A stretch of 49,034 bases of DNA from contig CALDMA010000085.1 of assembly GCA_937915075.1 (NCBI GenBank), positions 1-49,034 on the forward strand, given 5' to 3'. Under the pieces are notes generated by a model that saw only the letters and a list, made by a program, of their open reading frames with translations, made no database searches and had not been told where the DNA came from. Of the stretch, positions 1-49,034 are shown piece by piece (the first letter of the stretch is position 1; each line of letters begins with the position of its first letter). The position numbers and the translations under genes are program-made. This DNA comes from an uncultured Oscillospiraceae bacterium. Its GTDB lineage: Bacteria > Bacillota > Clostridia > Oscillospirales > Oscillospiraceae.

Positions 1-423
1 GACAAGGAAAAGTGCACCGACTGCGGCGCCTGCCGTGAGGCCTGCCCGCGTAAGCTGATCGTCGAGGTCCCCTACAAGCAGAAGGTGTTCGTCAACTGCG
101 CGAACAAGAACAAGGGTCCCGCTGTCACCAAGGTCTGCGCCAACTCCTGCATCGCCTGCGGTATGTGCGAGCGCACCTGCAAGTTCGACGCCATCCACGT
201 CGTCAACAACGTGGCTGTCATCGACTATACCAAGTGCCGCAACTGCACCATGTGCGCCAAGGCCTGCCCGAAGAACGCCATCGAACCCATTCCTACTCCC
301 GAGGAGAAGGAGAAGTTTAAGGCCGCGCAGAAGGCCATGGCCGAGAAGAAGGCCGCTGCCGCCAAGGCTGCTGCCGAAGCTGCCGCCGCTGCGAAGGCCG
401 CGGAGGCTCCGAAGGCCGAATAA
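1..423 (+). CDS. rnfB: RnfB-type electron transport polyferredoxin subunit, C-terminal part (5' truncated by window)
   Basis: Frame open from base 1: DKEKCTDCGACREACP...CIACGMCERTC...CRNCTMCAKACP (several 4Fe-4S motifs), then an Ala/Lys-rich tail. Confidence 0.8.
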   Translation, partial: DKEKCTDCGACREACPRKLIVEVPYKQKVFVNCANKNKGPAVTKVCANSCIACGMCERTCKFDAIHVVNNVAVIDYTKCRNCTMCAKACPKNAIEPIPTPEEKEKFKAAQKAMAEKKAAAAKAAAEAAAAAKAAEAPKAE

Positions 424-437
424 GGCATCCTATTGCG

Positions 438-481
438 AAAAGGAAGAGGAAAACCGTTTCCGGTTTTCCTCTTCCTTTTTT
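438..481 (+). terminator. Intrinsic terminator after rnfB
   Basis: Perfect inverted repeat aaaaggaagaggaaaaccg-tttc-cggttttcctcttcctttt ending in a T run. Confidence 0.9.
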
Positions 482-520
482 GTCCGCCCTTAGTTCACAA
501 ACTGTTTACACGCCGCCCTA

Positions 521-549
521 TTGACATTGGCATACACTGGTGGTACACT
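521..549 (+). promoter_or_regulatory. Sigma-A promoter of the hrcA/dnaK operon
   Basis: TTGACA (521-526), 17 bp spacer, TGg-TACACT (544-549). Confidence 0.85.
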
Positions 550-553
550 GCGT

Positions 554-580
554 TTAGCACTCGATGATAAGGAGTGCTAA
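554..580 (+). promoter_or_regulatory. CIRCE element (HrcA operator)
   Basis: Exact TTAGCACTC-N9-GAGTGCTAA directly upstream of hrcA. Confidence 0.98.
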
Positions 581-603
581 ATCTATGAGAGAAGGTCGGA
601 GGC

Positions 604-1650
604 ATGGAGCTGAGCGCACGCAAAAAGCAGATACTCAAGCGTGTGATCGAGGATTACATTGCCTCCGCCGAGCCGGTCGGCTCGAAGGCCATCGCGCAGG
701 AGATGGGCGGGAGCGTTTCCTCCGCCACCGTGCGCAACGAGCTCGCCGAGCTTTCTGACTTGGGCTACCTCGAGCAGCCGCACACCTCCGCCGGCCGCGT
801 GCCGTCCCCCAAGGGCTACCGGCTGTACGTCAACGAGCTGATGGAGCGGCGCGAGGTCTCCGAGGCGGAAGCGGAGGAGATCAACGAAACGCTGCAGGAT
901 AAAATGTCCGCCGCGGGCAGCATGATCTCGCAGGCCGGACAGATGGTATCCTCCATCGTCGATTATCCCGCCTACGCGGTCGCCGAGGGCAAAAGCGGCG
1001 TGACCGTCAAGCGCTTCGAGCTGCTGGGCGTGGACGATACGAGCTTCATCACCGTCGTGATGACAGACGACAGCCGCGTGAAATCCCAGCTGCAGCGCTC
1101 GCCGCTCGCGTTCGACCGCGCGCGGCTCACCGATCTGAGCGCCCTGCTCAACACGCACTTCACCAAGCAGTCCCGCGAGGAGATGAGCGCGAAGCTCATG
1201 GGGCTTTCCGATCAGATCGCGCCGGAGCTGTTTCTGGTTCTCTCCGCGACAGTTGGCTATGCCGCCGAAATTTTGGAGGAGGCCGCCAAAAAGGACGTGT
1301 TCACCACCGGCGCGAGCCAGATCCTGAAGATGCCCGAGTACCGCGACCTCGACAAGGCGCACGATTTGATGACGTTCTTTGTGGACAACAAGGAAAATCT
1401 TCCGGTTCCCGAGGACGACACCCCGCTGAAGATCCTCATCGGACCGGAAAACGTCAACGAGGCACTGCGCGACACGAGCGTCGTCGTCGCCAGCTATGAC
1501 ATCGGCGGCGGGATGCGCGGGTTGGTCGGTGTGGTCGGCCCCACAAGAATGGATTACGCCACCGTGACCGCACGGTTGAGCTACTTTGCAGACAGTCTGA
1601 CGCGGATGTTCGGAAAAAGCGAGCTTCCGCCCAAGGAAGAGAAGGAGTAA
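604..1650 (+). CDS. hrcA: Heat-inducible transcription repressor HrcA
   Basis: EPVGSK, SSATVRNE, QPHTSAGRVPS and GVVGPTRMDY motifs; CIRCE upstream. Confidence 0.97.
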   Translation: MELSARKKQILKRVIEDYIASAEPVGSKAIAQEMGGSVSSATVRNELAELSDLGYLEQPHTSAGRVPSPKGYRLYVNELMERREVSEAEAEEINETLQDKMSAAGSMISQAGQMVSSIVDYPAYAVAEGKSGVTVKRFELLGVDDTSFITVVMTDDSRVKSQLQRSPLAFDRARLTDLSALLNTHFTKQSREEMSAKLMGLSDQIAPELFLVLSATVGYAAEILEEAAKKDVFTTGASQILKMPEYRDLDKAHDLMTFFVDNKENLPVPEDDTPLKILIGPENVNEALRDTSVVVASYDIGGGMRGLVGVVGPTRMDYATVTARLSYFADSLTRMFGKSELPPKEEKE

Positions 1651-1653
1651 GAA

Positions 1654-2244
1654 ATGCCAAAGAAGGATAAGCAGAACGCACAGCCCGAGACCCCCGAAAA
1701 GGAGCCGCAGGCCGCGGCTGCCGAGGAAAAGGAGCTCCCCCCCGAGGATAAGAAGGAGGAGGCCAAGGCCGAGACCTTCACCGTCACGCGCGAGCAGATG
1801 GAGAAGATGGAGGGCCTTGCCAAGCAGCTTGCCGAGGAGCACGACCAGTATCTGCGGCTCGCCGCCGAATACGATAACTACCGCAAGCGCACCGCCAAGG
1901 AAAAGGAAGGCATCTACGCCAACGCGAAGATCGACACCATCAAGGGTATGCTTCCGGTATACGACAATCTCGAGCGCGGCCTCGCCCAGTTCGGCGCGGA
2001 GGACGACGATCCCCACAAGAAGGGGCTTGAGATGATCTTCAACCAATACAAAGAAGCGCTCACGAAGCTCGGCGTCACGCCGATCGACTGTGTGGGCAAG
2101 GAATTTGATCCCGAGCGACACAACGCCGTGATGCACATTGAGGACGAGAGCTGCGGCGAAAATACCGTGGTCGAGGTCCTGCAGCAGGGCTTCATGCTCG
2201 GCGACAAGGTGCTGCGCTTCGCGATCGTCAAGGTCGCCAATTAA
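1654..2244 (+). CDS. grpE: Nucleotide exchange factor GrpE
   Basis: RLAAEYDNYRKR, FDPERHNAV, GFMLGDKVLRFAIVKV. Confidence 0.97.
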   Translation: MPKKDKQNAQPETPEKEPQAAAAEEKELPPEDKKEEAKAETFTVTREQMEKMEGLAKQLAEEHDQYLRLAAEYDNYRKRTAKEKEGIYANAKIDTIKGMLPVYDNLERGLAQFGAEDDDPHKKGLEMIFNQYKEALTKLGVTPIDCVGKEFDPERHNAVMHIEDESCGENTVVEVLQQGFMLGDKVLRFAIVKVAN

Positions 2245-2289
2245 CCTCGTAAACAAATAAAATTAAGATAGATTCAGGAGGACAAAATT

Positions 2290-4152
2290 ATGTCTAAAGT
2301 CATCGGTATTGATTTAGGTACTACCAATAGCTGCGTTGCCGTTATGGAAGGCGGCGAAGCCGTCGTGATCCCCAACGCGGAGGGCAACCGCACCACACCG
2401 TCCGTCGTCGCGTTCTCCAAGACCGGCGAGCGTATGGTCGGCCAGGTCGCCAAGCGTCAGGCCATCACCAACCCCGACCGCACCATCTCCTCCATCAAGC
2501 GTGAGATGGGCACGGATCACAAGGTCACCATCGACGGCAAGGCCTACACCCCGCAGGAGATCAGCGCGATGATCCTGCAGAAGCTCAAGAGCGACGCCGA
2601 AGCCTATCTGGGTCAGACCGTCACCGAGGCGGTCATCACCGTTCCTGCGTACTTCACCGACTCCCAGCGTCAGGCCACCAAGGACGCCGGCAAGATCGCC
2701 GGTCTTGAGGTCAAGCGTATCATCAACGAGCCGACTGCTGCCGCCCTCGCCTACGGCGTGGATAAGGAGCAGAGCCAGAAGGTCATGGTCTACGACCTCG
2801 GCGGCGGCACGTTCGACGTCTCCATCCTCGACATCGACGACGGCGTGATCGAGGTTCTTGCCACCGCCGGCAACAACCGCCTCGGCGGCGACGACTTCGA
2901 CGAGTGCATCATGAAGTGGATGGTCAGCGAGTTCAAGCGCACCGACGGCGTGGACCTCAGCGGCGACAAGGTCGCCATGCAGCGCCTGAAGGAAGCCGCC
3001 GAGAAAGCCAAGATCGAGCTGTCCGGCGTGACCTCCACCAACATCAACCTGCCCTATATCACCGCCGACGCCACCGGCCCGAAGCACCTCGACCTCACCC
3101 TCACCCGCGCGAAGTTCAACGAGCTGACCGCGCATCTGGTCGAGGCGACCGCCGGCCCCGTCAAGCAGGCCATGAGCGACGCCGGTCTCACCGGAAACGA
3201 TATCCACAAGGTCCTGATGGTGGGCGGCTCCAGCCGTATCCCTGCCGTGCAGGAAATGGTCAAGAAGCTCACCGGCAAGGAAGGCTTCAAGGGCATCAAC
3301 CCCGACGAGTGCGTCGCCATGGGCGCGGCTCTTCAGGCGGGCGTGCTGACCGGCGACGTCAAGGGCCTGCTGCTGCTCGACGTCACTCCGCTGAGCCTCG
3401 GCATCGAGACCATGGGCGGCGTGTGCACCAAGCTCATCGACCGCAACACCACCATCCCCGTGAAGAAGAGCCAGATCTTCTCCACCGCCGCCGACAACCA
3501 GACTTCCGTGGAGGTCAACGTCCTGCAGGGTGAGCGTGAGATGGCCGCCGCCAACAAGAGCCTCGGCCGTTTCCACCTCGACGGCATTGCTCCGGCGCGC
3601 CGCGGCGTGCCGCAGATCGAGGTCACCTTTGATATCGACGCGAACGGCATCGTGAACGTCAGCGCGAAGGATCTCGGCACCGGCAAGGAGCAGCACATCA
3701 CCATCACCTCCTCCACCAATATGAGCAAGGAGGATATCGAGAAGGCCGTCAAGGAAGCGGAGCAGTATGCCGCCGAGGACGCCAAGGTCAAGGAAAAGGT
3801 CGAGGTCCGCAACCAGGCTGACCAGATGGTTTACCAGAGCGAGAAGACCCTCGGCGAGGTGGGCGACAAGATCCCCGCGGACGAGAAGAGCAAGGTCCAG
3901 GCGGGCATCGACAAGCTCAAGGAAACCCTCAAGGGCGACGACACCGACGCCATCAAGGCCGCGACCGAGGAGCTCACGCAGCTCTTCTACGCGATGAGCG
4001 AGAAGCTCTACCAGCAGGCGAACCCGCAGGGCACGCAGGGCGCAGGTCCCGACATGGGCGGCGCACAGGGCGGCGCTCAGACCAGCCCCGACGGTCAGCA
4101 GTATTACGACGCCGACTACAAGGTGGTTGACGACGACGAGAACAAGAAGTAA
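2290..4152 (+). CDS. dnaK: Chaperone DnaK
   Basis: [30 protein letters not shown]. Confidence 0.99.
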
Positions 4153-4166
4153 AATAGACCAACCAA

Positions 4167-4210
4167 CGCAGCGGGGACAGTATTCTACTGCCCCCGATTG
4201 CGGCGTTTTT
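4167..4210 (+). terminator. Hairpin between dnaK and dnaJ (partial terminator or mRNA stabiliser)
   Basis: cggggacagta-ttc-tactgcccccg stem with one mismatch, followed shortly by a T run. Confidence 0.55.
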
Positions 4211-4223
4211 AGGAGCATAGTCT

Positions 4224-5363
4224 ATGGCTGAGAATAAAAGAGACTATTATGAGGTCCTCGGCGTCTCCAAGGGCGCTTCCGAGGACGAGATCAAAAAAGC
4301 ATATAAAAAGCTGGCGCGGAAGTACCACCCGGACATGAACCCCGGCGACAAGGAGGCCGAGGAGAAGTTCAAGGAGGTCAACGAGGCCAACGAGGTGCTC
4401 TCCGATCCCGAGAAGAAGGCGCGCTACGACCAGTTCGGTTTTGCCGGCGTGGACCCGAGCTACGGCGCGGGTGCGGGCGGCGGAGCCTACAGCGCGGGCG
4501 GCTTCGACTTCGGCGACCTCGGCGACATCTTCGGCAGCTTTTTCGGCGGCGGCTTCGGCGGCACGCGGGCAAACCCCAACGCGCCGCAGCGCGGCGAAAG
4601 CCTGCGCACAAGCGTCACCATCAGCTTTGAAGAGGCTGCCTTCGGCTGCGAAAAGGAGATAAGCATCGAGCGCGTTGAGCAGTGCGACACCTGCCGCGGC
4701 ACGGGCTGCGAAAAGGGTACGACCGCCGAGGTCTGCCCCGACTGCCGCGGCACCGGTGTCGTACAGCAGCGCCGCCAGACGCCGCTCGGCTTCATGTCCA
4801 CCTCCGCGCCCTGCGGGCGCTGCGGCGGCAAGGGCAGGATCATCCACCAGCCCTGCAAGGCCTGCCACGGCAGCGGTCAGCTCCGCCGCCGCAAGACGCT
4901 CAAGGTCACCATCCCCGCGGGCATCGACAACGGGCAGACCATCTCCCTGCGCGGGCAGGGCAACGCCGGCAGGAACGGCGGCCCGGCGGGCGATCTGCTG
5001 ATCGTCATTGCCGTGCGTCCGCATGAGATCTTCCGCCGCGAGGGCACGAGCGTGCTGTGCGAGGCGCCCATCACCTTCACACAGGCGGTGCTCGGCGCGG
5101 AGCTGGAGATCCCGACCATCGACGGCAAGGTGAAGTATTCCATCCCCGAGGGCACGCAGAGCGGCACGACCTTCCGTCTCAAGGGCAAGGGCATCCCCGG
5201 TCTGAACGGCCGCGCGCGCGGCGACCAGTATGTGACCGTTTACATCGAGACCCCGCGCAACCTCAACCGCGAGCAGAAGGAGGCCCTGCGCAAGTTCAGC
5301 GACACGCTCGGCGAGAGCAACTATGAGCAGCGCAAGAGCTTCTTCGGGAAATTCAAGCTATGA
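4224..5363 (+). CDS. dnaJ: Chaperone DnaJ
   Basis: J domain with HPD, G/F region, four CxxCxGxG repeats. Confidence 0.99.
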
Positions 5364-6196
5364 GAAACGGACATTTCATCACCGATTACCATTGCCATTC
5401 CACCATCTCGCCCGACGGGCACAACACCATGCGTGAAATGGCGGAGGCCGCGGTGCGGCTGGGCGTAGACGATCTGTGCTTCACCGACCATGTCGAGCCC
5501 CTGCCGTGGGACCGCTGGAATGAACCGCCCAAGGCGAAGCACAGCTATGACTGGGCTCCCATGCTCGCGCAGTTTCGCGAGGCGCAGGAGGCCGTCGGCG
5601 GCCGCATCAAGCTGCACATGGGCTCGGAGCTGGGCGAATGCTCCTTTGCTCCCGACGTGGCGGACAGCTTTTTGGACGACGCGCCGCCGCTGGACTTCAC
5701 CATCGGCTCGGTCCACTGCTACCGCACGGCCTCGGGCGAGGTCAACGACCTTACCTGGATCACGAGCACCGATCCCGCGGTGTGGTACGCCGCCTGCGAG
5801 AGCTACTTTGAGGAGATGGAAAAGCTGATCGACTGGGGCCGCTTTCAGGTCCTCGGACACATCACCCTCCCGCTGCGCTGGGCGAAGGAGCTGCGTGGCG
5901 TGGAGCTGGATTTCGACCGCTACGAGGAGCAGCTGCGCCATGTGATGCGCCGCGCCATCGAAAAGGGACTCGGCATCGAGTGCAACACCAACCGCGGCCA
6001 TCTCCCCCTGCCGGACGGCAAATGGCTCAGGCTCTACCACGAGCTCGGCGGCGAGCTCATCACCCTTGGCAGCGACGCCCACACGCCGGAGTACGTTTCC
6101 TGCGCGATGGAGGAGCGGCAGGCGCTGCTCAAGGACTGCGGTCTGCGCTACTTTGCGACCTACGAGCGGAAAAAGCCCATTTTTCACAAAATTTAA
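5360..6196 (+). CDS. PHP-family histidinol-phosphatase-like protein (HisJ/HisK family)
   Basis: DYHCHS, FTDH, IGSVH and GSDAH metal-binding motifs; ATGA overlap with the dnaJ stop. Confidence 0.85.
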
Positions 6197-6213
6197 CGAT
6201 AGGAGAACGAACG

Positions 6214-6651
6214 ATGAAAATTTCTCTCGGCTGCGATCACGGCGGCTACGCCCTCAAGGAGCACATCAAGGCATATCTGGAGTCCAAGGGCCACGAGGTC
6301 GTGGACTGCGGCACCTATTCCACCGACAGCTGCGACTATCCCATCTTCGGCGAGGCCGCGGCCCGCAAGGTCCAGAGCGGTGAGTGCGAGCGCGGCATCG
6401 TCATCTGCACCACCGGCATCGGCATTTCCATCGCCGCCAACAAGGTTAAGGGCGTCCTCGGCGCGCGGTGCAGTGGCCGGTGGGGCGGGGGATTGCCCGG
6501 CCGCCATAACAACGCCAATATGCTCGCCATGGGCGCCGGCATGATCGGCAAAAATATGGCCGAGCGCATCGTTGAGGTCTTCCTCTCCACCGAATTCGAG
6601 GGCGGCCGCCACGAGCGCCGCGTCGGTCTGCTGAACGCCATTGAGGGCTGA
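6214..6651 (+). CDS. rpiB: Ribose-5-phosphate isomerase B
   Basis: GCDHGG, DYP, CTTGIG, HNNAN, FEGGRHERR; AGGAG RBS before ATG 6214. Confidence 0.93.
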   Translation: MKISLGCDHGGYALKEHIKAYLESKGHEVVDCGTYSTDSCDYPIFGEAAARKVQSGECERGIVICTTGIGISIAANKVKGVLGARCSGRWGGGLPGRHNNANMLAMGAGMIGKNMAERIVEVFLSTEFEGGRHERRVGLLNAIEG

Positions 6652-6668
6652 GATCGGAAAATTCGACG

Positions 6669-6704
6669 AAAATCAACAGGAATTTACGAATTCCTGTTGA
6701 TTTT
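6669..6704 (+). terminator. Inverted repeat/terminator after rpiB, overlapping a candidate promoter (TTGATT 6697, TAAAAT 6720)
   Basis: aaaatcaacaggaatt-tacg-aattcctgttgatttt. Confidence 0.7.
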
Positions 6705-6756
6705 CTTTTCTCATGCTTGTAAAATGTCCGTACAGCTTGAAAGGCAGGTGAGACGG

Positions 6757-7836
6757 ATGCCATCGACAAAGGGATACCGCAGCTACCACGGCAAGGGCGG
6801 CGCAGGGCGGATCGTACTGATCGTGCTGCTGTGCCTGATTTTGCTCGCGGCGGTCGGCTTTCTGGTCCTGCAGCGCTACGCGGTGTATGGCTCCGACGGC
6901 AGCATCCGCTTTGACCTGCCGTGGAAGCAGGCCGAGGAACCGACCGATCCCTCCGCGACCGACAGCGGGAGCAGGACGCCGGATGCTCCCGGCGATACCC
7001 CCGATGTCGTTATCGACGAGCCCGAGCCGCCGGCCAAGCCGGAGCTTACGGAGCTTCAGGGTGCCGAGCTGAGCGAAAGCGTGCTGCGCGGCAGTACGGA
7101 CGCAGCTCTTGCCGCGATCCCCGAGGGCGCAAATGCCGTCGCGCTGCGTGTGAAAAACGCGCGGGGCGAGCTGCTGTACGCCTCCGCCCTGCAGGAAGCC
7201 ATCGACGTCAATGCCGTCAAGGGCGGCAGCGGCGCGAATGCCGTCATTGAGGCGCTGACCGGGAGCGAGGTCTACACCATCGCCCGCATCAACGCCACGC
7301 ACGACAGTCTCTATTCCTTTGCTCACATGGCTGACGCCGGTGTGCTGCAGCTCAACTACGCCGGCTACATCTGGTACGATCCCGACAGCACCTTTTATCT
7401 TGCGCCGGAAAAGCCCGCCGCGCGGCAGTACATCGTCTCCGTCGCGCGCGAATGTGCGGAGCTTGGCTTTGATGAGCTGCTTTTTGACGAGTTCGGCTAT
7501 CCCACCCGCGGGCGGCTCAACAACATCGACGAATCCGCGCGCACATTGTCCAAGAGCGCCGCGCTCACGCAGCTCGCGGAGGAGCTTCGCAGCGGGACGG
7601 AGGCATACGGCATCCGCCTTTCCGTGCAGCTTGACGCGGCGACCGTGCTCGCCGGCGGAAACGAGACGGCGGGGCAGGACCTCGCCGCGCTTGCCGCGGT
7701 CTTCGACCGCATCTATGTGGAAACGACGGCGGAGCAGCTCCCCGCGCTCACCGCGGCGCTGGAGCCGTATGACGCCGAGCTGGTGCCCATTCTCAGCGAA
7801 GCGCCCGCCGAGGGCAGCTATCTGCTGACAGCTTGA
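6757..7836 (+). CDS. Membrane-anchored putative glycoside hydrolase (DUF4015-like TIM barrel)
   Basis: N-terminal TM segment, Pro/Asp linker, LGFDELLFDEFGYP motif. Confidence 0.65.
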   Translation: MPSTKGYRSYHGKGGAGRIVLIVLLCLILLAAVGFLVLQRYAVYGSDGSIRFDLPWKQAEEPTDPSATDSGSRTPDAPGDTPDVVIDEPEPPAKPELTELQGAELSESVLRGSTDAALAAIPEGANAVALRVKNARGELLYASALQEAIDVNAVKGGSGANAVIEALTGSEVYTIARINATHDSLYSFAHMADAGVLQLNYAGYIWYDPDSTFYLAPEKPAARQYIVSVARECAELGFDELLFDEFGYPTRGRLNNIDESARTLSKSAALTQLAEELRSGTEAYGIRLSVQLDAATVLAGGNETAGQDLAALAAVFDRIYVETTAEQLPALTAALEPYDAELVPILSEAPAEGSYLLTA

Positions 7837-7840
7837 AGAT

Positions 7841-7878
7841 AAAACGGAACGGTAAGCGATGCTTACCGTTCCGTTTTT
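7841..7878. terminator. Bidirectional intrinsic terminator between convergent genes
   Basis: aaaacggaacggtaagc-gat-gcttaccgttccgtttt. Confidence 0.9.
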
Positions 7879-7888
7879 CCCGTATCGA

Positions 7889-8665
7889 TCAGACCTCGAA
7901 GCTCTCTCCGTCCGCCGTGATGCGCATGACGCGCGCGGCAAGCGCGGGATATGCCGCGCGGAAGCGGTCGATGGCCTCGAACTTTTTCCACAGGTGCATG
8001 GGGAAGGCGTGGAGGACCTCGACGTTTTTCAGCAGCCATTCCAGTCCGAGCCCCTCGGCCTCCTCGCCCAGACGCGGGTCGAGCGGCGCCATCGCCGCCG
8101 TGATCGCGGGCGCGATGCCGTTGTCCGCCGCCTCGTCACGCACGGCGGAGGCGAGCTTTTCCATGGCGGCCTTGTAGTGGACGGCCATATTATTGCAGTA
8201 TGCCTTGCCCTCGCTCTCCCAATGCCACCAGTTCAGGTCTCCGCCGTGGTAGACCATCTTCCCCTCGGCGCGGAGCAGATAGGCGTTGCCGATGTCGGTG
8301 GACTTGATGGCGCGGATGCTCAGCTCCTCACCCGCGGCCTCCGTGAGCAGAATGCTGTCGGGCCGCAGAATGGTCGTGCGTGCAAAGGCTTCATCGGAGA
8401 TGCCCAGCCACTTGCGGCGGCGCTCGGTCAGGCGCGTGTCGCGCGAGACAAAAAACTGCGTGAGCGGGTATTGCTCCAGCAGGCCGAACACCTTCCCGTC
8501 AAAATGGTCCTCATGGCTGTGGCTGGAAAAGACCAGCAGCGGCTTTTGGGGATCGAACGGCGGCAGCGTGCCGGTGTAGTCCGGCTCATAAACGTAGTCG
8601 AACAGCGTATAAAACTTATCCCACTCGACGAGAAACGCGCTGTGGGCGATGAATGTGATCTTCAT
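7889..8665 (-). CDS. MBL-fold metallo-hydrolase
   Basis: MKITFIAHSAFLVE, SHSHEDH, YHGGDLN, FPMH; GGAG RBS upstream of 8665. Confidence 0.85.
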   Translation of the reverse strand: MKITFIAHSAFLVEWDKFYTLFDYVYEPDYTGTLPPFDPQKPLLVFSSHSHEDHFDGKVFGLLEQYPLTQFFVSRDTRLTERRRKWLGISDEAFARTTILRPDSILLTEAAGEELSIRAIKSTDIGNAYLLRAEGKMVYHGGDLNWWHWESEGKAYCNNMAVHYKAAMEKLASAVRDEAADNGIAPAITAAMAPLDPRLGEEAEGLGLEWLLKNVEVLHAFPMHLWKKFEAIDRFRAAYPALAARVMRITADGESFEV

Positions 8666-8694
8666 GGGAAGGACTCCTTTGCTCAGGTGCCGCC

Positions 8695-8745
8695 ATTGTA
8701 GCAGAAAAACTCCGTATTGGCAAGGGCGCGGCATTGTGCTATACT
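8695..8745. promoter_or_regulatory. Back-to-back sigma-A promoters with overlapping -35 boxes
   Basis: + strand: TTGGCA(8717)-17 bp-TATACT(8740); - strand: TTGCCA(8723-8718)-17 bp-TACAAT(8700-8695); both have TGc extensions. Confidence 0.7.
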
Positions 8746-8774
8746 GAAAAAAATACAGGCGGGAGAGGGCAGAG

Positions 8775-9608
8775 ATGCTGAAAAAAGCGTACATTGAGAT
8801 CACGAACCGCTGCAATCTGCGCTGCACATTCTGTCCCGGCACGAAGCGCGCGCCGCGCACGATGTCTCCCGCCGAATTTGACGGCGTGCTGGAGAAGCTG
8901 CAGGGCAGCATTTCCTATGTTTACCTGCACGTTATGGGTGAGCCGCTGAGCCATCCGCAGCTCGCGGAGCTGCTCTCCCTCGCCGCGGCGCGGGAGATGA
9001 AGGTCTGCATCACAACAAACGGCACCCTCCTCGCGCGGCAGACGGAGACACTGCTCACGGTCCCCACGCTCCACAAGGTCAGCGTCTCGCTCCACAGCTT
9101 TGAGGGGAACGACGGCGCGCGGGAGCGCGAGCGGCAGTACTTAGATGAGGTCTGGGCCTTTGCCGACCGCGCCGCCGCGCAGGGCGTCATCGTCGCGCTG
9201 CGGCTGTGGAACGAGGGCGGCGCGGAGACGCGCAACGGCGCGATCGAAGCCTTTCTTCACGAAAAATGTCCCGGCGAGTGGCCCGAGCCGCGCGGCGGCA
9301 GCTTCCGCCTGCGGGACAATTTGTATCTTGAGCGCGCGAAAAAATTTGACTGGCCCGACCTCGGCGCACGGGAGCGCGGCACGCAGTTCTGCTACGGTCT
9401 GCGCGACCAGCTCGGCGTGCTCGCCGACGGCACGGTGGTGCCGTGCTGTCTCGACCACGAGGGCGACATTGCGCTGGGGAATTTGTTTACGCAGCCGCTT
9501 GCGGAAATTCTGCAAAGCGAACGCGCGTGCGCGTTGCGCGAGGGCTTTTCGCGCCGCTGCCCGAGCGAGGCGCTCTGCCGCCGCTGCGGCTTCGCCGCGC
9601 GCTTTTGA
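8775..9608 (+). CDS. Radical SAM protein with SPASM/twitch domain
   Basis: CNLRCTFC, GEPL, TTNG; C-terminal FCYG...VVPCC...CRRC. Confidence 0.88.
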   Translation: MLKKAYIEITNRCNLRCTFCPGTKRAPRTMSPAEFDGVLEKLQGSISYVYLHVMGEPLSHPQLAELLSLAAAREMKVCITTNGTLLARQTETLLTVPTLHKVSVSLHSFEGNDGARERERQYLDEVWAFADRAAAQGVIVALRLWNEGGAETRNGAIEAFLHEKCPGEWPEPRGGSFRLRDNLYLERAKKFDWPDLGARERGTQFCYGLRDQLGVLADGTVVPCCLDHEGDIALGNLFTQPLAEILQSERACALREGFSRRCPSEALCRRCGFAARF

Positions 9609-9622
9609 CCGATAGGAGAAGC

Positions 9623-10717
9623 ATGAACGAACAGGAACGACTCAACGCCCTCACCGCACCGCTGCTGACGTGGTACGATATCCACAAGCGCGTCCTGCCG
9701 TGGCGCGGCATCCGCGACCCCTACCGCATCTGGGTGTCGGAGATCATGCTGCAGCAGACGCGCGTGCAGGCGGTGCTGGACTACTATGCCCGCTTCATGG
9801 CGGAGCTGCCCGACGTGTACACGCTCGCGGCGGTGGGCGAGGAACGGCTTTTTAAGCTTTGGGAGGGGCTGGGCTACTACTCCCGCGCGCGGAACCTGCA
9901 CCGCGCGGCGCAGGTGCTCGTAAACGAGTACGGCGGGGAATTTCCCCGCACGCGCAAAGAGCTTCTGCGTCTTCCCGGCGTCGGCGACTATACCGCCAGC
10001 GCCATCGCCTCCATCGCCTTCGGCGAGCCGGAGCCGGCGGTGGACGGCAATCTCCTGCGCGTCGCCGCCCGCGTCGGCGGCATCGCAGAGGACATCATGG
10101 ACGCGGGAGTGCGCAAGAAATTCCGCGCCATGCTCGCCGAAAGCATCGACCGCGAGCGCCCCGGCGAATGGAACCAGGCGATGATGGATCTCGGCGCGAC
10201 GGTGTGTCTGCCGAACGGCGCGCCGCTGTGCGAAAAATGCCCCGCCCGCACCTTCTGCGCGGCATACCAAAACGGCATGACCGATGTGCTCCCCGTGCGC
10301 GCGGCGAAAAAGCCGCGCCGCGTCGAGGAACGGACGGTGTTCCTGCTCGTGCGGGACGGCAGGCTCGCCCTGCGCAAGCGTCCCGCCAAGGGGCTGCTCG
10401 CGGGGCTGTGGGAGCTTCCGAACGTTCTCGGGAATCTCGACGAGGCCGGGGCGGCCATTGCGCTCGCGCAATGGGGGCTGACGGCGCGGACGCTCACGCC
10501 GGTCGGCGCGGCGAAGCATATTTTTTCCCATGTGGAATGGGATATGCACGGCTATCTCGCCGTGGCAGAGGGCGAAACCGACGAATTTCTCTGGGCGGAC
10601 GACGCGGCGCTGCGCAGCGCGGCGATCCCCTCGGCATTCCGATACTACTTCGATACAGCGGTCCGAAAACTCGCCGCACAACAGGGAGGAACCGAAGATG
10701 GCACAGCTTTACTTTAA
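9623..10717 (+). CDS. mutY: A/G-specific adenine glycosylase MutY
   Basis: WVSEIMLQQT, WEGLGYYSRARNL, LPGVGDYTA, VDGN, Fe-S cluster cysteines, C-terminal NUDIX-like domain. Confidence 0.96.
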   Translation: MNEQERLNALTAPLLTWYDIHKRVLPWRGIRDPYRIWVSEIMLQQTRVQAVLDYYARFMAELPDVYTLAAVGEERLFKLWEGLGYYSRARNLHRAAQVLVNEYGGEFPRTRKELLRLPGVGDYTASAIASIAFGEPEPAVDGNLLRVAARVGGIAEDIMDAGVRKKFRAMLAESIDRERPGEWNQAMMDLGATVCLPNGAPLCEKCPARTFCAAYQNGMTDVLPVRAAKKPRRVEERTVFLLVRDGRLALRKRPAKGLLAGLWELPNVLGNLDEAGAAIALAQWGLTARTLTPVGAAKHIFSHVEWDMHGYLAVAEGETDEFLWADDAALRSAAIPSAFRYYFDTAVRKLAAQQGGTEDGTALL

Positions 10718-11291
10718 GTACGGCGCGATGGGCTCGAGCAAGACCGCGAACGCGCTTATGGCGCGCTTCAACTACGAGGAGCGCGGGCAGCAGACGCTGC
10801 TCGTCAAACCGCAGCTCGACACGCGCGACGGTGACCACATGGTCCACTCGCGCATCGGGCTGGAGTTCCCCTGCGTCTACTTCCACGAAATGCGCGAGAT
10901 GAGCGAGGACGAGCTGAAGAAGAACGCCTGCATCATCGTCGACGAGGCGCAGTTCCTCACGCGCGAGGAGGTCATGTACCTCGTCCACCTGGTGGACGAC
11001 TGCGGCATCCCCGTGATGTGTTACGGCCTGCGCGCGGACTTCCGCGGCGAACTGTTCCCCGGCAGCTACGAGCTGCTCGTGATGGCGGACAAGCTCGAGG
11101 AGGTCAAAACGATCTGCTGGTGCGGCAAGAAGGCGGCGTTCAACGCCCGCTTCGACGCGAACGGCAAGGTCCTCAAGGAGGGCGAGCAGGTCGTGCTCGG
11201 CGCAAACGACCAGTATATCGGTCTGTGCCGCCGCCATTGGATGGCGGGCGACCTCGGCCCCGACTTCAACGGACAGGGGACGGGCGACTGA
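10698..11291 (+). CDS. tdk: Thymidine kinase
   Basis: YGAMGSSKT, VDEAQF, YGLRADF, zinc-binding cysteines. Confidence 0.96.
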   Translation: MAQLYFKYGAMGSSKTANALMARFNYEERGQQTLLVKPQLDTRDGDHMVHSRIGLEFPCVYFHEMREMSEDELKKNACIIVDEAQFLTREEVMYLVHLVDDCGIPVMCYGLRADFRGELFPGSYELLVMADKLEEVKTICWCGKKAAFNARFDANGKVLKEGEQVVLGANDQYIGLCRRHWMAGDLGPDFNGQGTGD

Positions 11292-12163
11292 TGCTCTGTG
11301 AGATCTGTCCGCGCCGCTGCGGCGCGGAGCGCACGGAGACGAGCGGCGGGGGAATCTGCGCCATGCCCGCGGGCATCGTGGCGGCAAGGGCCATGCTCCA
11401 CCAATGGGAGGAGCCGGTGCTCAGCGGCACGAACGGCGCGGGCTGCGTCTTTTTCTCCGGCTGCAATCTCGGCTGCGTGTTCTGCCAGAACAGTAAGATC
11501 AGCCACGAAAACTTCGGCAAGGTCATTTCCCCCGCGCGGCTGCGGGAGATCTTCTTCGAGCTCATCGCACAGGGCGCGCACTGCATCGACCTTGTCTCTC
11601 CCACGCACTTTACGCCCTGGGTGCGCGAGGCTCTGGAAGAGCCGCTGCCCGTACCGGTGGTGTGGAACAGCGGCGGCTATGAGCGCGCGGAAACGCTCAG
11701 AACGCTGGAGGGCAAGGTGCAGGTCTATCTGCCCGACCTCAAGTATGCGCTGGAAAAGCCCGCGCTGGAGCTGAGCCGCGCGGCCGATTACTTTCCCGTC
11801 GCCGCCGCAGCCATCGACGAGATGCTGCGGCAGGTGGGACCCTATCGGATCGGAGACGACGGGCTGCTGCGCTCCGGCGTCATCATCCGCCACCTCGTCC
11901 TGCCCGGCCAGCTCGAAAACACCAAGGCGGTCATCGACTATGTATCCACGCACTTCCCGCCGCACACGGTGCTTTTTTCCCTTATGAGCCAGTACACGCC
12001 GCAGCCCGGCGCGAGCGGAGCGCTCGCGCGGCGATTGAATCACGCGGAGTACCGCGCAGCGGTGCGGTACATGACGGACTGCGGCATCACGGACGGCTTC
12101 TGTCAGGAGCTCTCCAGTGCAAAAGAGGAGTATACGCCGATCTTTGATCTGCAAGGAATTTAA
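11291..12163 (+). CDS. PflX-like radical SAM protein (PFL-activating enzyme family)
   Basis: CEICPRRC, FFSGCNLGCVFCQN, YLPDLKY, IRHLVLPG. Confidence 0.85.
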   Translation: MLCEICPRRCGAERTETSGGGICAMPAGIVAARAMLHQWEEPVLSGTNGAGCVFFSGCNLGCVFCQNSKISHENFGKVISPARLREIFFELIAQGAHCIDLVSPTHFTPWVREALEEPLPVPVVWNSGGYERAETLRTLEGKVQVYLPDLKYALEKPALELSRAADYFPVAAAAIDEMLRQVGPYRIGDDGLLRSGVIIRHLVLPGQLENTKAVIDYVSTHFPPHTVLFSLMSQYTPQPGASGALARRLNHAEYRAAVRYMTDCGITDGFCQELSSAKEEYTPIFDLQGI

Positions 12164-12252
12164 GAGGACAGATAAACGACCGCGCAGCTGCAAGCGTGAG
12201 TTTTGATAACGCTCTGCAATATTTATTGAAAAAATTACAGGGAGGATCTGCC

Positions 12253-12732
12253 ATGCCGCGCATCAGCAAGGAAAATTACTACCTCGACATTGCCGAAACA
12301 GTGCTCGAGCGCGCGACCTGCCTGCGGCGGGTCTACGGCGCCATCATCGTCAAAAACGATGAGATCATTTCCACCGGCTACAACGGCGCACCCCGCGGAC
12401 GGAAAAACTGCGTCGATCTCGGCTTCTGCACACGCGAGGAGCTGCAGGTCCCGCGCGGTGAGCGTTACGAGCTCTGCCGCAGCGTCCACGCCGAGGCGAA
12501 CGCCATCATCTCGGCGTCCCGGCGCGACATGGTCGGCGGCACCATCTATCTCGTGGGCCGCGACGCGCGCACGCACGCGCTCCTCGGCGACGCGACGAGC
12601 TGCGCCATGTGCCGCCGCCAGATCATCAATGCGGGACTCGAAAAGGTCGTCATCCGCCGCACGGAGACGGAGTTCGAGGTCGTGCCCGTGCAGCGGTGGA
12701 TCGATGAGGATGACTCGCTTCCCGAGGCATAA
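12253..12732 (+). CDS. dCMP deaminase (ComEB-like)
   Basis: RATCLRR, TGYNG, HAEANAI, CAMC. Confidence 0.9.
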   Translation: MPRISKENYYLDIAETVLERATCLRRVYGAIIVKNDEIISTGYNGAPRGRKNCVDLGFCTREELQVPRGERYELCRSVHAEANAIISASRRDMVGGTIYLVGRDARTHALLGDATSCAMCRRQIINAGLEKVVIRRTETEFEVVPVQRWIDEDDSLPEA

Positions 12733-12733
12733 G

Positions 12734-12767
12734 AAAAGAAGGTCTCTTTTCAAGAGGCCTTCTTTTT
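12734..12767. terminator. Bidirectional terminator
   Basis: aaaagaaggtctctt-ttc-aagaggccttctttt between convergent genes. Confidence 0.8.
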
Positions 12768-12777
12768 AGTTCCGTTT

Positions 12778-13308
12778 TCAGCGGCAGTATTTCTCGATGT
12801 AGGCGTTCTGGCACTTGACGATGATCTTCACGGCCTCGTCGCGGCTGAGCACGTCGCTCACCACGGTCTCCTTGCCCTCAAGGCTCTTATAGACGCGGAA
12901 GAAGTGCCGGATCTCGCTGGCGACGTGGTCGGGCAGCTCGGAAATATCCTGATAAGTATTGTAGGTCGGGTCTTGGAAAGGAATGGCAATGATCTTCTCA
13001 TCGAGCGAGCCGCCGTCCTCCATCGTGATGACGCCGATGGGGTAGCACTCGACGAGGCTCAGCGGACGGATGCACTCCGAGCAGAGCACCAGCACGTCCA
13101 GCGGGTCGCCGTCGTCCGCCCAGGTGCGGGGGATGAAGCCGTAGTTCGCCGGATAGTGGGTGGAGGTATAGAGGATACGGTCGAGGCGCAGGGCGCCGGT
13201 CTCCTTATCCATTTCGTATTTGTTCTTGCTGCCCTTTTCGATCTCGATGACGGCGAGGAAGTCCTCGGGGCGCACGCGGTGGGGCGCGACATCATGCCAA
13301 AGGTTCAT
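12778..13308 (-). CDS. ppa: Family I soluble inorganic pyrophosphatase
   Basis: KYE, YPANYGFIPRT, DGDPLDVLV, DEKII, FFRVYK. Confidence 0.95.
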   Translation of the reverse strand: MNLWHDVAPHRVRPEDFLAVIEIEKGSKNKYEMDKETGALRLDRILYTSTHYPANYGFIPRTWADDGDPLDVLVLCSECIRPLSLVECYPIGVITMEDGGSLDEKIIAIPFQDPTYNTYQDISELPDHVASEIRHFFRVYKSLEGKETVVSDVLSRDEAVKIIVKCQNAYIEKYCR

Positions 13309-13357
13309 AGACAGGCCCTTCTTTCTTTACAAAAATAATAGATATCTTCAATAAAAG

Positions 13358-13386
13358 ATTATAATATGCCTGTGCCGCGATTGCAA
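13358..13386 (-). promoter_or_regulatory. Sigma-A promoter of ppa
   Basis: TTGCAA-17 bp-TATAAT on the minus strand. Confidence 0.8.
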
Positions 13387-13483
13387 GGGCGGGACGCACA
13401 AACTTTGTGTAAAAATCTTCGCGGTTTCCGAAAAATGCAGCAAAACGCCCATCGCGCCGGCACGACAAAATTTTCGCTTCATC

Positions 13484-13512
13484 TTGTCAGGGCGCGCGCT
13501 CCGTGCTATAAT
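13484..13512 (+). promoter_or_regulatory. Sigma-A promoter of the miaB-mutSL cluster
   Basis: TTGTCA-17 bp-TATAAT with TG extension. Confidence 0.85.
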
Positions 13513-13549
13513 TTATTAGTTAAAGTATATCAACCGGGAGGATAGCCCC

Positions 13550-14971
13550 TTGGAACGTGAAAAGGTATTGGTCAGCGCCGAGGAAACGGCGCGGCAGAAG
13601 GAATATATGGATAAGGTGCGCGCGCTGCACGAGCGGCGCACAACGAAGCCGCTGGCCTACGTCCACACCTACGGCTGCCAGCAGAATGTGGCAGACGGCG
13701 AGCGGCTGATGGGAATGCTGCGCGAGATGGGCTGTGACTTCACCGACGATACGAAGCGCGCCGACATCGTGCTGATGAACACCTGCGCCATCCGCGAGAA
13801 CGCGGAGAAAACCGTTTACGGGATGCTCGGTCAGCTCACGCACACCAAGGCGGCAAATCCCGACCAGATCATCTGCCTGTGCGGGTGCATGGCGCAGCAG
13901 CCGCGCGTGGCGGAAAAGGTGAAAAACAGCTACCGCCACGTCGATCTCGTGCTCGGCCCGCAGGCCGAGTGGCGCTTCCCCGAGCTTTTGTATCGCGCCT
14001 ACACCGAGCGCGGCCGCGTCTTTTCCATCGACGACGAGCCGGGCCGCATCGCGGAGGATATCCCCGTCTACCGCGTCGGCGGCGTGAGCGCCTGGGTGAG
14101 CATCATGTACGGCTGCAACAACTTCTGCTCGTACTGCATCGTGCCCTACGTCCGCGGCCGCGAGCGCAGCCGCGAGCCGGCGCAGATCGTGCGCGAGGTG
14201 CGCGAGCTGGTCGCAGCGGGCTATAAGGAGATCACGCTCCTCGGTCAGAACGTCAACAGCTACGGCAAGGATCTCGGCACGGGCTATGATTTTGCCGACC
14301 TCCTCGCGGAGATCGACCGGATCGACGGCGACTACTGGGTGCGCTTTATGTCCAGCCAGCCCAAGGATGCGACGCCCAAGCTCTTCGACACGATGGCGGC
14401 GAGCCGTCATGTGACGCATCAGCTGCACCTGCCCGTCCAAAGCGGCAATGACCGCGTGCTGCGCGCGATGAACCGCCCCTATACCCGCGCGGGCTACCTC
14501 GAGCTGATCAACTATGCCCGCAGGGTCATGCCCGACCTTGTGCTCACGAGCGACATCATCATCGGCTTCCCCGGCGAGACCGAAGCGGAGGCGATGGACA
14601 CCGTGAGCCTGATCAACGAGGTCCATTTCGACGCACTCTTTACGTTTATCTTCTCCCCCCGCCCAGGCACGCCCGCCGCGAAGCTGGACGATCCCACGCC
14701 GCGCGAGGAAAAGCAGAGGTGGTTCGACGCGCTCTGCAATGCCCAGAACGCCATCAGCACGGCAAAGCACGCCGCCTACATCGGCAAGACCGTGCGCGTG
14801 CTGGTCGAGGGCGAGAGCGACGACGCGGACTGGCCGCTCTCCGCGCGCACCGAGGGCAACCGCCTCGTGCGCATGAAGGGCGACAAGAGCCTCATCGGAA
14901 CGTTCGCCACGGCAAAAATTTCGGACAGCAACACCTGGGCGCTCTACGGAGCCGCGGAGGAAACGATATGA
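13550..14971 (+). CDS. miaB: tRNA methylthiotransferase MiaB
   Basis: TYGCQQN, NTCAIRE, GCNNFCSYCIVP, HLPVQSG, TRAM domain; TTG start with GGGAGG RBS. Confidence 0.95.
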   Translation: MEREKVLVSAEETARQKEYMDKVRALHERRTTKPLAYVHTYGCQQNVADGERLMGMLREMGCDFTDDTKRADIVLMNTCAIRENAEKTVYGMLGQLTHTKAANPDQIICLCGCMAQQPRVAEKVKNSYRHVDLVLGPQAEWRFPELLYRAYTERGRVFSIDDEPGRIAEDIPVYRVGGVSAWVSIMYGCNNFCSYCIVPYVRGRERSREPAQIVREVRELVAAGYKEITLLGQNVNSYGKDLGTGYDFADLLAEIDRIDGDYWVRFMSSQPKDATPKLFDTMAASRHVTHQLHLPVQSGNDRVLRAMNRPYTRAGYLELINYARRVMPDLVLTSDIIIGFPGETEAEAMDTVSLINEVHFDALFTFIFSPRPGTPAAKLDDPTPREEKQRWFDALCNAQNAISTAKHAAYIGKTVRVLVEGESDDADWPLSARTEGNRLVRMKGDKSLIGTFATAKISDSNTWALYGAAEETI

Positions 14972-15795
14972 AGATCACCACCTTACTGGAAAACAAGACC
15001 ACCTGCGATGCGCTCCGCTGCGAGCACGGGCTTTCGCTCTACATTGAAACGGAAAAGCATAAAATTCTCTTCGACTCCGGCGCGAGCGACGCCTTCTGGG
15101 AAAACGCCAGGGCGCTTGGCATCGACCTCACGCAGGTCGATATCGCCTTCCTTTCCCACGCGCACAACGACCACTGCGGCGGTCTGCTGACCTTCCTGCG
15201 GGGCAACCGCACCGCAAAGGTCTATCTTCAGAAGGAGGCCTTCGGCGATTACTATGTCGTGACGCCGACGAAATGCGCCTTCATCGGTCTTGACCCCGCG
15301 CTGCGCGAGTATGCCGACCGCTTCGTGATGGCCGAGGGCGTAACGAAGCTCGACGAGGAGCTGACGCTCTTCTCCGGCATCCGGACGCACGAGCTTCTGA
15401 GCGAGGCGAACGCCACGCTGCGCGAAAAGGTCGGTGGGGACTATCCCCGCGATGCCTTCCGCCACGAGCAGGACCTGCTGGTAACGGAGCACGGAAAAAC
15501 CGTTCTCTTCGCCGGCTGCGCCCACAGCGGCATTGTCAACATCATCAACCGCGCGGAGGACATTCTGGGCCGCGCGCCGGACTATGTGTTCGCGGGCTTC
15601 CATCTCTACAACCCTTCGCTCGGTCAGAGCGAGCCGAGAGCCCTTGTGGACGCGGTGGGCGAGCGCCTGCGCGCACGGAAGGCAACGCGCTACGTCACCG
15701 GCCACTGCACCGGCGACGACGCCTACGCCTGGCTGCGCGAAACGCTGGGCAACCGCCTCGCCTACATGGCGACCGGAACGACCTTTACGATCTGA
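14968..15795 (+). CDS. MBL-fold metallo-hydrolase
   Basis: EHGLS, LFDSG, SHAHNDHCGG, GCAHSG, AGFHL, GHCTG. Confidence 0.88.
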   Translation: MKITTLLENKTTCDALRCEHGLSLYIETEKHKILFDSGASDAFWENARALGIDLTQVDIAFLSHAHNDHCGGLLTFLRGNRTAKVYLQKEAFGDYYVVTPTKCAFIGLDPALREYADRFVMAEGVTKLDEELTLFSGIRTHELLSEANATLREKVGGDYPRDAFRHEQDLLVTEHGKTVLFAGCAHSGIVNIINRAEDILGRAPDYVFAGFHLYNPSLGQSEPRALVDAVGERLRARKATRYVTGHCTGDDAYAWLRETLGNRLAYMATGTTFTI

Positions 15796-15819
15796 TTTTT
15801 TAGAAAGCGAGCAACGAAC

Positions 15820-18411
15820 ATGGCTGACCTCACGCCGATGATGCGCCAATATCTTGAGATCAAGGAGCAGAATAAGGATTCCATCCTCTTTTTCCGCCTC
15901 GGCGACTTCTACGAGATGTTCAACGAGGACGCGAAGCTCGCCGCGCGCGAGCTGGACCTCGTTCTCACCACGCGCGACCGCGGCAAGTCCGCCGAGGACC
16001 AGACGCCGATGTGCGGCATCCCGTACCACTCGAGCGACGGCTACATCGCGCGGCTCATCGCCAAGGGCTACAAGGTCGCCATCTGCGAGCAGACCGAGGA
16101 TCCGTCACTCGCCAAGGGCCTCGTCAAGCGCGACATCATCCGCGTCGTCACCCCCGGCACGGTGATCGACAGCGCGTGTCTGGACGACCGGCGCGGCAAC
16201 TTCCTGTGCGGCGTGTTCCTCGACGAGCAGAACGCGGGCACCGCGTTCTGCGATATGTCCACGGGCCACACGCACGTCACCGCCTTTTCCGGCGCGGACC
16301 GCGCGGAGCATCTGTGCAATGAGCTCGCGCGCTTCTCGCCCGCCGAAGCGGTGTTGAGCACGGGTGCGTATGCGGACGAGGAGCTGAAAACGCTGCTTGC
16401 CGACAGGCTCTCCTGCCGCGTGGAGCGCGGCGACGCGCGCTTCGACCTCAAGAGCGCGGAAAAAGCCGTGCTCGCGCAGTACGGCGAGGACGCCTATGCC
16501 TCGCTCCCACGCAATAACCCCGCCGCGGCGCTCGCGCTCGGCGGCCTTCTGAGCTACCTGCACGAAACGCAGAAGAGCGACCTATCCTACATCAGCGATC
16601 TCGAATATTACGAGCAGGGCCGCTTCATGGAGCTGGACCTCTCCGCCCGCCGCAACCTGGAGCTGACGGAGACCATCCGCGGCAAGGAAAAGCGCGGGAG
16701 TCTGCTCTGGGTGCTCGACAAAACAAAAACCGCCATGGGCGCGCGCTGCCTGCGGTCCTGGCTGGAGCGTCCGCTGCGTGAGGTCGCGGCCATCACACGC
16801 CGCTCGAATGCCGTCGGCGCGCTGGTGAACGACACGATGGCGCGCGAGGAGCTGGTCCTCGCCCTCTCCGGCATCAGCGACATGGAGCGTTTGATCGGCC
16901 GCATCGTCTACGGCACGGCGGGCGGGCGTGATCTCATTTCGCTGCGTAATTCCATCGAGCAGCTCACCGCCGTGCGCGCGCAGCTCGCGCACTTCACCAC
17001 GGGCCGGCTCGGCGAGCTTTCGCAGGAGCTCGACCCGCTCACGGACATCGCCGCGCGCATCGCCGAGACCATCGTGGACGAGCCGCCGTTTTCCGTGCGC
17101 GAGGGCGGCTTTATCCGCAAGGGCTTCAATGCCGAGGTCGACCGCCTGCACGACATTCTCTCCGGCGGCAAGGGTCTGCTTGCCTCCATTGAAACGAAGG
17201 AAAAGGAACGTACCGGCATCCGCACGCTGAAGATCGGCTACAACAAGGTCTTCGGCTACTACATCGAGGTATCCAATTCTTTCAAGGATCAGGTGCCCGA
17301 CACCTACATCCGCAAGCAGACGCTCGTCAACGGCGAGCGCTACATCACACAGGAGCTCAAGGACTTAGAGCAGGAGATCCTGACCGCGGGCGAGCGCGAC
17401 AACGCGCTCGAATACGAGCTGTTCTCCGCCCTGCGCGACGAGATCTGCGCGGGCGCCGAGCGCATCCAGAAGACCGCCGCCGCGGTCGCGGAGCTCGACA
17501 CCCTCGCGTCGCTTGCCGTCGTCGCGGTCAAAAACAACTACTGCTGCCCGGTGGTGGACGATTCCGGCGTGATCGAGATCCACGACGGCCGCCACCCGGT
17601 CGTCGAGCGTGTGCTGAAGGATTCCCTCTTTGTGCCGAACGACACCTACATGGGCGAAAAGGAAAACCGCGTCGCCATCATCACAGGCCCCAACATGGCG
17701 GGTAAATCCACCTATATGCGTCAGGTCGCGCTCATCACGCTCATGGCGCAGATCGGCTCGTTCGTTCCCGCCCGCGCCGCCCGCGTCGGCGTGGTGGACC
17801 GCATCTTCACCCGCATCGGCGCAAGCGACGACCTTGCCGGCGGCCAGTCCACCTTCATGGTCGAAATGAGCGAGGTCGCGGAAATTCTGCGGCAGGCGAC
17901 GGCACACTCGCTGCTGATCTTAGACGAGATCGGCCGCGGCACCTCGACCTTCGACGGCATGAGCATCGCCCGCGCGGTGCTCGAGTTCTGCGCCGACCGC
18001 AAAAAGCTCGGCGCGAAAACGCTCTTCGCCACCCACTACCACGAGCTCACCGAGCTGGAGGGCACGCTCGCAGGCGTGAAGAACTACAACATCGCCATCA
18101 AAAAGCGCGGGGAGGACCTTGTGTTCCTCCGCAAGATCATTCCCGGCGGGGCAGACCGCAGCTACGGCATCGAGGTCGCCAAGCTCGCGGGACTGCCGAA
18201 GGAGGTCGTCTCCCGCGCGAAGAAAATACTGGAGGAGCTGGAGGCCGGCGGCAGCTATATGCCGCCGCGCGAGGAGCGCGAGCAGGTGAGTCTGGACGCC
18301 ATCGGCGAAGCCGAGGTGCTTGACGCGCTGCGCCGCGCCCAGCCGGACACCATGTCGCCCATCGAGGCGATGCAGCTGCTCTACGACCTGAAAAAGAAGC
18401 TCCCGAGCTAA
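15820..18411 (+). CDS. mutS: DNA mismatch repair protein MutS
   Basis: TPMMRQY, GDFYEMF, GPNMAGKST, STFMVEM, DEIGRGTST, ATHYHEL. Confidence 0.99.
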   Translation: MADLTPMMRQYLEIKEQNKDSILFFRLGDFYEMFNEDAKLAARELDLVLTTRDRGKSAEDQTPMCGIPYHSSDGYIARLIAKGYKVAICEQTEDPSLAKGLVKRDIIRVVTPGTVIDSACLDDRRGNFLCGVFLDEQNAGTAFCDMSTGHTHVTAFSGADRAEHLCNELARFSPAEAVLSTGAYADEELKTLLADRLSCRVERGDARFDLKSAEKAVLAQYGEDAYASLPRNNPAAALALGGLLSYLHETQKSDLSYISDLEYYEQGRFMELDLSARRNLELTETIRGKEKRGSLLWVLDKTKTAMGARCLRSWLERPLREVAAITRRSNAVGALVNDTMAREELVLALSGISDMERLIGRIVYGTAGGRDLISLRNSIEQLTAVRAQLAHFTTGRLGELSQELDPLTDIAARIAETIVDEPPFSVREGGFIRKGFNAEVDRLHDILSGGKGLLASIETKEKERTGIRTLKIGYNKVFGYYIEVSNSFKDQVPDTYIRKQTLVNGERYITQELKDLEQEILTAGERDNALEYELFSALRDEICAGAERIQKTAAAVAELDTLASLAVVAVKNNYCCPVVDDSGVIEIHDGRHPVVERVLKDSLFVPNDTYMGEKENRVAIITGPNMAGKSTYMRQVALITLMAQIGSFVPARAARVGVVDRIFTRIGASDDLAGGQSTFMVEMSEVAEILRQATAHSLLILDEIGRGTSTFDGMSIARAVLEFCADRKKLGAKTLFATHYHELTELEGTLAGVKNYNIAIKKRGEDLVFLRKIIPGGADRSYGIEVAKLAGLPKEVVSRAKKILEELEAGGSYMPPREEREQVSLDAIGEAEVLDALRRAQPDTMSPIEAMQLLYDLKKKLPS

Positions 18412-18441
18412 CCCCGAAACAGACAGAAAGGGCCCATCCAC

Positions 18442-19152
18442 ATGGCAAAAAAAGCCGCTACCTCCCACATGAACCAGACCGAGCGCGTCGCGGGGACGAT
18501 CTTCTTTGTCGTCTACCTGCTCGTGCTGCCGTTGCTGGCCAACAAGCTCTTTGACATCGTCGAGGTCCTGCTCGACACAAAGATCAGCGACTCGCTGGCG
18601 AACATCATCTACTACTATGTGCTCTTCGCCATCGTGCTGCTGCTTTTCCACTCGTTCCTCGCGCACACGACGAGCCGCTTTCTCGGCGGCGTGAGCCGCG
18701 CGATGACGACGTTCTGCATGGGCCTTCTGGTCTTTTACGGCGCGAACGAGCTCTTCTACCGCGTGGCGAACGTGCTCTTCAACAGCCGCACCAATCTCAA
18801 CGATATGACCATCGCCGCGTCCATCAACGCCGCGCCGCGCCTGACGGCGCTCATCATCGTCTTTCTCGCCCCCTTTGTGGAGGAGGTCCTTTTCCGCGGC
18901 CTCGTGTTCGGCTGCCTGAAGGAAAAGAGCCGCATCGCCGCCTACGTTGTCTCCTGCGTGCTCTTCGCGTTCATGCACGTGTGGACCTTCGCCCTCTCCT
19001 CGTGGGACTGGAGCTATCTCATCCTCATGCTGCAATACCTCGTGCCCGGTCTCGTCTTCGCGTGGGCGTTTGACCACTCCGGCACGCTCTGGACGTCCAT
19101 CCTGCTCCACGCGACCGTCAACGCGCTGGCTCTCTGGGCCATCGTCGGATAA
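18442..19152 (+). CDS. CPBP (Abi/CAAX) intramembrane glutamic/metallo-endopeptidase
   Basis: Multiple TM segments; EEVLFRG, FAFMH, HATVN motifs. Confidence 0.9.
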   Translation: MAKKAATSHMNQTERVAGTIFFVVYLLVLPLLANKLFDIVEVLLDTKISDSLANIIYYYVLFAIVLLLFHSFLAHTTSRFLGGVSRAMTTFCMGLLVFYGANELFYRVANVLFNSRTNLNDMTIAASINAAPRLTALIIVFLAPFVEEVLFRGLVFGCLKEKSRIAAYVVSCVLFAFMHVWTFALSSWDWSYLILMLQYLVPGLVFAWAFDHSGTLWTSILLHATVNALALWAIVG

Positions 19153-19162
19153 GGAGAATACC

Positions 19163-21145
19163 ATGCCGCACATCGAACAGCTATCCCCTCATATCGCCAA
19201 CCTCATTGCCGCCGGCGAGGTCGTCGAGCGTCCCGCGAGCGTCGTCAAGGAGCTTTTGGAAAACGCCATCGACGCGGGCGCGAGAAACGTCACCGTCGAG
19301 CTGCAAAACGGCGGGCTGACCTATCTGCGCGTCACGGACGACGGCTGCGGCATCGCGCCCGATGAGCTGCCCACCGCCTTTCTGCGCCACGCGACGAGCA
19401 AGCTCCGCACCGCCGCCGATCTGGCCGCCATCGGCACGCTCGGCTTCCGCGGTGAAGCGCTCGCCGCCATCGCGTCCGTTTCCCATCTTGATATCTTCTC
19501 GCGCCAGACGGGCGCCGCGAGCGGCGCGACACTGCATCTCGACGGCGGCAAGCCGCTCTCCGTCGAGCCCGCGGGCTGTCCCGAGGGCACGAGCATCATC
19601 GTGCGCGACCTTTTCTACAACACGCCCGCGCGGCTGAAGTTCATGAAGCAGGATCGCGCCGAGGCGACCGCCATTGCGGGCCTTGCCGCGCACATTGCGC
19701 TCTCGCACCCCGATATCTCCTTCCGTCTCATCAAGGACGGCAGGGAGGAGCTGCACACCCCCGGCGACGGCAAGCCCCTCAGCGCCGTCTACGCCGCGCT
19801 GGGCCGCGATTTTGCCCTCGCGCTGGTCGAGGTCCACGGGCGTGACGGTCAGCTCGCCGTTGACGGCTTTGTGACGAAGCCCCTCGCGGGCCGCGGAACG
19901 CGAGGGATGCAGACCTTTTTCGTCAACGGCCGCTTCATCAAGTCGCAGCTCCTCACCGCCGCGGTGGAGGAAGCCTATGCAAACCGCCTGATGAAGGGCA
20001 AATTCCCCGGCTGCGTGCTGAACGTCACGCTGCCGGCGGATATGGTAGACGTAAACGCCCCCCCCGCCAAGACAGTCGTGAAATTCCTCAACGAAAAGCA
20101 GGTCTTCGACCTTGTGTACCACGCCGCGTCCGACGCGCTCGACCGCGACGGCGCGCCCGAGCCGCAGCATACACCGCCGAAACCGGCCGCACAGGCCCCC
20201 AAGCCGCAGGAATTTTACCGCAGCATGACCGCGCAGGAGTGGCGCGCGCAGAACGAGGTCAAAAGGCCGGAGCCGCCCAAAAGGGACGCGCCCTTCATCG
20301 CCGTCACGTCCGCCTCGAGCGAGCTGGGCGGGCGCGTGAGCGTCAGCGACTTCGTCCGCCGCACACCGGCTCCTCCGGCGGAAAGGCCGGAGGACGGACG
20401 CATCCTTCCGAAGATGGTCGAGGCCGCCTTCATGCCGCCGCGCGATGAAGCGGCAAAGCCGGAAGCGCCCACCGCACCGCACGCCGAGGCGCCCGCCGCG
20501 CCCGTTTTCGCCGCGCAGACCACACTCGGGACCGCGCCTGCCGAGCCGGAGCAGACGGTGATTGAGCCGGAGCCGACCGCGCCGTGGCGCATTGCGGGCG
20601 AGGTGCTCGACACCTACATCGTCTGCGAGGACGCGGAGAAAAACGTCTGGCTGATCGACAAGCACGCCGCGCACGAGCGCGTGAATTTCGACCGCTTCAA
20701 GGCGAACCTTGAGCCCATCATGTCACAGGAGCTTCTGACCCCCGTGGTCGCGCAGTTCGCCGCGGCGGAGTACACCGCTCTTGTCGGGCAGCTCGCGCTG
20801 CTGCGCGAGTTCGGCTTCGCCTGCGAGGAGTTCGGCGACGGCGCGATTTTGATCCGCGCCCTGCCCGCCGACATTCCCGCCGAGGACGCCGCGGCAAGCC
20901 TTGAGGACCTTGCGGGCCGCCTCGTCGAGACGCATCACGCCGACCCGGAAAGCGCCCGCGACGCGCTGCTGCACACCATGGCCTGCAAGGCCGCCATCAA
21001 GGGCGGCTGGAAGAGCGACGAGCGCGAGCTTCGCGTGCTGGCGGATAAGGTGCAGTCGGGCGAGATCCGATTCTGCCCGCACGGACGGCCCGTGGCCGTC
21101 AAGCTCACCAAATACGAGCTGGAAAAAATGTTCAAACGCGCCTGA
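19163..21145 (+). CDS. mutL: DNA mismatch repair endonuclease MutL
   Basis: IAAGEVVERP, KELLENAIDA, GFRGEAL; endonuclease motifs DKHAAHER, ACK, CPHGRP. Confidence 0.97.
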   Translation: MPHIEQLSPHIANLIAAGEVVERPASVVKELLENAIDAGARNVTVELQNGGLTYLRVTDDGCGIAPDELPTAFLRHATSKLRTAADLAAIGTLGFRGEALAAIASVSHLDIFSRQTGAASGATLHLDGGKPLSVEPAGCPEGTSIIVRDLFYNTPARLKFMKQDRAEATAIAGLAAHIALSHPDISFRLIKDGREELHTPGDGKPLSAVYAALGRDFALALVEVHGRDGQLAVDGFVTKPLAGRGTRGMQTFFVNGRFIKSQLLTAAVEEAYANRLMKGKFPGCVLNVTLPADMVDVNAPPAKTVVKFLNEKQVFDLVYHAASDALDRDGAPEPQHTPPKPAAQAPKPQEFYRSMTAQEWRAQNEVKRPEPPKRDAPFIAVTSASSELGGRVSVSDFVRRTPAPPAERPEDGRILPKMVEAAFMPPRDEAAKPEAPTAPHAEAPAAPVFAAQTTLGTAPAEPEQTVIEPEPTAPWRIAGEVLDTYIVCEDAEKNVWLIDKHAAHERVNFDRFKANLEPIMSQELLTPVVAQFAAAEYTALVGQLALLREFGFACEEFGDGAILIRALPADIPAEDAAASLEDLAGRLVETHHADPESARDALLHTMACKAAIKGGWKSDERELRVLADKVQSGEIRFCPHGRPVAVKLTKYELEKMFKRA

Positions 21146-21163
21146 GCGCGGAAAGGAGACGCC

Positions 21164-22108
21164 ATGCCGCCCAAGGTAGTTTGCATCGTCGGCCCGACCG
21201 GCTGCGGAAAGACCGGCCTCGGCGTCGCGCTAGCCGAAAGGCTCGGCGGCGAGGTCGTCTCCTGCGATTCCATGCAGCTCTACCGCGGCATGGTCATCGG
21301 CACCGCCGCGCCAACCGAAGCAGAGACGCGGGGCGTGCCGCACCACATGGTCGGCGTAATCGACCCGCGCGAGGATTACTCCGTGGCGCGTTACGCCGTG
21401 GACGCCGCCGAATGTGTGGACGGTATCCTCGCGCGTGGAAGACTGCCCATCCTCGTCGGCGGCACGGGGCTGTACCTCGACGCGCTCCTGCGCGGACACG
21501 GTTACGCTCCCGGCACGACCGGCGGAGAGACGCGCACGCTTCTGGAGCGGCGCTGGAACGACGAGGGCGGCGAGGCCCTCTTTGTCGAGCTGCGCTCCAT
21601 TGATCCGGAAAGCGCCGCCGCGCTGCACCCGAACGACAAAAAGCGCGTCATCCGCGCGCTTGAGGTCTACCGCGAGACGGGAAAGACCATGTCGCAGCAC
21701 AATGCCGACACCCGGCTCGTCCCGCCGCGCTACGAACCCGTCTACCTCGGTCTTGCCTACGCCGACCGCGAGGAGATGAAGCGTCTCATCGACCTCCGCG
21801 TGGACCAAATGGTCGCGCAGGGCCTGTTCGACGAGGTGCGCGCTCTGGTCGAGAGCGGTGTGCCGCGCACGGCGACGGCAATGCAGGCCATCGGCTATAA
21901 GGAGTGTCTGGGCTGTCTCGCAGGCGAATGCACGCAGGATGAGGCCGTCGCCGAGATCAAGCTCCGCTCGCGCCAGTATGCCAAGCGCCAGCTCACCTGG
22001 CTGCGGCGGAACAAGGACATTCACTGGTTCTACCGGAAAAATTCCCGCGATCTTCCCGCCGCTTTACATTTTTCGACAGAAATTCTCACGAACCTTGGCG
22101 TATCCTGA
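21164..22108 (+). CDS. miaA: tRNA dimethylallyltransferase MiaA
   Basis: GPTGCGKT, DSMQLY, VGGTGLY, AIGYKE, YAKRQLTW. Confidence 0.97.
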   Translation: MPPKVVCIVGPTGCGKTGLGVALAERLGGEVVSCDSMQLYRGMVIGTAAPTEAETRGVPHHMVGVIDPREDYSVARYAVDAAECVDGILARGRLPILVGGTGLYLDALLRGHGYAPGTTGGETRTLLERRWNDEGGEALFVELRSIDPESAAALHPNDKKRVIRALEVYRETGKTMSQHNADTRLVPPRYEPVYLGLAYADREEMKRLIDLRVDQMVAQGLFDEVRALVESGVPRTATAMQAIGYKECLGCLAGECTQDEAVAEIKLRSRQYAKRQLTWLRRNKDIHWFYRKNSRDLPAALHFSTEILTNLGVS

Positions 22109-22168
22109 TTTTATACGGACGGCACACATAAAACCGCCGCCCGAATAAAAAGAAAGGGTACATCCAAC

Positions 22169-22411
22169 ATGAAAAAGACAGCCAATCTTCAGGACATTTT
22201 CCTCACCAAGGCCCGCAAGCAGGGCGTGCCGCTGACCGTGTTCCTCGTCAACGGCTTCCAGATGCGCGGCAGCGTGACCGGCTTCGACAGCTTCACCGTC
22301 GTTCTTTTGAGCGAGGGGCGGCAGCAGATGATCTACAAGCACGCGATCTCGACCATTGCGCCGCTGAGTCCCATCGACCTGCACGAGGCGGACGAGACCG
22401 GGGAGGAATGA
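22169..22411 (+). CDS. hfq: RNA chaperone Hfq
   Basis: [32 protein letters not shown]. Confidence 0.97.
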
Positions 22412-22432
22412 CCTGAGCCCTTCGAGGTGCCT

Positions 22433-23665
22433 ATGAGATCCCGATCCCTATCGACAAAACTGATCTTTGTTTTCCTGTTTCTCGCTGTGGCCGCCTACTT
22501 CAGCGTGCAGGCCTACCGCTACTTCGTCGACCCGCAGACCACCACGCTCGTCTACGCCTACTCCAGCGAGGACGCCATCGCCGCGACCGGCTATTTCGTG
22601 CGCGACGAGCAGGTGATCGCGTGCAGCGAAACGCTTCTCGAGCTTGAGCGCGCCGAGGGCGAGCGCGTAAACGCGGGCGGCACGCTCGCAACGGTCTACC
22701 GCAGCGAGAGCGCGCTGAACGACCACCGCCAGCTCCGCGCGCTCCGGTCCCGGCTTGAGCAGCTGCAATACGCGCGCGAGGCGTCCCGCAATGCCGAGAC
22801 CGCGCTCAAGCTCGACGGTGACATCCGCGAGGACCTCTTCGCGCTGCGCGCGGCCCTTGCCGCCGAAAGCTGGACGAGCGTCGAGTCCGCCGCTGAGGAG
22901 CTGCGCACGACCGTCCTCAAGCGCGAATACGCCTATGCGGGCGCAGATGATCTGAGCGCGCGCATCGACACGCTCCAATCCGAGATCAGCGCGCTCTCCG
23001 GCCGTCTGGATGGCGGCACGCAGACCATCCGCGCACCGTTTGCCGGCACCTACAGCGCCGTTGCCGACGGCTACGAGACCGTTCTGACCCCTGCGGCACT
23101 GGAGAATATGACTGTCTCGCAGTACGACGCCATCGCCCCCGAGGCGGCAAGCTCGACCGTGGGCCGGCTCATCGTCGGCGAGGAGTGGCGCTTCGTCACC
23201 GTGCTGAGTGCCTCGGATGCCGCACGGCTGCAGAAGGGGCAGACCCTCAGCCTGCGCGCCGCGACCGGCGTGGACTTCGATCTTGACGTCACCGTCGAGC
23301 GCATCGGGCGTGAGGAAAACGGCCGCGTGATCGTCGTCCTGCGCGGCGACAGCCATCTGGCCTACGTCACGCTCCTGCGCGCGCAGAACGTTGAGCTGAT
23401 CCTCGCGCGCTACGAGGGGCTGCGCATCCCCAAAAACGCCCTCCGCGTGGACGCGGACGGCAGCAGCGGCGTTTACTGCCTTGTGGGGCTGCGCGCCTAC
23501 CGCAAGCCGGTGGAGGTCCTCTGGCAGGGCGAGGATTACTGCCTCGTCCGGCCTGTCGCCATTGAAACAACCAGCGAAAGCCTGCTCCAGCTCTACACGC
23601 TGCGCGCCGGCGACGAGGTGATCGTCTCGGCAAACGATCTATACGATGGAAAGGTGGTCGAATGA
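22433..23665 (+). CDS. HlyD-like/membrane-fusion-type protein (start 22427 GTG or 22433 ATG)
   Basis: N-terminal TM segment, lipoyl-like halves (EGERVNAG / IRAPFAG) flanking a coiled coil, GLRIPKNAL. Confidence 0.7.
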   Translation: MRSRSLSTKLIFVFLFLAVAAYFSVQAYRYFVDPQTTTLVYAYSSEDAIAATGYFVRDEQVIACSETLLELERAEGERVNAGGTLATVYRSESALNDHRQLRALRSRLEQLQYAREASRNAETALKLDGDIREDLFALRAALAAESWTSVESAAEELRTTVLKREYAYAGADDLSARIDTLQSEISALSGRLDGGTQTIRAPFAGTYSAVADGYETVLTPAALENMTVSQYDAIAPEAASSTVGRLIVGEEWRFVTVLSASDAARLQKGQTLSLRAATGVDFDLDVTVERIGREENGRVIVVLRGDSHLAYVTLLRAQNVELILARYEGLRIPKNALRVDADGSSGVYCLVGLRAYRKPVEVLWQGEDYCLVRPVAIETTSESLLQLYTLRAGDEVIVSANDLYDGKVVE

Positions 23666-24363
23666 ACATGAGCATTCGGGAAAACATTCAGCAGGTACGA
23701 AAAAACATCGCCGCCGCGGCGCTCTCCGCCGGGCGCAGGCCCGAGGACATCACACTCGTCGGCGCGAGCAAGATGAACGATGCCGCGGCCTGCCGCGAGG
23801 CCATCGCCGCGGGCATCGACGCGCTCGGCGAGAACCGCGTGCAGGAGATGACGCAGAAGCTCGCGGAGAACGCCTACGACGGCGCGCCTCTGCACTTCAT
23901 CGGCCATCTCCAGCGCAACAAGGTAAAGCAGGTCGTCGGCAAGGTCGCGCTCATCGAATCCGTCGGCTCCTACGAGCTGCTTGAGGATATCGACCGCCAG
24001 GCCGAAAAGCTCGGTATCGTCCAGCCCATTCTCCTTGAGGTCAACATCGGCGGGGAGGAGGCCAAGAGCGGCTTTGCCGTCTCCGAGGTCCGCGCCGCCG
24101 CCGAAAGAGCCAAGGGTCTCTCCCACGTCGTGCTGCGCGGGCTGATGACCATTCCGCCGGTTGCCGAGGGAGAGCACGGGAGCGTGCCCTACTTTGAAAA
24201 AGTTCATGCGCTTTATGTTGACATCAACGCGAGTTTGTATGATAATAAGCTTGATATATTATCGATGGGCATGAGCGGCGATTACGAGGATGCCGTCCGC
24301 TGCGGCGCGACAATGGTGCGCGTCGGCACGGCGATCTTCGGCGCGCGCCACTATACGCTTTGA
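23662..24363 (+). CDS. yggS: YggS/YlmE pyridoxal phosphate homeostasis protein
   Basis: GASK, GENRVQE, HFIGHLQRNK, LSMGMSGDY, VRVGTAIFG. Confidence 0.95.
   Translation: MNMSIRENIQQVRKNIAAAALSAGRRPEDITLVGASKMNDAAACREAIAAGIDALGENRVQEMTQKLAENAYDGAPLHFIGHLQRNKVKQVVGKVALIESVGSYELLEDIDRQAEKLGIVQPILLEVNIGGEEAKSGFAVSEVRAAAERAKGLSHVVLRGLMTIPPVAEGEHGSVPYFEKVHALYVDINASLYDNKLDILSMGMSGDYEDAVRCGATMVRVGTAIFGARHYTL
24218..24246 (+). promoter_or_regulatory. Candidate internal promoter for sepF-divIVA inside yggS
   Basis: TTGACA-17 bp-GATAAT within an AT-rich patch of a GC-rich CDS. Confidence 0.55.
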
Positions 24364-24381
24364 TACAGGGAGGTTTTTTCC

Positions 24382-24843
24382 ATGGGACTCATTGACGATC
24401 TGAAGAAATGGGCGCATCCCTACGAGGATGAGGACGAAGAATATGAGGACGATTTTCCCGATCTCGGCTCCCGCGATACGGGCGCCTTTGCCGACGAGCG
24501 GCCCAGCCGCCGCGAGCGCGACCGCGACGAGGACCGCCGCAACAAGGTCGTCAACATCCACGCGACGACGCAGCTCAAGGTCGTGCTCGTCAAGCCCGAG
24601 CGCTTTGAAAATGCCAGCGAGATCGCCGACCACCTGAAGGAAAAGCGCACGGTGGTCATCAACCTCGAATCCACGAACAAGGACATTGCCCGCCGCCTCA
24701 TCGACTTCCTCTCCGGCGTCGCCTACGCGGGCGAGGGCAAGATCAAGAAGGTCGCGGCCAACACCTACATCATCACGCCCTACCACGTCGATATCATGGG
24801 CGACCTGATCGACGAGCTGGAAAACAACGGACTGTATTTATAA
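24382..24843 (+). CDS. sepF: Cell division protein SepF
   Basis: PERFENASEIADHLK, VVINLE, RRLIDFLSG, YIITP. Confidence 0.95.
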   Translation: MGLIDDLKKWAHPYEDEDEEYEDDFPDLGSRDTGAFADERPSRRERDRDEDRRNKVVNIHATTQLKVVLVKPERFENASEIADHLKEKRTVVINLESTNKDIARRLIDFLSGVAYAGEGKIKKVAANTYIITPYHVDIMGDLIDELENNGLYL

Positions 24844-24861
24844 GAGACGGAGGGCTGCACG

Positions 24862-25560
24862 ATGCTGACACCGCAGGAGGTTTCCAACCACGCATTCGCC
24901 AAGGCCGTCATGGGCGGCTACAATATGGCCATGGTCGATGAGTTTCTTGACGAGCTGACCGACGACTATACCTCGCTTTACAAGGAAAACGCCGCGCTCA
25001 AGGCAAAGATGAAGGTGCTCGTGGACAAGGTCGAGGAATACCGCTCGACCGAGGACGCCATGCGCGCCGCGCTGCTGACCGCGCAGAAGATGGCCAACAG
25101 CATGGTCGCCGAGGCGGAGGAGAAGAAGAAGTCTCTGCTTGAAAACGCCGAGAGCGAGGCCAACCGCAAGATCGGCGCGCTGCGCGACGAGGTCGCGCAG
25201 GAGGAGCGCCGCCTGACCGCCGCCAAGGCCGAGACCGCGGACTTCCTCGCCCGCGTGCGCGAGCTTTACGAGCGTGAAATGAAGCTCCTCGAGGAGCTTC
25301 CCGAGGCGGACCTCGCCCCTGCGGCTCCGCTGGAGCTCGCCAAGCCCGCCGCCGACGTCAGCGAGATCGAAAAGAGCATCATGGATTCCTTCAAGCTCCC
25401 CGATCTCACAAAGACGGCGGAGGTCGAGCCGGAGGCTGAGGAAGCGCCCGAGGAGCCGGAGGAGAGCCCGGAGGAGGGCAATCCCTTCCTCGATTCCGCG
25501 ACCCGCGCCATCAAGCTCAGCGACCTCAAGTTCGGCCGCAACTACCACGGCGAAGAATAA
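24862..25560 (+). CDS. divIVA: DivIVA-domain protein
   Basis: MLTPQEV...F...GY...VDEFLD followed by a coiled coil. Confidence 0.9.
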   Translation: MLTPQEVSNHAFAKAVMGGYNMAMVDEFLDELTDDYTSLYKENAALKAKMKVLVDKVEEYRSTEDAMRAALLTAQKMANSMVAEAEEKKKSLLENAESEANRKIGALRDEVAQEERRLTAAKAETADFLARVRELYEREMKLLEELPEADLAPAAPLELAKPAADVSEIEKSIMDSFKLPDLTKTAEVEPEAEEAPEEPEESPEEGNPFLDSATRAIKLSDLKFGRNYHGEE

Positions 25561-25570
25561 AACGCACTTC

Positions 25571-25602
25571 AAAAGAGCGGCTCTCTCCGAGCCGCTTTTT
25601 TC
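25571..25602 (+). terminator. Intrinsic terminator after divIVA
   Basis: aaaagagcggctc-tctcc-gagccgcttttt. Confidence 0.8.
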
Positions 25603-25615
25603 ACAGGAGGACACC

Positions 25616-26494
25616 ATGACCAAACGCCCCATCGTCGCGTTCCTTTACGACTTCGATAAGACCCTCTGCACCACCGATATGGAGGATTACGCCTTTATCC
25701 CCTCCCTCGGCTACACGCCCTCGGAATTCTGGGCAAAGGCCAACGGCTTCGGCTATGAGAACAAAATGGACGGCCTGCTCGCCTATATGTACACCATGAT
25801 CCGCGAGTGCGCCGCGCAGGGCATCCGTCTCGACCGCGATTATCTGATCCGCTCAGGTGAGGCCATTGAGCTGTTTCCCGGCGTGCGCGAGTGGTTCGCC
25901 CGCATCACCGCCTACGGCGCGGACCTCGGCGTGGACGTGGAGCACTACGTCATCTCCTCCGGCCTGCGCGAGATCATCGAGGGCAGCGGCATCGCCCATG
26001 AGTTCAAGCAGATCTACGCCTGCGAGTTCTATTACGACGAAAGCGGCCTCGCCGCCTGGCCGAAGCTGGACGTCAACTTCACGAACAAGACGCAGTTCGT
26101 CTACCGCATCAACAAGGGCATTCTCGACATCGCCCGCGACAAGGAGCTCAACGACTCCATGCCGGACGATTCCAAGCGCGTGCCGTTCACCAACATGGTC
26201 TACGTCGGCGACGGCCTTTCGGACGTGCCCTGCATGAAGATGATGCGCGCCTACGGCGGGCAGGCTGTCGCGGTCTACCAAAAGAGCAACCGCGCGGGCG
26301 TGGAAAAGCTTTTGCAGGACGGGCGCGTAGACTTCATTTTCCCCGCCGACTACCGCGAGGGAACGGAGTTTGACAAAACGGTACACAACATTCTGCGCAA
26401 AATGGCGGTCTCCGACGCGCTGAGCGAGAAGAACGCCGAGCAGCTGCGCGCCATCGGACAGGGCGACGACCCCGATCAGGTCATGCTATTCTAA
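25616..26494 (+). CDS. HAD-family hydrolase
   Basis: YDFDKTL, ISSG, YVGDGLSDVP. Confidence 0.9.
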   Translation: MTKRPIVAFLYDFDKTLCTTDMEDYAFIPSLGYTPSEFWAKANGFGYENKMDGLLAYMYTMIRECAAQGIRLDRDYLIRSGEAIELFPGVREWFARITAYGADLGVDVEHYVISSGLREIIEGSGIAHEFKQIYACEFYYDESGLAAWPKLDVNFTNKTQFVYRINKGILDIARDKELNDSMPDDSKRVPFTNMVYVGDGLSDVPCMKMMRAYGGQAVAVYQKSNRAGVEKLLQDGRVDFIFPADYREGTEFDKTVHNILRKMAVSDALSEKNAEQLRAIGQGDDPDQVMLF

Positions 26495-26505
26495 AGGAGA
26501 ACGCT

Positions 26506-27390
26506 ATGGACGAAATGAACACCGTCGGCACGCTCTACATCGTGGCGACGCCCATCGGCAACGCGCGCGACATGACCGAGCGTGGCCGTCAGATCCTGGA
26601 GACGGCGGACATCATCGCGGCGGAGGACACCCGCCGCTCCGTCGTGCTGCTCAACAAGCTCGGCATCCGCGGCAATCAGCTCTCCGCCAATCACAAGTTC
26701 AACGAATACGGCAAGGCCAAGTGGTTCATCGAGCAGCTCCGGCAGGGCAAGAGCATTGCCGTCATCACCGACGCGGGTACGCCCTGCATTTCCGACCCCG
26801 GCAACGAGCTGATCCGCGCCGCCATCGACGCGGGCATCCGCGTGGTCGGCGTGCCCGGCTGCTGCGCCGCGGTCACGGCGCTGTCCATCTCGGGCTTCGA
26901 TCTTTCGACCTTCTTTTTCTTCGGCTTCTTCCCGCGGGAGGCCGCCGACCGCCGCCGTGCGCTTGCCATGATGCGCCGCGGCGACACGCGCACCTACTGC
27001 TTTTACGAAAGCCCCAAGCGCATCATGGACGCGGTGGAGTTCTTTATTTCGGAGCGCGCCGGCGTGCGGCTGTGCCTGTGCAACGACATGACCAAGCTCC
27101 ACGAGACGACCTTCCGCGGCACGCCCGCCGAGGTACGTGACCAACTGCTCGCCAAGGGCAGCTACGATAAGGGCGAATACGTCCTGCTCTGCGAGGTGGA
27201 GGAGGACTATCTCATCACCGAGGTCGAGCACGTCTCCTCGCCCGAGGCGCTGCTTGTGGACTGCATGGTGCAGCATGACTGCACCGCCAAGGACGCCATC
27301 AAGCTGCTCCTCAAGGACGACAACAACACCTACAGCAAAAACGAGCTCTACACCGCGCATCTTGCCCTGAAAGAGAGGTTCGGCGCATGA
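26506..27390 (+). CDS. rsmI: 16S rRNA (cytidine1402-2'-O)-methyltransferase RsmI
   Basis: LYIVATPIGN, AAEDTR, DAGTPCISDPG, FYESPKR, TKLHE. Confidence 0.92.
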   Translation: MDEMNTVGTLYIVATPIGNARDMTERGRQILETADIIAAEDTRRSVVLLNKLGIRGNQLSANHKFNEYGKAKWFIEQLRQGKSIAVITDAGTPCISDPGNELIRAAIDAGIRVVGVPGCCAAVTALSISGFDLSTFFFFGFFPREAADRRRALAMMRRGDTRTYCFYESPKRIMDAVEFFISERAGVRLCLCNDMTKLHETTFRGTPAEVRDQLLAKGSYDKGEYVLLCEVEEDYLITEVEHVSSPEALLVDCMVQHDCTAKDAIKLLLKDDNNTYSKNELYTAHLALKERFGA

Positions 27391-28559
27391 GCATTGTGTT
27401 GGACGACCTCACCGCGCGGCTCGACACGCTCACCAAGGCCGTGCTTTCCCAGCCGCTCGCGCGCATCGGCTGCTCCAGGGTGACCATCCGCCCGTTGTCG
27501 CTGCGCGGCAAGGCGTTCTTTCAGCTCGAGTACCAGCAGGGGCAGAAGGTCTCGCACCGCAACGTGACGAAGGGCGAGCTGTCCGAGCTGTTCGCGCAGG
27601 AGCTGGACGGTCTCTATCTTCAGGCCGTGCTCTGCACCGAAACGGAGACGCGCCAGTACATCCGCAAGGCGAACGGCAGCTACAAATGCACCGCAAAGGG
27701 TGAGACGCAGCGCACCGCAGCGCCGAAGGCGCATGACCGCCGAAAGGAATACATCCTTGCCGAGGGCGAGAACATTCCCGCGCTCGTCGACCTCGGTGTG
27801 TTCACGCCGGACCTCCGCATCGTCAAGGCGAAGTACGATAAGTACAAGCAGATCAACCGCTTCATTGAGCTGGTGGACGACGCTTTCCGCGCCTCGGAGC
27901 AGTCGGAGATCGCCATCCTCGATTTCGGCTGCGGCAAATCCTACCTCACGTTCATCCTCTACTATTATTTCACCGTCAAGCGCGGCGTGAAAGCGACCAT
28001 TCTCGGTTACGACCTCAAGGAGGATGTGGTGGAGCATTGCAATGCCATCGCGCAAAAGTACGGCTACGACGGCCTGCGCTTCGTCGTCAGCGACGTCACG
28101 CGCGACACGCTCGCCGATACCCACGTCGATATGGTCGTCACGCTCCACGCCTGCGACACCGCCACAGACTATGCCCTCTGGTACGCCGTCGAAAAGGGCG
28201 TGAAGCACATCTTCTCCGTTCCCTGCTGCCAGCACGAGGTCAACGCCACCATCCACAAGGGCGGCGATTTCGACGTGCTGCTGCGCCACGGCCTTTTGCA
28301 GGAGCGTTTTTCCGCCCTGCTGACCGATTCCATCCGCGCCGCCGTGCTTGAGGACATGGGCTACACGGTGGACGTGATCGAATTCATCGACTTTGCCCAC
28401 TCGCCGAAAAACCTCATGCTCCGCTGCATCAAGGACCGCCGCGTGGGACAGCGGAACCTTTCCGCCGCGCGGGAGCTCGCGGAAAAATACGGCTTCCGTC
28501 AGACGCTTCTGGAGCTTGCGGAGAAAAAATGTCACAGCGCGCAAAACACCGCCGGTTAG
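27387..28559 (+). CDS. Class I SAM-dependent methyltransferase
   Basis: KYKQINRF, LDFGCGKSYLTF, LHACDTATD, VPCC. Confidence 0.88.
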   Translation: MSIVLDDLTARLDTLTKAVLSQPLARIGCSRVTIRPLSLRGKAFFQLEYQQGQKVSHRNVTKGELSELFAQELDGLYLQAVLCTETETRQYIRKANGSYKCTAKGETQRTAAPKAHDRRKEYILAEGENIPALVDLGVFTPDLRIVKAKYDKYKQINRFIELVDDAFRASEQSEIAILDFGCGKSYLTFILYYYFTVKRGVKATILGYDLKEDVVEHCNAIAQKYGYDGLRFVVSDVTRDTLADTHVDMVVTLHACDTATDYALWYAVEKGVKHIFSVPCCQHEVNATIHKGGDFDVLLRHGLLQERFSALLTDSIRAAVLEDMGYTVDVIEFIDFAHSPKNLMLRCIKDRRVGQRNLSAARELAEKYGFRQTLLELAEKKCHSAQNTAG

Positions 28560-28569
28560 GCGGTGTTTT
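28543..28569 (+). terminator. Intrinsic terminator
   Basis: aaaacaccgcc-ggtta-ggcggtgtttt. Confidence 0.75.
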
Positions 28570-28575
28570 CTCTTC

Positions 28576-28604
28576 TTGACAGGGGAATGCTTTCGCAGTA
28601 AGAT
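28576..28604 (+). promoter_or_regulatory. Sigma-A promoter of the ThrE-family gene
   Basis: TTGACA-17 bp-TAAGAT. Confidence 0.7.
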
Positions 28605-28645
28605 AATGCCCGCCGTTCCACAAAACGGCGGCAGGAGTGATATTC

Positions 28646-29863
28646 ATGGACTATTATCTTTTGACGGATATGACCGCGCAGATCGGCTACGAGCTGGCCG
28701 CCGCCGGAGCGGAGACCTTCCGCATCGAGGAGACGATGCGCCGCGTGCTCGCGGCCTACGGCATCGAGTGCGAGGCCTTTGCGATCCCCAACTGCGTCAT
28801 GGTCAGCCTTGAGGCGGACAACGGCAAGCCGCTGATGGTGATGAAGCGCGTCGGCTTCCACGGCAACGATCTTGACGCGGTCGAGCGGCTCAACGCGCTC
28901 TCGCGCCGTATCTGCGCCGAAACGCCTAACCCCGCCGTTGCCGCGCAATGGCTGGAGGAGACGAGCGCCGCCCGCCGCGCCTACCCCATCCCCGTCTACT
29001 ACCTCGGCAATTTTCTCGCTGCGGCGGGCTTCTGCCCCGTGTTCGGCGGCACGCTGCGCGACAGTCTGTGGGCAGGTCTGCTGGGGCTTATCATCGGCTT
29101 CGTCACCCGCCGGATGGACAGGCTCGAGGCCAACCCCTTTTTCAGCACCATTGCCGCCGCCTTTGCCATGGCCGTACCGGCCTACCTCGCCGCTGCCTTC
29201 GGGCTGGTCGACTATGCGGACGCGGTCATCATCGGCTCACTGATGATCCTGGTTCCCGGTCTGCTCATCACCAACTCCATGCGCGACATCATCTACGGCG
29301 ACACGAACTCCGGCGTCAACCGCATCGTGCAGGTGCTCCTCTCGGCGCTTGCCATCGCCATGGGCACCGCGGCCGCGTGGCACATCACCTCCTCCCTCTA
29401 CGGCCGGACCGCCGCCAGCACGCTTTCCTATCCCTTCTGGCTTCAGGCCATCGCCATCGCGGTCGCCTGCACCGGCTTTGTTATCCTCTTCAATGTCCAC
29501 GGCTGGGGGCGCTGCCTGTGCGCGCTCGGCGGCGTTGTGACGTGGATGGCGTATCTGCTGTGCGGCAAGCTCGGTCTCGGTCCCTACGGCGCAAACTTCA
29601 TCGCCGCCGCGGTCGCCGCCGTCTATGCCGAGGGTATGGCCCGCGCCCGCAAGTATCCGGTCACCTCGTATCAGGTCATCTCCGCCGTACCGCTGCTGCC
29701 CGGCGCCGGTATTTACTACACCATGTCCCTCGGGCTGAACGGCAGCACCCAGCTCGCCCTCCAGCGGGGCTTCGCCACCGCGGGCATCGCCGGCAGCATT
29801 GCCGCCGCGATCCTGCTCGTCTCATCCGTCGTCCGCCTGTTCACCGCGCAGCGGAAAAAATAA
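28646..29863 (+). CDS. Threonine/serine exporter family protein (ThrE + ThrE_2 domains)
   Basis: GAETFRIEETM, LVPG...MRD, PLLPGAGIY; multiple TM segments. Confidence 0.88.
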   Translation: MDYYLLTDMTAQIGYELAAAGAETFRIEETMRRVLAAYGIECEAFAIPNCVMVSLEADNGKPLMVMKRVGFHGNDLDAVERLNALSRRICAETPNPAVAAQWLEETSAARRAYPIPVYYLGNFLAAAGFCPVFGGTLRDSLWAGLLGLIIGFVTRRMDRLEANPFFSTIAAAFAMAVPAYLAAAFGLVDYADAVIIGSLMILVPGLLITNSMRDIIYGDTNSGVNRIVQVLLSALAIAMGTAAAWHITSSLYGRTAASTLSYPFWLQAIAIAVACTGFVILFNVHGWGRCLCALGGVVTWMAYLLCGKLGLGPYGANFIAAAVAAVYAEGMARARKYPVTSYQVISAVPLLPGAGIYYTMSLGLNGSTQLALQRGFATAGIAGSIAAAILLVSSVVRLFTAQRKK

Positions 29864-29867
29864 GGCA

Positions 29868-29953
29868 AAGGGAAGACACGCGCCGCGTGCCTTCCCTTAT
29901 CCTTTCTCCGTCCGACGGAATGAAGAAAAGGGCCGGGCGTTGCGCCCGACCCT
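29868..29953. terminator. Two hairpins between the convergent ThrE and PaaI genes
   Basis: aagggaagacacgc...gcgtgccttccctt and agggccgggcg-ttg-cgcccgaccct. Confidence 0.6.
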
Positions 29954-29989
29954 GCCGGTACGACGGAGCGTAAGGCGAAAGCGTGCCGC

Positions 29990-30388
29990 TCAATCCAGAA
30001 AATACATATTTATCTGCGCGCAGGCGACGAGCGCGCCGGTATCGTCCGTGATACCGACCTCAAAAAAACCAACGTGCCCGCCGACCTTGATCTCGCGCCC
30101 GACCGCCGTCAGCGTCCTGCTGTGCGTAGTGGGCCGCAGGTAATTCATCGAGCCGTTGAGCGTGACGTTGCGCCGCCCGTACTTGATGCGCGCAAAGGCT
30201 CCGGCGGCGGTGTCCGCCATCGTGTAGAGAAAGCCTCCGTGGACGCTGCCCCAAACGTTGCGGCTGTTGTCGGTGATCTCGGCCTCCAGCACACTCCTTT
30301 CCTCATCAACGGAAACGATGCGGATTCCGTTGTGCCGGATAAATCCATTGGATTCGTGCTTGATTTTTTCTGCATAATTCTCTATCAT
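29990..30388 (-). CDS. PaaI-family thioesterase (hotdog fold)
   Basis: NVWGSVHGGFLYTMADTAAG, VT...MNYLRP; GGAG RBS; TTGCAG-17 bp-TATGAT promoter at 30460-30432. Confidence 0.88.
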   Translation of the reverse strand: MIENYAEKIKHESNGFIRHNGIRIVSVDEERSVLEAEITDNSRNVWGSVHGGFLYTMADTAAGAFARIKYGRRNVTLNGSMNYLRPTTHSRTLTAVGREIKVGGHVGFFEVGITDDTGALVACAQINMYFLD

Positions 30389-30507
30389 AGCTATTGTGCT
30401 CCTTTGCTCTTCGGACATACTTCTGCCGAAGATCATAGCAGAAGTGCGCGCGGCCTGCAAGGCAAATTCAAAAGAAATCACTACCGGCAAAGAAAGGTCA
30501 GATCACC

Positions 30508-31542
30508 ATGCGCTCCATTCCCGCTCGAATCAAAAGCTACGCGCCGGGCTTCGCGCTCGCGCTCATCATCGCGCTGCTCGCCAAGGGCATCGAGGCCCTG
30601 CTGCCGTTCGACGTCATCGGCGCGTCCGTCATCGCCATGTTCATCGGTATGCTCATCAACGGTTATCGTAAGCCAGGCAAGACCACCGCGCCCGGCGTGA
30701 AGTTCACGGCGAAGAAGATCCTGAAATTCGCCATCATCCTTCTCGGAGCGAGCCTGAACGTCACGACCATCCTGAACGTCGGCAGAATGTCGCTCACTGT
30801 CATGCTCTTTACGCTCCTTACCTGCTTCGGCGGCGGCTATTTCATCGGCCGCGCGCTGGGGCTGGACTGGAAGCTCTCGAACCTCATCTCCGCGGGCACC
30901 GGCATCTGCGGCGGCAGCGCCATCGCGGCGGTCGCGCCCGTCATCGACGCCAAGGACAGCGACATCGCCTACGCCCTCTCCGCGACCTTCCTCTTTGATA
31001 TGGCGATGATCGTGCTCTTCCCCATCATGGGCCGCGCGATGGGCCTTTCCGACATGGCCTACGGCCTGTGGGCAGGCACGGCGGTCAACGACACCTCCAG
31101 CGTCGTCGCCGCGGGCTATGCCTTCAGCGAGGGCGCAGGCGACTTCGCCACCATGGTCAAGCTCACGCGCACGCTCGCCATCATCCCGACGGTGGTGGTG
31201 TTCTCGTTTGTGAGTATGCACCTGAAGAAAAAGGAAGCCGTCGCATCCGGCAGCGCGGTGCAGATCAGGTGGAAGAGCGTCTTCCCGTGGTTCATCCTCG
31301 GCTTTCTCGCCATGGCGGTGCTCAGCAGCGCGGGCGTGATCCCCGCGGCAGCCGCGGCGGCGCTCAAGAAGGTCAGCAAGTTCCTCATGGTCACGGCGCT
31401 CGCCGCCGTGGGATTGAACACGAGCTTCGCCGAAATGAAAAAGTCCGGCGCGGCCCCGATGGTGCACGGCTTCCTGATCTCCGCGCTCGTCGTCATCGTG
31501 GCGCTGGCCGTGGAGTATTTCATGGGCATCCTGCCGTTCTGA
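30508..31542 (+). CDS. YeiH-family putative sulfate exporter membrane protein
   Basis: GTGICGGSAIAA, GLWAGTAVNDTSSV, VKLTR, FPWFILGF. Confidence 0.9.
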   Translation: MRSIPARIKSYAPGFALALIIALLAKGIEALLPFDVIGASVIAMFIGMLINGYRKPGKTTAPGVKFTAKKILKFAIILLGASLNVTTILNVGRMSLTVMLFTLLTCFGGGYFIGRALGLDWKLSNLISAGTGICGGSAIAAVAPVIDAKDSDIAYALSATFLFDMAMIVLFPIMGRAMGLSDMAYGLWAGTAVNDTSSVVAAGYAFSEGAGDFATMVKLTRTLAIIPTVVVFSFVSMHLKKKEAVASGSAVQIRWKSVFPWFILGFLAMAVLSSAGVIPAAAAAALKKVSKFLMVTALAAVGLNTSFAEMKKSGAAPMVHGFLISALVVIVALAVEYFMGILPF

Positions 31543-31545
31543 AAA

Positions 31546-31554
31546 TGTTATGAT
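31546..31554 (+). promoter_or_regulatory. Extended -10 promoter for the riboswitch leader
   Basis: TGt-TATGAT, placing the transcription start near 31561, at the start of the aptamer. Confidence 0.55.
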
Positions 31555-31560
31555 TGTATC

Positions 31561-31668
31561 AAAGCAGCACCGGGAAACCGGAACTGGGGAAATGTGGGTG
31601 AAAAGCCCCGCGAGCGGGTCACTGTGAAGCTTCCTTGAGGAGATAAGTCAGAATGCCCAAGCTGCTTG
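31561..31668 (+). ncRNA. Cobalamin (B12) riboswitch aptamer, compact type
   Basis: Closing stem aagcagc/gctgctt; GGGAA core; gggTGAAAAgccc T-loop stem; cACTGTga; B12-box-like AAGTCAGAATGCCC; lies upstream of DUF4430/ECF genes. Confidence 0.85.
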
Positions 31669-31726
31669 AGATAGCTCCTGCCCGAACCGGGGGCCGTCAG
31701 ACCGGGGGATCATTGCGCCCTTTTTT

Positions 31727-31771
31727 GCGTCTGCACGGCCCGTGTGAGCGGGCAGGTGCAGACGCTTTTTT
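31727..31771 (+). terminator. Riboswitch expression-platform terminator
   Basis: gcgtctgcac-g-gcccg/cgggc-ag-gtgcagacgc plus T6, upstream of the start codon; cctgcccg (31677-31684) can pair with cgggcagg (31749-31756) as an antiterminator. Confidence 0.85.
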
Positions 31772-31794
31772 CAGCGAAGGAAAGGAGAAAACAG

Positions 31795-34700
31795 ATGAAA
31801 AAGCGCATATTGTCCCTGCTGATGAGCTTTGTAATGCTCGTCAGCCTGCTGCCTGCCTCGGTCCGGGCGGCGGAAACTGTGACAGAGATCAGCTCTGCCG
31901 AAGCGTTTGCCCAAATGGATACGTCCGGCAGCTATAAGCTGACACAGGACATCACCATCACAAAGCCATACACCGGCAAATTCGGCGGCACCTTTGACGG
32001 CGACGGCCATACCGTCACCCTCAAGCTGAACGTCAGCAGCGGCAACGCCGGACTTTTTGCCACTACCGGTCAAGGTGCCGTGATCAAAAACGTTGAAGTT
32101 GCCGCCGATGTGACATCCAGCGTTGCCTCTACCAGTTACGGCACTGCCGGGCTGGTGGGCGTTGCCAGTTATCCGCTGACAATAGAAAACTGCGGTGTGA
32201 CCGGCACTGTAGCCAACACCGCTACATCTACTTCTTCCGCCGTCTATATCGGCGGTCTGGTAGGTTATCTGCAGGACAGTCTCACTCTGAAAAACTGTTA
32301 CAGCAGCGCCAACATCACCAGCAGCAGTACGCAGTATAACTCTGTTGCGGGCGGCCTGATCGGTAAAATGAGCTCCGCCTATTCCGTCACCGCCGAAAAC
32401 TGCTACTTCTCCGGCAATGTAACTGCCAAAAATTATGCCGGTGGTTTCATCGGCTACTTGAACAGCAGCGCCAGCAAATCCCACGCCTACACCAACTGCT
32501 ACACTTCCGGCACGGTAACCGGTTCTTCCGGTAAAGCATACTCCTTTGCTTATATTTACAAGCCTTCTTATGGCAGTGCACCCCAATACACCTTTGATAA
32601 CTGCTATTTCAATAACGTAAATACGGTCGGTGGCTGCAATCTGGATTCTACCGGCCTCACCGCCAAAACCTCCGACGATCTGAAAGCCCTTGCCGACACC
32701 CTCGGCAACGGCTTCCGGGCCGACCTCGCCGAGTCCATCAACGGCGGCTACCCCATCCTCTCCTGGCAGTATATTGACCCCAACGCCGCCTACACCATCT
32801 CCTTCACCGTGGAGCCGAAGGGCTCCGTCCTCACCTGGAACGGCACGGAGCAGGCCGTTTCCGAGAGCGGCAGTTACACCTTTAAAAATGTGGCCGTTGG
32901 CTCGTATTCCTATTCTGTTTCCAACGAAGCGGGCGACTACGCCGCCAAGTCCGGCGCCGTCGCGGTCAAAAACAAAAACGTGACTGTCCCTGTCACGCTC
33001 TCCCTGAATCCGCACAAGCTCACCTTTACCCTCACCCCCGCCAACGCGGAGCTGACCGTCAAAAAGGGCGGTGAAGAGCTGCGCTCCAACTCGGACGGCA
33101 GCTACACCGTCACCAAGGGCGAGTATACCTACTCAGCCTCCGCCTTCGGCTATGAGACAAAGTCCGGCAAAGTCACCGTCCCCGCCGAAGATCATACGGA
33201 GAAGGTGGAGCTGACCGCCCAGCCCACGAACACCGTCAACTTCACCGGCATTGCCGATGATGCAAAGGGCGTTTCCCTCACCGTCACCACCGGCAGCCGC
33301 ACCATGACCCACGAGGAGGATAATCACTACACTTACAAGCTCCCCGCCGGTTATACCTACGATTGGACGTTCAAGTGCGCCAACTATGCAAAGCAAACCG
33401 GCAGTCTCAACCTTACCGACCTGACGGAGAATAAAACGGAATCCGTTGCCATTTCCATGGCCGAAAAGACCGCATGGGAAGGCGCGGACGACATCACGGA
33501 GCCTTCGCAGGTGGACGGCGTTTACCAGATCACCTCCGGCAGCGAGCTGGCCTGGCTGGCAAAGGAAGTCAATGCGGGCCGCGGCGCGTCCTACAACGCA
33601 GTCCTCTGCAATGACATCGACCTGGGCAGCGAAAATTGGACGCCGATCGGAAAAACTTCCAGTACTGCTTATAAGGGCACCTTCGACGGGCAGTATCACG
33701 AGATCAAGAACCTGAAGATCACCGGTTCCAACAGCAACCACTATGGTCTTTTCGGCGTAGTGGGCACCGGCACCGTGAAAAATCTCACCGTTTCCGGTGA
33801 AATCACGATTTCCGGCAGCGGTTCTTCCACCTATGGCATCGCCTCCATTGCCGGTTCTCTCAACAATACCGGTACCATTGAAAATTGCATCAACAAAGCC
33901 ACCGTCTCCGGCAACTACAACACCGCGGGCATTGTTGGCTACATGAGCAGCAGCAATGGCACTGTCACTTCCTGCGCCAATACCGGCAACATCTCCGGCA
34001 ATAACAGTGCCGGCGGTATCGTCGGCCAGCTGAACGGCAAGGGCACCGTTGACCACTGCTATAACACCGGCGACATTACCGCCGCTGTCAGCAAGGCGGG
34101 CGGCGGCGTCGGCTATCTGTACGCATCCTCCTCTTATTATAAGAATACGGTATCCGCCTGCTATTCCACCGGCAAAGTCACCGGCACCAACAGCGCCGCT
34201 GTGGTCGGCAGCGTTTACAGCGCAAGCTATTCCACGCTGGATAAGCTCTTCTTCCTGGAAGGTGCCGCCACCGACTCCAACGCCACGGCCAAAACCTCCG
34301 GCGAGCTGAAGAATCTGGCCCCCACGCTGGGCGCACCGTTCATCGCCACCCCGGCGGGCATCAATGACGGCTACCCCATCTTCGAGTGGCAGATCCCCAC
34401 CTACGCCGTCACCTTCACCGTTGACCCGGTGGAGGCTGAAGTCGCCATTGCGGGCCGTACCGGCACACACAACGGAAATACCTGGACCTTCACCCTCCCC
34501 GACGGCTCCTATAACTACACCGTCACCGCTTTCGGCTATGGGGCAACATCCGGCAAGGTCACCGTCAACGGCGGCGAGGTCAGCAAAACCGTCAACCTGA
34601 CCGCAGTGGAAAAGCGCACGGTCACCTTTAACATTTCCCCAGCGGACGCCGCCGTCACCGTCCTCTGGAAGGGGCAGACCATCAGCCCGGAAGCCGACGG

Positions 34701-37700
34701 CAGCTATCTGCTCCCGGACGGTGAATACACCTACACGGTCAAGGCCAGGGGCTACGCCAAGGTAAACGGCAACCTCAATGTCACCAAGGACGAAACCGTT
34801 TCCGTCACCCTGACCCCCTCCGCCGCGTGGGACGGCACGGCCAAGACCCAGCCCTCCGGTGACGGCACACAGGCTTCCCCCTATGAGATCGCGGACGGCG
34901 AGCAGCTGGCATGGCTGGCCGACAAGGTCAACAACGCATCCACCGTTTCCGCCATCTATGCCGTCCTCACCGACGACATCGATCTGGGCAACTATGCCTT
35001 TACCCCCATCGGCAAGGACTTCCACGAATTCACCGGCAGCTTCGACGGAAAGGGCCATACCGTTTCCGGGCTGAAGGTCTCCGACGTTGAGGACGCCGGC
35101 CTCTTCGGCGTGGCAAAAGCCGCCACGATCAAAAACGTCATCGTTCAGGGCACCGTCAGCGGCACAAGCAACGCCGCCGGTATTTTGGCTAAAGCTAAAA
35201 CTACAGCCTGCACCATTGTAAATTGCGGTAATGAGGCTGTGGTGAATGTACCCAAGAGCGGCGGTGGATACGCAGGCGGCATTCTGGGATATGCTATTAC
35301 CAGTACAACAGTCACAAACTGCTATAACAGTGGCGCTGTGACTTCTAAGGGCAACACTTCTTACAGCCGCGCAAGTGGTATCGTGGGATATTCGAGTGGC
35401 AACGGATCTGCAAAGATCACTACTTGCTATAACACAGGAAAAGTAACCTCGGACGGCTATGCAGCAGGTGTGTTCGCAGGGACAACAGCCACTATTTCCG
35501 AGTGCTACACCACCGGTACCATTGCGGGCGAAAGCAGCGCAAAAACCGGCGCATTTACGACCAGCAGCAGTGACAGCCGTACCGACTGCTACTATCTGAC
35601 CGGAAGCATCACGGGAGGCGGAAAAACCAACGGCGCCGAAGCCCTCACCCTCGCCGCCATGCAGTCCGGTCTGCTGGACAAGCTGGGCGAAGCAAGCTGG
35701 AAGAGCGTCCGCGGCGTGAACCGCAACCTGCCTGTTCTCCAGTGGCAGGATACCACCGCCTCCATTCAGGATGTGACTCTCGTCCCCGCCGCTTTCTCCC
35801 GCATTCCCTTTACCACGGAGGACGGCGAGCTGTCCTCTCTCCCCACCGGCCTTCTCAAGTGGACCGCGCAGGACGGCGCGCAGAGCTACACCGTCTCCCT
35901 GTGGGAAGCGGTGAAGACCTGGGTGCTCCTCTCCGACGAGGAAAAGGCAGAATATAAAGCCGCCCAGACCGCGGAGGAAAAGCTGTGGATGATCGACGAC
36001 GCCAAGATCGTGGAGCATCTGACTTCCGAGCAGCTCACCCGCCTTACTCAGCTGAACGCCGCCATTTCGGAAGCGCATGATGCTCTGGACAACGCCGGAG
36101 CTACTGACGCGGCCACGGAAGCCCAGCTCCGCAAGGCCCTCAGTGATGCCTATGAGGCCCGCGCCGTCTTCCTCATCGACCTTGCCACGGACGATGATCT
36201 GGGCTATTACGATCTGGTCCTGAAGTGGCGCCGCGATATTCCCGGCATTACAGCCACAGAATATGACTTTGCTTCCGACTTTGCCGCCCTGCCCGAAGGC
36301 ATTTACTACGCCTCCGTGGCCGTGGAGGAAAACGGTGAGCTGACCTGTGCCCCCCTCCGGCAGGTAGCGGAAGAGGTCACCACCGTTCAGAACCCCTATA
36401 ACCGCATGAAGGCGGTCACGAACGTCCGCTGGGACGGCTCCGCCGCCAAGTGGGACGGCCGTGAAAACTTCACCGGCACCTATCAGATCGACCTCTACAC
36501 GGTGGAGGGCAGCGACTACACGCTCTTCAAGACCTTCCAGATCAGCGGGCAGTACACCTCTGCCAACTTCGCGAACGTCTTCGCCGCGGAGAAAAAGTAC
36601 GCCTTCACCGTCACCGCCCTTGCGGACACCGCCATCGATCAGGAGCTGGGGCTGACCGACAGTATCCCCTCCGCCTACAGCGATGTGTATGACCCCTCCA
36701 CCGGAACCGGCGAAACCAAGGAATGGGTGGATATCACCTCTGCCGAAGACTGGATCGTGCTTGCCAATGTGAAGGACGAGCCTTCCGACGGCACCGGTTC
36801 CCCCAGCAAGCAGGCGGTGGAATGGAGCAAAAACTACCGTCTTGCCAACGATATTGACTTCTCCACGCTCTCCGCCGCCGACCAGACAAAGACCAAGTCC
36901 ATCGGCACCGTCACCTATCCCTTCATGGGCGAATTTGACGGACAGGGGCACAAGATCACCGGCCTCACCCTCAGCAACAGCGACTCCGGTCTCTTCTGGT
37001 ACACCGGCGCCACCGCGTATGTCCATGATCTGACCATCGACAGCGCTAACGTCCTCTTCTCCGACAATGCCGCCGTTCTGGTCCACAACAACTACGGCCG
37101 CCTTGAAAAGTGCGCCGTGGTGAACACCAACATCACCGCCGATACCGGCGCGGTGCTGGGCGGCATGGTCAGCCGGAACTACGGCGTTATCCGCGACAGC
37201 TTCGTGCAGGGCGGCACCCTCACCTCCAACACCACCACCTCCGTGGGCCACGCGGGCTTCGTGGGTTCCAATGAGGAAGGCGGCCTCATCGAGCGCTGCT
37301 GGACCAGCATGAACGTCTCCACCCAGAGCGCCCATGCCGGCGGCTTTGTTGGCCTTGGCTACGGCGGCACCATCCGCAACTGCTTTGCCCTGGGCAATGT
37401 TTCCGCCCGCACGCATTCCGGCGGTTTCGTAGGGCGCTCCGTCTATCTGGGCAACGTCTATGAAAACTGCTACGCGGTCGGCGTTGTCACCGTCACCGAG
37501 AAAGAGGGCAACGGCTTCATCGGCGGCAACCAGGACTGGTCTTCCTTCCAGTATGACCAGTCCGACGGCATCACGAACTGCTACTACAACAGCGCCACCG
37601 CCTCCAGCCACGACTATAACGCCATCCGCAAGGCGCTGGACGAAATGAAGGCGGCCGACTTCCTCACCGCCCTCTCCGGCAGTGAGTCCGGCGTCTGGAC

Positions 37701-40700
37701 GCAGGACCGTGAGCACAACAACGGCCTTCCCTATCTGGACGGCGTTCAGGCCCCCGAAACGGCCCAGACCACGAAGATCACCGTTCAGATCGCCATTGCC
37801 ACTTATAATAAGGGCACTTATTCCTTCGAGAAGTCCGGTGACATCATCTCCGTCACCATGGATTCCAACGGCAACACCCGTCTGGTGGACCTGATGGACG
37901 CGGCGCAGGAGCAGAAACTGCTGACCTATTCCTACTCCACCACCTCCACCTTCGGCCGCTTCATCCACACCATCAACGGCAGGGAAGTGAACGAGCCGGA
38001 CGGCTGGATGTTCACCGTCAACGACAAGCTCTCCAACGTCAGCGCCTCGCTGGCCACGGTGAAGGACGGCGACAAGGTCCTCTGGTTCGAAGGCACCACC
38101 GAGAACCACTTCCAGGGTCCCAGCTGGGATTCCCTCTCCGGCGAGAGCATCCAGTGGGAGACCATTTCCACCGTGGACGACCTCCTCGCTCTGGCCCGCG
38201 CCGCGGACGCGGCGACGCTGGGCAAAAACTACAAGCTGGCAAATGCTCTGGACCTCGCCGGCGTCAACTTCCCCGGCATCGGCACAACGGACCATCCCTT
38301 CACCGGCCGCTTTGACGGGCAGAACAAAACTATTTCCAACGTCACCGTCACCGGAGAAAATAACGTCGGCTTCTTCGGCGTCATCAAGGGCGTCACGATC
38401 CAGAACCTGAACCTTGTAAATGTGAAAATCTCCGGCAAGGAAAAGGTCGGCGGTCTGGTGGGCTATTCGCAGGTAACGCTGGACCCGAGCGACCTTTCCA
38501 AGAACACGGCAAACCTCATCGGCGGCTGCGCCGTTTCCGGTACGGTCAGCGGCGAAACGCGGACCGGCGGTCTCGTGGGTCTCAATGAGGGCAAGGCCGA
38601 TGCCGACACCCTCTTCTCCATCGCCAGTTCCATCGACAAGTGCTCCTCCTCCGCTGCTGTCACCGGCAAAGAAAGCACCGGCGGCCTGATAGGCGAAAAC
38701 GGCGGCGCCGTCACCAAGAGCACGGCCATCGGCTCCGTTACCGGCACCAACTCCACCGGCGGCTTCGCAGGCAGCAGCAGCGGCGACATTTACGATAGCC
38801 ACGCGGAAGGCGCCGTCACCGGCAGCAGCCACACCGGCGGCTTTGCGGGCAGCAGCACCGGTACGGTGAAGAACTGCTATAGCCTCGGCGCGGTCACCGG
38901 CACCGACTACACCGGCTCCTTCGCCGGTTCCCTCGCCGCGGCGGACACCGTCATCGGTGCGGGACAGGTCACCATCACCGGCATCCCCACGCAGGGCTAT
39001 AACGGCGGTCTTGCCGGTACCCTCAGCGGCACGGTTTCCGGCCTTGTCAACCGCATCACCGTGAAAAACGCCTTCGGCAACTGCACCCAGCCGGAGGGCG
39101 AAAACCTCTCCGTCGTCGGCAATACCAACGATTACCAGACGGACAGCCAGAAGGCCGCGCTGGAGGGCATGACTCTCTCCACCCGTCAGAAAGTGGGCGA
39201 TACGCTCTACGCGCTGTTCGGCATCAACCTCCCCGCTCTGGAAAACGAGGCCGCCAAGTATGTGGATTCCCTCACCGTCCCCGCCTCCACGGCAGCCGGT
39301 TCCGCCCTCAGCCTTCTGAAACCGGGCGAAACCGCTGCGCCGGGCATCACCGTCACCTATGCGGTCACCGACGCGCACCTCACCGGCGGCAGCACCTTGA
39401 CACTGGTAAAGCCCAATGACACCTGCGCCACGGTATCCATCCAAGTGGATCTTCTTCTGACGGATGGCGAGGGAAATACATACCGCAAGAGCGTACAGGT
39501 TCTTCTTCCGGTGGCGCCCGAAAAGCGTACCGAACTCATGGACGCCATTGCATCCGGCTATACGGATACCAAGGATGCGTGGACGGCCATGGATATGGCG
39601 GTTTACTCCGCGCTGCCCGGCAAGACCGCAAAGCTTACCGATGCGGCAAAGCAGAATATTTTGAATCTGCTCATCAAAGAGGCAAACAGCAGCGAGGTTA
39701 CACTCTCCGCTCATTCCCGCATTGAGATCGTCCTGCGCTCCCTGGGCATCGACAGCAGAAAGCTCTATCCGGTCAACAGCAATGCTGCTGTGGATAACGC
39801 TGCGAAGCTGACCCAAATGGCAGCGCAGGCCGACCAGTACGCTGCACCCTATGTCCTTCTGGCGGATCTTCAAGGCAATGTTGGTCTGACATCTGAGCAG
39901 GTCAATGCCCTGATCGGCGTTCTGAAGGCCAACATGGGCACAGGGCTTTTCAGCTACGAATGGAATGGCGTCACCTACGCCAGTCCGGACACCGCTGGTG
40001 CTGCCTTGGCCGCTCTTGCAAAGTATTACGGCGCCAACGCGGATGCGAAAGAAGTGGTGGATACCATTCTCGCCGCGCTTCCCTCCGCCATGGATGCAAA
40101 CGGCTCCTTCAGCAGCGCAAACTCCGACGCCATGGTCATGATCGGCCTACTGGCTCTGGGCAAAGATCCCGCGTCCCTGACCTCCGTCTCCGGCGCCAGT
40201 GTAGTGGACGGAATGCTGTCCTACGTCAATACCGGGACAAATCAGTTCCGCTACTCCGGCGAGGATAACGCGCTGGCCACCGAACAGGCGTTCCGCGCAT
40301 TGGCGGCATTGGCGCATTTTGAAGAGGGCAAAGCGTTCAATGTATACGATTTCAGCGCCAATCCGGTCGAGCCGGGCCGTGCGACCGGCAGCGGCGAGGC
40401 TGAAACACCCAAGCCGCCGGCCGGCACGGAGATCACCGTCCGCATGACGATCAAGGCGGACAGCGGTTACTGGTTCAACGGCTCCGTCACCATTCCGGGC
40501 GAGGGTGCAACGGTCTATCACGCGCTTATTAAGGCGCTTGACGAGGCCGGTATGTCCCAGGTCGGCGCGGAAAGCGGTTACGTTCGCTCCATCAGCAAGG
40601 ACGGGAAAACGCTGAGTGAATTTGACAATGGCGAAAACTCCGGCTGGCTTTACAAGGTGAATGGCGATTTGCCGGATGTCGGCCTGACGAGTTATGCGAT

Positions 40701-42867
40701 CAAAGACGGTGACCGCATCGTGTGGTACTACACCAACGACTGGACGCTTGACCCCGATGCCGGTAAGTGGTATGTCAAGCCGGTCGGCTCTACGATCACG
40801 CCTGTCACTGCCATCAAAGACGGCACAGCAAGCGCGTCCGTTTCCTACAAGGACTTGAGTGAGGCGCTCAACGCGGTGAAGAAGTCCGGCGAGGACACCG
40901 TGACCATCACGCCGGAGATCAAGGGCAAGGTGAACAGCATCGCCGTCTCTCTGCCGAAGTCTGCCGCGGCGAACGCGGCGAAGCAGGGCGTGCAGCTCGT
41001 TATCGAAACCGATAAGGCGCACGTCAGCCTGCGCGCCGAGTTACTTGGTGAATTGGCGAAGAACAGCGGCTCTGAGCTGAAGCTTGAGATCACGGAGAAA
41101 AAGGCCGAAGAGGTTTCGGACAGGCTCGCTCATGAGAAGCTTGACGGCGCCTCCATCGTTGAGGTCACGCTGGTGATCGGCGGCAAACCGGTCACGACCT
41201 TCGGCGGCAAGAAGCTGCTGATCGACATTCCCGTGGACAGCAAGCGATTCCGCGCGGGCGATGCCTGCCGTGTCCTTATCCTCAGCGACGACGGTACGAT
41301 GGAGCACATAAGCGGCCAATGCATAAAGAAAAACGATGCGCTCTTTGTCCGCGTGGAAGCAACGCACCTGAGTACCTTTGTCGTTATGCGCGATGCGGCG
41401 CTGCCGTTCACCGATGCAGCGGATACCGCGTGGTACGCGGACGCGGTGCAATACGCCTATGAAAGGGGCCTTATGACCGGCGTTTCCGAGAGCGAGTTTG
41501 CGCCGGACGGCACGGCGACGCGCGGCCAGATCGTCACCATCCTCTGGCGTCTCGCGGGCAGCCCCGTAGTCAACTATGCCATGCGCTACGCCGATGTGGA
41601 CGAGGGCGCGTGGTACGGCGAGGCCGTGCGCTGGGCAGCCTCCACCGGCGTCGTCACCGGCTATAGCGAGAGCAGCTTCGGCCCGAGCGACGCCATCACG
41701 CGCGAGCAGCTCGCCACGATCCTCTACCGCTATGTCAAGGCGCAGGGGCAGGGCTTTGCCGGTATGTGGTACTTCCCGCTGCGCTACGACGATGCGGCCA
41801 GCATCAGCGATTGGGCGGACGAGGCCATGCACTGGTGCGTGATGAAGGGCATCATCAACGGCACGAGTGAGACGACGCTCAGCCCTCGGGCTACGGCGAC
41901 GCGCGCGCAGTTGGCGGCCATTCTCCAGCGCTTCTGCGAGCTGCCCAAGGATACCGCAGGCAAGAGCGCCGCGCAGACCGCCTATGACCGCGCGTCAGCC
42001 TACCTGACCGCTGCCGTGAGCGCGCCGCGCTATGGCAGTCTCGGCGGCGAGTGGACGGTGCTCGCCCTCGCCCGCGGCGGCGCGGACACGGGAACCGCTT
42101 ATTTCACCGACTATTTCGCCGCGCTCGAGCAGACCGTCCGCGAAGCAAACGGCGTGCTGAGCGAACGCAAGTACACCGAGTACAGCCGCGTCATTCTCGC
42201 GCTCTCCGCGCTCGGAAAGGACGCACGGGACGTCGCGGGCTATGACCTGACGCTCCCGCTTGGCGACTACGAAAAGACGACGGCGCAGGGCGTGAACGGC
42301 GCGATCTACGCGCTCCTCGCGCTCGACAGCCGCGATTATCCCATGCCGCAGAACACGGCGGCGGACACGCAGGCGACGCGGCAGCTGTATGTGGACGCCA
42401 TCCTTGCCGCCCAGCTTGCAGACGGCGGCTGGAGCTTCATGGGCGAGGCCGCCGATCCTGACCTGACCGCTATGGCCTTACAGGCGCTGGCGAAGTATCG
42501 GGAACAGAGCAGCGTCCAACTGGCAGCCAACCGCGCGCTCGTTTGCCTGAGCGCTATGCAGAACGCAGACGGCGGCTTCTCCTCCTGGGGGAGTGAGAAT
42601 GCCGAGAGCTGCGCGCAGGTGCTCCTTGCGCTCAACGCGCTGGGTCTCGGTGCGGACGACAGCCGCTTCGTAAAGAACGGTCACAGCGCGCTCGACGCGC
42701 TGCTGACCTATCAGACCACGGACGGCGGCTTCTGCCACGAGCGCGGTGGGGAAACGAATCTCATGGCAAGCGAGCAGGCGGCCTGCGCCCTCGCGTCGCT
42801 CATCCGCGCGGAGCGCGGCGAGAGCGGTCTCTACCGGATGGCGGCGCTGACGCAGCCCGCCGCCTGA
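31795..42867 (+). CDS. Giant (3690 aa) secreted SLH-anchored protein: 5 GLUG-type modules, Ig/PEGA-like linkers, 2 DUF4430 domains, 2 alpha/alpha-barrel domains; putative cobalamin-scavenging surface protein
   Basis: Signal peptide MKKRILSLL...VRA; repeated Y.L..DI...F.G.FDG.GH...GGLVG modules; GWMFTVN and GWLYKVNG DUF4430 motifs; three SLH repeats (TRGQ/TREQ/TRAQ) at 41401-41940; QxxDGGW/F helical repeats; AAGGAG RBS. Confidence 0.85.
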   Translation: MKKRILSLLMSFVMLVSLLPASVRAAETVTEISSAEAFAQMDTSGSYKLTQDITITKPYTGKFGGTFDGDGHTVTLKLNVSSGNAGLFATTGQGAVIKNVEVAADVTSSVASTSYGTAGLVGVASYPLTIENCGVTGTVANTATSTSSAVYIGGLVGYLQDSLTLKNCYSSANITSSSTQYNSVAGGLIGKMSSAYSVTAENCYFSGNVTAKNYAGGFIGYLNSSASKSHAYTNCYTSGTVTGSSGKAYSFAYIYKPSYGSAPQYTFDNCYFNNVNTVGGCNLDSTGLTAKTSDDLKALADTLGNGFRADLAESINGGYPILSWQYIDPNAAYTISFTVEPKGSVLTWNGTEQAVSESGSYTFKNVAVGSYSYSVSNEAGDYAAKSGAVAVKNKNVTVPVTLSLNPHKLTFTLTPANAELTVKKGGEELRSNSDGSYTVTKGEYTYSASAFGYETKSGKVTVPAEDHTEKVELTAQPTNTVNFTGIADDAKGVSLTVTTGSRTMTHEEDNHYTYKLPAGYTYDWTFKCANYAKQTGSLNLTDLTENKTESVAISMAEKTAWEGADDITEPSQVDGVYQITSGSELAWLAKEVNAGRGASYNAVLCNDIDLGSENWTPIGKTSSTAYKGTFDGQYHEIKNLKITGSNSNHYGLFGVVGTGTVKNLTVSGEITISGSGSSTYGIASIAGSLNNTGTIENCINKATVSGNYNTAGIVGYMSSSNGTVTSCANTGNISGNNSAGGIVGQLNGKGTVDHCYNTGDITAAVSKAGGGVGYLYASSSYYKNTVSACYSTGKVTGTNSAAVVGSVYSASYSTLDKLFFLEGAATDSNATAKTSGELKNLAPTLGAPFIATPAGINDGYPIFEWQIPTYAVTFTVDPVEAEVAIAGRTGTHNGNTWTFTLPDGSYNYTVTAFGYGATSGKVTVNGGEVSKTVNLTAVEKRTVTFNISPADAAVTVLWKGQTISPEADGSYLLPDGEYTYTVKARGYAKVNGNLNVTKDETVSVTLTPSAAWDGTAKTQPSGDGTQASPYEIADGEQLAWLADKVNNASTVSAIYAVLTDDIDLGNYAFTPIGKDFHEFTGSFDGKGHTVSGLKVSDVEDAGLFGVAKAATIKNVIVQGTVSGTSNAAGILAKAKTTACTIVNCGNEAVVNVPKSGGGYAGGILGYAITSTTVTNCYNSGAVTSKGNTSYSRASGIVGYSSGNGSAKITTCYNTGKVTSDGYAAGVFAGTTATISECYTTGTIAGESSAKTGAFTTSSSDSRTDCYYLTGSITGGGKTNGAEALTLAAMQSGLLDKLGEASWKSVRGVNRNLPVLQWQDTTASIQDVTLVPAAFSRIPFTTEDGELSSLPTGLLKWTAQDGAQSYTVSLWEAVKTWVLLSDEEKAEYKAAQTAEEKLWMIDDAKIVEHLTSEQLTRLTQLNAAISEAHDALDNAGATDAATEAQLRKALSDAYEARAVFLIDLATDDDLGYYDLVLKWRRDIPGITATEYDFASDFAALPEGIYYASVAVEENGELTCAPLRQVAEEVTTVQNPYNRMKAVTNVRWDGSAAKWDGRENFTGTYQIDLYTVEGSDYTLFKTFQISGQYTSANFANVFAAEKKYAFTVTALADTAIDQELGLTDSIPSAYSDVYDPSTGTGETKEWVDITSAEDWIVLANVKDEPSDGTGSPSKQAVEWSKNYRLANDIDFSTLSAADQTKTKSIGTVTYPFMGEFDGQGHKITGLTLSNSDSGLFWYTGATAYVHDLTIDSANVLFSDNAAVLVHNNYGRLEKCAVVNTNITADTGAVLGGMVSRNYGVIRDSFVQGGTLTSNTTTSVGHAGFVGSNEEGGLIERCWTSMNVSTQSAHAGGFVGLGYGGTIRNCFALGNVSARTHSGGFVGRSVYLGNVYENCYAVGVVTVTEKEGNGFIGGNQDWSSFQYDQSDGITNCYYNSATASSHDYNAIRKALDEMKAADFLTALSGSESGVWTQDREHNNGLPYLDGVQAPETAQTTKITVQIAIATYNKGTYSFEKSGDIISVTMDSNGNTRLVDLMDAAQEQKLLTYSYSTTSTFGRFIHTINGREVNEPDGWMFTVNDKLSNVSASLATVKDGDKVLWFEGTTENHFQGPSWDSLSGESIQWETISTVDDLLALARAADAATLGKNYKLANALDLAGVNFPGIGTTDHPFTGRFDGQNKTISNVTVTGENNVGFFGVIKGVTIQNLNLVNVKISGKEKVGGLVGYSQVTLDPSDLSKNTANLIGGCAVSGTVSGETRTGGLVGLNEGKADADTLFSIASSIDKCSSSAAVTGKESTGGLIGENGGAVTKSTAIGSVTGTNSTGGFAGSSSGDIYDSHAEGAVTGSSHTGGFAGSSTGTVKNCYSLGAVTGTDYTGSFAGSLAAADTVIGAGQVTITGIPTQGYNGGLAGTLSGTVSGLVNRITVKNAFGNCTQPEGENLSVVGNTNDYQTDSQKAALEGMTLSTRQKVGDTLYALFGINLPALENEAAKYVDSLTVPASTAAGSALSLLKPGETAAPGITVTYAVTDAHLTGGSTLTLVKPNDTCATVSIQVDLLLTDGEGNTYRKSVQVLLPVAPEKRTELMDAIASGYTDTKDAWTAMDMAVYSALPGKTAKLTDAAKQNILNLLIKEANSSEVTLSAHSRIEIVLRSLGIDSRKLYPVNSNAAVDNAAKLTQMAAQADQYAAPYVLLADLQGNVGLTSEQVNALIGVLKANMGTGLFSYEWNGVTYASPDTAGAALAALAKYYGANADAKEVVDTILAALPSAMDANGSFSSANSDAMVMIGLLALGKDPASLTSVSGASVVDGMLSYVNTGTNQFRYSGEDNALATEQAFRALAALAHFEEGKAFNVYDFSANPVEPGRATGSGEAETPKPPAGTEITVRMTIKADSGYWFNGSVTIPGEGATVYHALIKALDEAGMSQVGAESGYVRSISKDGKTLSEFDNGENSGWLYKVNGDLPDVGLTSYAIKDGDRIVWYYTNDWTLDPDAGKWYVKPVGSTITPVTAIKDGTASASVSYKDLSEALNAVKKSGEDTVTITPEIKGKVNSIAVSLPKSAAANAAKQGVQLVIETDKAHVSLRAELLGELAKNSGSELKLEITEKKAEEVSDRLAHEKLDGASIVEVTLVIGGKPVTTFGGKKLLIDIPVDSKRFRAGDACRVLILSDDGTMEHISGQCIKKNDALFVRVEATHLSTFVVMRDAALPFTDAADTAWYADAVQYAYERGLMTGVSESEFAPDGTATRGQIVTILWRLAGSPVVNYAMRYADVDEGAWYGEAVRWAASTGVVTGYSESSFGPSDAITREQLATILYRYVKAQGQGFAGMWYFPLRYDDAASISDWADEAMHWCVMKGIINGTSETTLSPRATATRAQLAAILQRFCELPKDTAGKSAAQTAYDRASAYLTAAVSAPRYGSLGGEWTVLALARGGADTGTAYFTDYFAALEQTVREANGVLSERKYTEYSRVILALSALGKDARDVAGYDLTLPLGDYEKTTAQGVNGAIYALLALDSRDYPMPQNTAADTQATRQLYVDAILAAQLADGGWSFMGEAADPDLTAMALQALAKYREQSSVQLAANRALVCLSAMQNADGGFSSWGSENAESCAQVLLALNALGLGADDSRFVKNGHSALDALLTYQTTDGGFCHERGGETNLMASEQAACALASLIRAERGESGLYRMAALTQPAA

Positions 42868-42905
42868 TGGCATCGCAATACCGAAACGAAAGAAGGAAGA
42901 CGGAC

Positions 42906-43643
42906 ATGAAAACAGCCAAGCGTTTTCACGCGGCGCTGCTGGCATTTGCACTGATATTCGCGCTCGCGGCCTGCGGCACACCGGCAGTAGAGCCGACGCC
43001 GACACCTGCGCCGACGCAGAGTGAAGCGTCCGCGCCCGATGCGGCGCAGGATACGCCCGACACGTCCGCTCCCTCCGAAACTGAGCGACAGGAGGAAGCG
43101 CCGCCGGTCGGAGAACAGCAGCCGGTGGAAAGCGGCGCGCCGGAGGGAAACGCCGCCGACACATTGCCGACAGGCGACAGCTCCGACGCACAGGACAGCT
43201 CCTCCAACAAGCCCGATGCATCACCGGAGAGCACCGTGCCGACGTGTACGGTCTCCATCTCATGCGCGGCGATTTTGGAAAATCTCGACCGGTTTGACGC
43301 GGAGAAGACCGACCTCGTCCCCGCGGACGGCGTTCTGCTGGCTCCGACTGCGGTGGAATTTGCCGAGGGTGAGAGCGTGTTTGACGTGCTCAAGCGGGTG
43401 TGCCGCGAGAACAAAATACACATGGAGTTCTCCGAAACGCCGGTCTATCAGTCCGCCTACATCGAGGGCATCGGCAACCTTTACGAGTTCGACTGCGGCG
43501 AGGGCTCGGGCTGGATGTACCGCGTGAACGGTGAATTCCCCAACTACGGCTGTTCACGCTATGTCCTCGCGGACGGCGACACCGTCGAGTGGGTCTACAC
43601 CTGCGACTTCGGCGCGGATGTCGGCGGGAGGGTCGGCGCATGA
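42906..43643 (+). CDS. DUF4430 (transcobalamin-like beta domain) lipoprotein
   Basis: Lipobox LAAC, long low-complexity linker, SVFDVL...YIEGIGNLYEFDCGEGSGWMYRVNG...DGDTVEWVYT. Confidence 0.9.
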   Translation: MKTAKRFHAALLAFALIFALAACGTPAVEPTPTPAPTQSEASAPDAAQDTPDTSAPSETERQEEAPPVGEQQPVESGAPEGNAADTLPTGDSSDAQDSSSNKPDASPESTVPTCTVSISCAAILENLDRFDAEKTDLVPADGVLLAPTAVEFAEGESVFDVLKRVCRENKIHMEFSETPVYQSAYIEGIGNLYEFDCGEGSGWMYRVNGEFPNYGCSRYVLADGDTVEWVYTCDFGADVGGRVGA

Positions 43644-44527
43644 AGCATCACGCCTTTCTCACCTGCCATCCGACGGTAAATCTACTCTATTTCGTGCTGG
43701 TACTGACGTTCTCCATGTTTTTCCTGCACCCGCTCTGCCTTGCCGTCTCGCTCTGCGCTGCGCTCCGGTGTGCCGCGCAGTTAAACGGCGGCGCGGCGGT
43801 GCGCCGCACCGCGCTCTGGCTCGCGCCGTCGGCGCTGCTCGCCGCGCTGGTGAACCTTGCCTTCAATCACGAGGGCGCGACCATTCTGGCCTATCTCCCC
43901 TCGGGCAACCCCCTGACGTTGGAGTCCATCGCCTACGGCTTCGCCGCCGCGGCGATGCTCGCCGCCGTCGTGCTATGGTTTTCCTGCTGGAACACGGTCA
44001 TGACCTCGGACAAGCTCATGCACCTTTTCGGGCGCGTCGTGCCCGCCCTCTCGCTCCTGCTTTCCATGACGCTGCGCTTTGTGCCCCGCTTTCAGGCAAA
44101 GCTCCGCGAGGTAACGGCGGCGCGCCGCGGCATAGGGCTGTACGCGGAAAAGGGCCGGCTCCAAAAGCTCAGGAGCGCCGTGGCGGTCTTTTCCGTTATG
44201 GTGACATGGAGCTTAGAGAACGCCGTGGAGACGGCGGACAGCATGAAAAGCCGCGGCTACGGCCTGCCGGGCCGCACAGCCTTTTCCCTTTACCGCTTCA
44301 GCCGCCGCGACAGGCTGCTGCTTTTGTGGCTGACGCTCTGCGGCGCTTACGTCGCCGCAGGCTGGGCGCTCGGCGGCGTGAAGTGGCGCTACTATCCCAC
44401 GGCGCGCGGCGCGCTGACGCCGTATTCCGCGAGCGTGCTGTTCGCGTATTTTCTGCTCTGCCTGACGCCGGTGCTGCTGCAGAGAAGGGAGGAGCGCACA
44501 TGGAGCTCTATCGCATCGAAAACCTGA
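43640..44527 (+). CDS. ECF transporter transmembrane T component
   Basis: HP motif, LRFVP, ARRG, ADSMKSRGYG; ATGA overlap with the lipoprotein gene. Confidence 0.92.
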   Translation: MKHHAFLTCHPTVNLLYFVLVLTFSMFFLHPLCLAVSLCAALRCAAQLNGGAAVRRTALWLAPSALLAALVNLAFNHEGATILAYLPSGNPLTLESIAYGFAAAAMLAAVVLWFSCWNTVMTSDKLMHLFGRVVPALSLLLSMTLRFVPRFQAKLREVTAARRGIGLYAEKGRLQKLRSAVAVFSVMVTWSLENAVETADSMKSRGYGLPGRTAFSLYRFSRRDRLLLLWLTLCGAYVAAGWALGGVKWRYYPTARGALTPYSASVLFAYFLLCLTPVLLQRREERTWSSIASKT

Positions 44528-46878
44528 CGTTTACCTATCCCGGGCAGTCCGCGCCCGCCCTGCGGGACGTGAGCCTGACGCTCCGCGCGGGCGAGTTTGT
44601 CACGCTCTGCGGGCTTTCCGGCAGCGGCAAATCCACCCTCCTCCGCCAGCTCAAGACCGCGCTTGCGCCCAACGGCGACCGTTCGGGCGCGGTCCTTTTC
44701 GCCGGCCGCCCGCTCTCCGACGTTTCGCCGCGCGAGCAGGCGGAGCGTATCGGCTTTGTGCAGCAAAGCCCGGAAAACCAAATTGTCACTGACAAGGTCT
44801 GGCACGAGCTGGCCTTTGGACTGGAGAGCCTCGGGTACGATACGCCGACCATCCGCCGCCGCGTCGTCGAGATGGCGGGCTTTTTCGGCATGGAGAGCTG
44901 GTTCCACCGTGAGGCGGCGTCGCTCTCCGGCGGACAGAAGCAGCTTCTGAACCTTGCCGCCGTGCTGACGTTGCAGCCGGACGTGCTGATTCTGGACGAG
45001 CCGACCGCACAGCTCGACCCCATTGCGGCGGCGGATTTTCTCGCCGCGCTCGCGCGGGTCAACCGCGAGCTGGGCACGACGGTGCTGCTCTCCGAGCAGC
45101 GCTTGGAGGATGCGCTGCCGCTCTCCGACCGCGCCATCGTGCTCGACGGCGGGGCGGTCCTTGCGGACGGCACGCCGCGCGCCGTGGGCGCGCAGCTGCG
45201 CACGGTGGGACATGAGTTGTTCCGCGCCATGCCCGCCGCCATGCGTGTGTGGGCGGCGGTAGAGAACGATTTTCCCTGTCCTGTCTCCGTGCGCGAGGGG
45301 CGGGACTGGCTCGCGGACTTTGTCGCCTCGCACCCCCTCAAGAGCGTGCCGGAGCGCCCGCTGCCCGCGCCCTCGCAGGAAACGGTCGTGACCGTCTCGG
45401 ACGCATGGTTCCGCTATGCGTCCGACGCGCCGGATGTGCTGCGCGGGCTGGAGCTGACGGTGCGGCGGGGCGAGCTTTTCGCCATCCTCGGCGGCAACGG
45501 CGCGGGCAAGTCCACCACGCTCCGGCTGCTCGCGGGCCTGCAAAAGCCCTACCGCGGAGAGATCTGCGTCACCGGAAAAGCGGCGCTCCTGCCGCAGGAG
45601 GTGCAGGCGCTCTTTGCCAAAAAAACCGTGCGCGAGGATCTCGCCGAGGTCACCTCCGACGCGGCGATGCTCGCCTGCGTCACCGCGCTCTGCCATCTGG
45701 GCACGCTGCTGGACCGTCACCCCTACGACCTCTCCGGCGGCGAGCAGCAGCGCGCGGCGCTGGCCAAGATTTTGCTCACGCGGCCCGATATCCTGCTCCT
45801 CGACGAGCCGACGCGCGGACTGGACGCTGCCTTCAAGGCGGAGCTGGCCGAGCTTCTGCAAAACCTGCTCACGCAGGGTGTGACCGTTGTCCTGGTCAGC
45901 CACGACGTCGAGTTCTGCGCCGCCTACGCGCAGCGCTGCGCACTTTTTTTCGACGGTGCCATCGCTGCCGACGGTGCGCCGCGGGAGTTCTTCGCCCGCA
46001 ACCGCTTCTACACCACGGCAGCGAACCGCATGGCGCGCGACCGGCTGCCCGAGGCCGTGACAGCGGAGGACATCATTGCCGCCTGCGGCGGCAGGGAAGC
46101 GCCAAAAAAAGAGCGGCAAGAGCCCCCACCGCAGCCGCCGAAGGCGGCGCCGGATACGCCCACCGCACCGCCGGAAATGCGGAGGCTTTCCCCACGCACG
46201 ACCGTCTCCTCCCTGATCGCTCTTCTGCTCATCCCCCTGACGCTGCTGTTTGGTCCGAAGCTGCTCGGCGACCGGAGCTACTACGCCGTTTCACTCCTGA
46301 TGGTGCTCGAGGCCATGCTGCCGTTCTTCCTTGCCTTTGAGGGACGCAGGCCCCGCGCGCGGGAGCTGGTCGTGACCGCAGTGCTCTGCGCGCTCGGCGT
46401 GGCGGGCCGCGCGGCCTTCTTCATGCTGCCGCAGTGCAAGCCCGTACTGGCGCTGACTATCCTCGCGGGCGCGGCGCTCGACGGGGAGACGGGCTTCCTC
46501 GTGGGCGCGGTGACGATGCTGGTCTCCAACATTCTCTTTTCACAGGGTCCGTGGACACCGTGGCAGATGCTCGGCATGGGACTGTGCGGCTTTTTCGCGG
46601 GGCCGGTGTTCCACAGGGGCGGTCTGCCGAAGAAGCGGGAGACGCTTTGCGCCTACGGCGCGGCGAGCGCATTTGCCGTTTACGGCATCCTGCTCAACGC
46701 CTACTCCGCGCTGCTCGCCACGGGCGCGCTGACGTGGCAGAGCCTTGCGGTCTACTGTGCCTCCGGCTTTGCGATGGACGCGGTGCAGGCCGTCTCCACG
46801 GTGATTTTCCTCTGGTTCTTCGCCGAGCCGATGCTCGATAAGCTCGAGCGCGTCAAGCGCAAATACGGCTTTGCGTGA
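44500..46878 (+). CDS. Fused ECF ATPase-ATPase-S component (CbrT-like, probably cobalamin)
   Basis: Two NBDs (GLSGSGKST/LSGGQ/LDEP and GGNGAGKST/LSGGE/LDEP), Pro-rich linker, then a multi-TM S domain with KPV...GFLVG...SN...QGPWTPWQM. Confidence 0.88.
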   Translation: MELYRIENLTFTYPGQSAPALRDVSLTLRAGEFVTLCGLSGSGKSTLLRQLKTALAPNGDRSGAVLFAGRPLSDVSPREQAERIGFVQQSPENQIVTDKVWHELAFGLESLGYDTPTIRRRVVEMAGFFGMESWFHREAASLSGGQKQLLNLAAVLTLQPDVLILDEPTAQLDPIAAADFLAALARVNRELGTTVLLSEQRLEDALPLSDRAIVLDGGAVLADGTPRAVGAQLRTVGHELFRAMPAAMRVWAAVENDFPCPVSVREGRDWLADFVASHPLKSVPERPLPAPSQETVVTVSDAWFRYASDAPDVLRGLELTVRRGELFAILGGNGAGKSTTLRLLAGLQKPYRGEICVTGKAALLPQEVQALFAKKTVREDLAEVTSDAAMLACVTALCHLGTLLDRHPYDLSGGEQQRAALAKILLTRPDILLLDEPTRGLDAAFKAELAELLQNLLTQGVTVVLVSHDVEFCAAYAQRCALFFDGAIAADGAPREFFARNRFYTTAANRMARDRLPEAVTAEDIIAACGGREAPKKERQEPPPQPPKAAPDTPTAPPEMRRLSPRTTVSSLIALLLIPLTLLFGPKLLGDRSYYAVSLLMVLEAMLPFFLAFEGRRPRARELVVTAVLCALGVAGRAAFFMLPQCKPVLALTILAGAALDGETGFLVGAVTMLVSNILFSQGPWTPWQMLGMGLCGFFAGPVFHRGGLPKKRETLCAYGAASAFAVYGILLNAYSALLATGALTWQSLAVYCASGFAMDAVQAVSTVIFLWFFAEPMLDKLERVKRKYGFA

Positions 46879-46982
46879 TGGCCGCCCGTTGCATCGCTCC
46901 CGAAGATGCGGTCAGGGACAACAACGAGCCGCTCTGCCCCAGTGCCGGCAACGCGCACGTCCCATCGATGCCCATGAATCAT

Positions 46983-47234
46983 AACCACCAGTAAACTGGT
47001 GGTTTGACCTGCCCCTAAAAGGGGCTATTACCGGCATAGCCCCTATAAGGGGCACCGAATTATATTATCGCATCACACGCACTGCCACCCGTAAACGGGT
47101 ACGGGCAAAGCCTATTCTTTCAACGTCTCTTTCTCGCTCAAATGTTTACTCTCAAGTATTTGCTTTCCTTCGGAAAGCCTCATGCTAAAGCTATTTTTCT
47201 TCCCCCGGTAGAACCGGGGGTTTATTTCCACGCC
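46983..47234 (-). mobile_element. Internally deleted IS200/IS605-family remnant (PATE/MITE-like), no transposase
   Basis: Hairpins aaccaccagt-aa-actggtggtt, two gcccct..aggggc, acccgtaaacgggt and cccccggtagaaccggggg; minus strand keeps ttgaaagaa...ccgtttacgggt, resembling the LKE...PFTG end of clostridial IS200 TnpA. Confidence 0.65.
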
Positions 47235-47244
47235 TTAAGGCACC

Positions 47245-47282
47245 AAAAAAAGCCTGTGATGCTATAACATCACAGGCTTTTT
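47245..47282. terminator. Bidirectional terminator, directly 3' of the tRNA fragment
   Basis: aaaaagcctgtgatg-ctataa-catcacaggcttttt. Confidence 0.88.
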
Positions 47283-47338
47283 GGCGCAGCGGGTGGGATT
47301 CGAACCCACGTGAGGTTTCCCTCAAACTGATTTCGAGT
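47282..47338 (-). pseudogene. 3' half of tRNA-Ser(CGA), i.e. an attachment (att) site
   Basis: Minus strand: a-CTCGAAA anticodon loop, tcagt, long variable arm tgagggaaacctca, gtgggTTCGAATcccac, ccgctgcgCCA; the 5' anticodon stem, D arm and acceptor 5' strand are absent. Confidence 0.9.
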
Positions 47339-47583
47339 AATTTCGAAACTGTTCCACTTAGGCGTCACATCGAAGCAGTACACGGTAGTTACTATGCCTT
47401 GAACTCGTTGAAAAATCAGGACTTTTTGGTATTTGATACAAGAAAAACAGGGGTGGCAGTCGCTTTCGCATTTTCCGAAAAATGCGAGCAGAAATAGACA
47501 AAGGATAGAAAATAGGATAGACCACATTTCTGAGGATCATTGGTTTTCTCTGCTGTCGGCAATCACCAGAAGGGAGAACTGAA

Positions 47584-48102
47584 ATGGATCTGCTAACCTA
47601 TTATTCGGATATTGCTGCGACATATCCGGAGTATATCACACAAAAGCAGTTTTGTGAAGTGTGCAGGATATGCCACAAGACTGCATATAATTTAACCCGG
47701 CGCGGAGAAATCTCATATAAGATAGTAGATACTCCCACAGGGCGTATTCATCACATTAAGCTCACAGATGCACTTGCCTATCTTTACAAAAAGGATACGC
47801 TTTATGGAAATGATGAAAATATAAACCGGCAAATATATGAGGTGCTACGGGTGCATTTTTCATACCTGCCAGACCTCCTTCGGACACAGCAAATCAGGGA
47901 ACTGACAGGGTTTTCAATGACCGCTATTCAACGCTGGGTACTCGAAAAGCGTATTACTGCCATACTCGGAAGAAAAGGTTGGAATATTACAAGGGATTCG
48001 CTTGTAGCTTTTCTTTCATCGTCCTATTGCCTACGCGGAAATAGGAAACTCCCAAAATTTCAAGCTCTGTTACAAAAGTGTACCGAGCAATTAAAAATTT
48101 GA
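47584..48102 (+). CDS. Helix-turn-helix protein with two Xis/MerR-like (HTH_17-type) repeats
   Basis: YPEYITQKQFCEVCRICHKTAYNL...GEI and LPDLLRTQQIRELTGFSMTAIQRWV...; GGGAG RBS. Confidence 0.65.
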   Translation: MDLLTYYSDIAATYPEYITQKQFCEVCRICHKTAYNLTRRGEISYKIVDTPTGRIHHIKLTDALAYLYKKDTLYGNDENINRQIYEVLRVHFSYLPDLLRTQQIRELTGFSMTAIQRWVLEKRITAILGRKGWNITRDSLVAFLSSSYCLRGNRKLPKFQALLQKCTEQLKI

Positions 48103-48108
48103 AATCTC

Positions 48109-48133
48109 AGGGCAGGGATTCCCCTGCCCTTTT
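48109..48133 (+). terminator. Terminator after the HTH gene
   Basis: agggcaggg-attc-ccctgccct-ttt. Confidence 0.7.
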
Positions 48134-48161
48134 ATATCCCATAGAATGTGAAGTGAACGCT

Positions 48162-48527
48162 ATGGCCTTATCCCTGCCCTATTACTATGGCCATGCCGGT
48201 GAGCAATACGCCTTTTTTCGTATTCCCAAATTGCTGCTGACCGATGAGCGCTTTGCGGAGATTTCGACCGACGCAAAGCTGCTGTATGGATTACTGCTTG
48301 ACCGCATGGAGCTATCCTATCGGAACGGTTGGATCGACGAGCAGAATCGTGTCTTTATCATCTTCACAGCAGAGGAGGTCATGTCCACCTTACGCTGTCG
48401 TTCCGAGAAAGCAGCACGGCTTTTTGCCGAACTGGACAGCGCCAAGGGTATCGGCCTGATTGAGCGCAAACGGCAAGGGCTGGGGCGGCCTACGCTGATT
48501 TATGTGAAAAACTTTTCTGGTGCATAA
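48162..48527 (+). CDS. Replication initiator RepA_N domain protein (N-terminal domain only, 121 aa)
   Basis: FFRIPKLL, STDAKLLYGLLLDRMELS..NGWIDE, GLIERKRQGLGRPTLIYVKNF, then stop. Confidence 0.88.
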   Translation: MALSLPYYYGHAGEQYAFFRIPKLLLTDERFAEISTDAKLLYGLLLDRMELSYRNGWIDEQNRVFIIFTAEEVMSTLRCRSEKAARLFAELDSAKGIGLIERKRQGLGRPTLIYVKNFSGA

Positions 48528-48580
48528 ATCACCTTATTCAGACCTAAACGCGCCATTTTCACCGCAGGATTATTCTGCAA

Positions 48581-48683
48581 TTTTCAGAGATTCGATAATC
48601 GAATTTCAAGACATTCGATTTCCGAACTTCTGGACATTCGATAATCGAAATCTAATAAGACTGAGATTATAGCAAGACTGAGA
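48581..48683 (+). repeat. Three tandem 23-bp iteron-like repeats plus two aagactgaga repeats (putative origin)
   Basis: 48581 ttttcagagattcgataatcgaa / 48604 tttcaagacattcgatttccgaa / 48627 cttctggacattcgataatcgaa; aagactgaga at 48657 and 48674. Confidence 0.8.
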
Positions 48684-48744
48684 ATAGAAAGAATACTACC
48701 CGAAAAAGAAATAGCTGCAAGAAGAAACAGCTTTGTTAGAACAG

Positions 48745-48764
48745 GAGCCGCAAGGCTCTTTTTT
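48745..48764 (+). terminator. Short terminator-like hairpin just upstream of the parA RBS
   Basis: gagcc-gcaa-ggctc-tttttt. Confidence 0.6.
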
Positions 48765-48782
48765 GTTGGAGGAGGTGTCCCG

Positions 48783-49034
48783 TTGAAAACAATAGCACTG
48801 GCAAATCAGAAAGGCGGCGTCGGCAAAACCACCACAGCCGCCAGCCTCGGCATTGGTCTTTCTCGGCAAGGTAAAAAAGTCCTGCTGATCGACGCTGATG
48901 CACAAGGCAATCTCACGCAGATGTTAGGCTGGTCACAGCCTGACGAATTATCCCCCACGCTCTCCACGCTGATGGAAAAGATCATCGCGGAGCAGCCCAT
49001 CGCCCCCGGCGAGGGAATCCTGTCCCACTCGTCC
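48783..49034 (+). CDS. parA: ParA/Soj family ATPase (3' truncated by window; not in the ORF track)
   Basis: TTG start after [38 protein letters not shown]. Confidence 0.92.

Follow-up and report, generated by a model that had tools for sequence, protein, structure and literature searches.

A probable corrinoid capture-and-import operon behind a compact cobalamin-type riboswitch in an uncultured Oscillospiraceae bacterium

An extracellular cobamide relay, BtuG/BtuH/BtuJ-BtuB, has been described in Bacteroides thetaiotaomicron, and the same review describes the capture step outside the cell as "entirely uncharacterized" for Gram-positive Firmicutes (PMC13616437). Burroughs et al. (2007) predicted B12 scavenging by secreted multidomain SLBB proteins, often accompanied by a toroid and by a second paralogue, and encoded in CbiO/CbiQ operons (PMC1796856). 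The general idea behind the locus described here was thus already in print in 2007, and a wall-to-membrane B12 relay had been predicted there. The homologous five-gene operon Lsa1836-1840 of Lactobacillus sakei was ascribed to heme uptake (10.1101/864751), and ECF-CbrT transports both cobalamin and cobinamide (PMC5997447).

The locus comes from an uncultured gut bacterium of the Oscillospiraceae (GCA_937915075.1, contig CALDMA010000085.1), whose genome (G000) is 82% complete in 388 contigs. The window, meaning the whole stretch of DNA analysed, is 49,034 nt long, and the operon region occupies 31546-46878 of the + strand. A leader (31546-31794) precedes four genes, for an SLH protein of 3690 aa, a lipoprotein with DUF4430, an ECF T component and a fused ATPase-ATPase-S protein, all on the + strand and each overlapping or abutting its neighbour. 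A terminator scan of both strands gave 21 sites, versus 15.6 +/- 3.6 in shuffled sequences, with no strong + strand terminator inside the operon and the best + strand site at 47202-47220, 3' of the last gene. The close spacing of the four genes and the absence of a strong internal terminator are as first described. The operon probably serves to capture and import corrinoids (the vitamin B12 family) and is probably switched off by B12, and such a combination of B12-switched giant, lipoprotein and ECF importer would represent a widespread predicted route of B12 capture in Gram-positive-type bacteria.

The leader RNA and its terminator

A compact cobalamin-type riboswitch at 31549..31691 (+) scores 87.2 bits (E 8e-25) against a model, R1, built from 32 other genomes with the leader and its three closest relatives left out, and it is the single RNA of this type in the source genome. 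In its outer helix AAGCAGC (31562-31568) pairs with GCUGCUU (31661-31667), the core contains GGUGAAAAGCCC, GCGAGCGGGUCACUGUGAAGC and AAGUCAGAAUGCC, and a conserved platform hairpin with the loop UGCCCGAACC lies 3' of the core at about 31677-31697. An alignment of 35 sequences has 97.3% of its cells paired, with compensatory changes at 9 of 16 pairs. Covariation scores 0.505, compared with 0.139 in shuffles, none of which (0/500) reaches that value, and slid partners give at most 0.10. Of 401 genomes in the family, 116 contain the core motif; about 150 sites were listed, versus 6 control matches. The same RNA stands 5' of CbiK/BtuF-like/ABC-CbiD/CbiG/CbiJ operons in two congeners that are sister species (G102 and G328). 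Among 21 scanned proteins downstream of the compact RNA, DUF4430 was found in eight, CobT in one and DUF4465, a B12-binding fold (PMC13398666), in one.

At gathering score, Rfam gives no match to the leader or anywhere else in the window and no cobalamin riboswitch in the whole genome, so the Rfam comparison proposed with the original prediction fails. RF00174 has no match in the source genome at E<=0.001, nor RF01689 at E<=10; the sole trace of the cobalamin clan in the leader is RF01482 (16.1 bits, E=3, 31594-31651), which genome-wide appears only there. One member of the compact group reaches 29.6 bits with RF00174, whose gathering score is 31.5. Despite the Rfam miss, comparative evidence identifies the leader as a real cobalamin-type RNA, and the R1 score, the covariation and the gene contexts support the predicted B12-type regulation, here by a compact riboswitch variant scoring below the Rfam cut-offs. 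The clan includes a compact class-II type. With its members (RF00174, RF01482, RF01689) the leader shares the GGUGnAAnnCC core hairpin, the CACUGU...AGUCAG pairing, a B12-box-like 3' part and B12-related gene contexts. It differs in its length of about 105 nt without the peripheral extension, in having GUCACUG where GCCACUG is usual, and in scoring too low to reach the gathering cut-off in any of the three families.

The intrinsic terminator that had been noticed in the leader is confirmed at 31727..31771 (+), where a hairpin (31727-31765) of -32.6 kcal/mol is followed by U6 (z -6.15; 0/200 shuffles as good). A possible alternative pairing of GCUCCUGCCCG (31674-31684) with CGGGCAGGUGC (31749-31759) would be an antiterminator, and an alternative long leader hairpin has a predicted energy of -52.3 kcal/mol. 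The terminator and the alternative hairpin may switch with each other.

The giant protein, the lipoprotein and the importer

The giant secreted, wall-anchored protein is encoded at 31795..42867 (+), from the ATG at 31795 to a stop at 42867. It has a signal peptide (residues 1-25), three SLH stretches, two DUF4430 domains and one Prenyltrans/SQHop-type toroid. At 31870..37854 (+) lie four GLUG/Peptidase_M26_N-like modules (residues 26-342, 561-902, 1131-1560 and 1561-2020), identified by Pfam on segments and by Atlas clusters that carry Glug/Peptidase_M26_N, with CarboxypepD_reg/PEGA Ig-like pairs between them (residues 343-560 and 903-1130). These are followed by a solitary DUF4430 domain of the transcobalamin beta type, domain a, at 37855..38244 (+) (Pfam 54.9 bits; 37879-38085 in the genome scan), and a fifth GLUG module at 38245..39474 (+) (Glug 38.9 bits, three stretches). 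The GLUG modules may act as a stalk or in adhesion. Next comes the complete transcobalamin-like unit at 39472..40764 (+), which consists of a toroid, tor1, and DUF4430 domain b (40504-40734). A domain of about 210 aa at 40762..41394 (+) belongs to no family in Pfam and only to unnamed Bacillota clusters in Atlas, and homologous stretches precede SLH in relatives. Three SLH repeats, the cell-wall anchor, occupy 41392..41964 (+) (Pfam SLH 116 bits, three stretches), and the C-terminal alpha/alpha toroid, tor2, occupies 41992..42864 (+).

The AF2 model of residues 2560-2990, covering tor1 and DUF4430 b, has a pLDDT of 91.9, and in Foldseek against the PDB ranks 1-15 (E 7e-11 to 1.4e-8) all go to transcobalamin, haptocorrin and intrinsic factor. 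The structural comparison suggested at the outset thus supports a transcobalamin-like two-domain fold in the model of the giant. By sequence, phmmer against the PDB finds no match, and none of the families reported by Pfam is a eukaryotic cobalamin binder. The 45 homologues found for the unit include many stand-alone toroid+DUF4430+SLH proteins of 600-750 aa. The modelled tor2 (pLDDT 92.6) is 31% identical to tor1 (E 5e-12), and its fold is nearest to prenyltransferase and terpene-cyclase toroids, with transcobalamin only at rank 22 (TM 0.62).

The product of the lipoprotein gene (42906..43643, +) has the lipobox LAAC, then some 110 aa of low-complexity linker and a beta domain in which cysteines are conserved (DUF4430, 75 bits). 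Another possible ATG for this gene, at 42867, overlaps with the stop of the giant. In alignment A4, C15, C21 and C134 are invariant and C117 is near-invariant. Together, the giant and the lipoprotein have four extracellular domains with the two transcobalamin folds, namely a complete alpha+beta unit, a lone beta domain and a lone alpha toroid in the SLH-anchored giant, and a lone beta domain on a long flexible tether in the lipoprotein. The gene for the T component (43640..44527, +; CbiQ 31.8 bits, cut-off 25) overlaps the stop of the lipoprotein gene with its start and is overlapped by 28 nt by the gene for a single-chain A-A'-S protein of 792 aa (44500..46878, +). The latter has two ABC_tran stretches (ECF_ATPase_1 303 bits, ECF_ATPase_2 296 bits) and an ECF S match of 32.8 bits (cut-off 26.7). 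The S domain, at about 46300-46875, has a single PDB relative, 6fnp_A (ECF-CbrT; E 8e-8, aligned residues 8-178). Since CbrT is the B12 S-component, the proposal of a CbrT-type cobalamin importer gains support; on sequence evidence, the S domain is a CbrT homologue, and the third and fourth genes together specify a dedicated ECF transporter. Of 201 genomes in the family, 97 have the S domain, most often within reading frames of 800-1200 aa.

Conservation of the operon and rival readings

In 19 operon loci of relatives, the A-A-S gene is linked to T in 19, to the lipoprotein in 18 and to tor2 in 15; tor2 is 54-66% identical in 14 of these and 43% in the fifteenth, and always adjoins the lipoprotein gene. 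By sequence comparison, toroid+SLH, lipoprotein, T and A-A-S form the conserved core of the operon. In at least 24 of 80 S-bearing genomes an RF00174 match precedes the S domain by 3-13 kb, on its contig and strand, a lower bound drawn from the 150 of 188 matches listed. Six of the 19 operons have an RF00174 match so placed, and four have the compact form. The closest relative's operon has neither the leader nor some 3200 N-terminal residues of the giant: in the congener G265 the ECF operon has no leader and stands 63 nt from the upstream gene. These comparisons indicate that the giant is a fusion particular to its lineage, between a surface protein led by a riboswitch and the conserved SLH-toroid protein, and not a conserved unit. 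The original reading is supported in part, namely as to B12-type regulation, the transcobalamin-like fold, the CbrT-like S domain and the linkage of the genes. Domains of the corrinoid-binder type make up only about 1,050 of the giant's 3690 residues, the rest being GLUG/Ig-like, the family-less domain and SLH.

Family searches for the B12-binding domain PF02310, QueG, EutB and CobA/BtuR found none in the source genome or in G265 and G381, two congeners that are 98% complete and have the same operon, and no NrdJ above its cut-off in any of the three; the RNR of G265 is class I. PduO, CbiC and CobS were not found in the source genome. None of the tested B12-dependent families having been found, the cell's use for B12 is not visible in these searches, which covered a handful of families only. 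A B12-type operon in three genomes with no recognised B12-dependent enzyme is a puzzle. Three congeners that lack the operon carry a MetH-like protein, two of them with riboswitch-led cobalamin-biosynthesis genes, and among the 97 family genomes of the sample with the S domain, 77 or more have a B12-binding domain.

In the proposed mechanism, low cellular B12 would allow the antiterminator to form and the operon to be transcribed. The distal transcobalamin-like unit, held away from the wall by the GLUG/Ig modules, would bind a corrinoid, around which the toroid near the wall and the beta domain of the lipoprotein, on its tether, could then close like the two halves of transcobalamin. This pair would hand the ligand to the S domain, and ATP hydrolysis by the fused A-A' would drive import. 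B12 in the cytoplasm would in turn bind the aptamer; the platform hairpin would then dock and the terminator would form. The order of hand-over, from wall to lipoprotein to S, is presumed.

The missing B12 enzymes could suit two other functions. Capture of corrinoids for a purpose other than the cell's own cofactor supply, such as withholding them from competitors, a surface reservoir or an unrecognised B12-dependent enzyme, would fit the three operon genomes without any tested family and the operon-less congeners with a MetH-like protein, and surface B12 reservoirs have been described for Bacteroides BtuJ1 (10.1101/2025.07.01.662609). It is unlikely, given the B12-binding domains in most S-bearing genomes, the few families searched and the incompleteness of G000; moreover, import is to be expected of an operon with an intact ECF importer and a riboswitch, which senses its ligand in the cytoplasm. 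Import of heme or another non-corrin tetrapyrrole would likewise accommodate the missing enzymes and has a precedent in the L. sakei operon, which has the same parts, although the case for its extracellular pair rests on docking, according to its authors (10.1101/864751). For the present operon it is improbable, because the leader is of a cobalamin type that also heads cobalamin biosynthesis in congeners, orthologous operons carry canonical RF00174 riboswitches, and CbrT is the only solved relative of the S domain.

Two further readings concern the giant. With about 70% of its length in GLUG, Ig-like and unassigned domains, it could be mainly an adhesin or S-layer-associated protein into which B12-type modules were shuffled as passengers, leaving uptake to tor2, the lipoprotein and the ECF transporter. 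The shorter operon of the closest relative agrees with this, as do contigs from runs of two studies that connect 31542 to 41426. Yet large GLUG/DUF4430/SLH proteins lie directly 3' of the same riboswitch in many genomes, and conservation of the transcobalamin-like unit is high (its best homologue is 64% identical, and Y/W/G positions are invariant), so a passenger role carries a low probability. The 388-contig assembly and the location of the giant's two parts on separate contigs in G265 could point to an assembly chimera, in which similar SLH repeats had brought two loci together in the 3690-aa frame. A chimera is barely credible, since it predicts one junction where two were found (upstream 344-aa gene/leader and SLH/tor2), the frame is open over 11 kb, and a genome of another genus (G114) encodes, downstream of the same riboswitch, a single protein of 1349 aa with the order tor1-DUF4430-SLH-tor2.

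Comparison with known systems

A corrinoid capture-and-import operon of this kind is anticipated by Burroughs et al. (PMC1796856), who made the same prediction in a purely computational paper in which neither riboswitches nor S-layer anchoring occurs as a term. Like animal transcobalamin, intrinsic factor and haptocorrin, the giant's unit joins an alpha/alpha toroid to a beta (SLBB/DUF4430) domain, but it is only 12-16% identical to them and sits inside a wall-anchored protein, and the operon also divides alpha (tor2) and beta (lipoprotein) between two proteins. With ECF-CbrT of Lactobacillus delbrueckii (PDB 6FNP; PMC5997447) the operon shares the transporter class and the CbrT type of S component; the present predicted importer has A, A' and S in one 792-aa chain with a dedicated T, and the operon adds the four extracellular transcobalamin-type domains. 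Lsa1836-1840 also unites S, fused A-A', T and transcobalamin-beta-like and transcobalamin-alpha-like proteins in one operon, the split alpha/beta pair being the proposed ligand binder (10.1101/864751). It is assigned to heme, and the riboswitch, SLH anchor and giant protein seen here do not appear in the available account of it. The BtuG/BtuH/BtuJ-BtuB relay works similarly, with surface binders under riboswitch control from which a transporter receives the cobamides, but through unrelated folds and in an unrelated envelope.

The operon and its leader RNA

The forward-strand operon opens with a leader RNA, from 31546, and contains four genes, which encode a 3690-aa SLH protein (the giant protein; 31795-42867), a 245-aa DUF4430 lipoprotein (42906-43643; another possible ATG, at 42867, overlaps the stop codon of the giant gene), the 295-aa T component of an ECF transporter (43640-44527), and a 792-aa fusion of two ATPases and an S component (44500-46878). 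Open reading frames and Pfam matches agree with the original prediction of these four genes, all of which overlap or abut their neighbors. A leader terminator and the lack of an internal one had also been predicted, and both are borne out. The hairpin at the end of the leader (31727-31765; -32.6 kcal/mol, z -6.15, with no shuffle as good) is followed by U6, and a terminator-pattern scan of both strands (21 sites, against 15.6 +/- 3.6 in shuffles) found no strong forward-strand site within the operon, with its best forward-strand site located 3' of the last gene at 47202-47220.

The DNA around the operon can be compared with that of the closest genome, G265, a congener with an S domain that is 90% identical. 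ORFs of 344, 408, 390, 294 and 292 aa precede the operon in G265, with the same lengths and order as in the window. The 294-aa protein (26506-27387) belongs to the TP_methylase family, and its size fits an rRNA methyltransferase of that family; it is no sign of corrin synthesis. Directly 3' of the operon are an HTH_17 (excisionase-type) gene and a RepA_N replication-initiator gene (47584-48527), where synteny with G265 stops, which suggests that a mobile element begins there. An antisense open frame of 2246 aa (33133-39873, minus strand) opposite the giant gene is taken as a by-product of a GC-rich, repetitive coding strand.

The leader was predicted to be a cobalamin riboswitch, with an Rfam match as the check, and that check failed. 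There are no matches at the gathering score in the 49-kb window, where the thresholds of RF00174, RF01482 and RF01689 (clan CL00101) are not reached. The sole match of a permissive search is a partial RF01482 at 31594-31651 (16.1 bits against a threshold of 50, E=3), the alignment of which (positions 32-89) retains a hairpin and a CUG/CAG helix. Across the whole genome (82% complete, 388 contigs), RF00174 at E<=0.001 and RF01689 at E<=10 give no match, and RF01482 returns the leader trace only.

Comparative evidence reverses this negative verdict. Leaders of the same operon in three genomes of the family (G114, G133 and G054) can be aligned with that of the window, and a 22-nt core motif (<=2 mismatches) is present in 116 of 401 family genomes, with about 150 sites among the matches listed against 6 hits in a reversed control. 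RNAalifold predicts 21 pairs from 29 sequences, 12 with compensatory changes. A covariance model of this compact RNA, R1, was built from 32 elements, with both the window and the three relatives nearest to it excluded, and scores the window leader at 87.2 bits (E ~8e-25, 31549-31691) as a single copy in the genome. In 35 model-aligned sequences, 97.3% of cells are paired, and 9 of 16 pairs are changed on both sides in a compensatory manner. The covariation score is 0.505, compared to 0.139 +/- 0.015 for shuffles (0/500 reach it) and <=0.10 with slid partners, a result somewhat favored by an alignment that was fitted to the model. The outer helix also covaries by eye, as AAGCAGC/GCUGCUU in the window, GCCGUC/GACGGC in G265 and GGUACG/CGUACC in G133, and one member of the compact group reaches 29.6 bits on RF00174, for which the gathering score is 31.5. 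The leader keeps the conserved core of the aptamer, covariation supports its structure, and given also its B12 gene contexts, the claim of a B12-riboswitch-type leader stands despite the sub-threshold Rfam score. Compact class-II cobalamin riboswitches that lack the peripheral extension have been described, and the window RNA may or may not be one of these.

The compact RNA lies upstream of genes for B12 synthesis and transport. In the congeners G102 (L089, G102:C35) and G328 (L091, G328:C28), it heads operons for CbiK, a BtuF-type binding protein, an ABC-CbiD fusion, a CbiG fusion and CbiJ. Among 21 downstream proteins scanned, 8 have DUF4430, 7 SLH, 3 GLUG, 2 Flg_new, 1 CobT and 1 DUF4465; two others, an AP_endonuc_2 protein and an integrase, look unrelated and may reflect wrong ORF calls, and a further two belong to no family. 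DUF4465 is described as a B12-binding fold (PMC13398666). Because of these gene contexts, the compact RNA is predicted to sense cobalamin. The strand GCUCCUGCCCG (31674-31684) can form the conserved platform hairpin, with the loop UGCCCGAACC, or it can pair with CGGGCAGGUGC (31749-31759) to give a hairpin of -52 kcal/mol that excludes the terminator. Switching of the leader between these two structures is plausible.

Some loci with the compact RNA have further features of note. In the cobalamin operons of G102 and G328, a single ORF of 1040 aa combines an ABC ATPase with a Cys-rich small domain and CbiD. In another genome (L066, G343:C1), two compact riboswitches, at about 1443-1582 and 2767-2906, are 1.3 kb apart and each precedes a gene; the gene after the first encodes a DUF4430 and SLH protein, and the same pairing of riboswitches is found in G138. 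In L039 (G058:C43), a canonical RF00174 riboswitch (12704-12957, minus strand) and a compact one (13133-13273, plus strand) stand back to back, driving a toroid/DUF4430/SLH gene one way and a tor2-lipoprotein-ECF operon the other.

Surface proteins and importer

The domains of the giant protein were assigned by Pfam searches of the full-length protein and of segments, given that BLASTP of the protein against itself gave no off-diagonal repeat at E<1e-4. A signal peptide is followed by five GLUG/M26_N-like modules split by CarboxypepD_reg/PEGA Ig-like pairs, a lone DUF4430 (residues ~2029-2097), a toroid and DUF4430 unit (2560-2990), a 210-aa domain that has no Pfam family, three SLH stretches, and a C-terminal toroid, tor2 (3400-3690). 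Counting that of the lipoprotein, the DUF4430 (PF14478) domains number three and reach 78, 61.9 and 55.3 bits, all above the cut-off of 23.8. The three SLH stretches (116 bits by Pfam), together with a signal peptide read from the sequence, mark it as an SLH-anchored surface protein. Atlas searches returned only GLUG/M26_N and unnamed clusters.

A transcobalamin-like fold had been predicted in this protein, and structural modeling agrees. An AlphaFold2 model of residues 2560-2990 from a 28-row alignment has a pLDDT of 91.9, and Foldseek against the PDB places transcobalamin, haptocorrin and intrinsic factor at ranks 1-15 (E 7e-11 to 1.4e-8, ~440 columns); phmmer against the PDB gave nothing useful for these residues. 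The isolated transcobalamin beta domain matches the model at a TM of 0.71. The whole-chain TM with the transcobalamin family is only ~0.4, with a large rmsd, because the relative placement of toroid and beta domain differs from that in ligand-bound crystal forms. The model has the two-domain, transcobalamin-like fold, an alpha/alpha toroid (tor1) and then a beta domain, and corrinoid binding between the two is predicted. The second toroid, tor2, shares 31% identity with tor1 (E 5e-12), and its model has a pLDDT of 92.6. Its best Foldseek matches are prenyltransferase beta subunits and class II terpene cyclases (E ~1e-5), with transcobalamin at rank 22, so the fold alone does not make tor2 a B12 binder.

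In the lipoprotein, a low-complexity linker of ~110 residues lies between an LAAC lipobox and a DUF4430 domain. In an alignment of this beta domain (window 43203-43640), C15, C21, C117 and C134 show complete or almost complete conservation among 19 sequences; the two DUF4430 domains of the giant protein have no cysteine. A cysteine ligand to cobalt is reported for BtuM (PMC6072759). Phmmer of the lipoprotein against the PDB gave one chance match (E 0.47). Prediction of a complex between tor2 and the lipoprotein beta domain scored 0.01, below the mark of 0.32, which is counted neither for nor against binding.

The T component (CbiQ, 31.8 bits), the two ATPases (two ABC_tran stretches) and the S component (ECF-ribofla_trS, 32.8 bits, cut-off 26.7) are encoded together, and would form a dedicated ECF transporter of group I type. 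The two ECF ATPase models give 303 and 296 bits, slightly below equivalog cut-offs of 315 and 330. The S domain (~46300-46875) was predicted to be of the CbrT type, and its sole PDB relative at E<=10 is 6fnp_A (E 8.2e-8, nearly full length), which argues for that assignment. 6FNP is described as the ECF-CbrT of L. delbrueckii, a transporter of cobalamin and cobinamide (PMC5997447), and by homology to this characterized protein the S domain is predicted to transport the same kind of ligand.

Such an S domain is found in 97 of 201 sampled family genomes, mostly in frames of 800-1200 aa, so that fusion to the two ATPases is the common form. RF00174 matches 57 of 80 S-bearing genomes searched, and in at least 24 of the 80, among 150 of 188 matches listed, it shares contig and strand with the S domain and precedes it by 3-13 kb; three further cases, outside that count, are divergent, downstream or 28 kb off. 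Six of 19 fetched operons have an RF00174 element and four the compact form, and no riboswitch was found in the DNA fetched for nine, several of which are truncated at contig ends.

The operon is headed by a cobalamin-type RNA predicted to regulate it, its importer is an intact CbrT-type ECF, and both transcobalamin folds are among the extracellular domains, which are anchored at two depths, with SLH at the wall and a lipid tail at the membrane. In the proposed mechanism, the outer transcobalamin-like unit would capture the corrinoid, tor2 and the tethered lipoprotein beta domain would act as a split transcobalamin beside the membrane, and the ligand would then be handed to the S domain. Fragments of intrinsic factor reassemble around cobalamin, and a ligand-mediated alpha/beta pair is therefore reasonable.

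Fusion of the surface protein and B12 use in relatives

Of the operons of 19 relatives, all contain T, 18 have the lipoprotein and 15 encode a tor2 homologue, which is 54-66% identical in 14 and 43% in one and always adjoins the lipoprotein gene. This homologue is usually a separate toroid and SLH protein of ~520-600 aa, and often but not always there is a separate 1300-3200-aa protein upstream with GLUG, DUF4430 and SLH. Given that these conserved proteins are usually separate, the 3690-aa protein of the window is a fusion. The G265 locus (L085, G265:C3) is otherwise syntenic and lacks the leader and ~3200 N-terminal residues of the giant protein (window 31543-41425), such that 63 nt, with no leader, separate the 344-aa Cons_hypoth698 gene from the downstream gene for a 517-aa SLH-tor2 protein; another contig of G265 encodes a riboswitch-led, 1649-aa GLUG/toroid/DUF4430/SLH protein. 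Contigs of related organisms, in sequencing runs from two studies, join 31542 to 41426 (X1, side 30; X5, side 87; min_likeness 90), which hints weakly at a short form like this in other organisms. No RNA run is listed as sharing the window sequence, and five DNA runs share only 6-7% of sampled window words. Reads aligned to the window are only fragments from relatives at 90-99% identity, and their low cover at 31534-40000 was not used as evidence. The giant gene is unlikely to be an assembly chimera: there are two junctions in the window, and G114 independently has the fused order, tor1-DUF4430-SLH-tor2, within one 1349-aa protein.

Searches for a few enzyme families in the incomplete window genome (82%) found no B12-binding domain PF02310, NrdJ, QueG, PduO-type adenosyltransferase, CbiC or CobS. 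G265 and G381 (98% complete each), which have the operon, lack PF02310, NrdJ above the cut-off, QueG, EutB and CobA/BtuR; a sub-threshold NrdJ-like match in G265 is a class I reductase instead. A search with PF02286 (diol dehydratase) matched no control genome and is uninformative. PF02310 is present in 171 of 201 sampled family genomes, including at least 77 of the 97 with the S domain, so that the system normally occurs in B12 users and this lineage is an exception. Three congeners, G102, G196 and G328, have a MetH-like protein of ~800 aa and no such S domain. G102 and G328 thus combine riboswitch-led cobalamin-biosynthesis genes with MetH and lack the importer, whereas the window genome, G265 and G381 have the importer, with no biosynthesis genes or B12-dependent enzyme found among the families searched.

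Because such lineages have no recognizable B12-dependent enzyme, a non-nutritional role can be proposed. The compact RNA would be a distinct, uncatalogued subclass of cobalamin riboswitch, missed by standard annotation, and would drive an outsized, wall-anchored corrinoid trap for competition, storage or an unknown B12-dependent process, rather than for ordinary cofactor supply. As part of such a role, GLUG modules may help to pull B12 from carrier proteins or neighboring cells. Taken jointly, these proposals are improbable.

Comparison with known systems

Extracellular B12 capture in Firmicutes is described as entirely uncharacterized in a 2026 review (PMC13616437), and the main value of this locus is to make the question of such capture in Gram-positive-type cells testable. 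It offers defined and well-modeled pieces: a transcobalamin-like unit of 430 residues, an alpha/beta pair split between two proteins, an ECF importer of the single-chain kind and an RNA of 140 nt. The compact RNA, present in over a quarter of genomes in this gut family, is below current Rfam thresholds, and if it is missed, B12 regulation in the family would be undercounted. The contrast within the genus, between the importer and biosynthesis with MetH, bears on the economics of B12 in the gut.

The likeness to Isd-type NEAT relays of heme is conceptual only. Pfam finds no NEAT domain, and the NCBIfam model inl_like_NEAT_1 scores 40 bits (cut-off 1275) in the SLH region only. The Bacteroides relay uses other folds, and ECF-CbrT was characterized without extracellular partners, which the window operon has. 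Literature searches found no text in which cobalamin, riboswitch and S-layer homology occur together, and no DUF4430 paper on this system. A preprint on L. sakei describes an operon with the same five parts, which it assigns to heme, and proposes for Lsa1840 and Lsa1839 the split-transcobalamin idea put forward here for tor2 and the beta domain (10.1101/864751). Secreted, transcobalamin-like SLBB proteins in CbiO/CbiQ operons are also predicted to scavenge B12 (Burroughs et al. 2007, PMC1796856). The general kind of system is known as a prediction, and what is new is the lack of visible B12-dependent enzymes alongside the operon, the compact form of riboswitch below Rfam thresholds in this family, the scale and fused form of the surface protein, and the presence or absence of that fused protein between close relatives.
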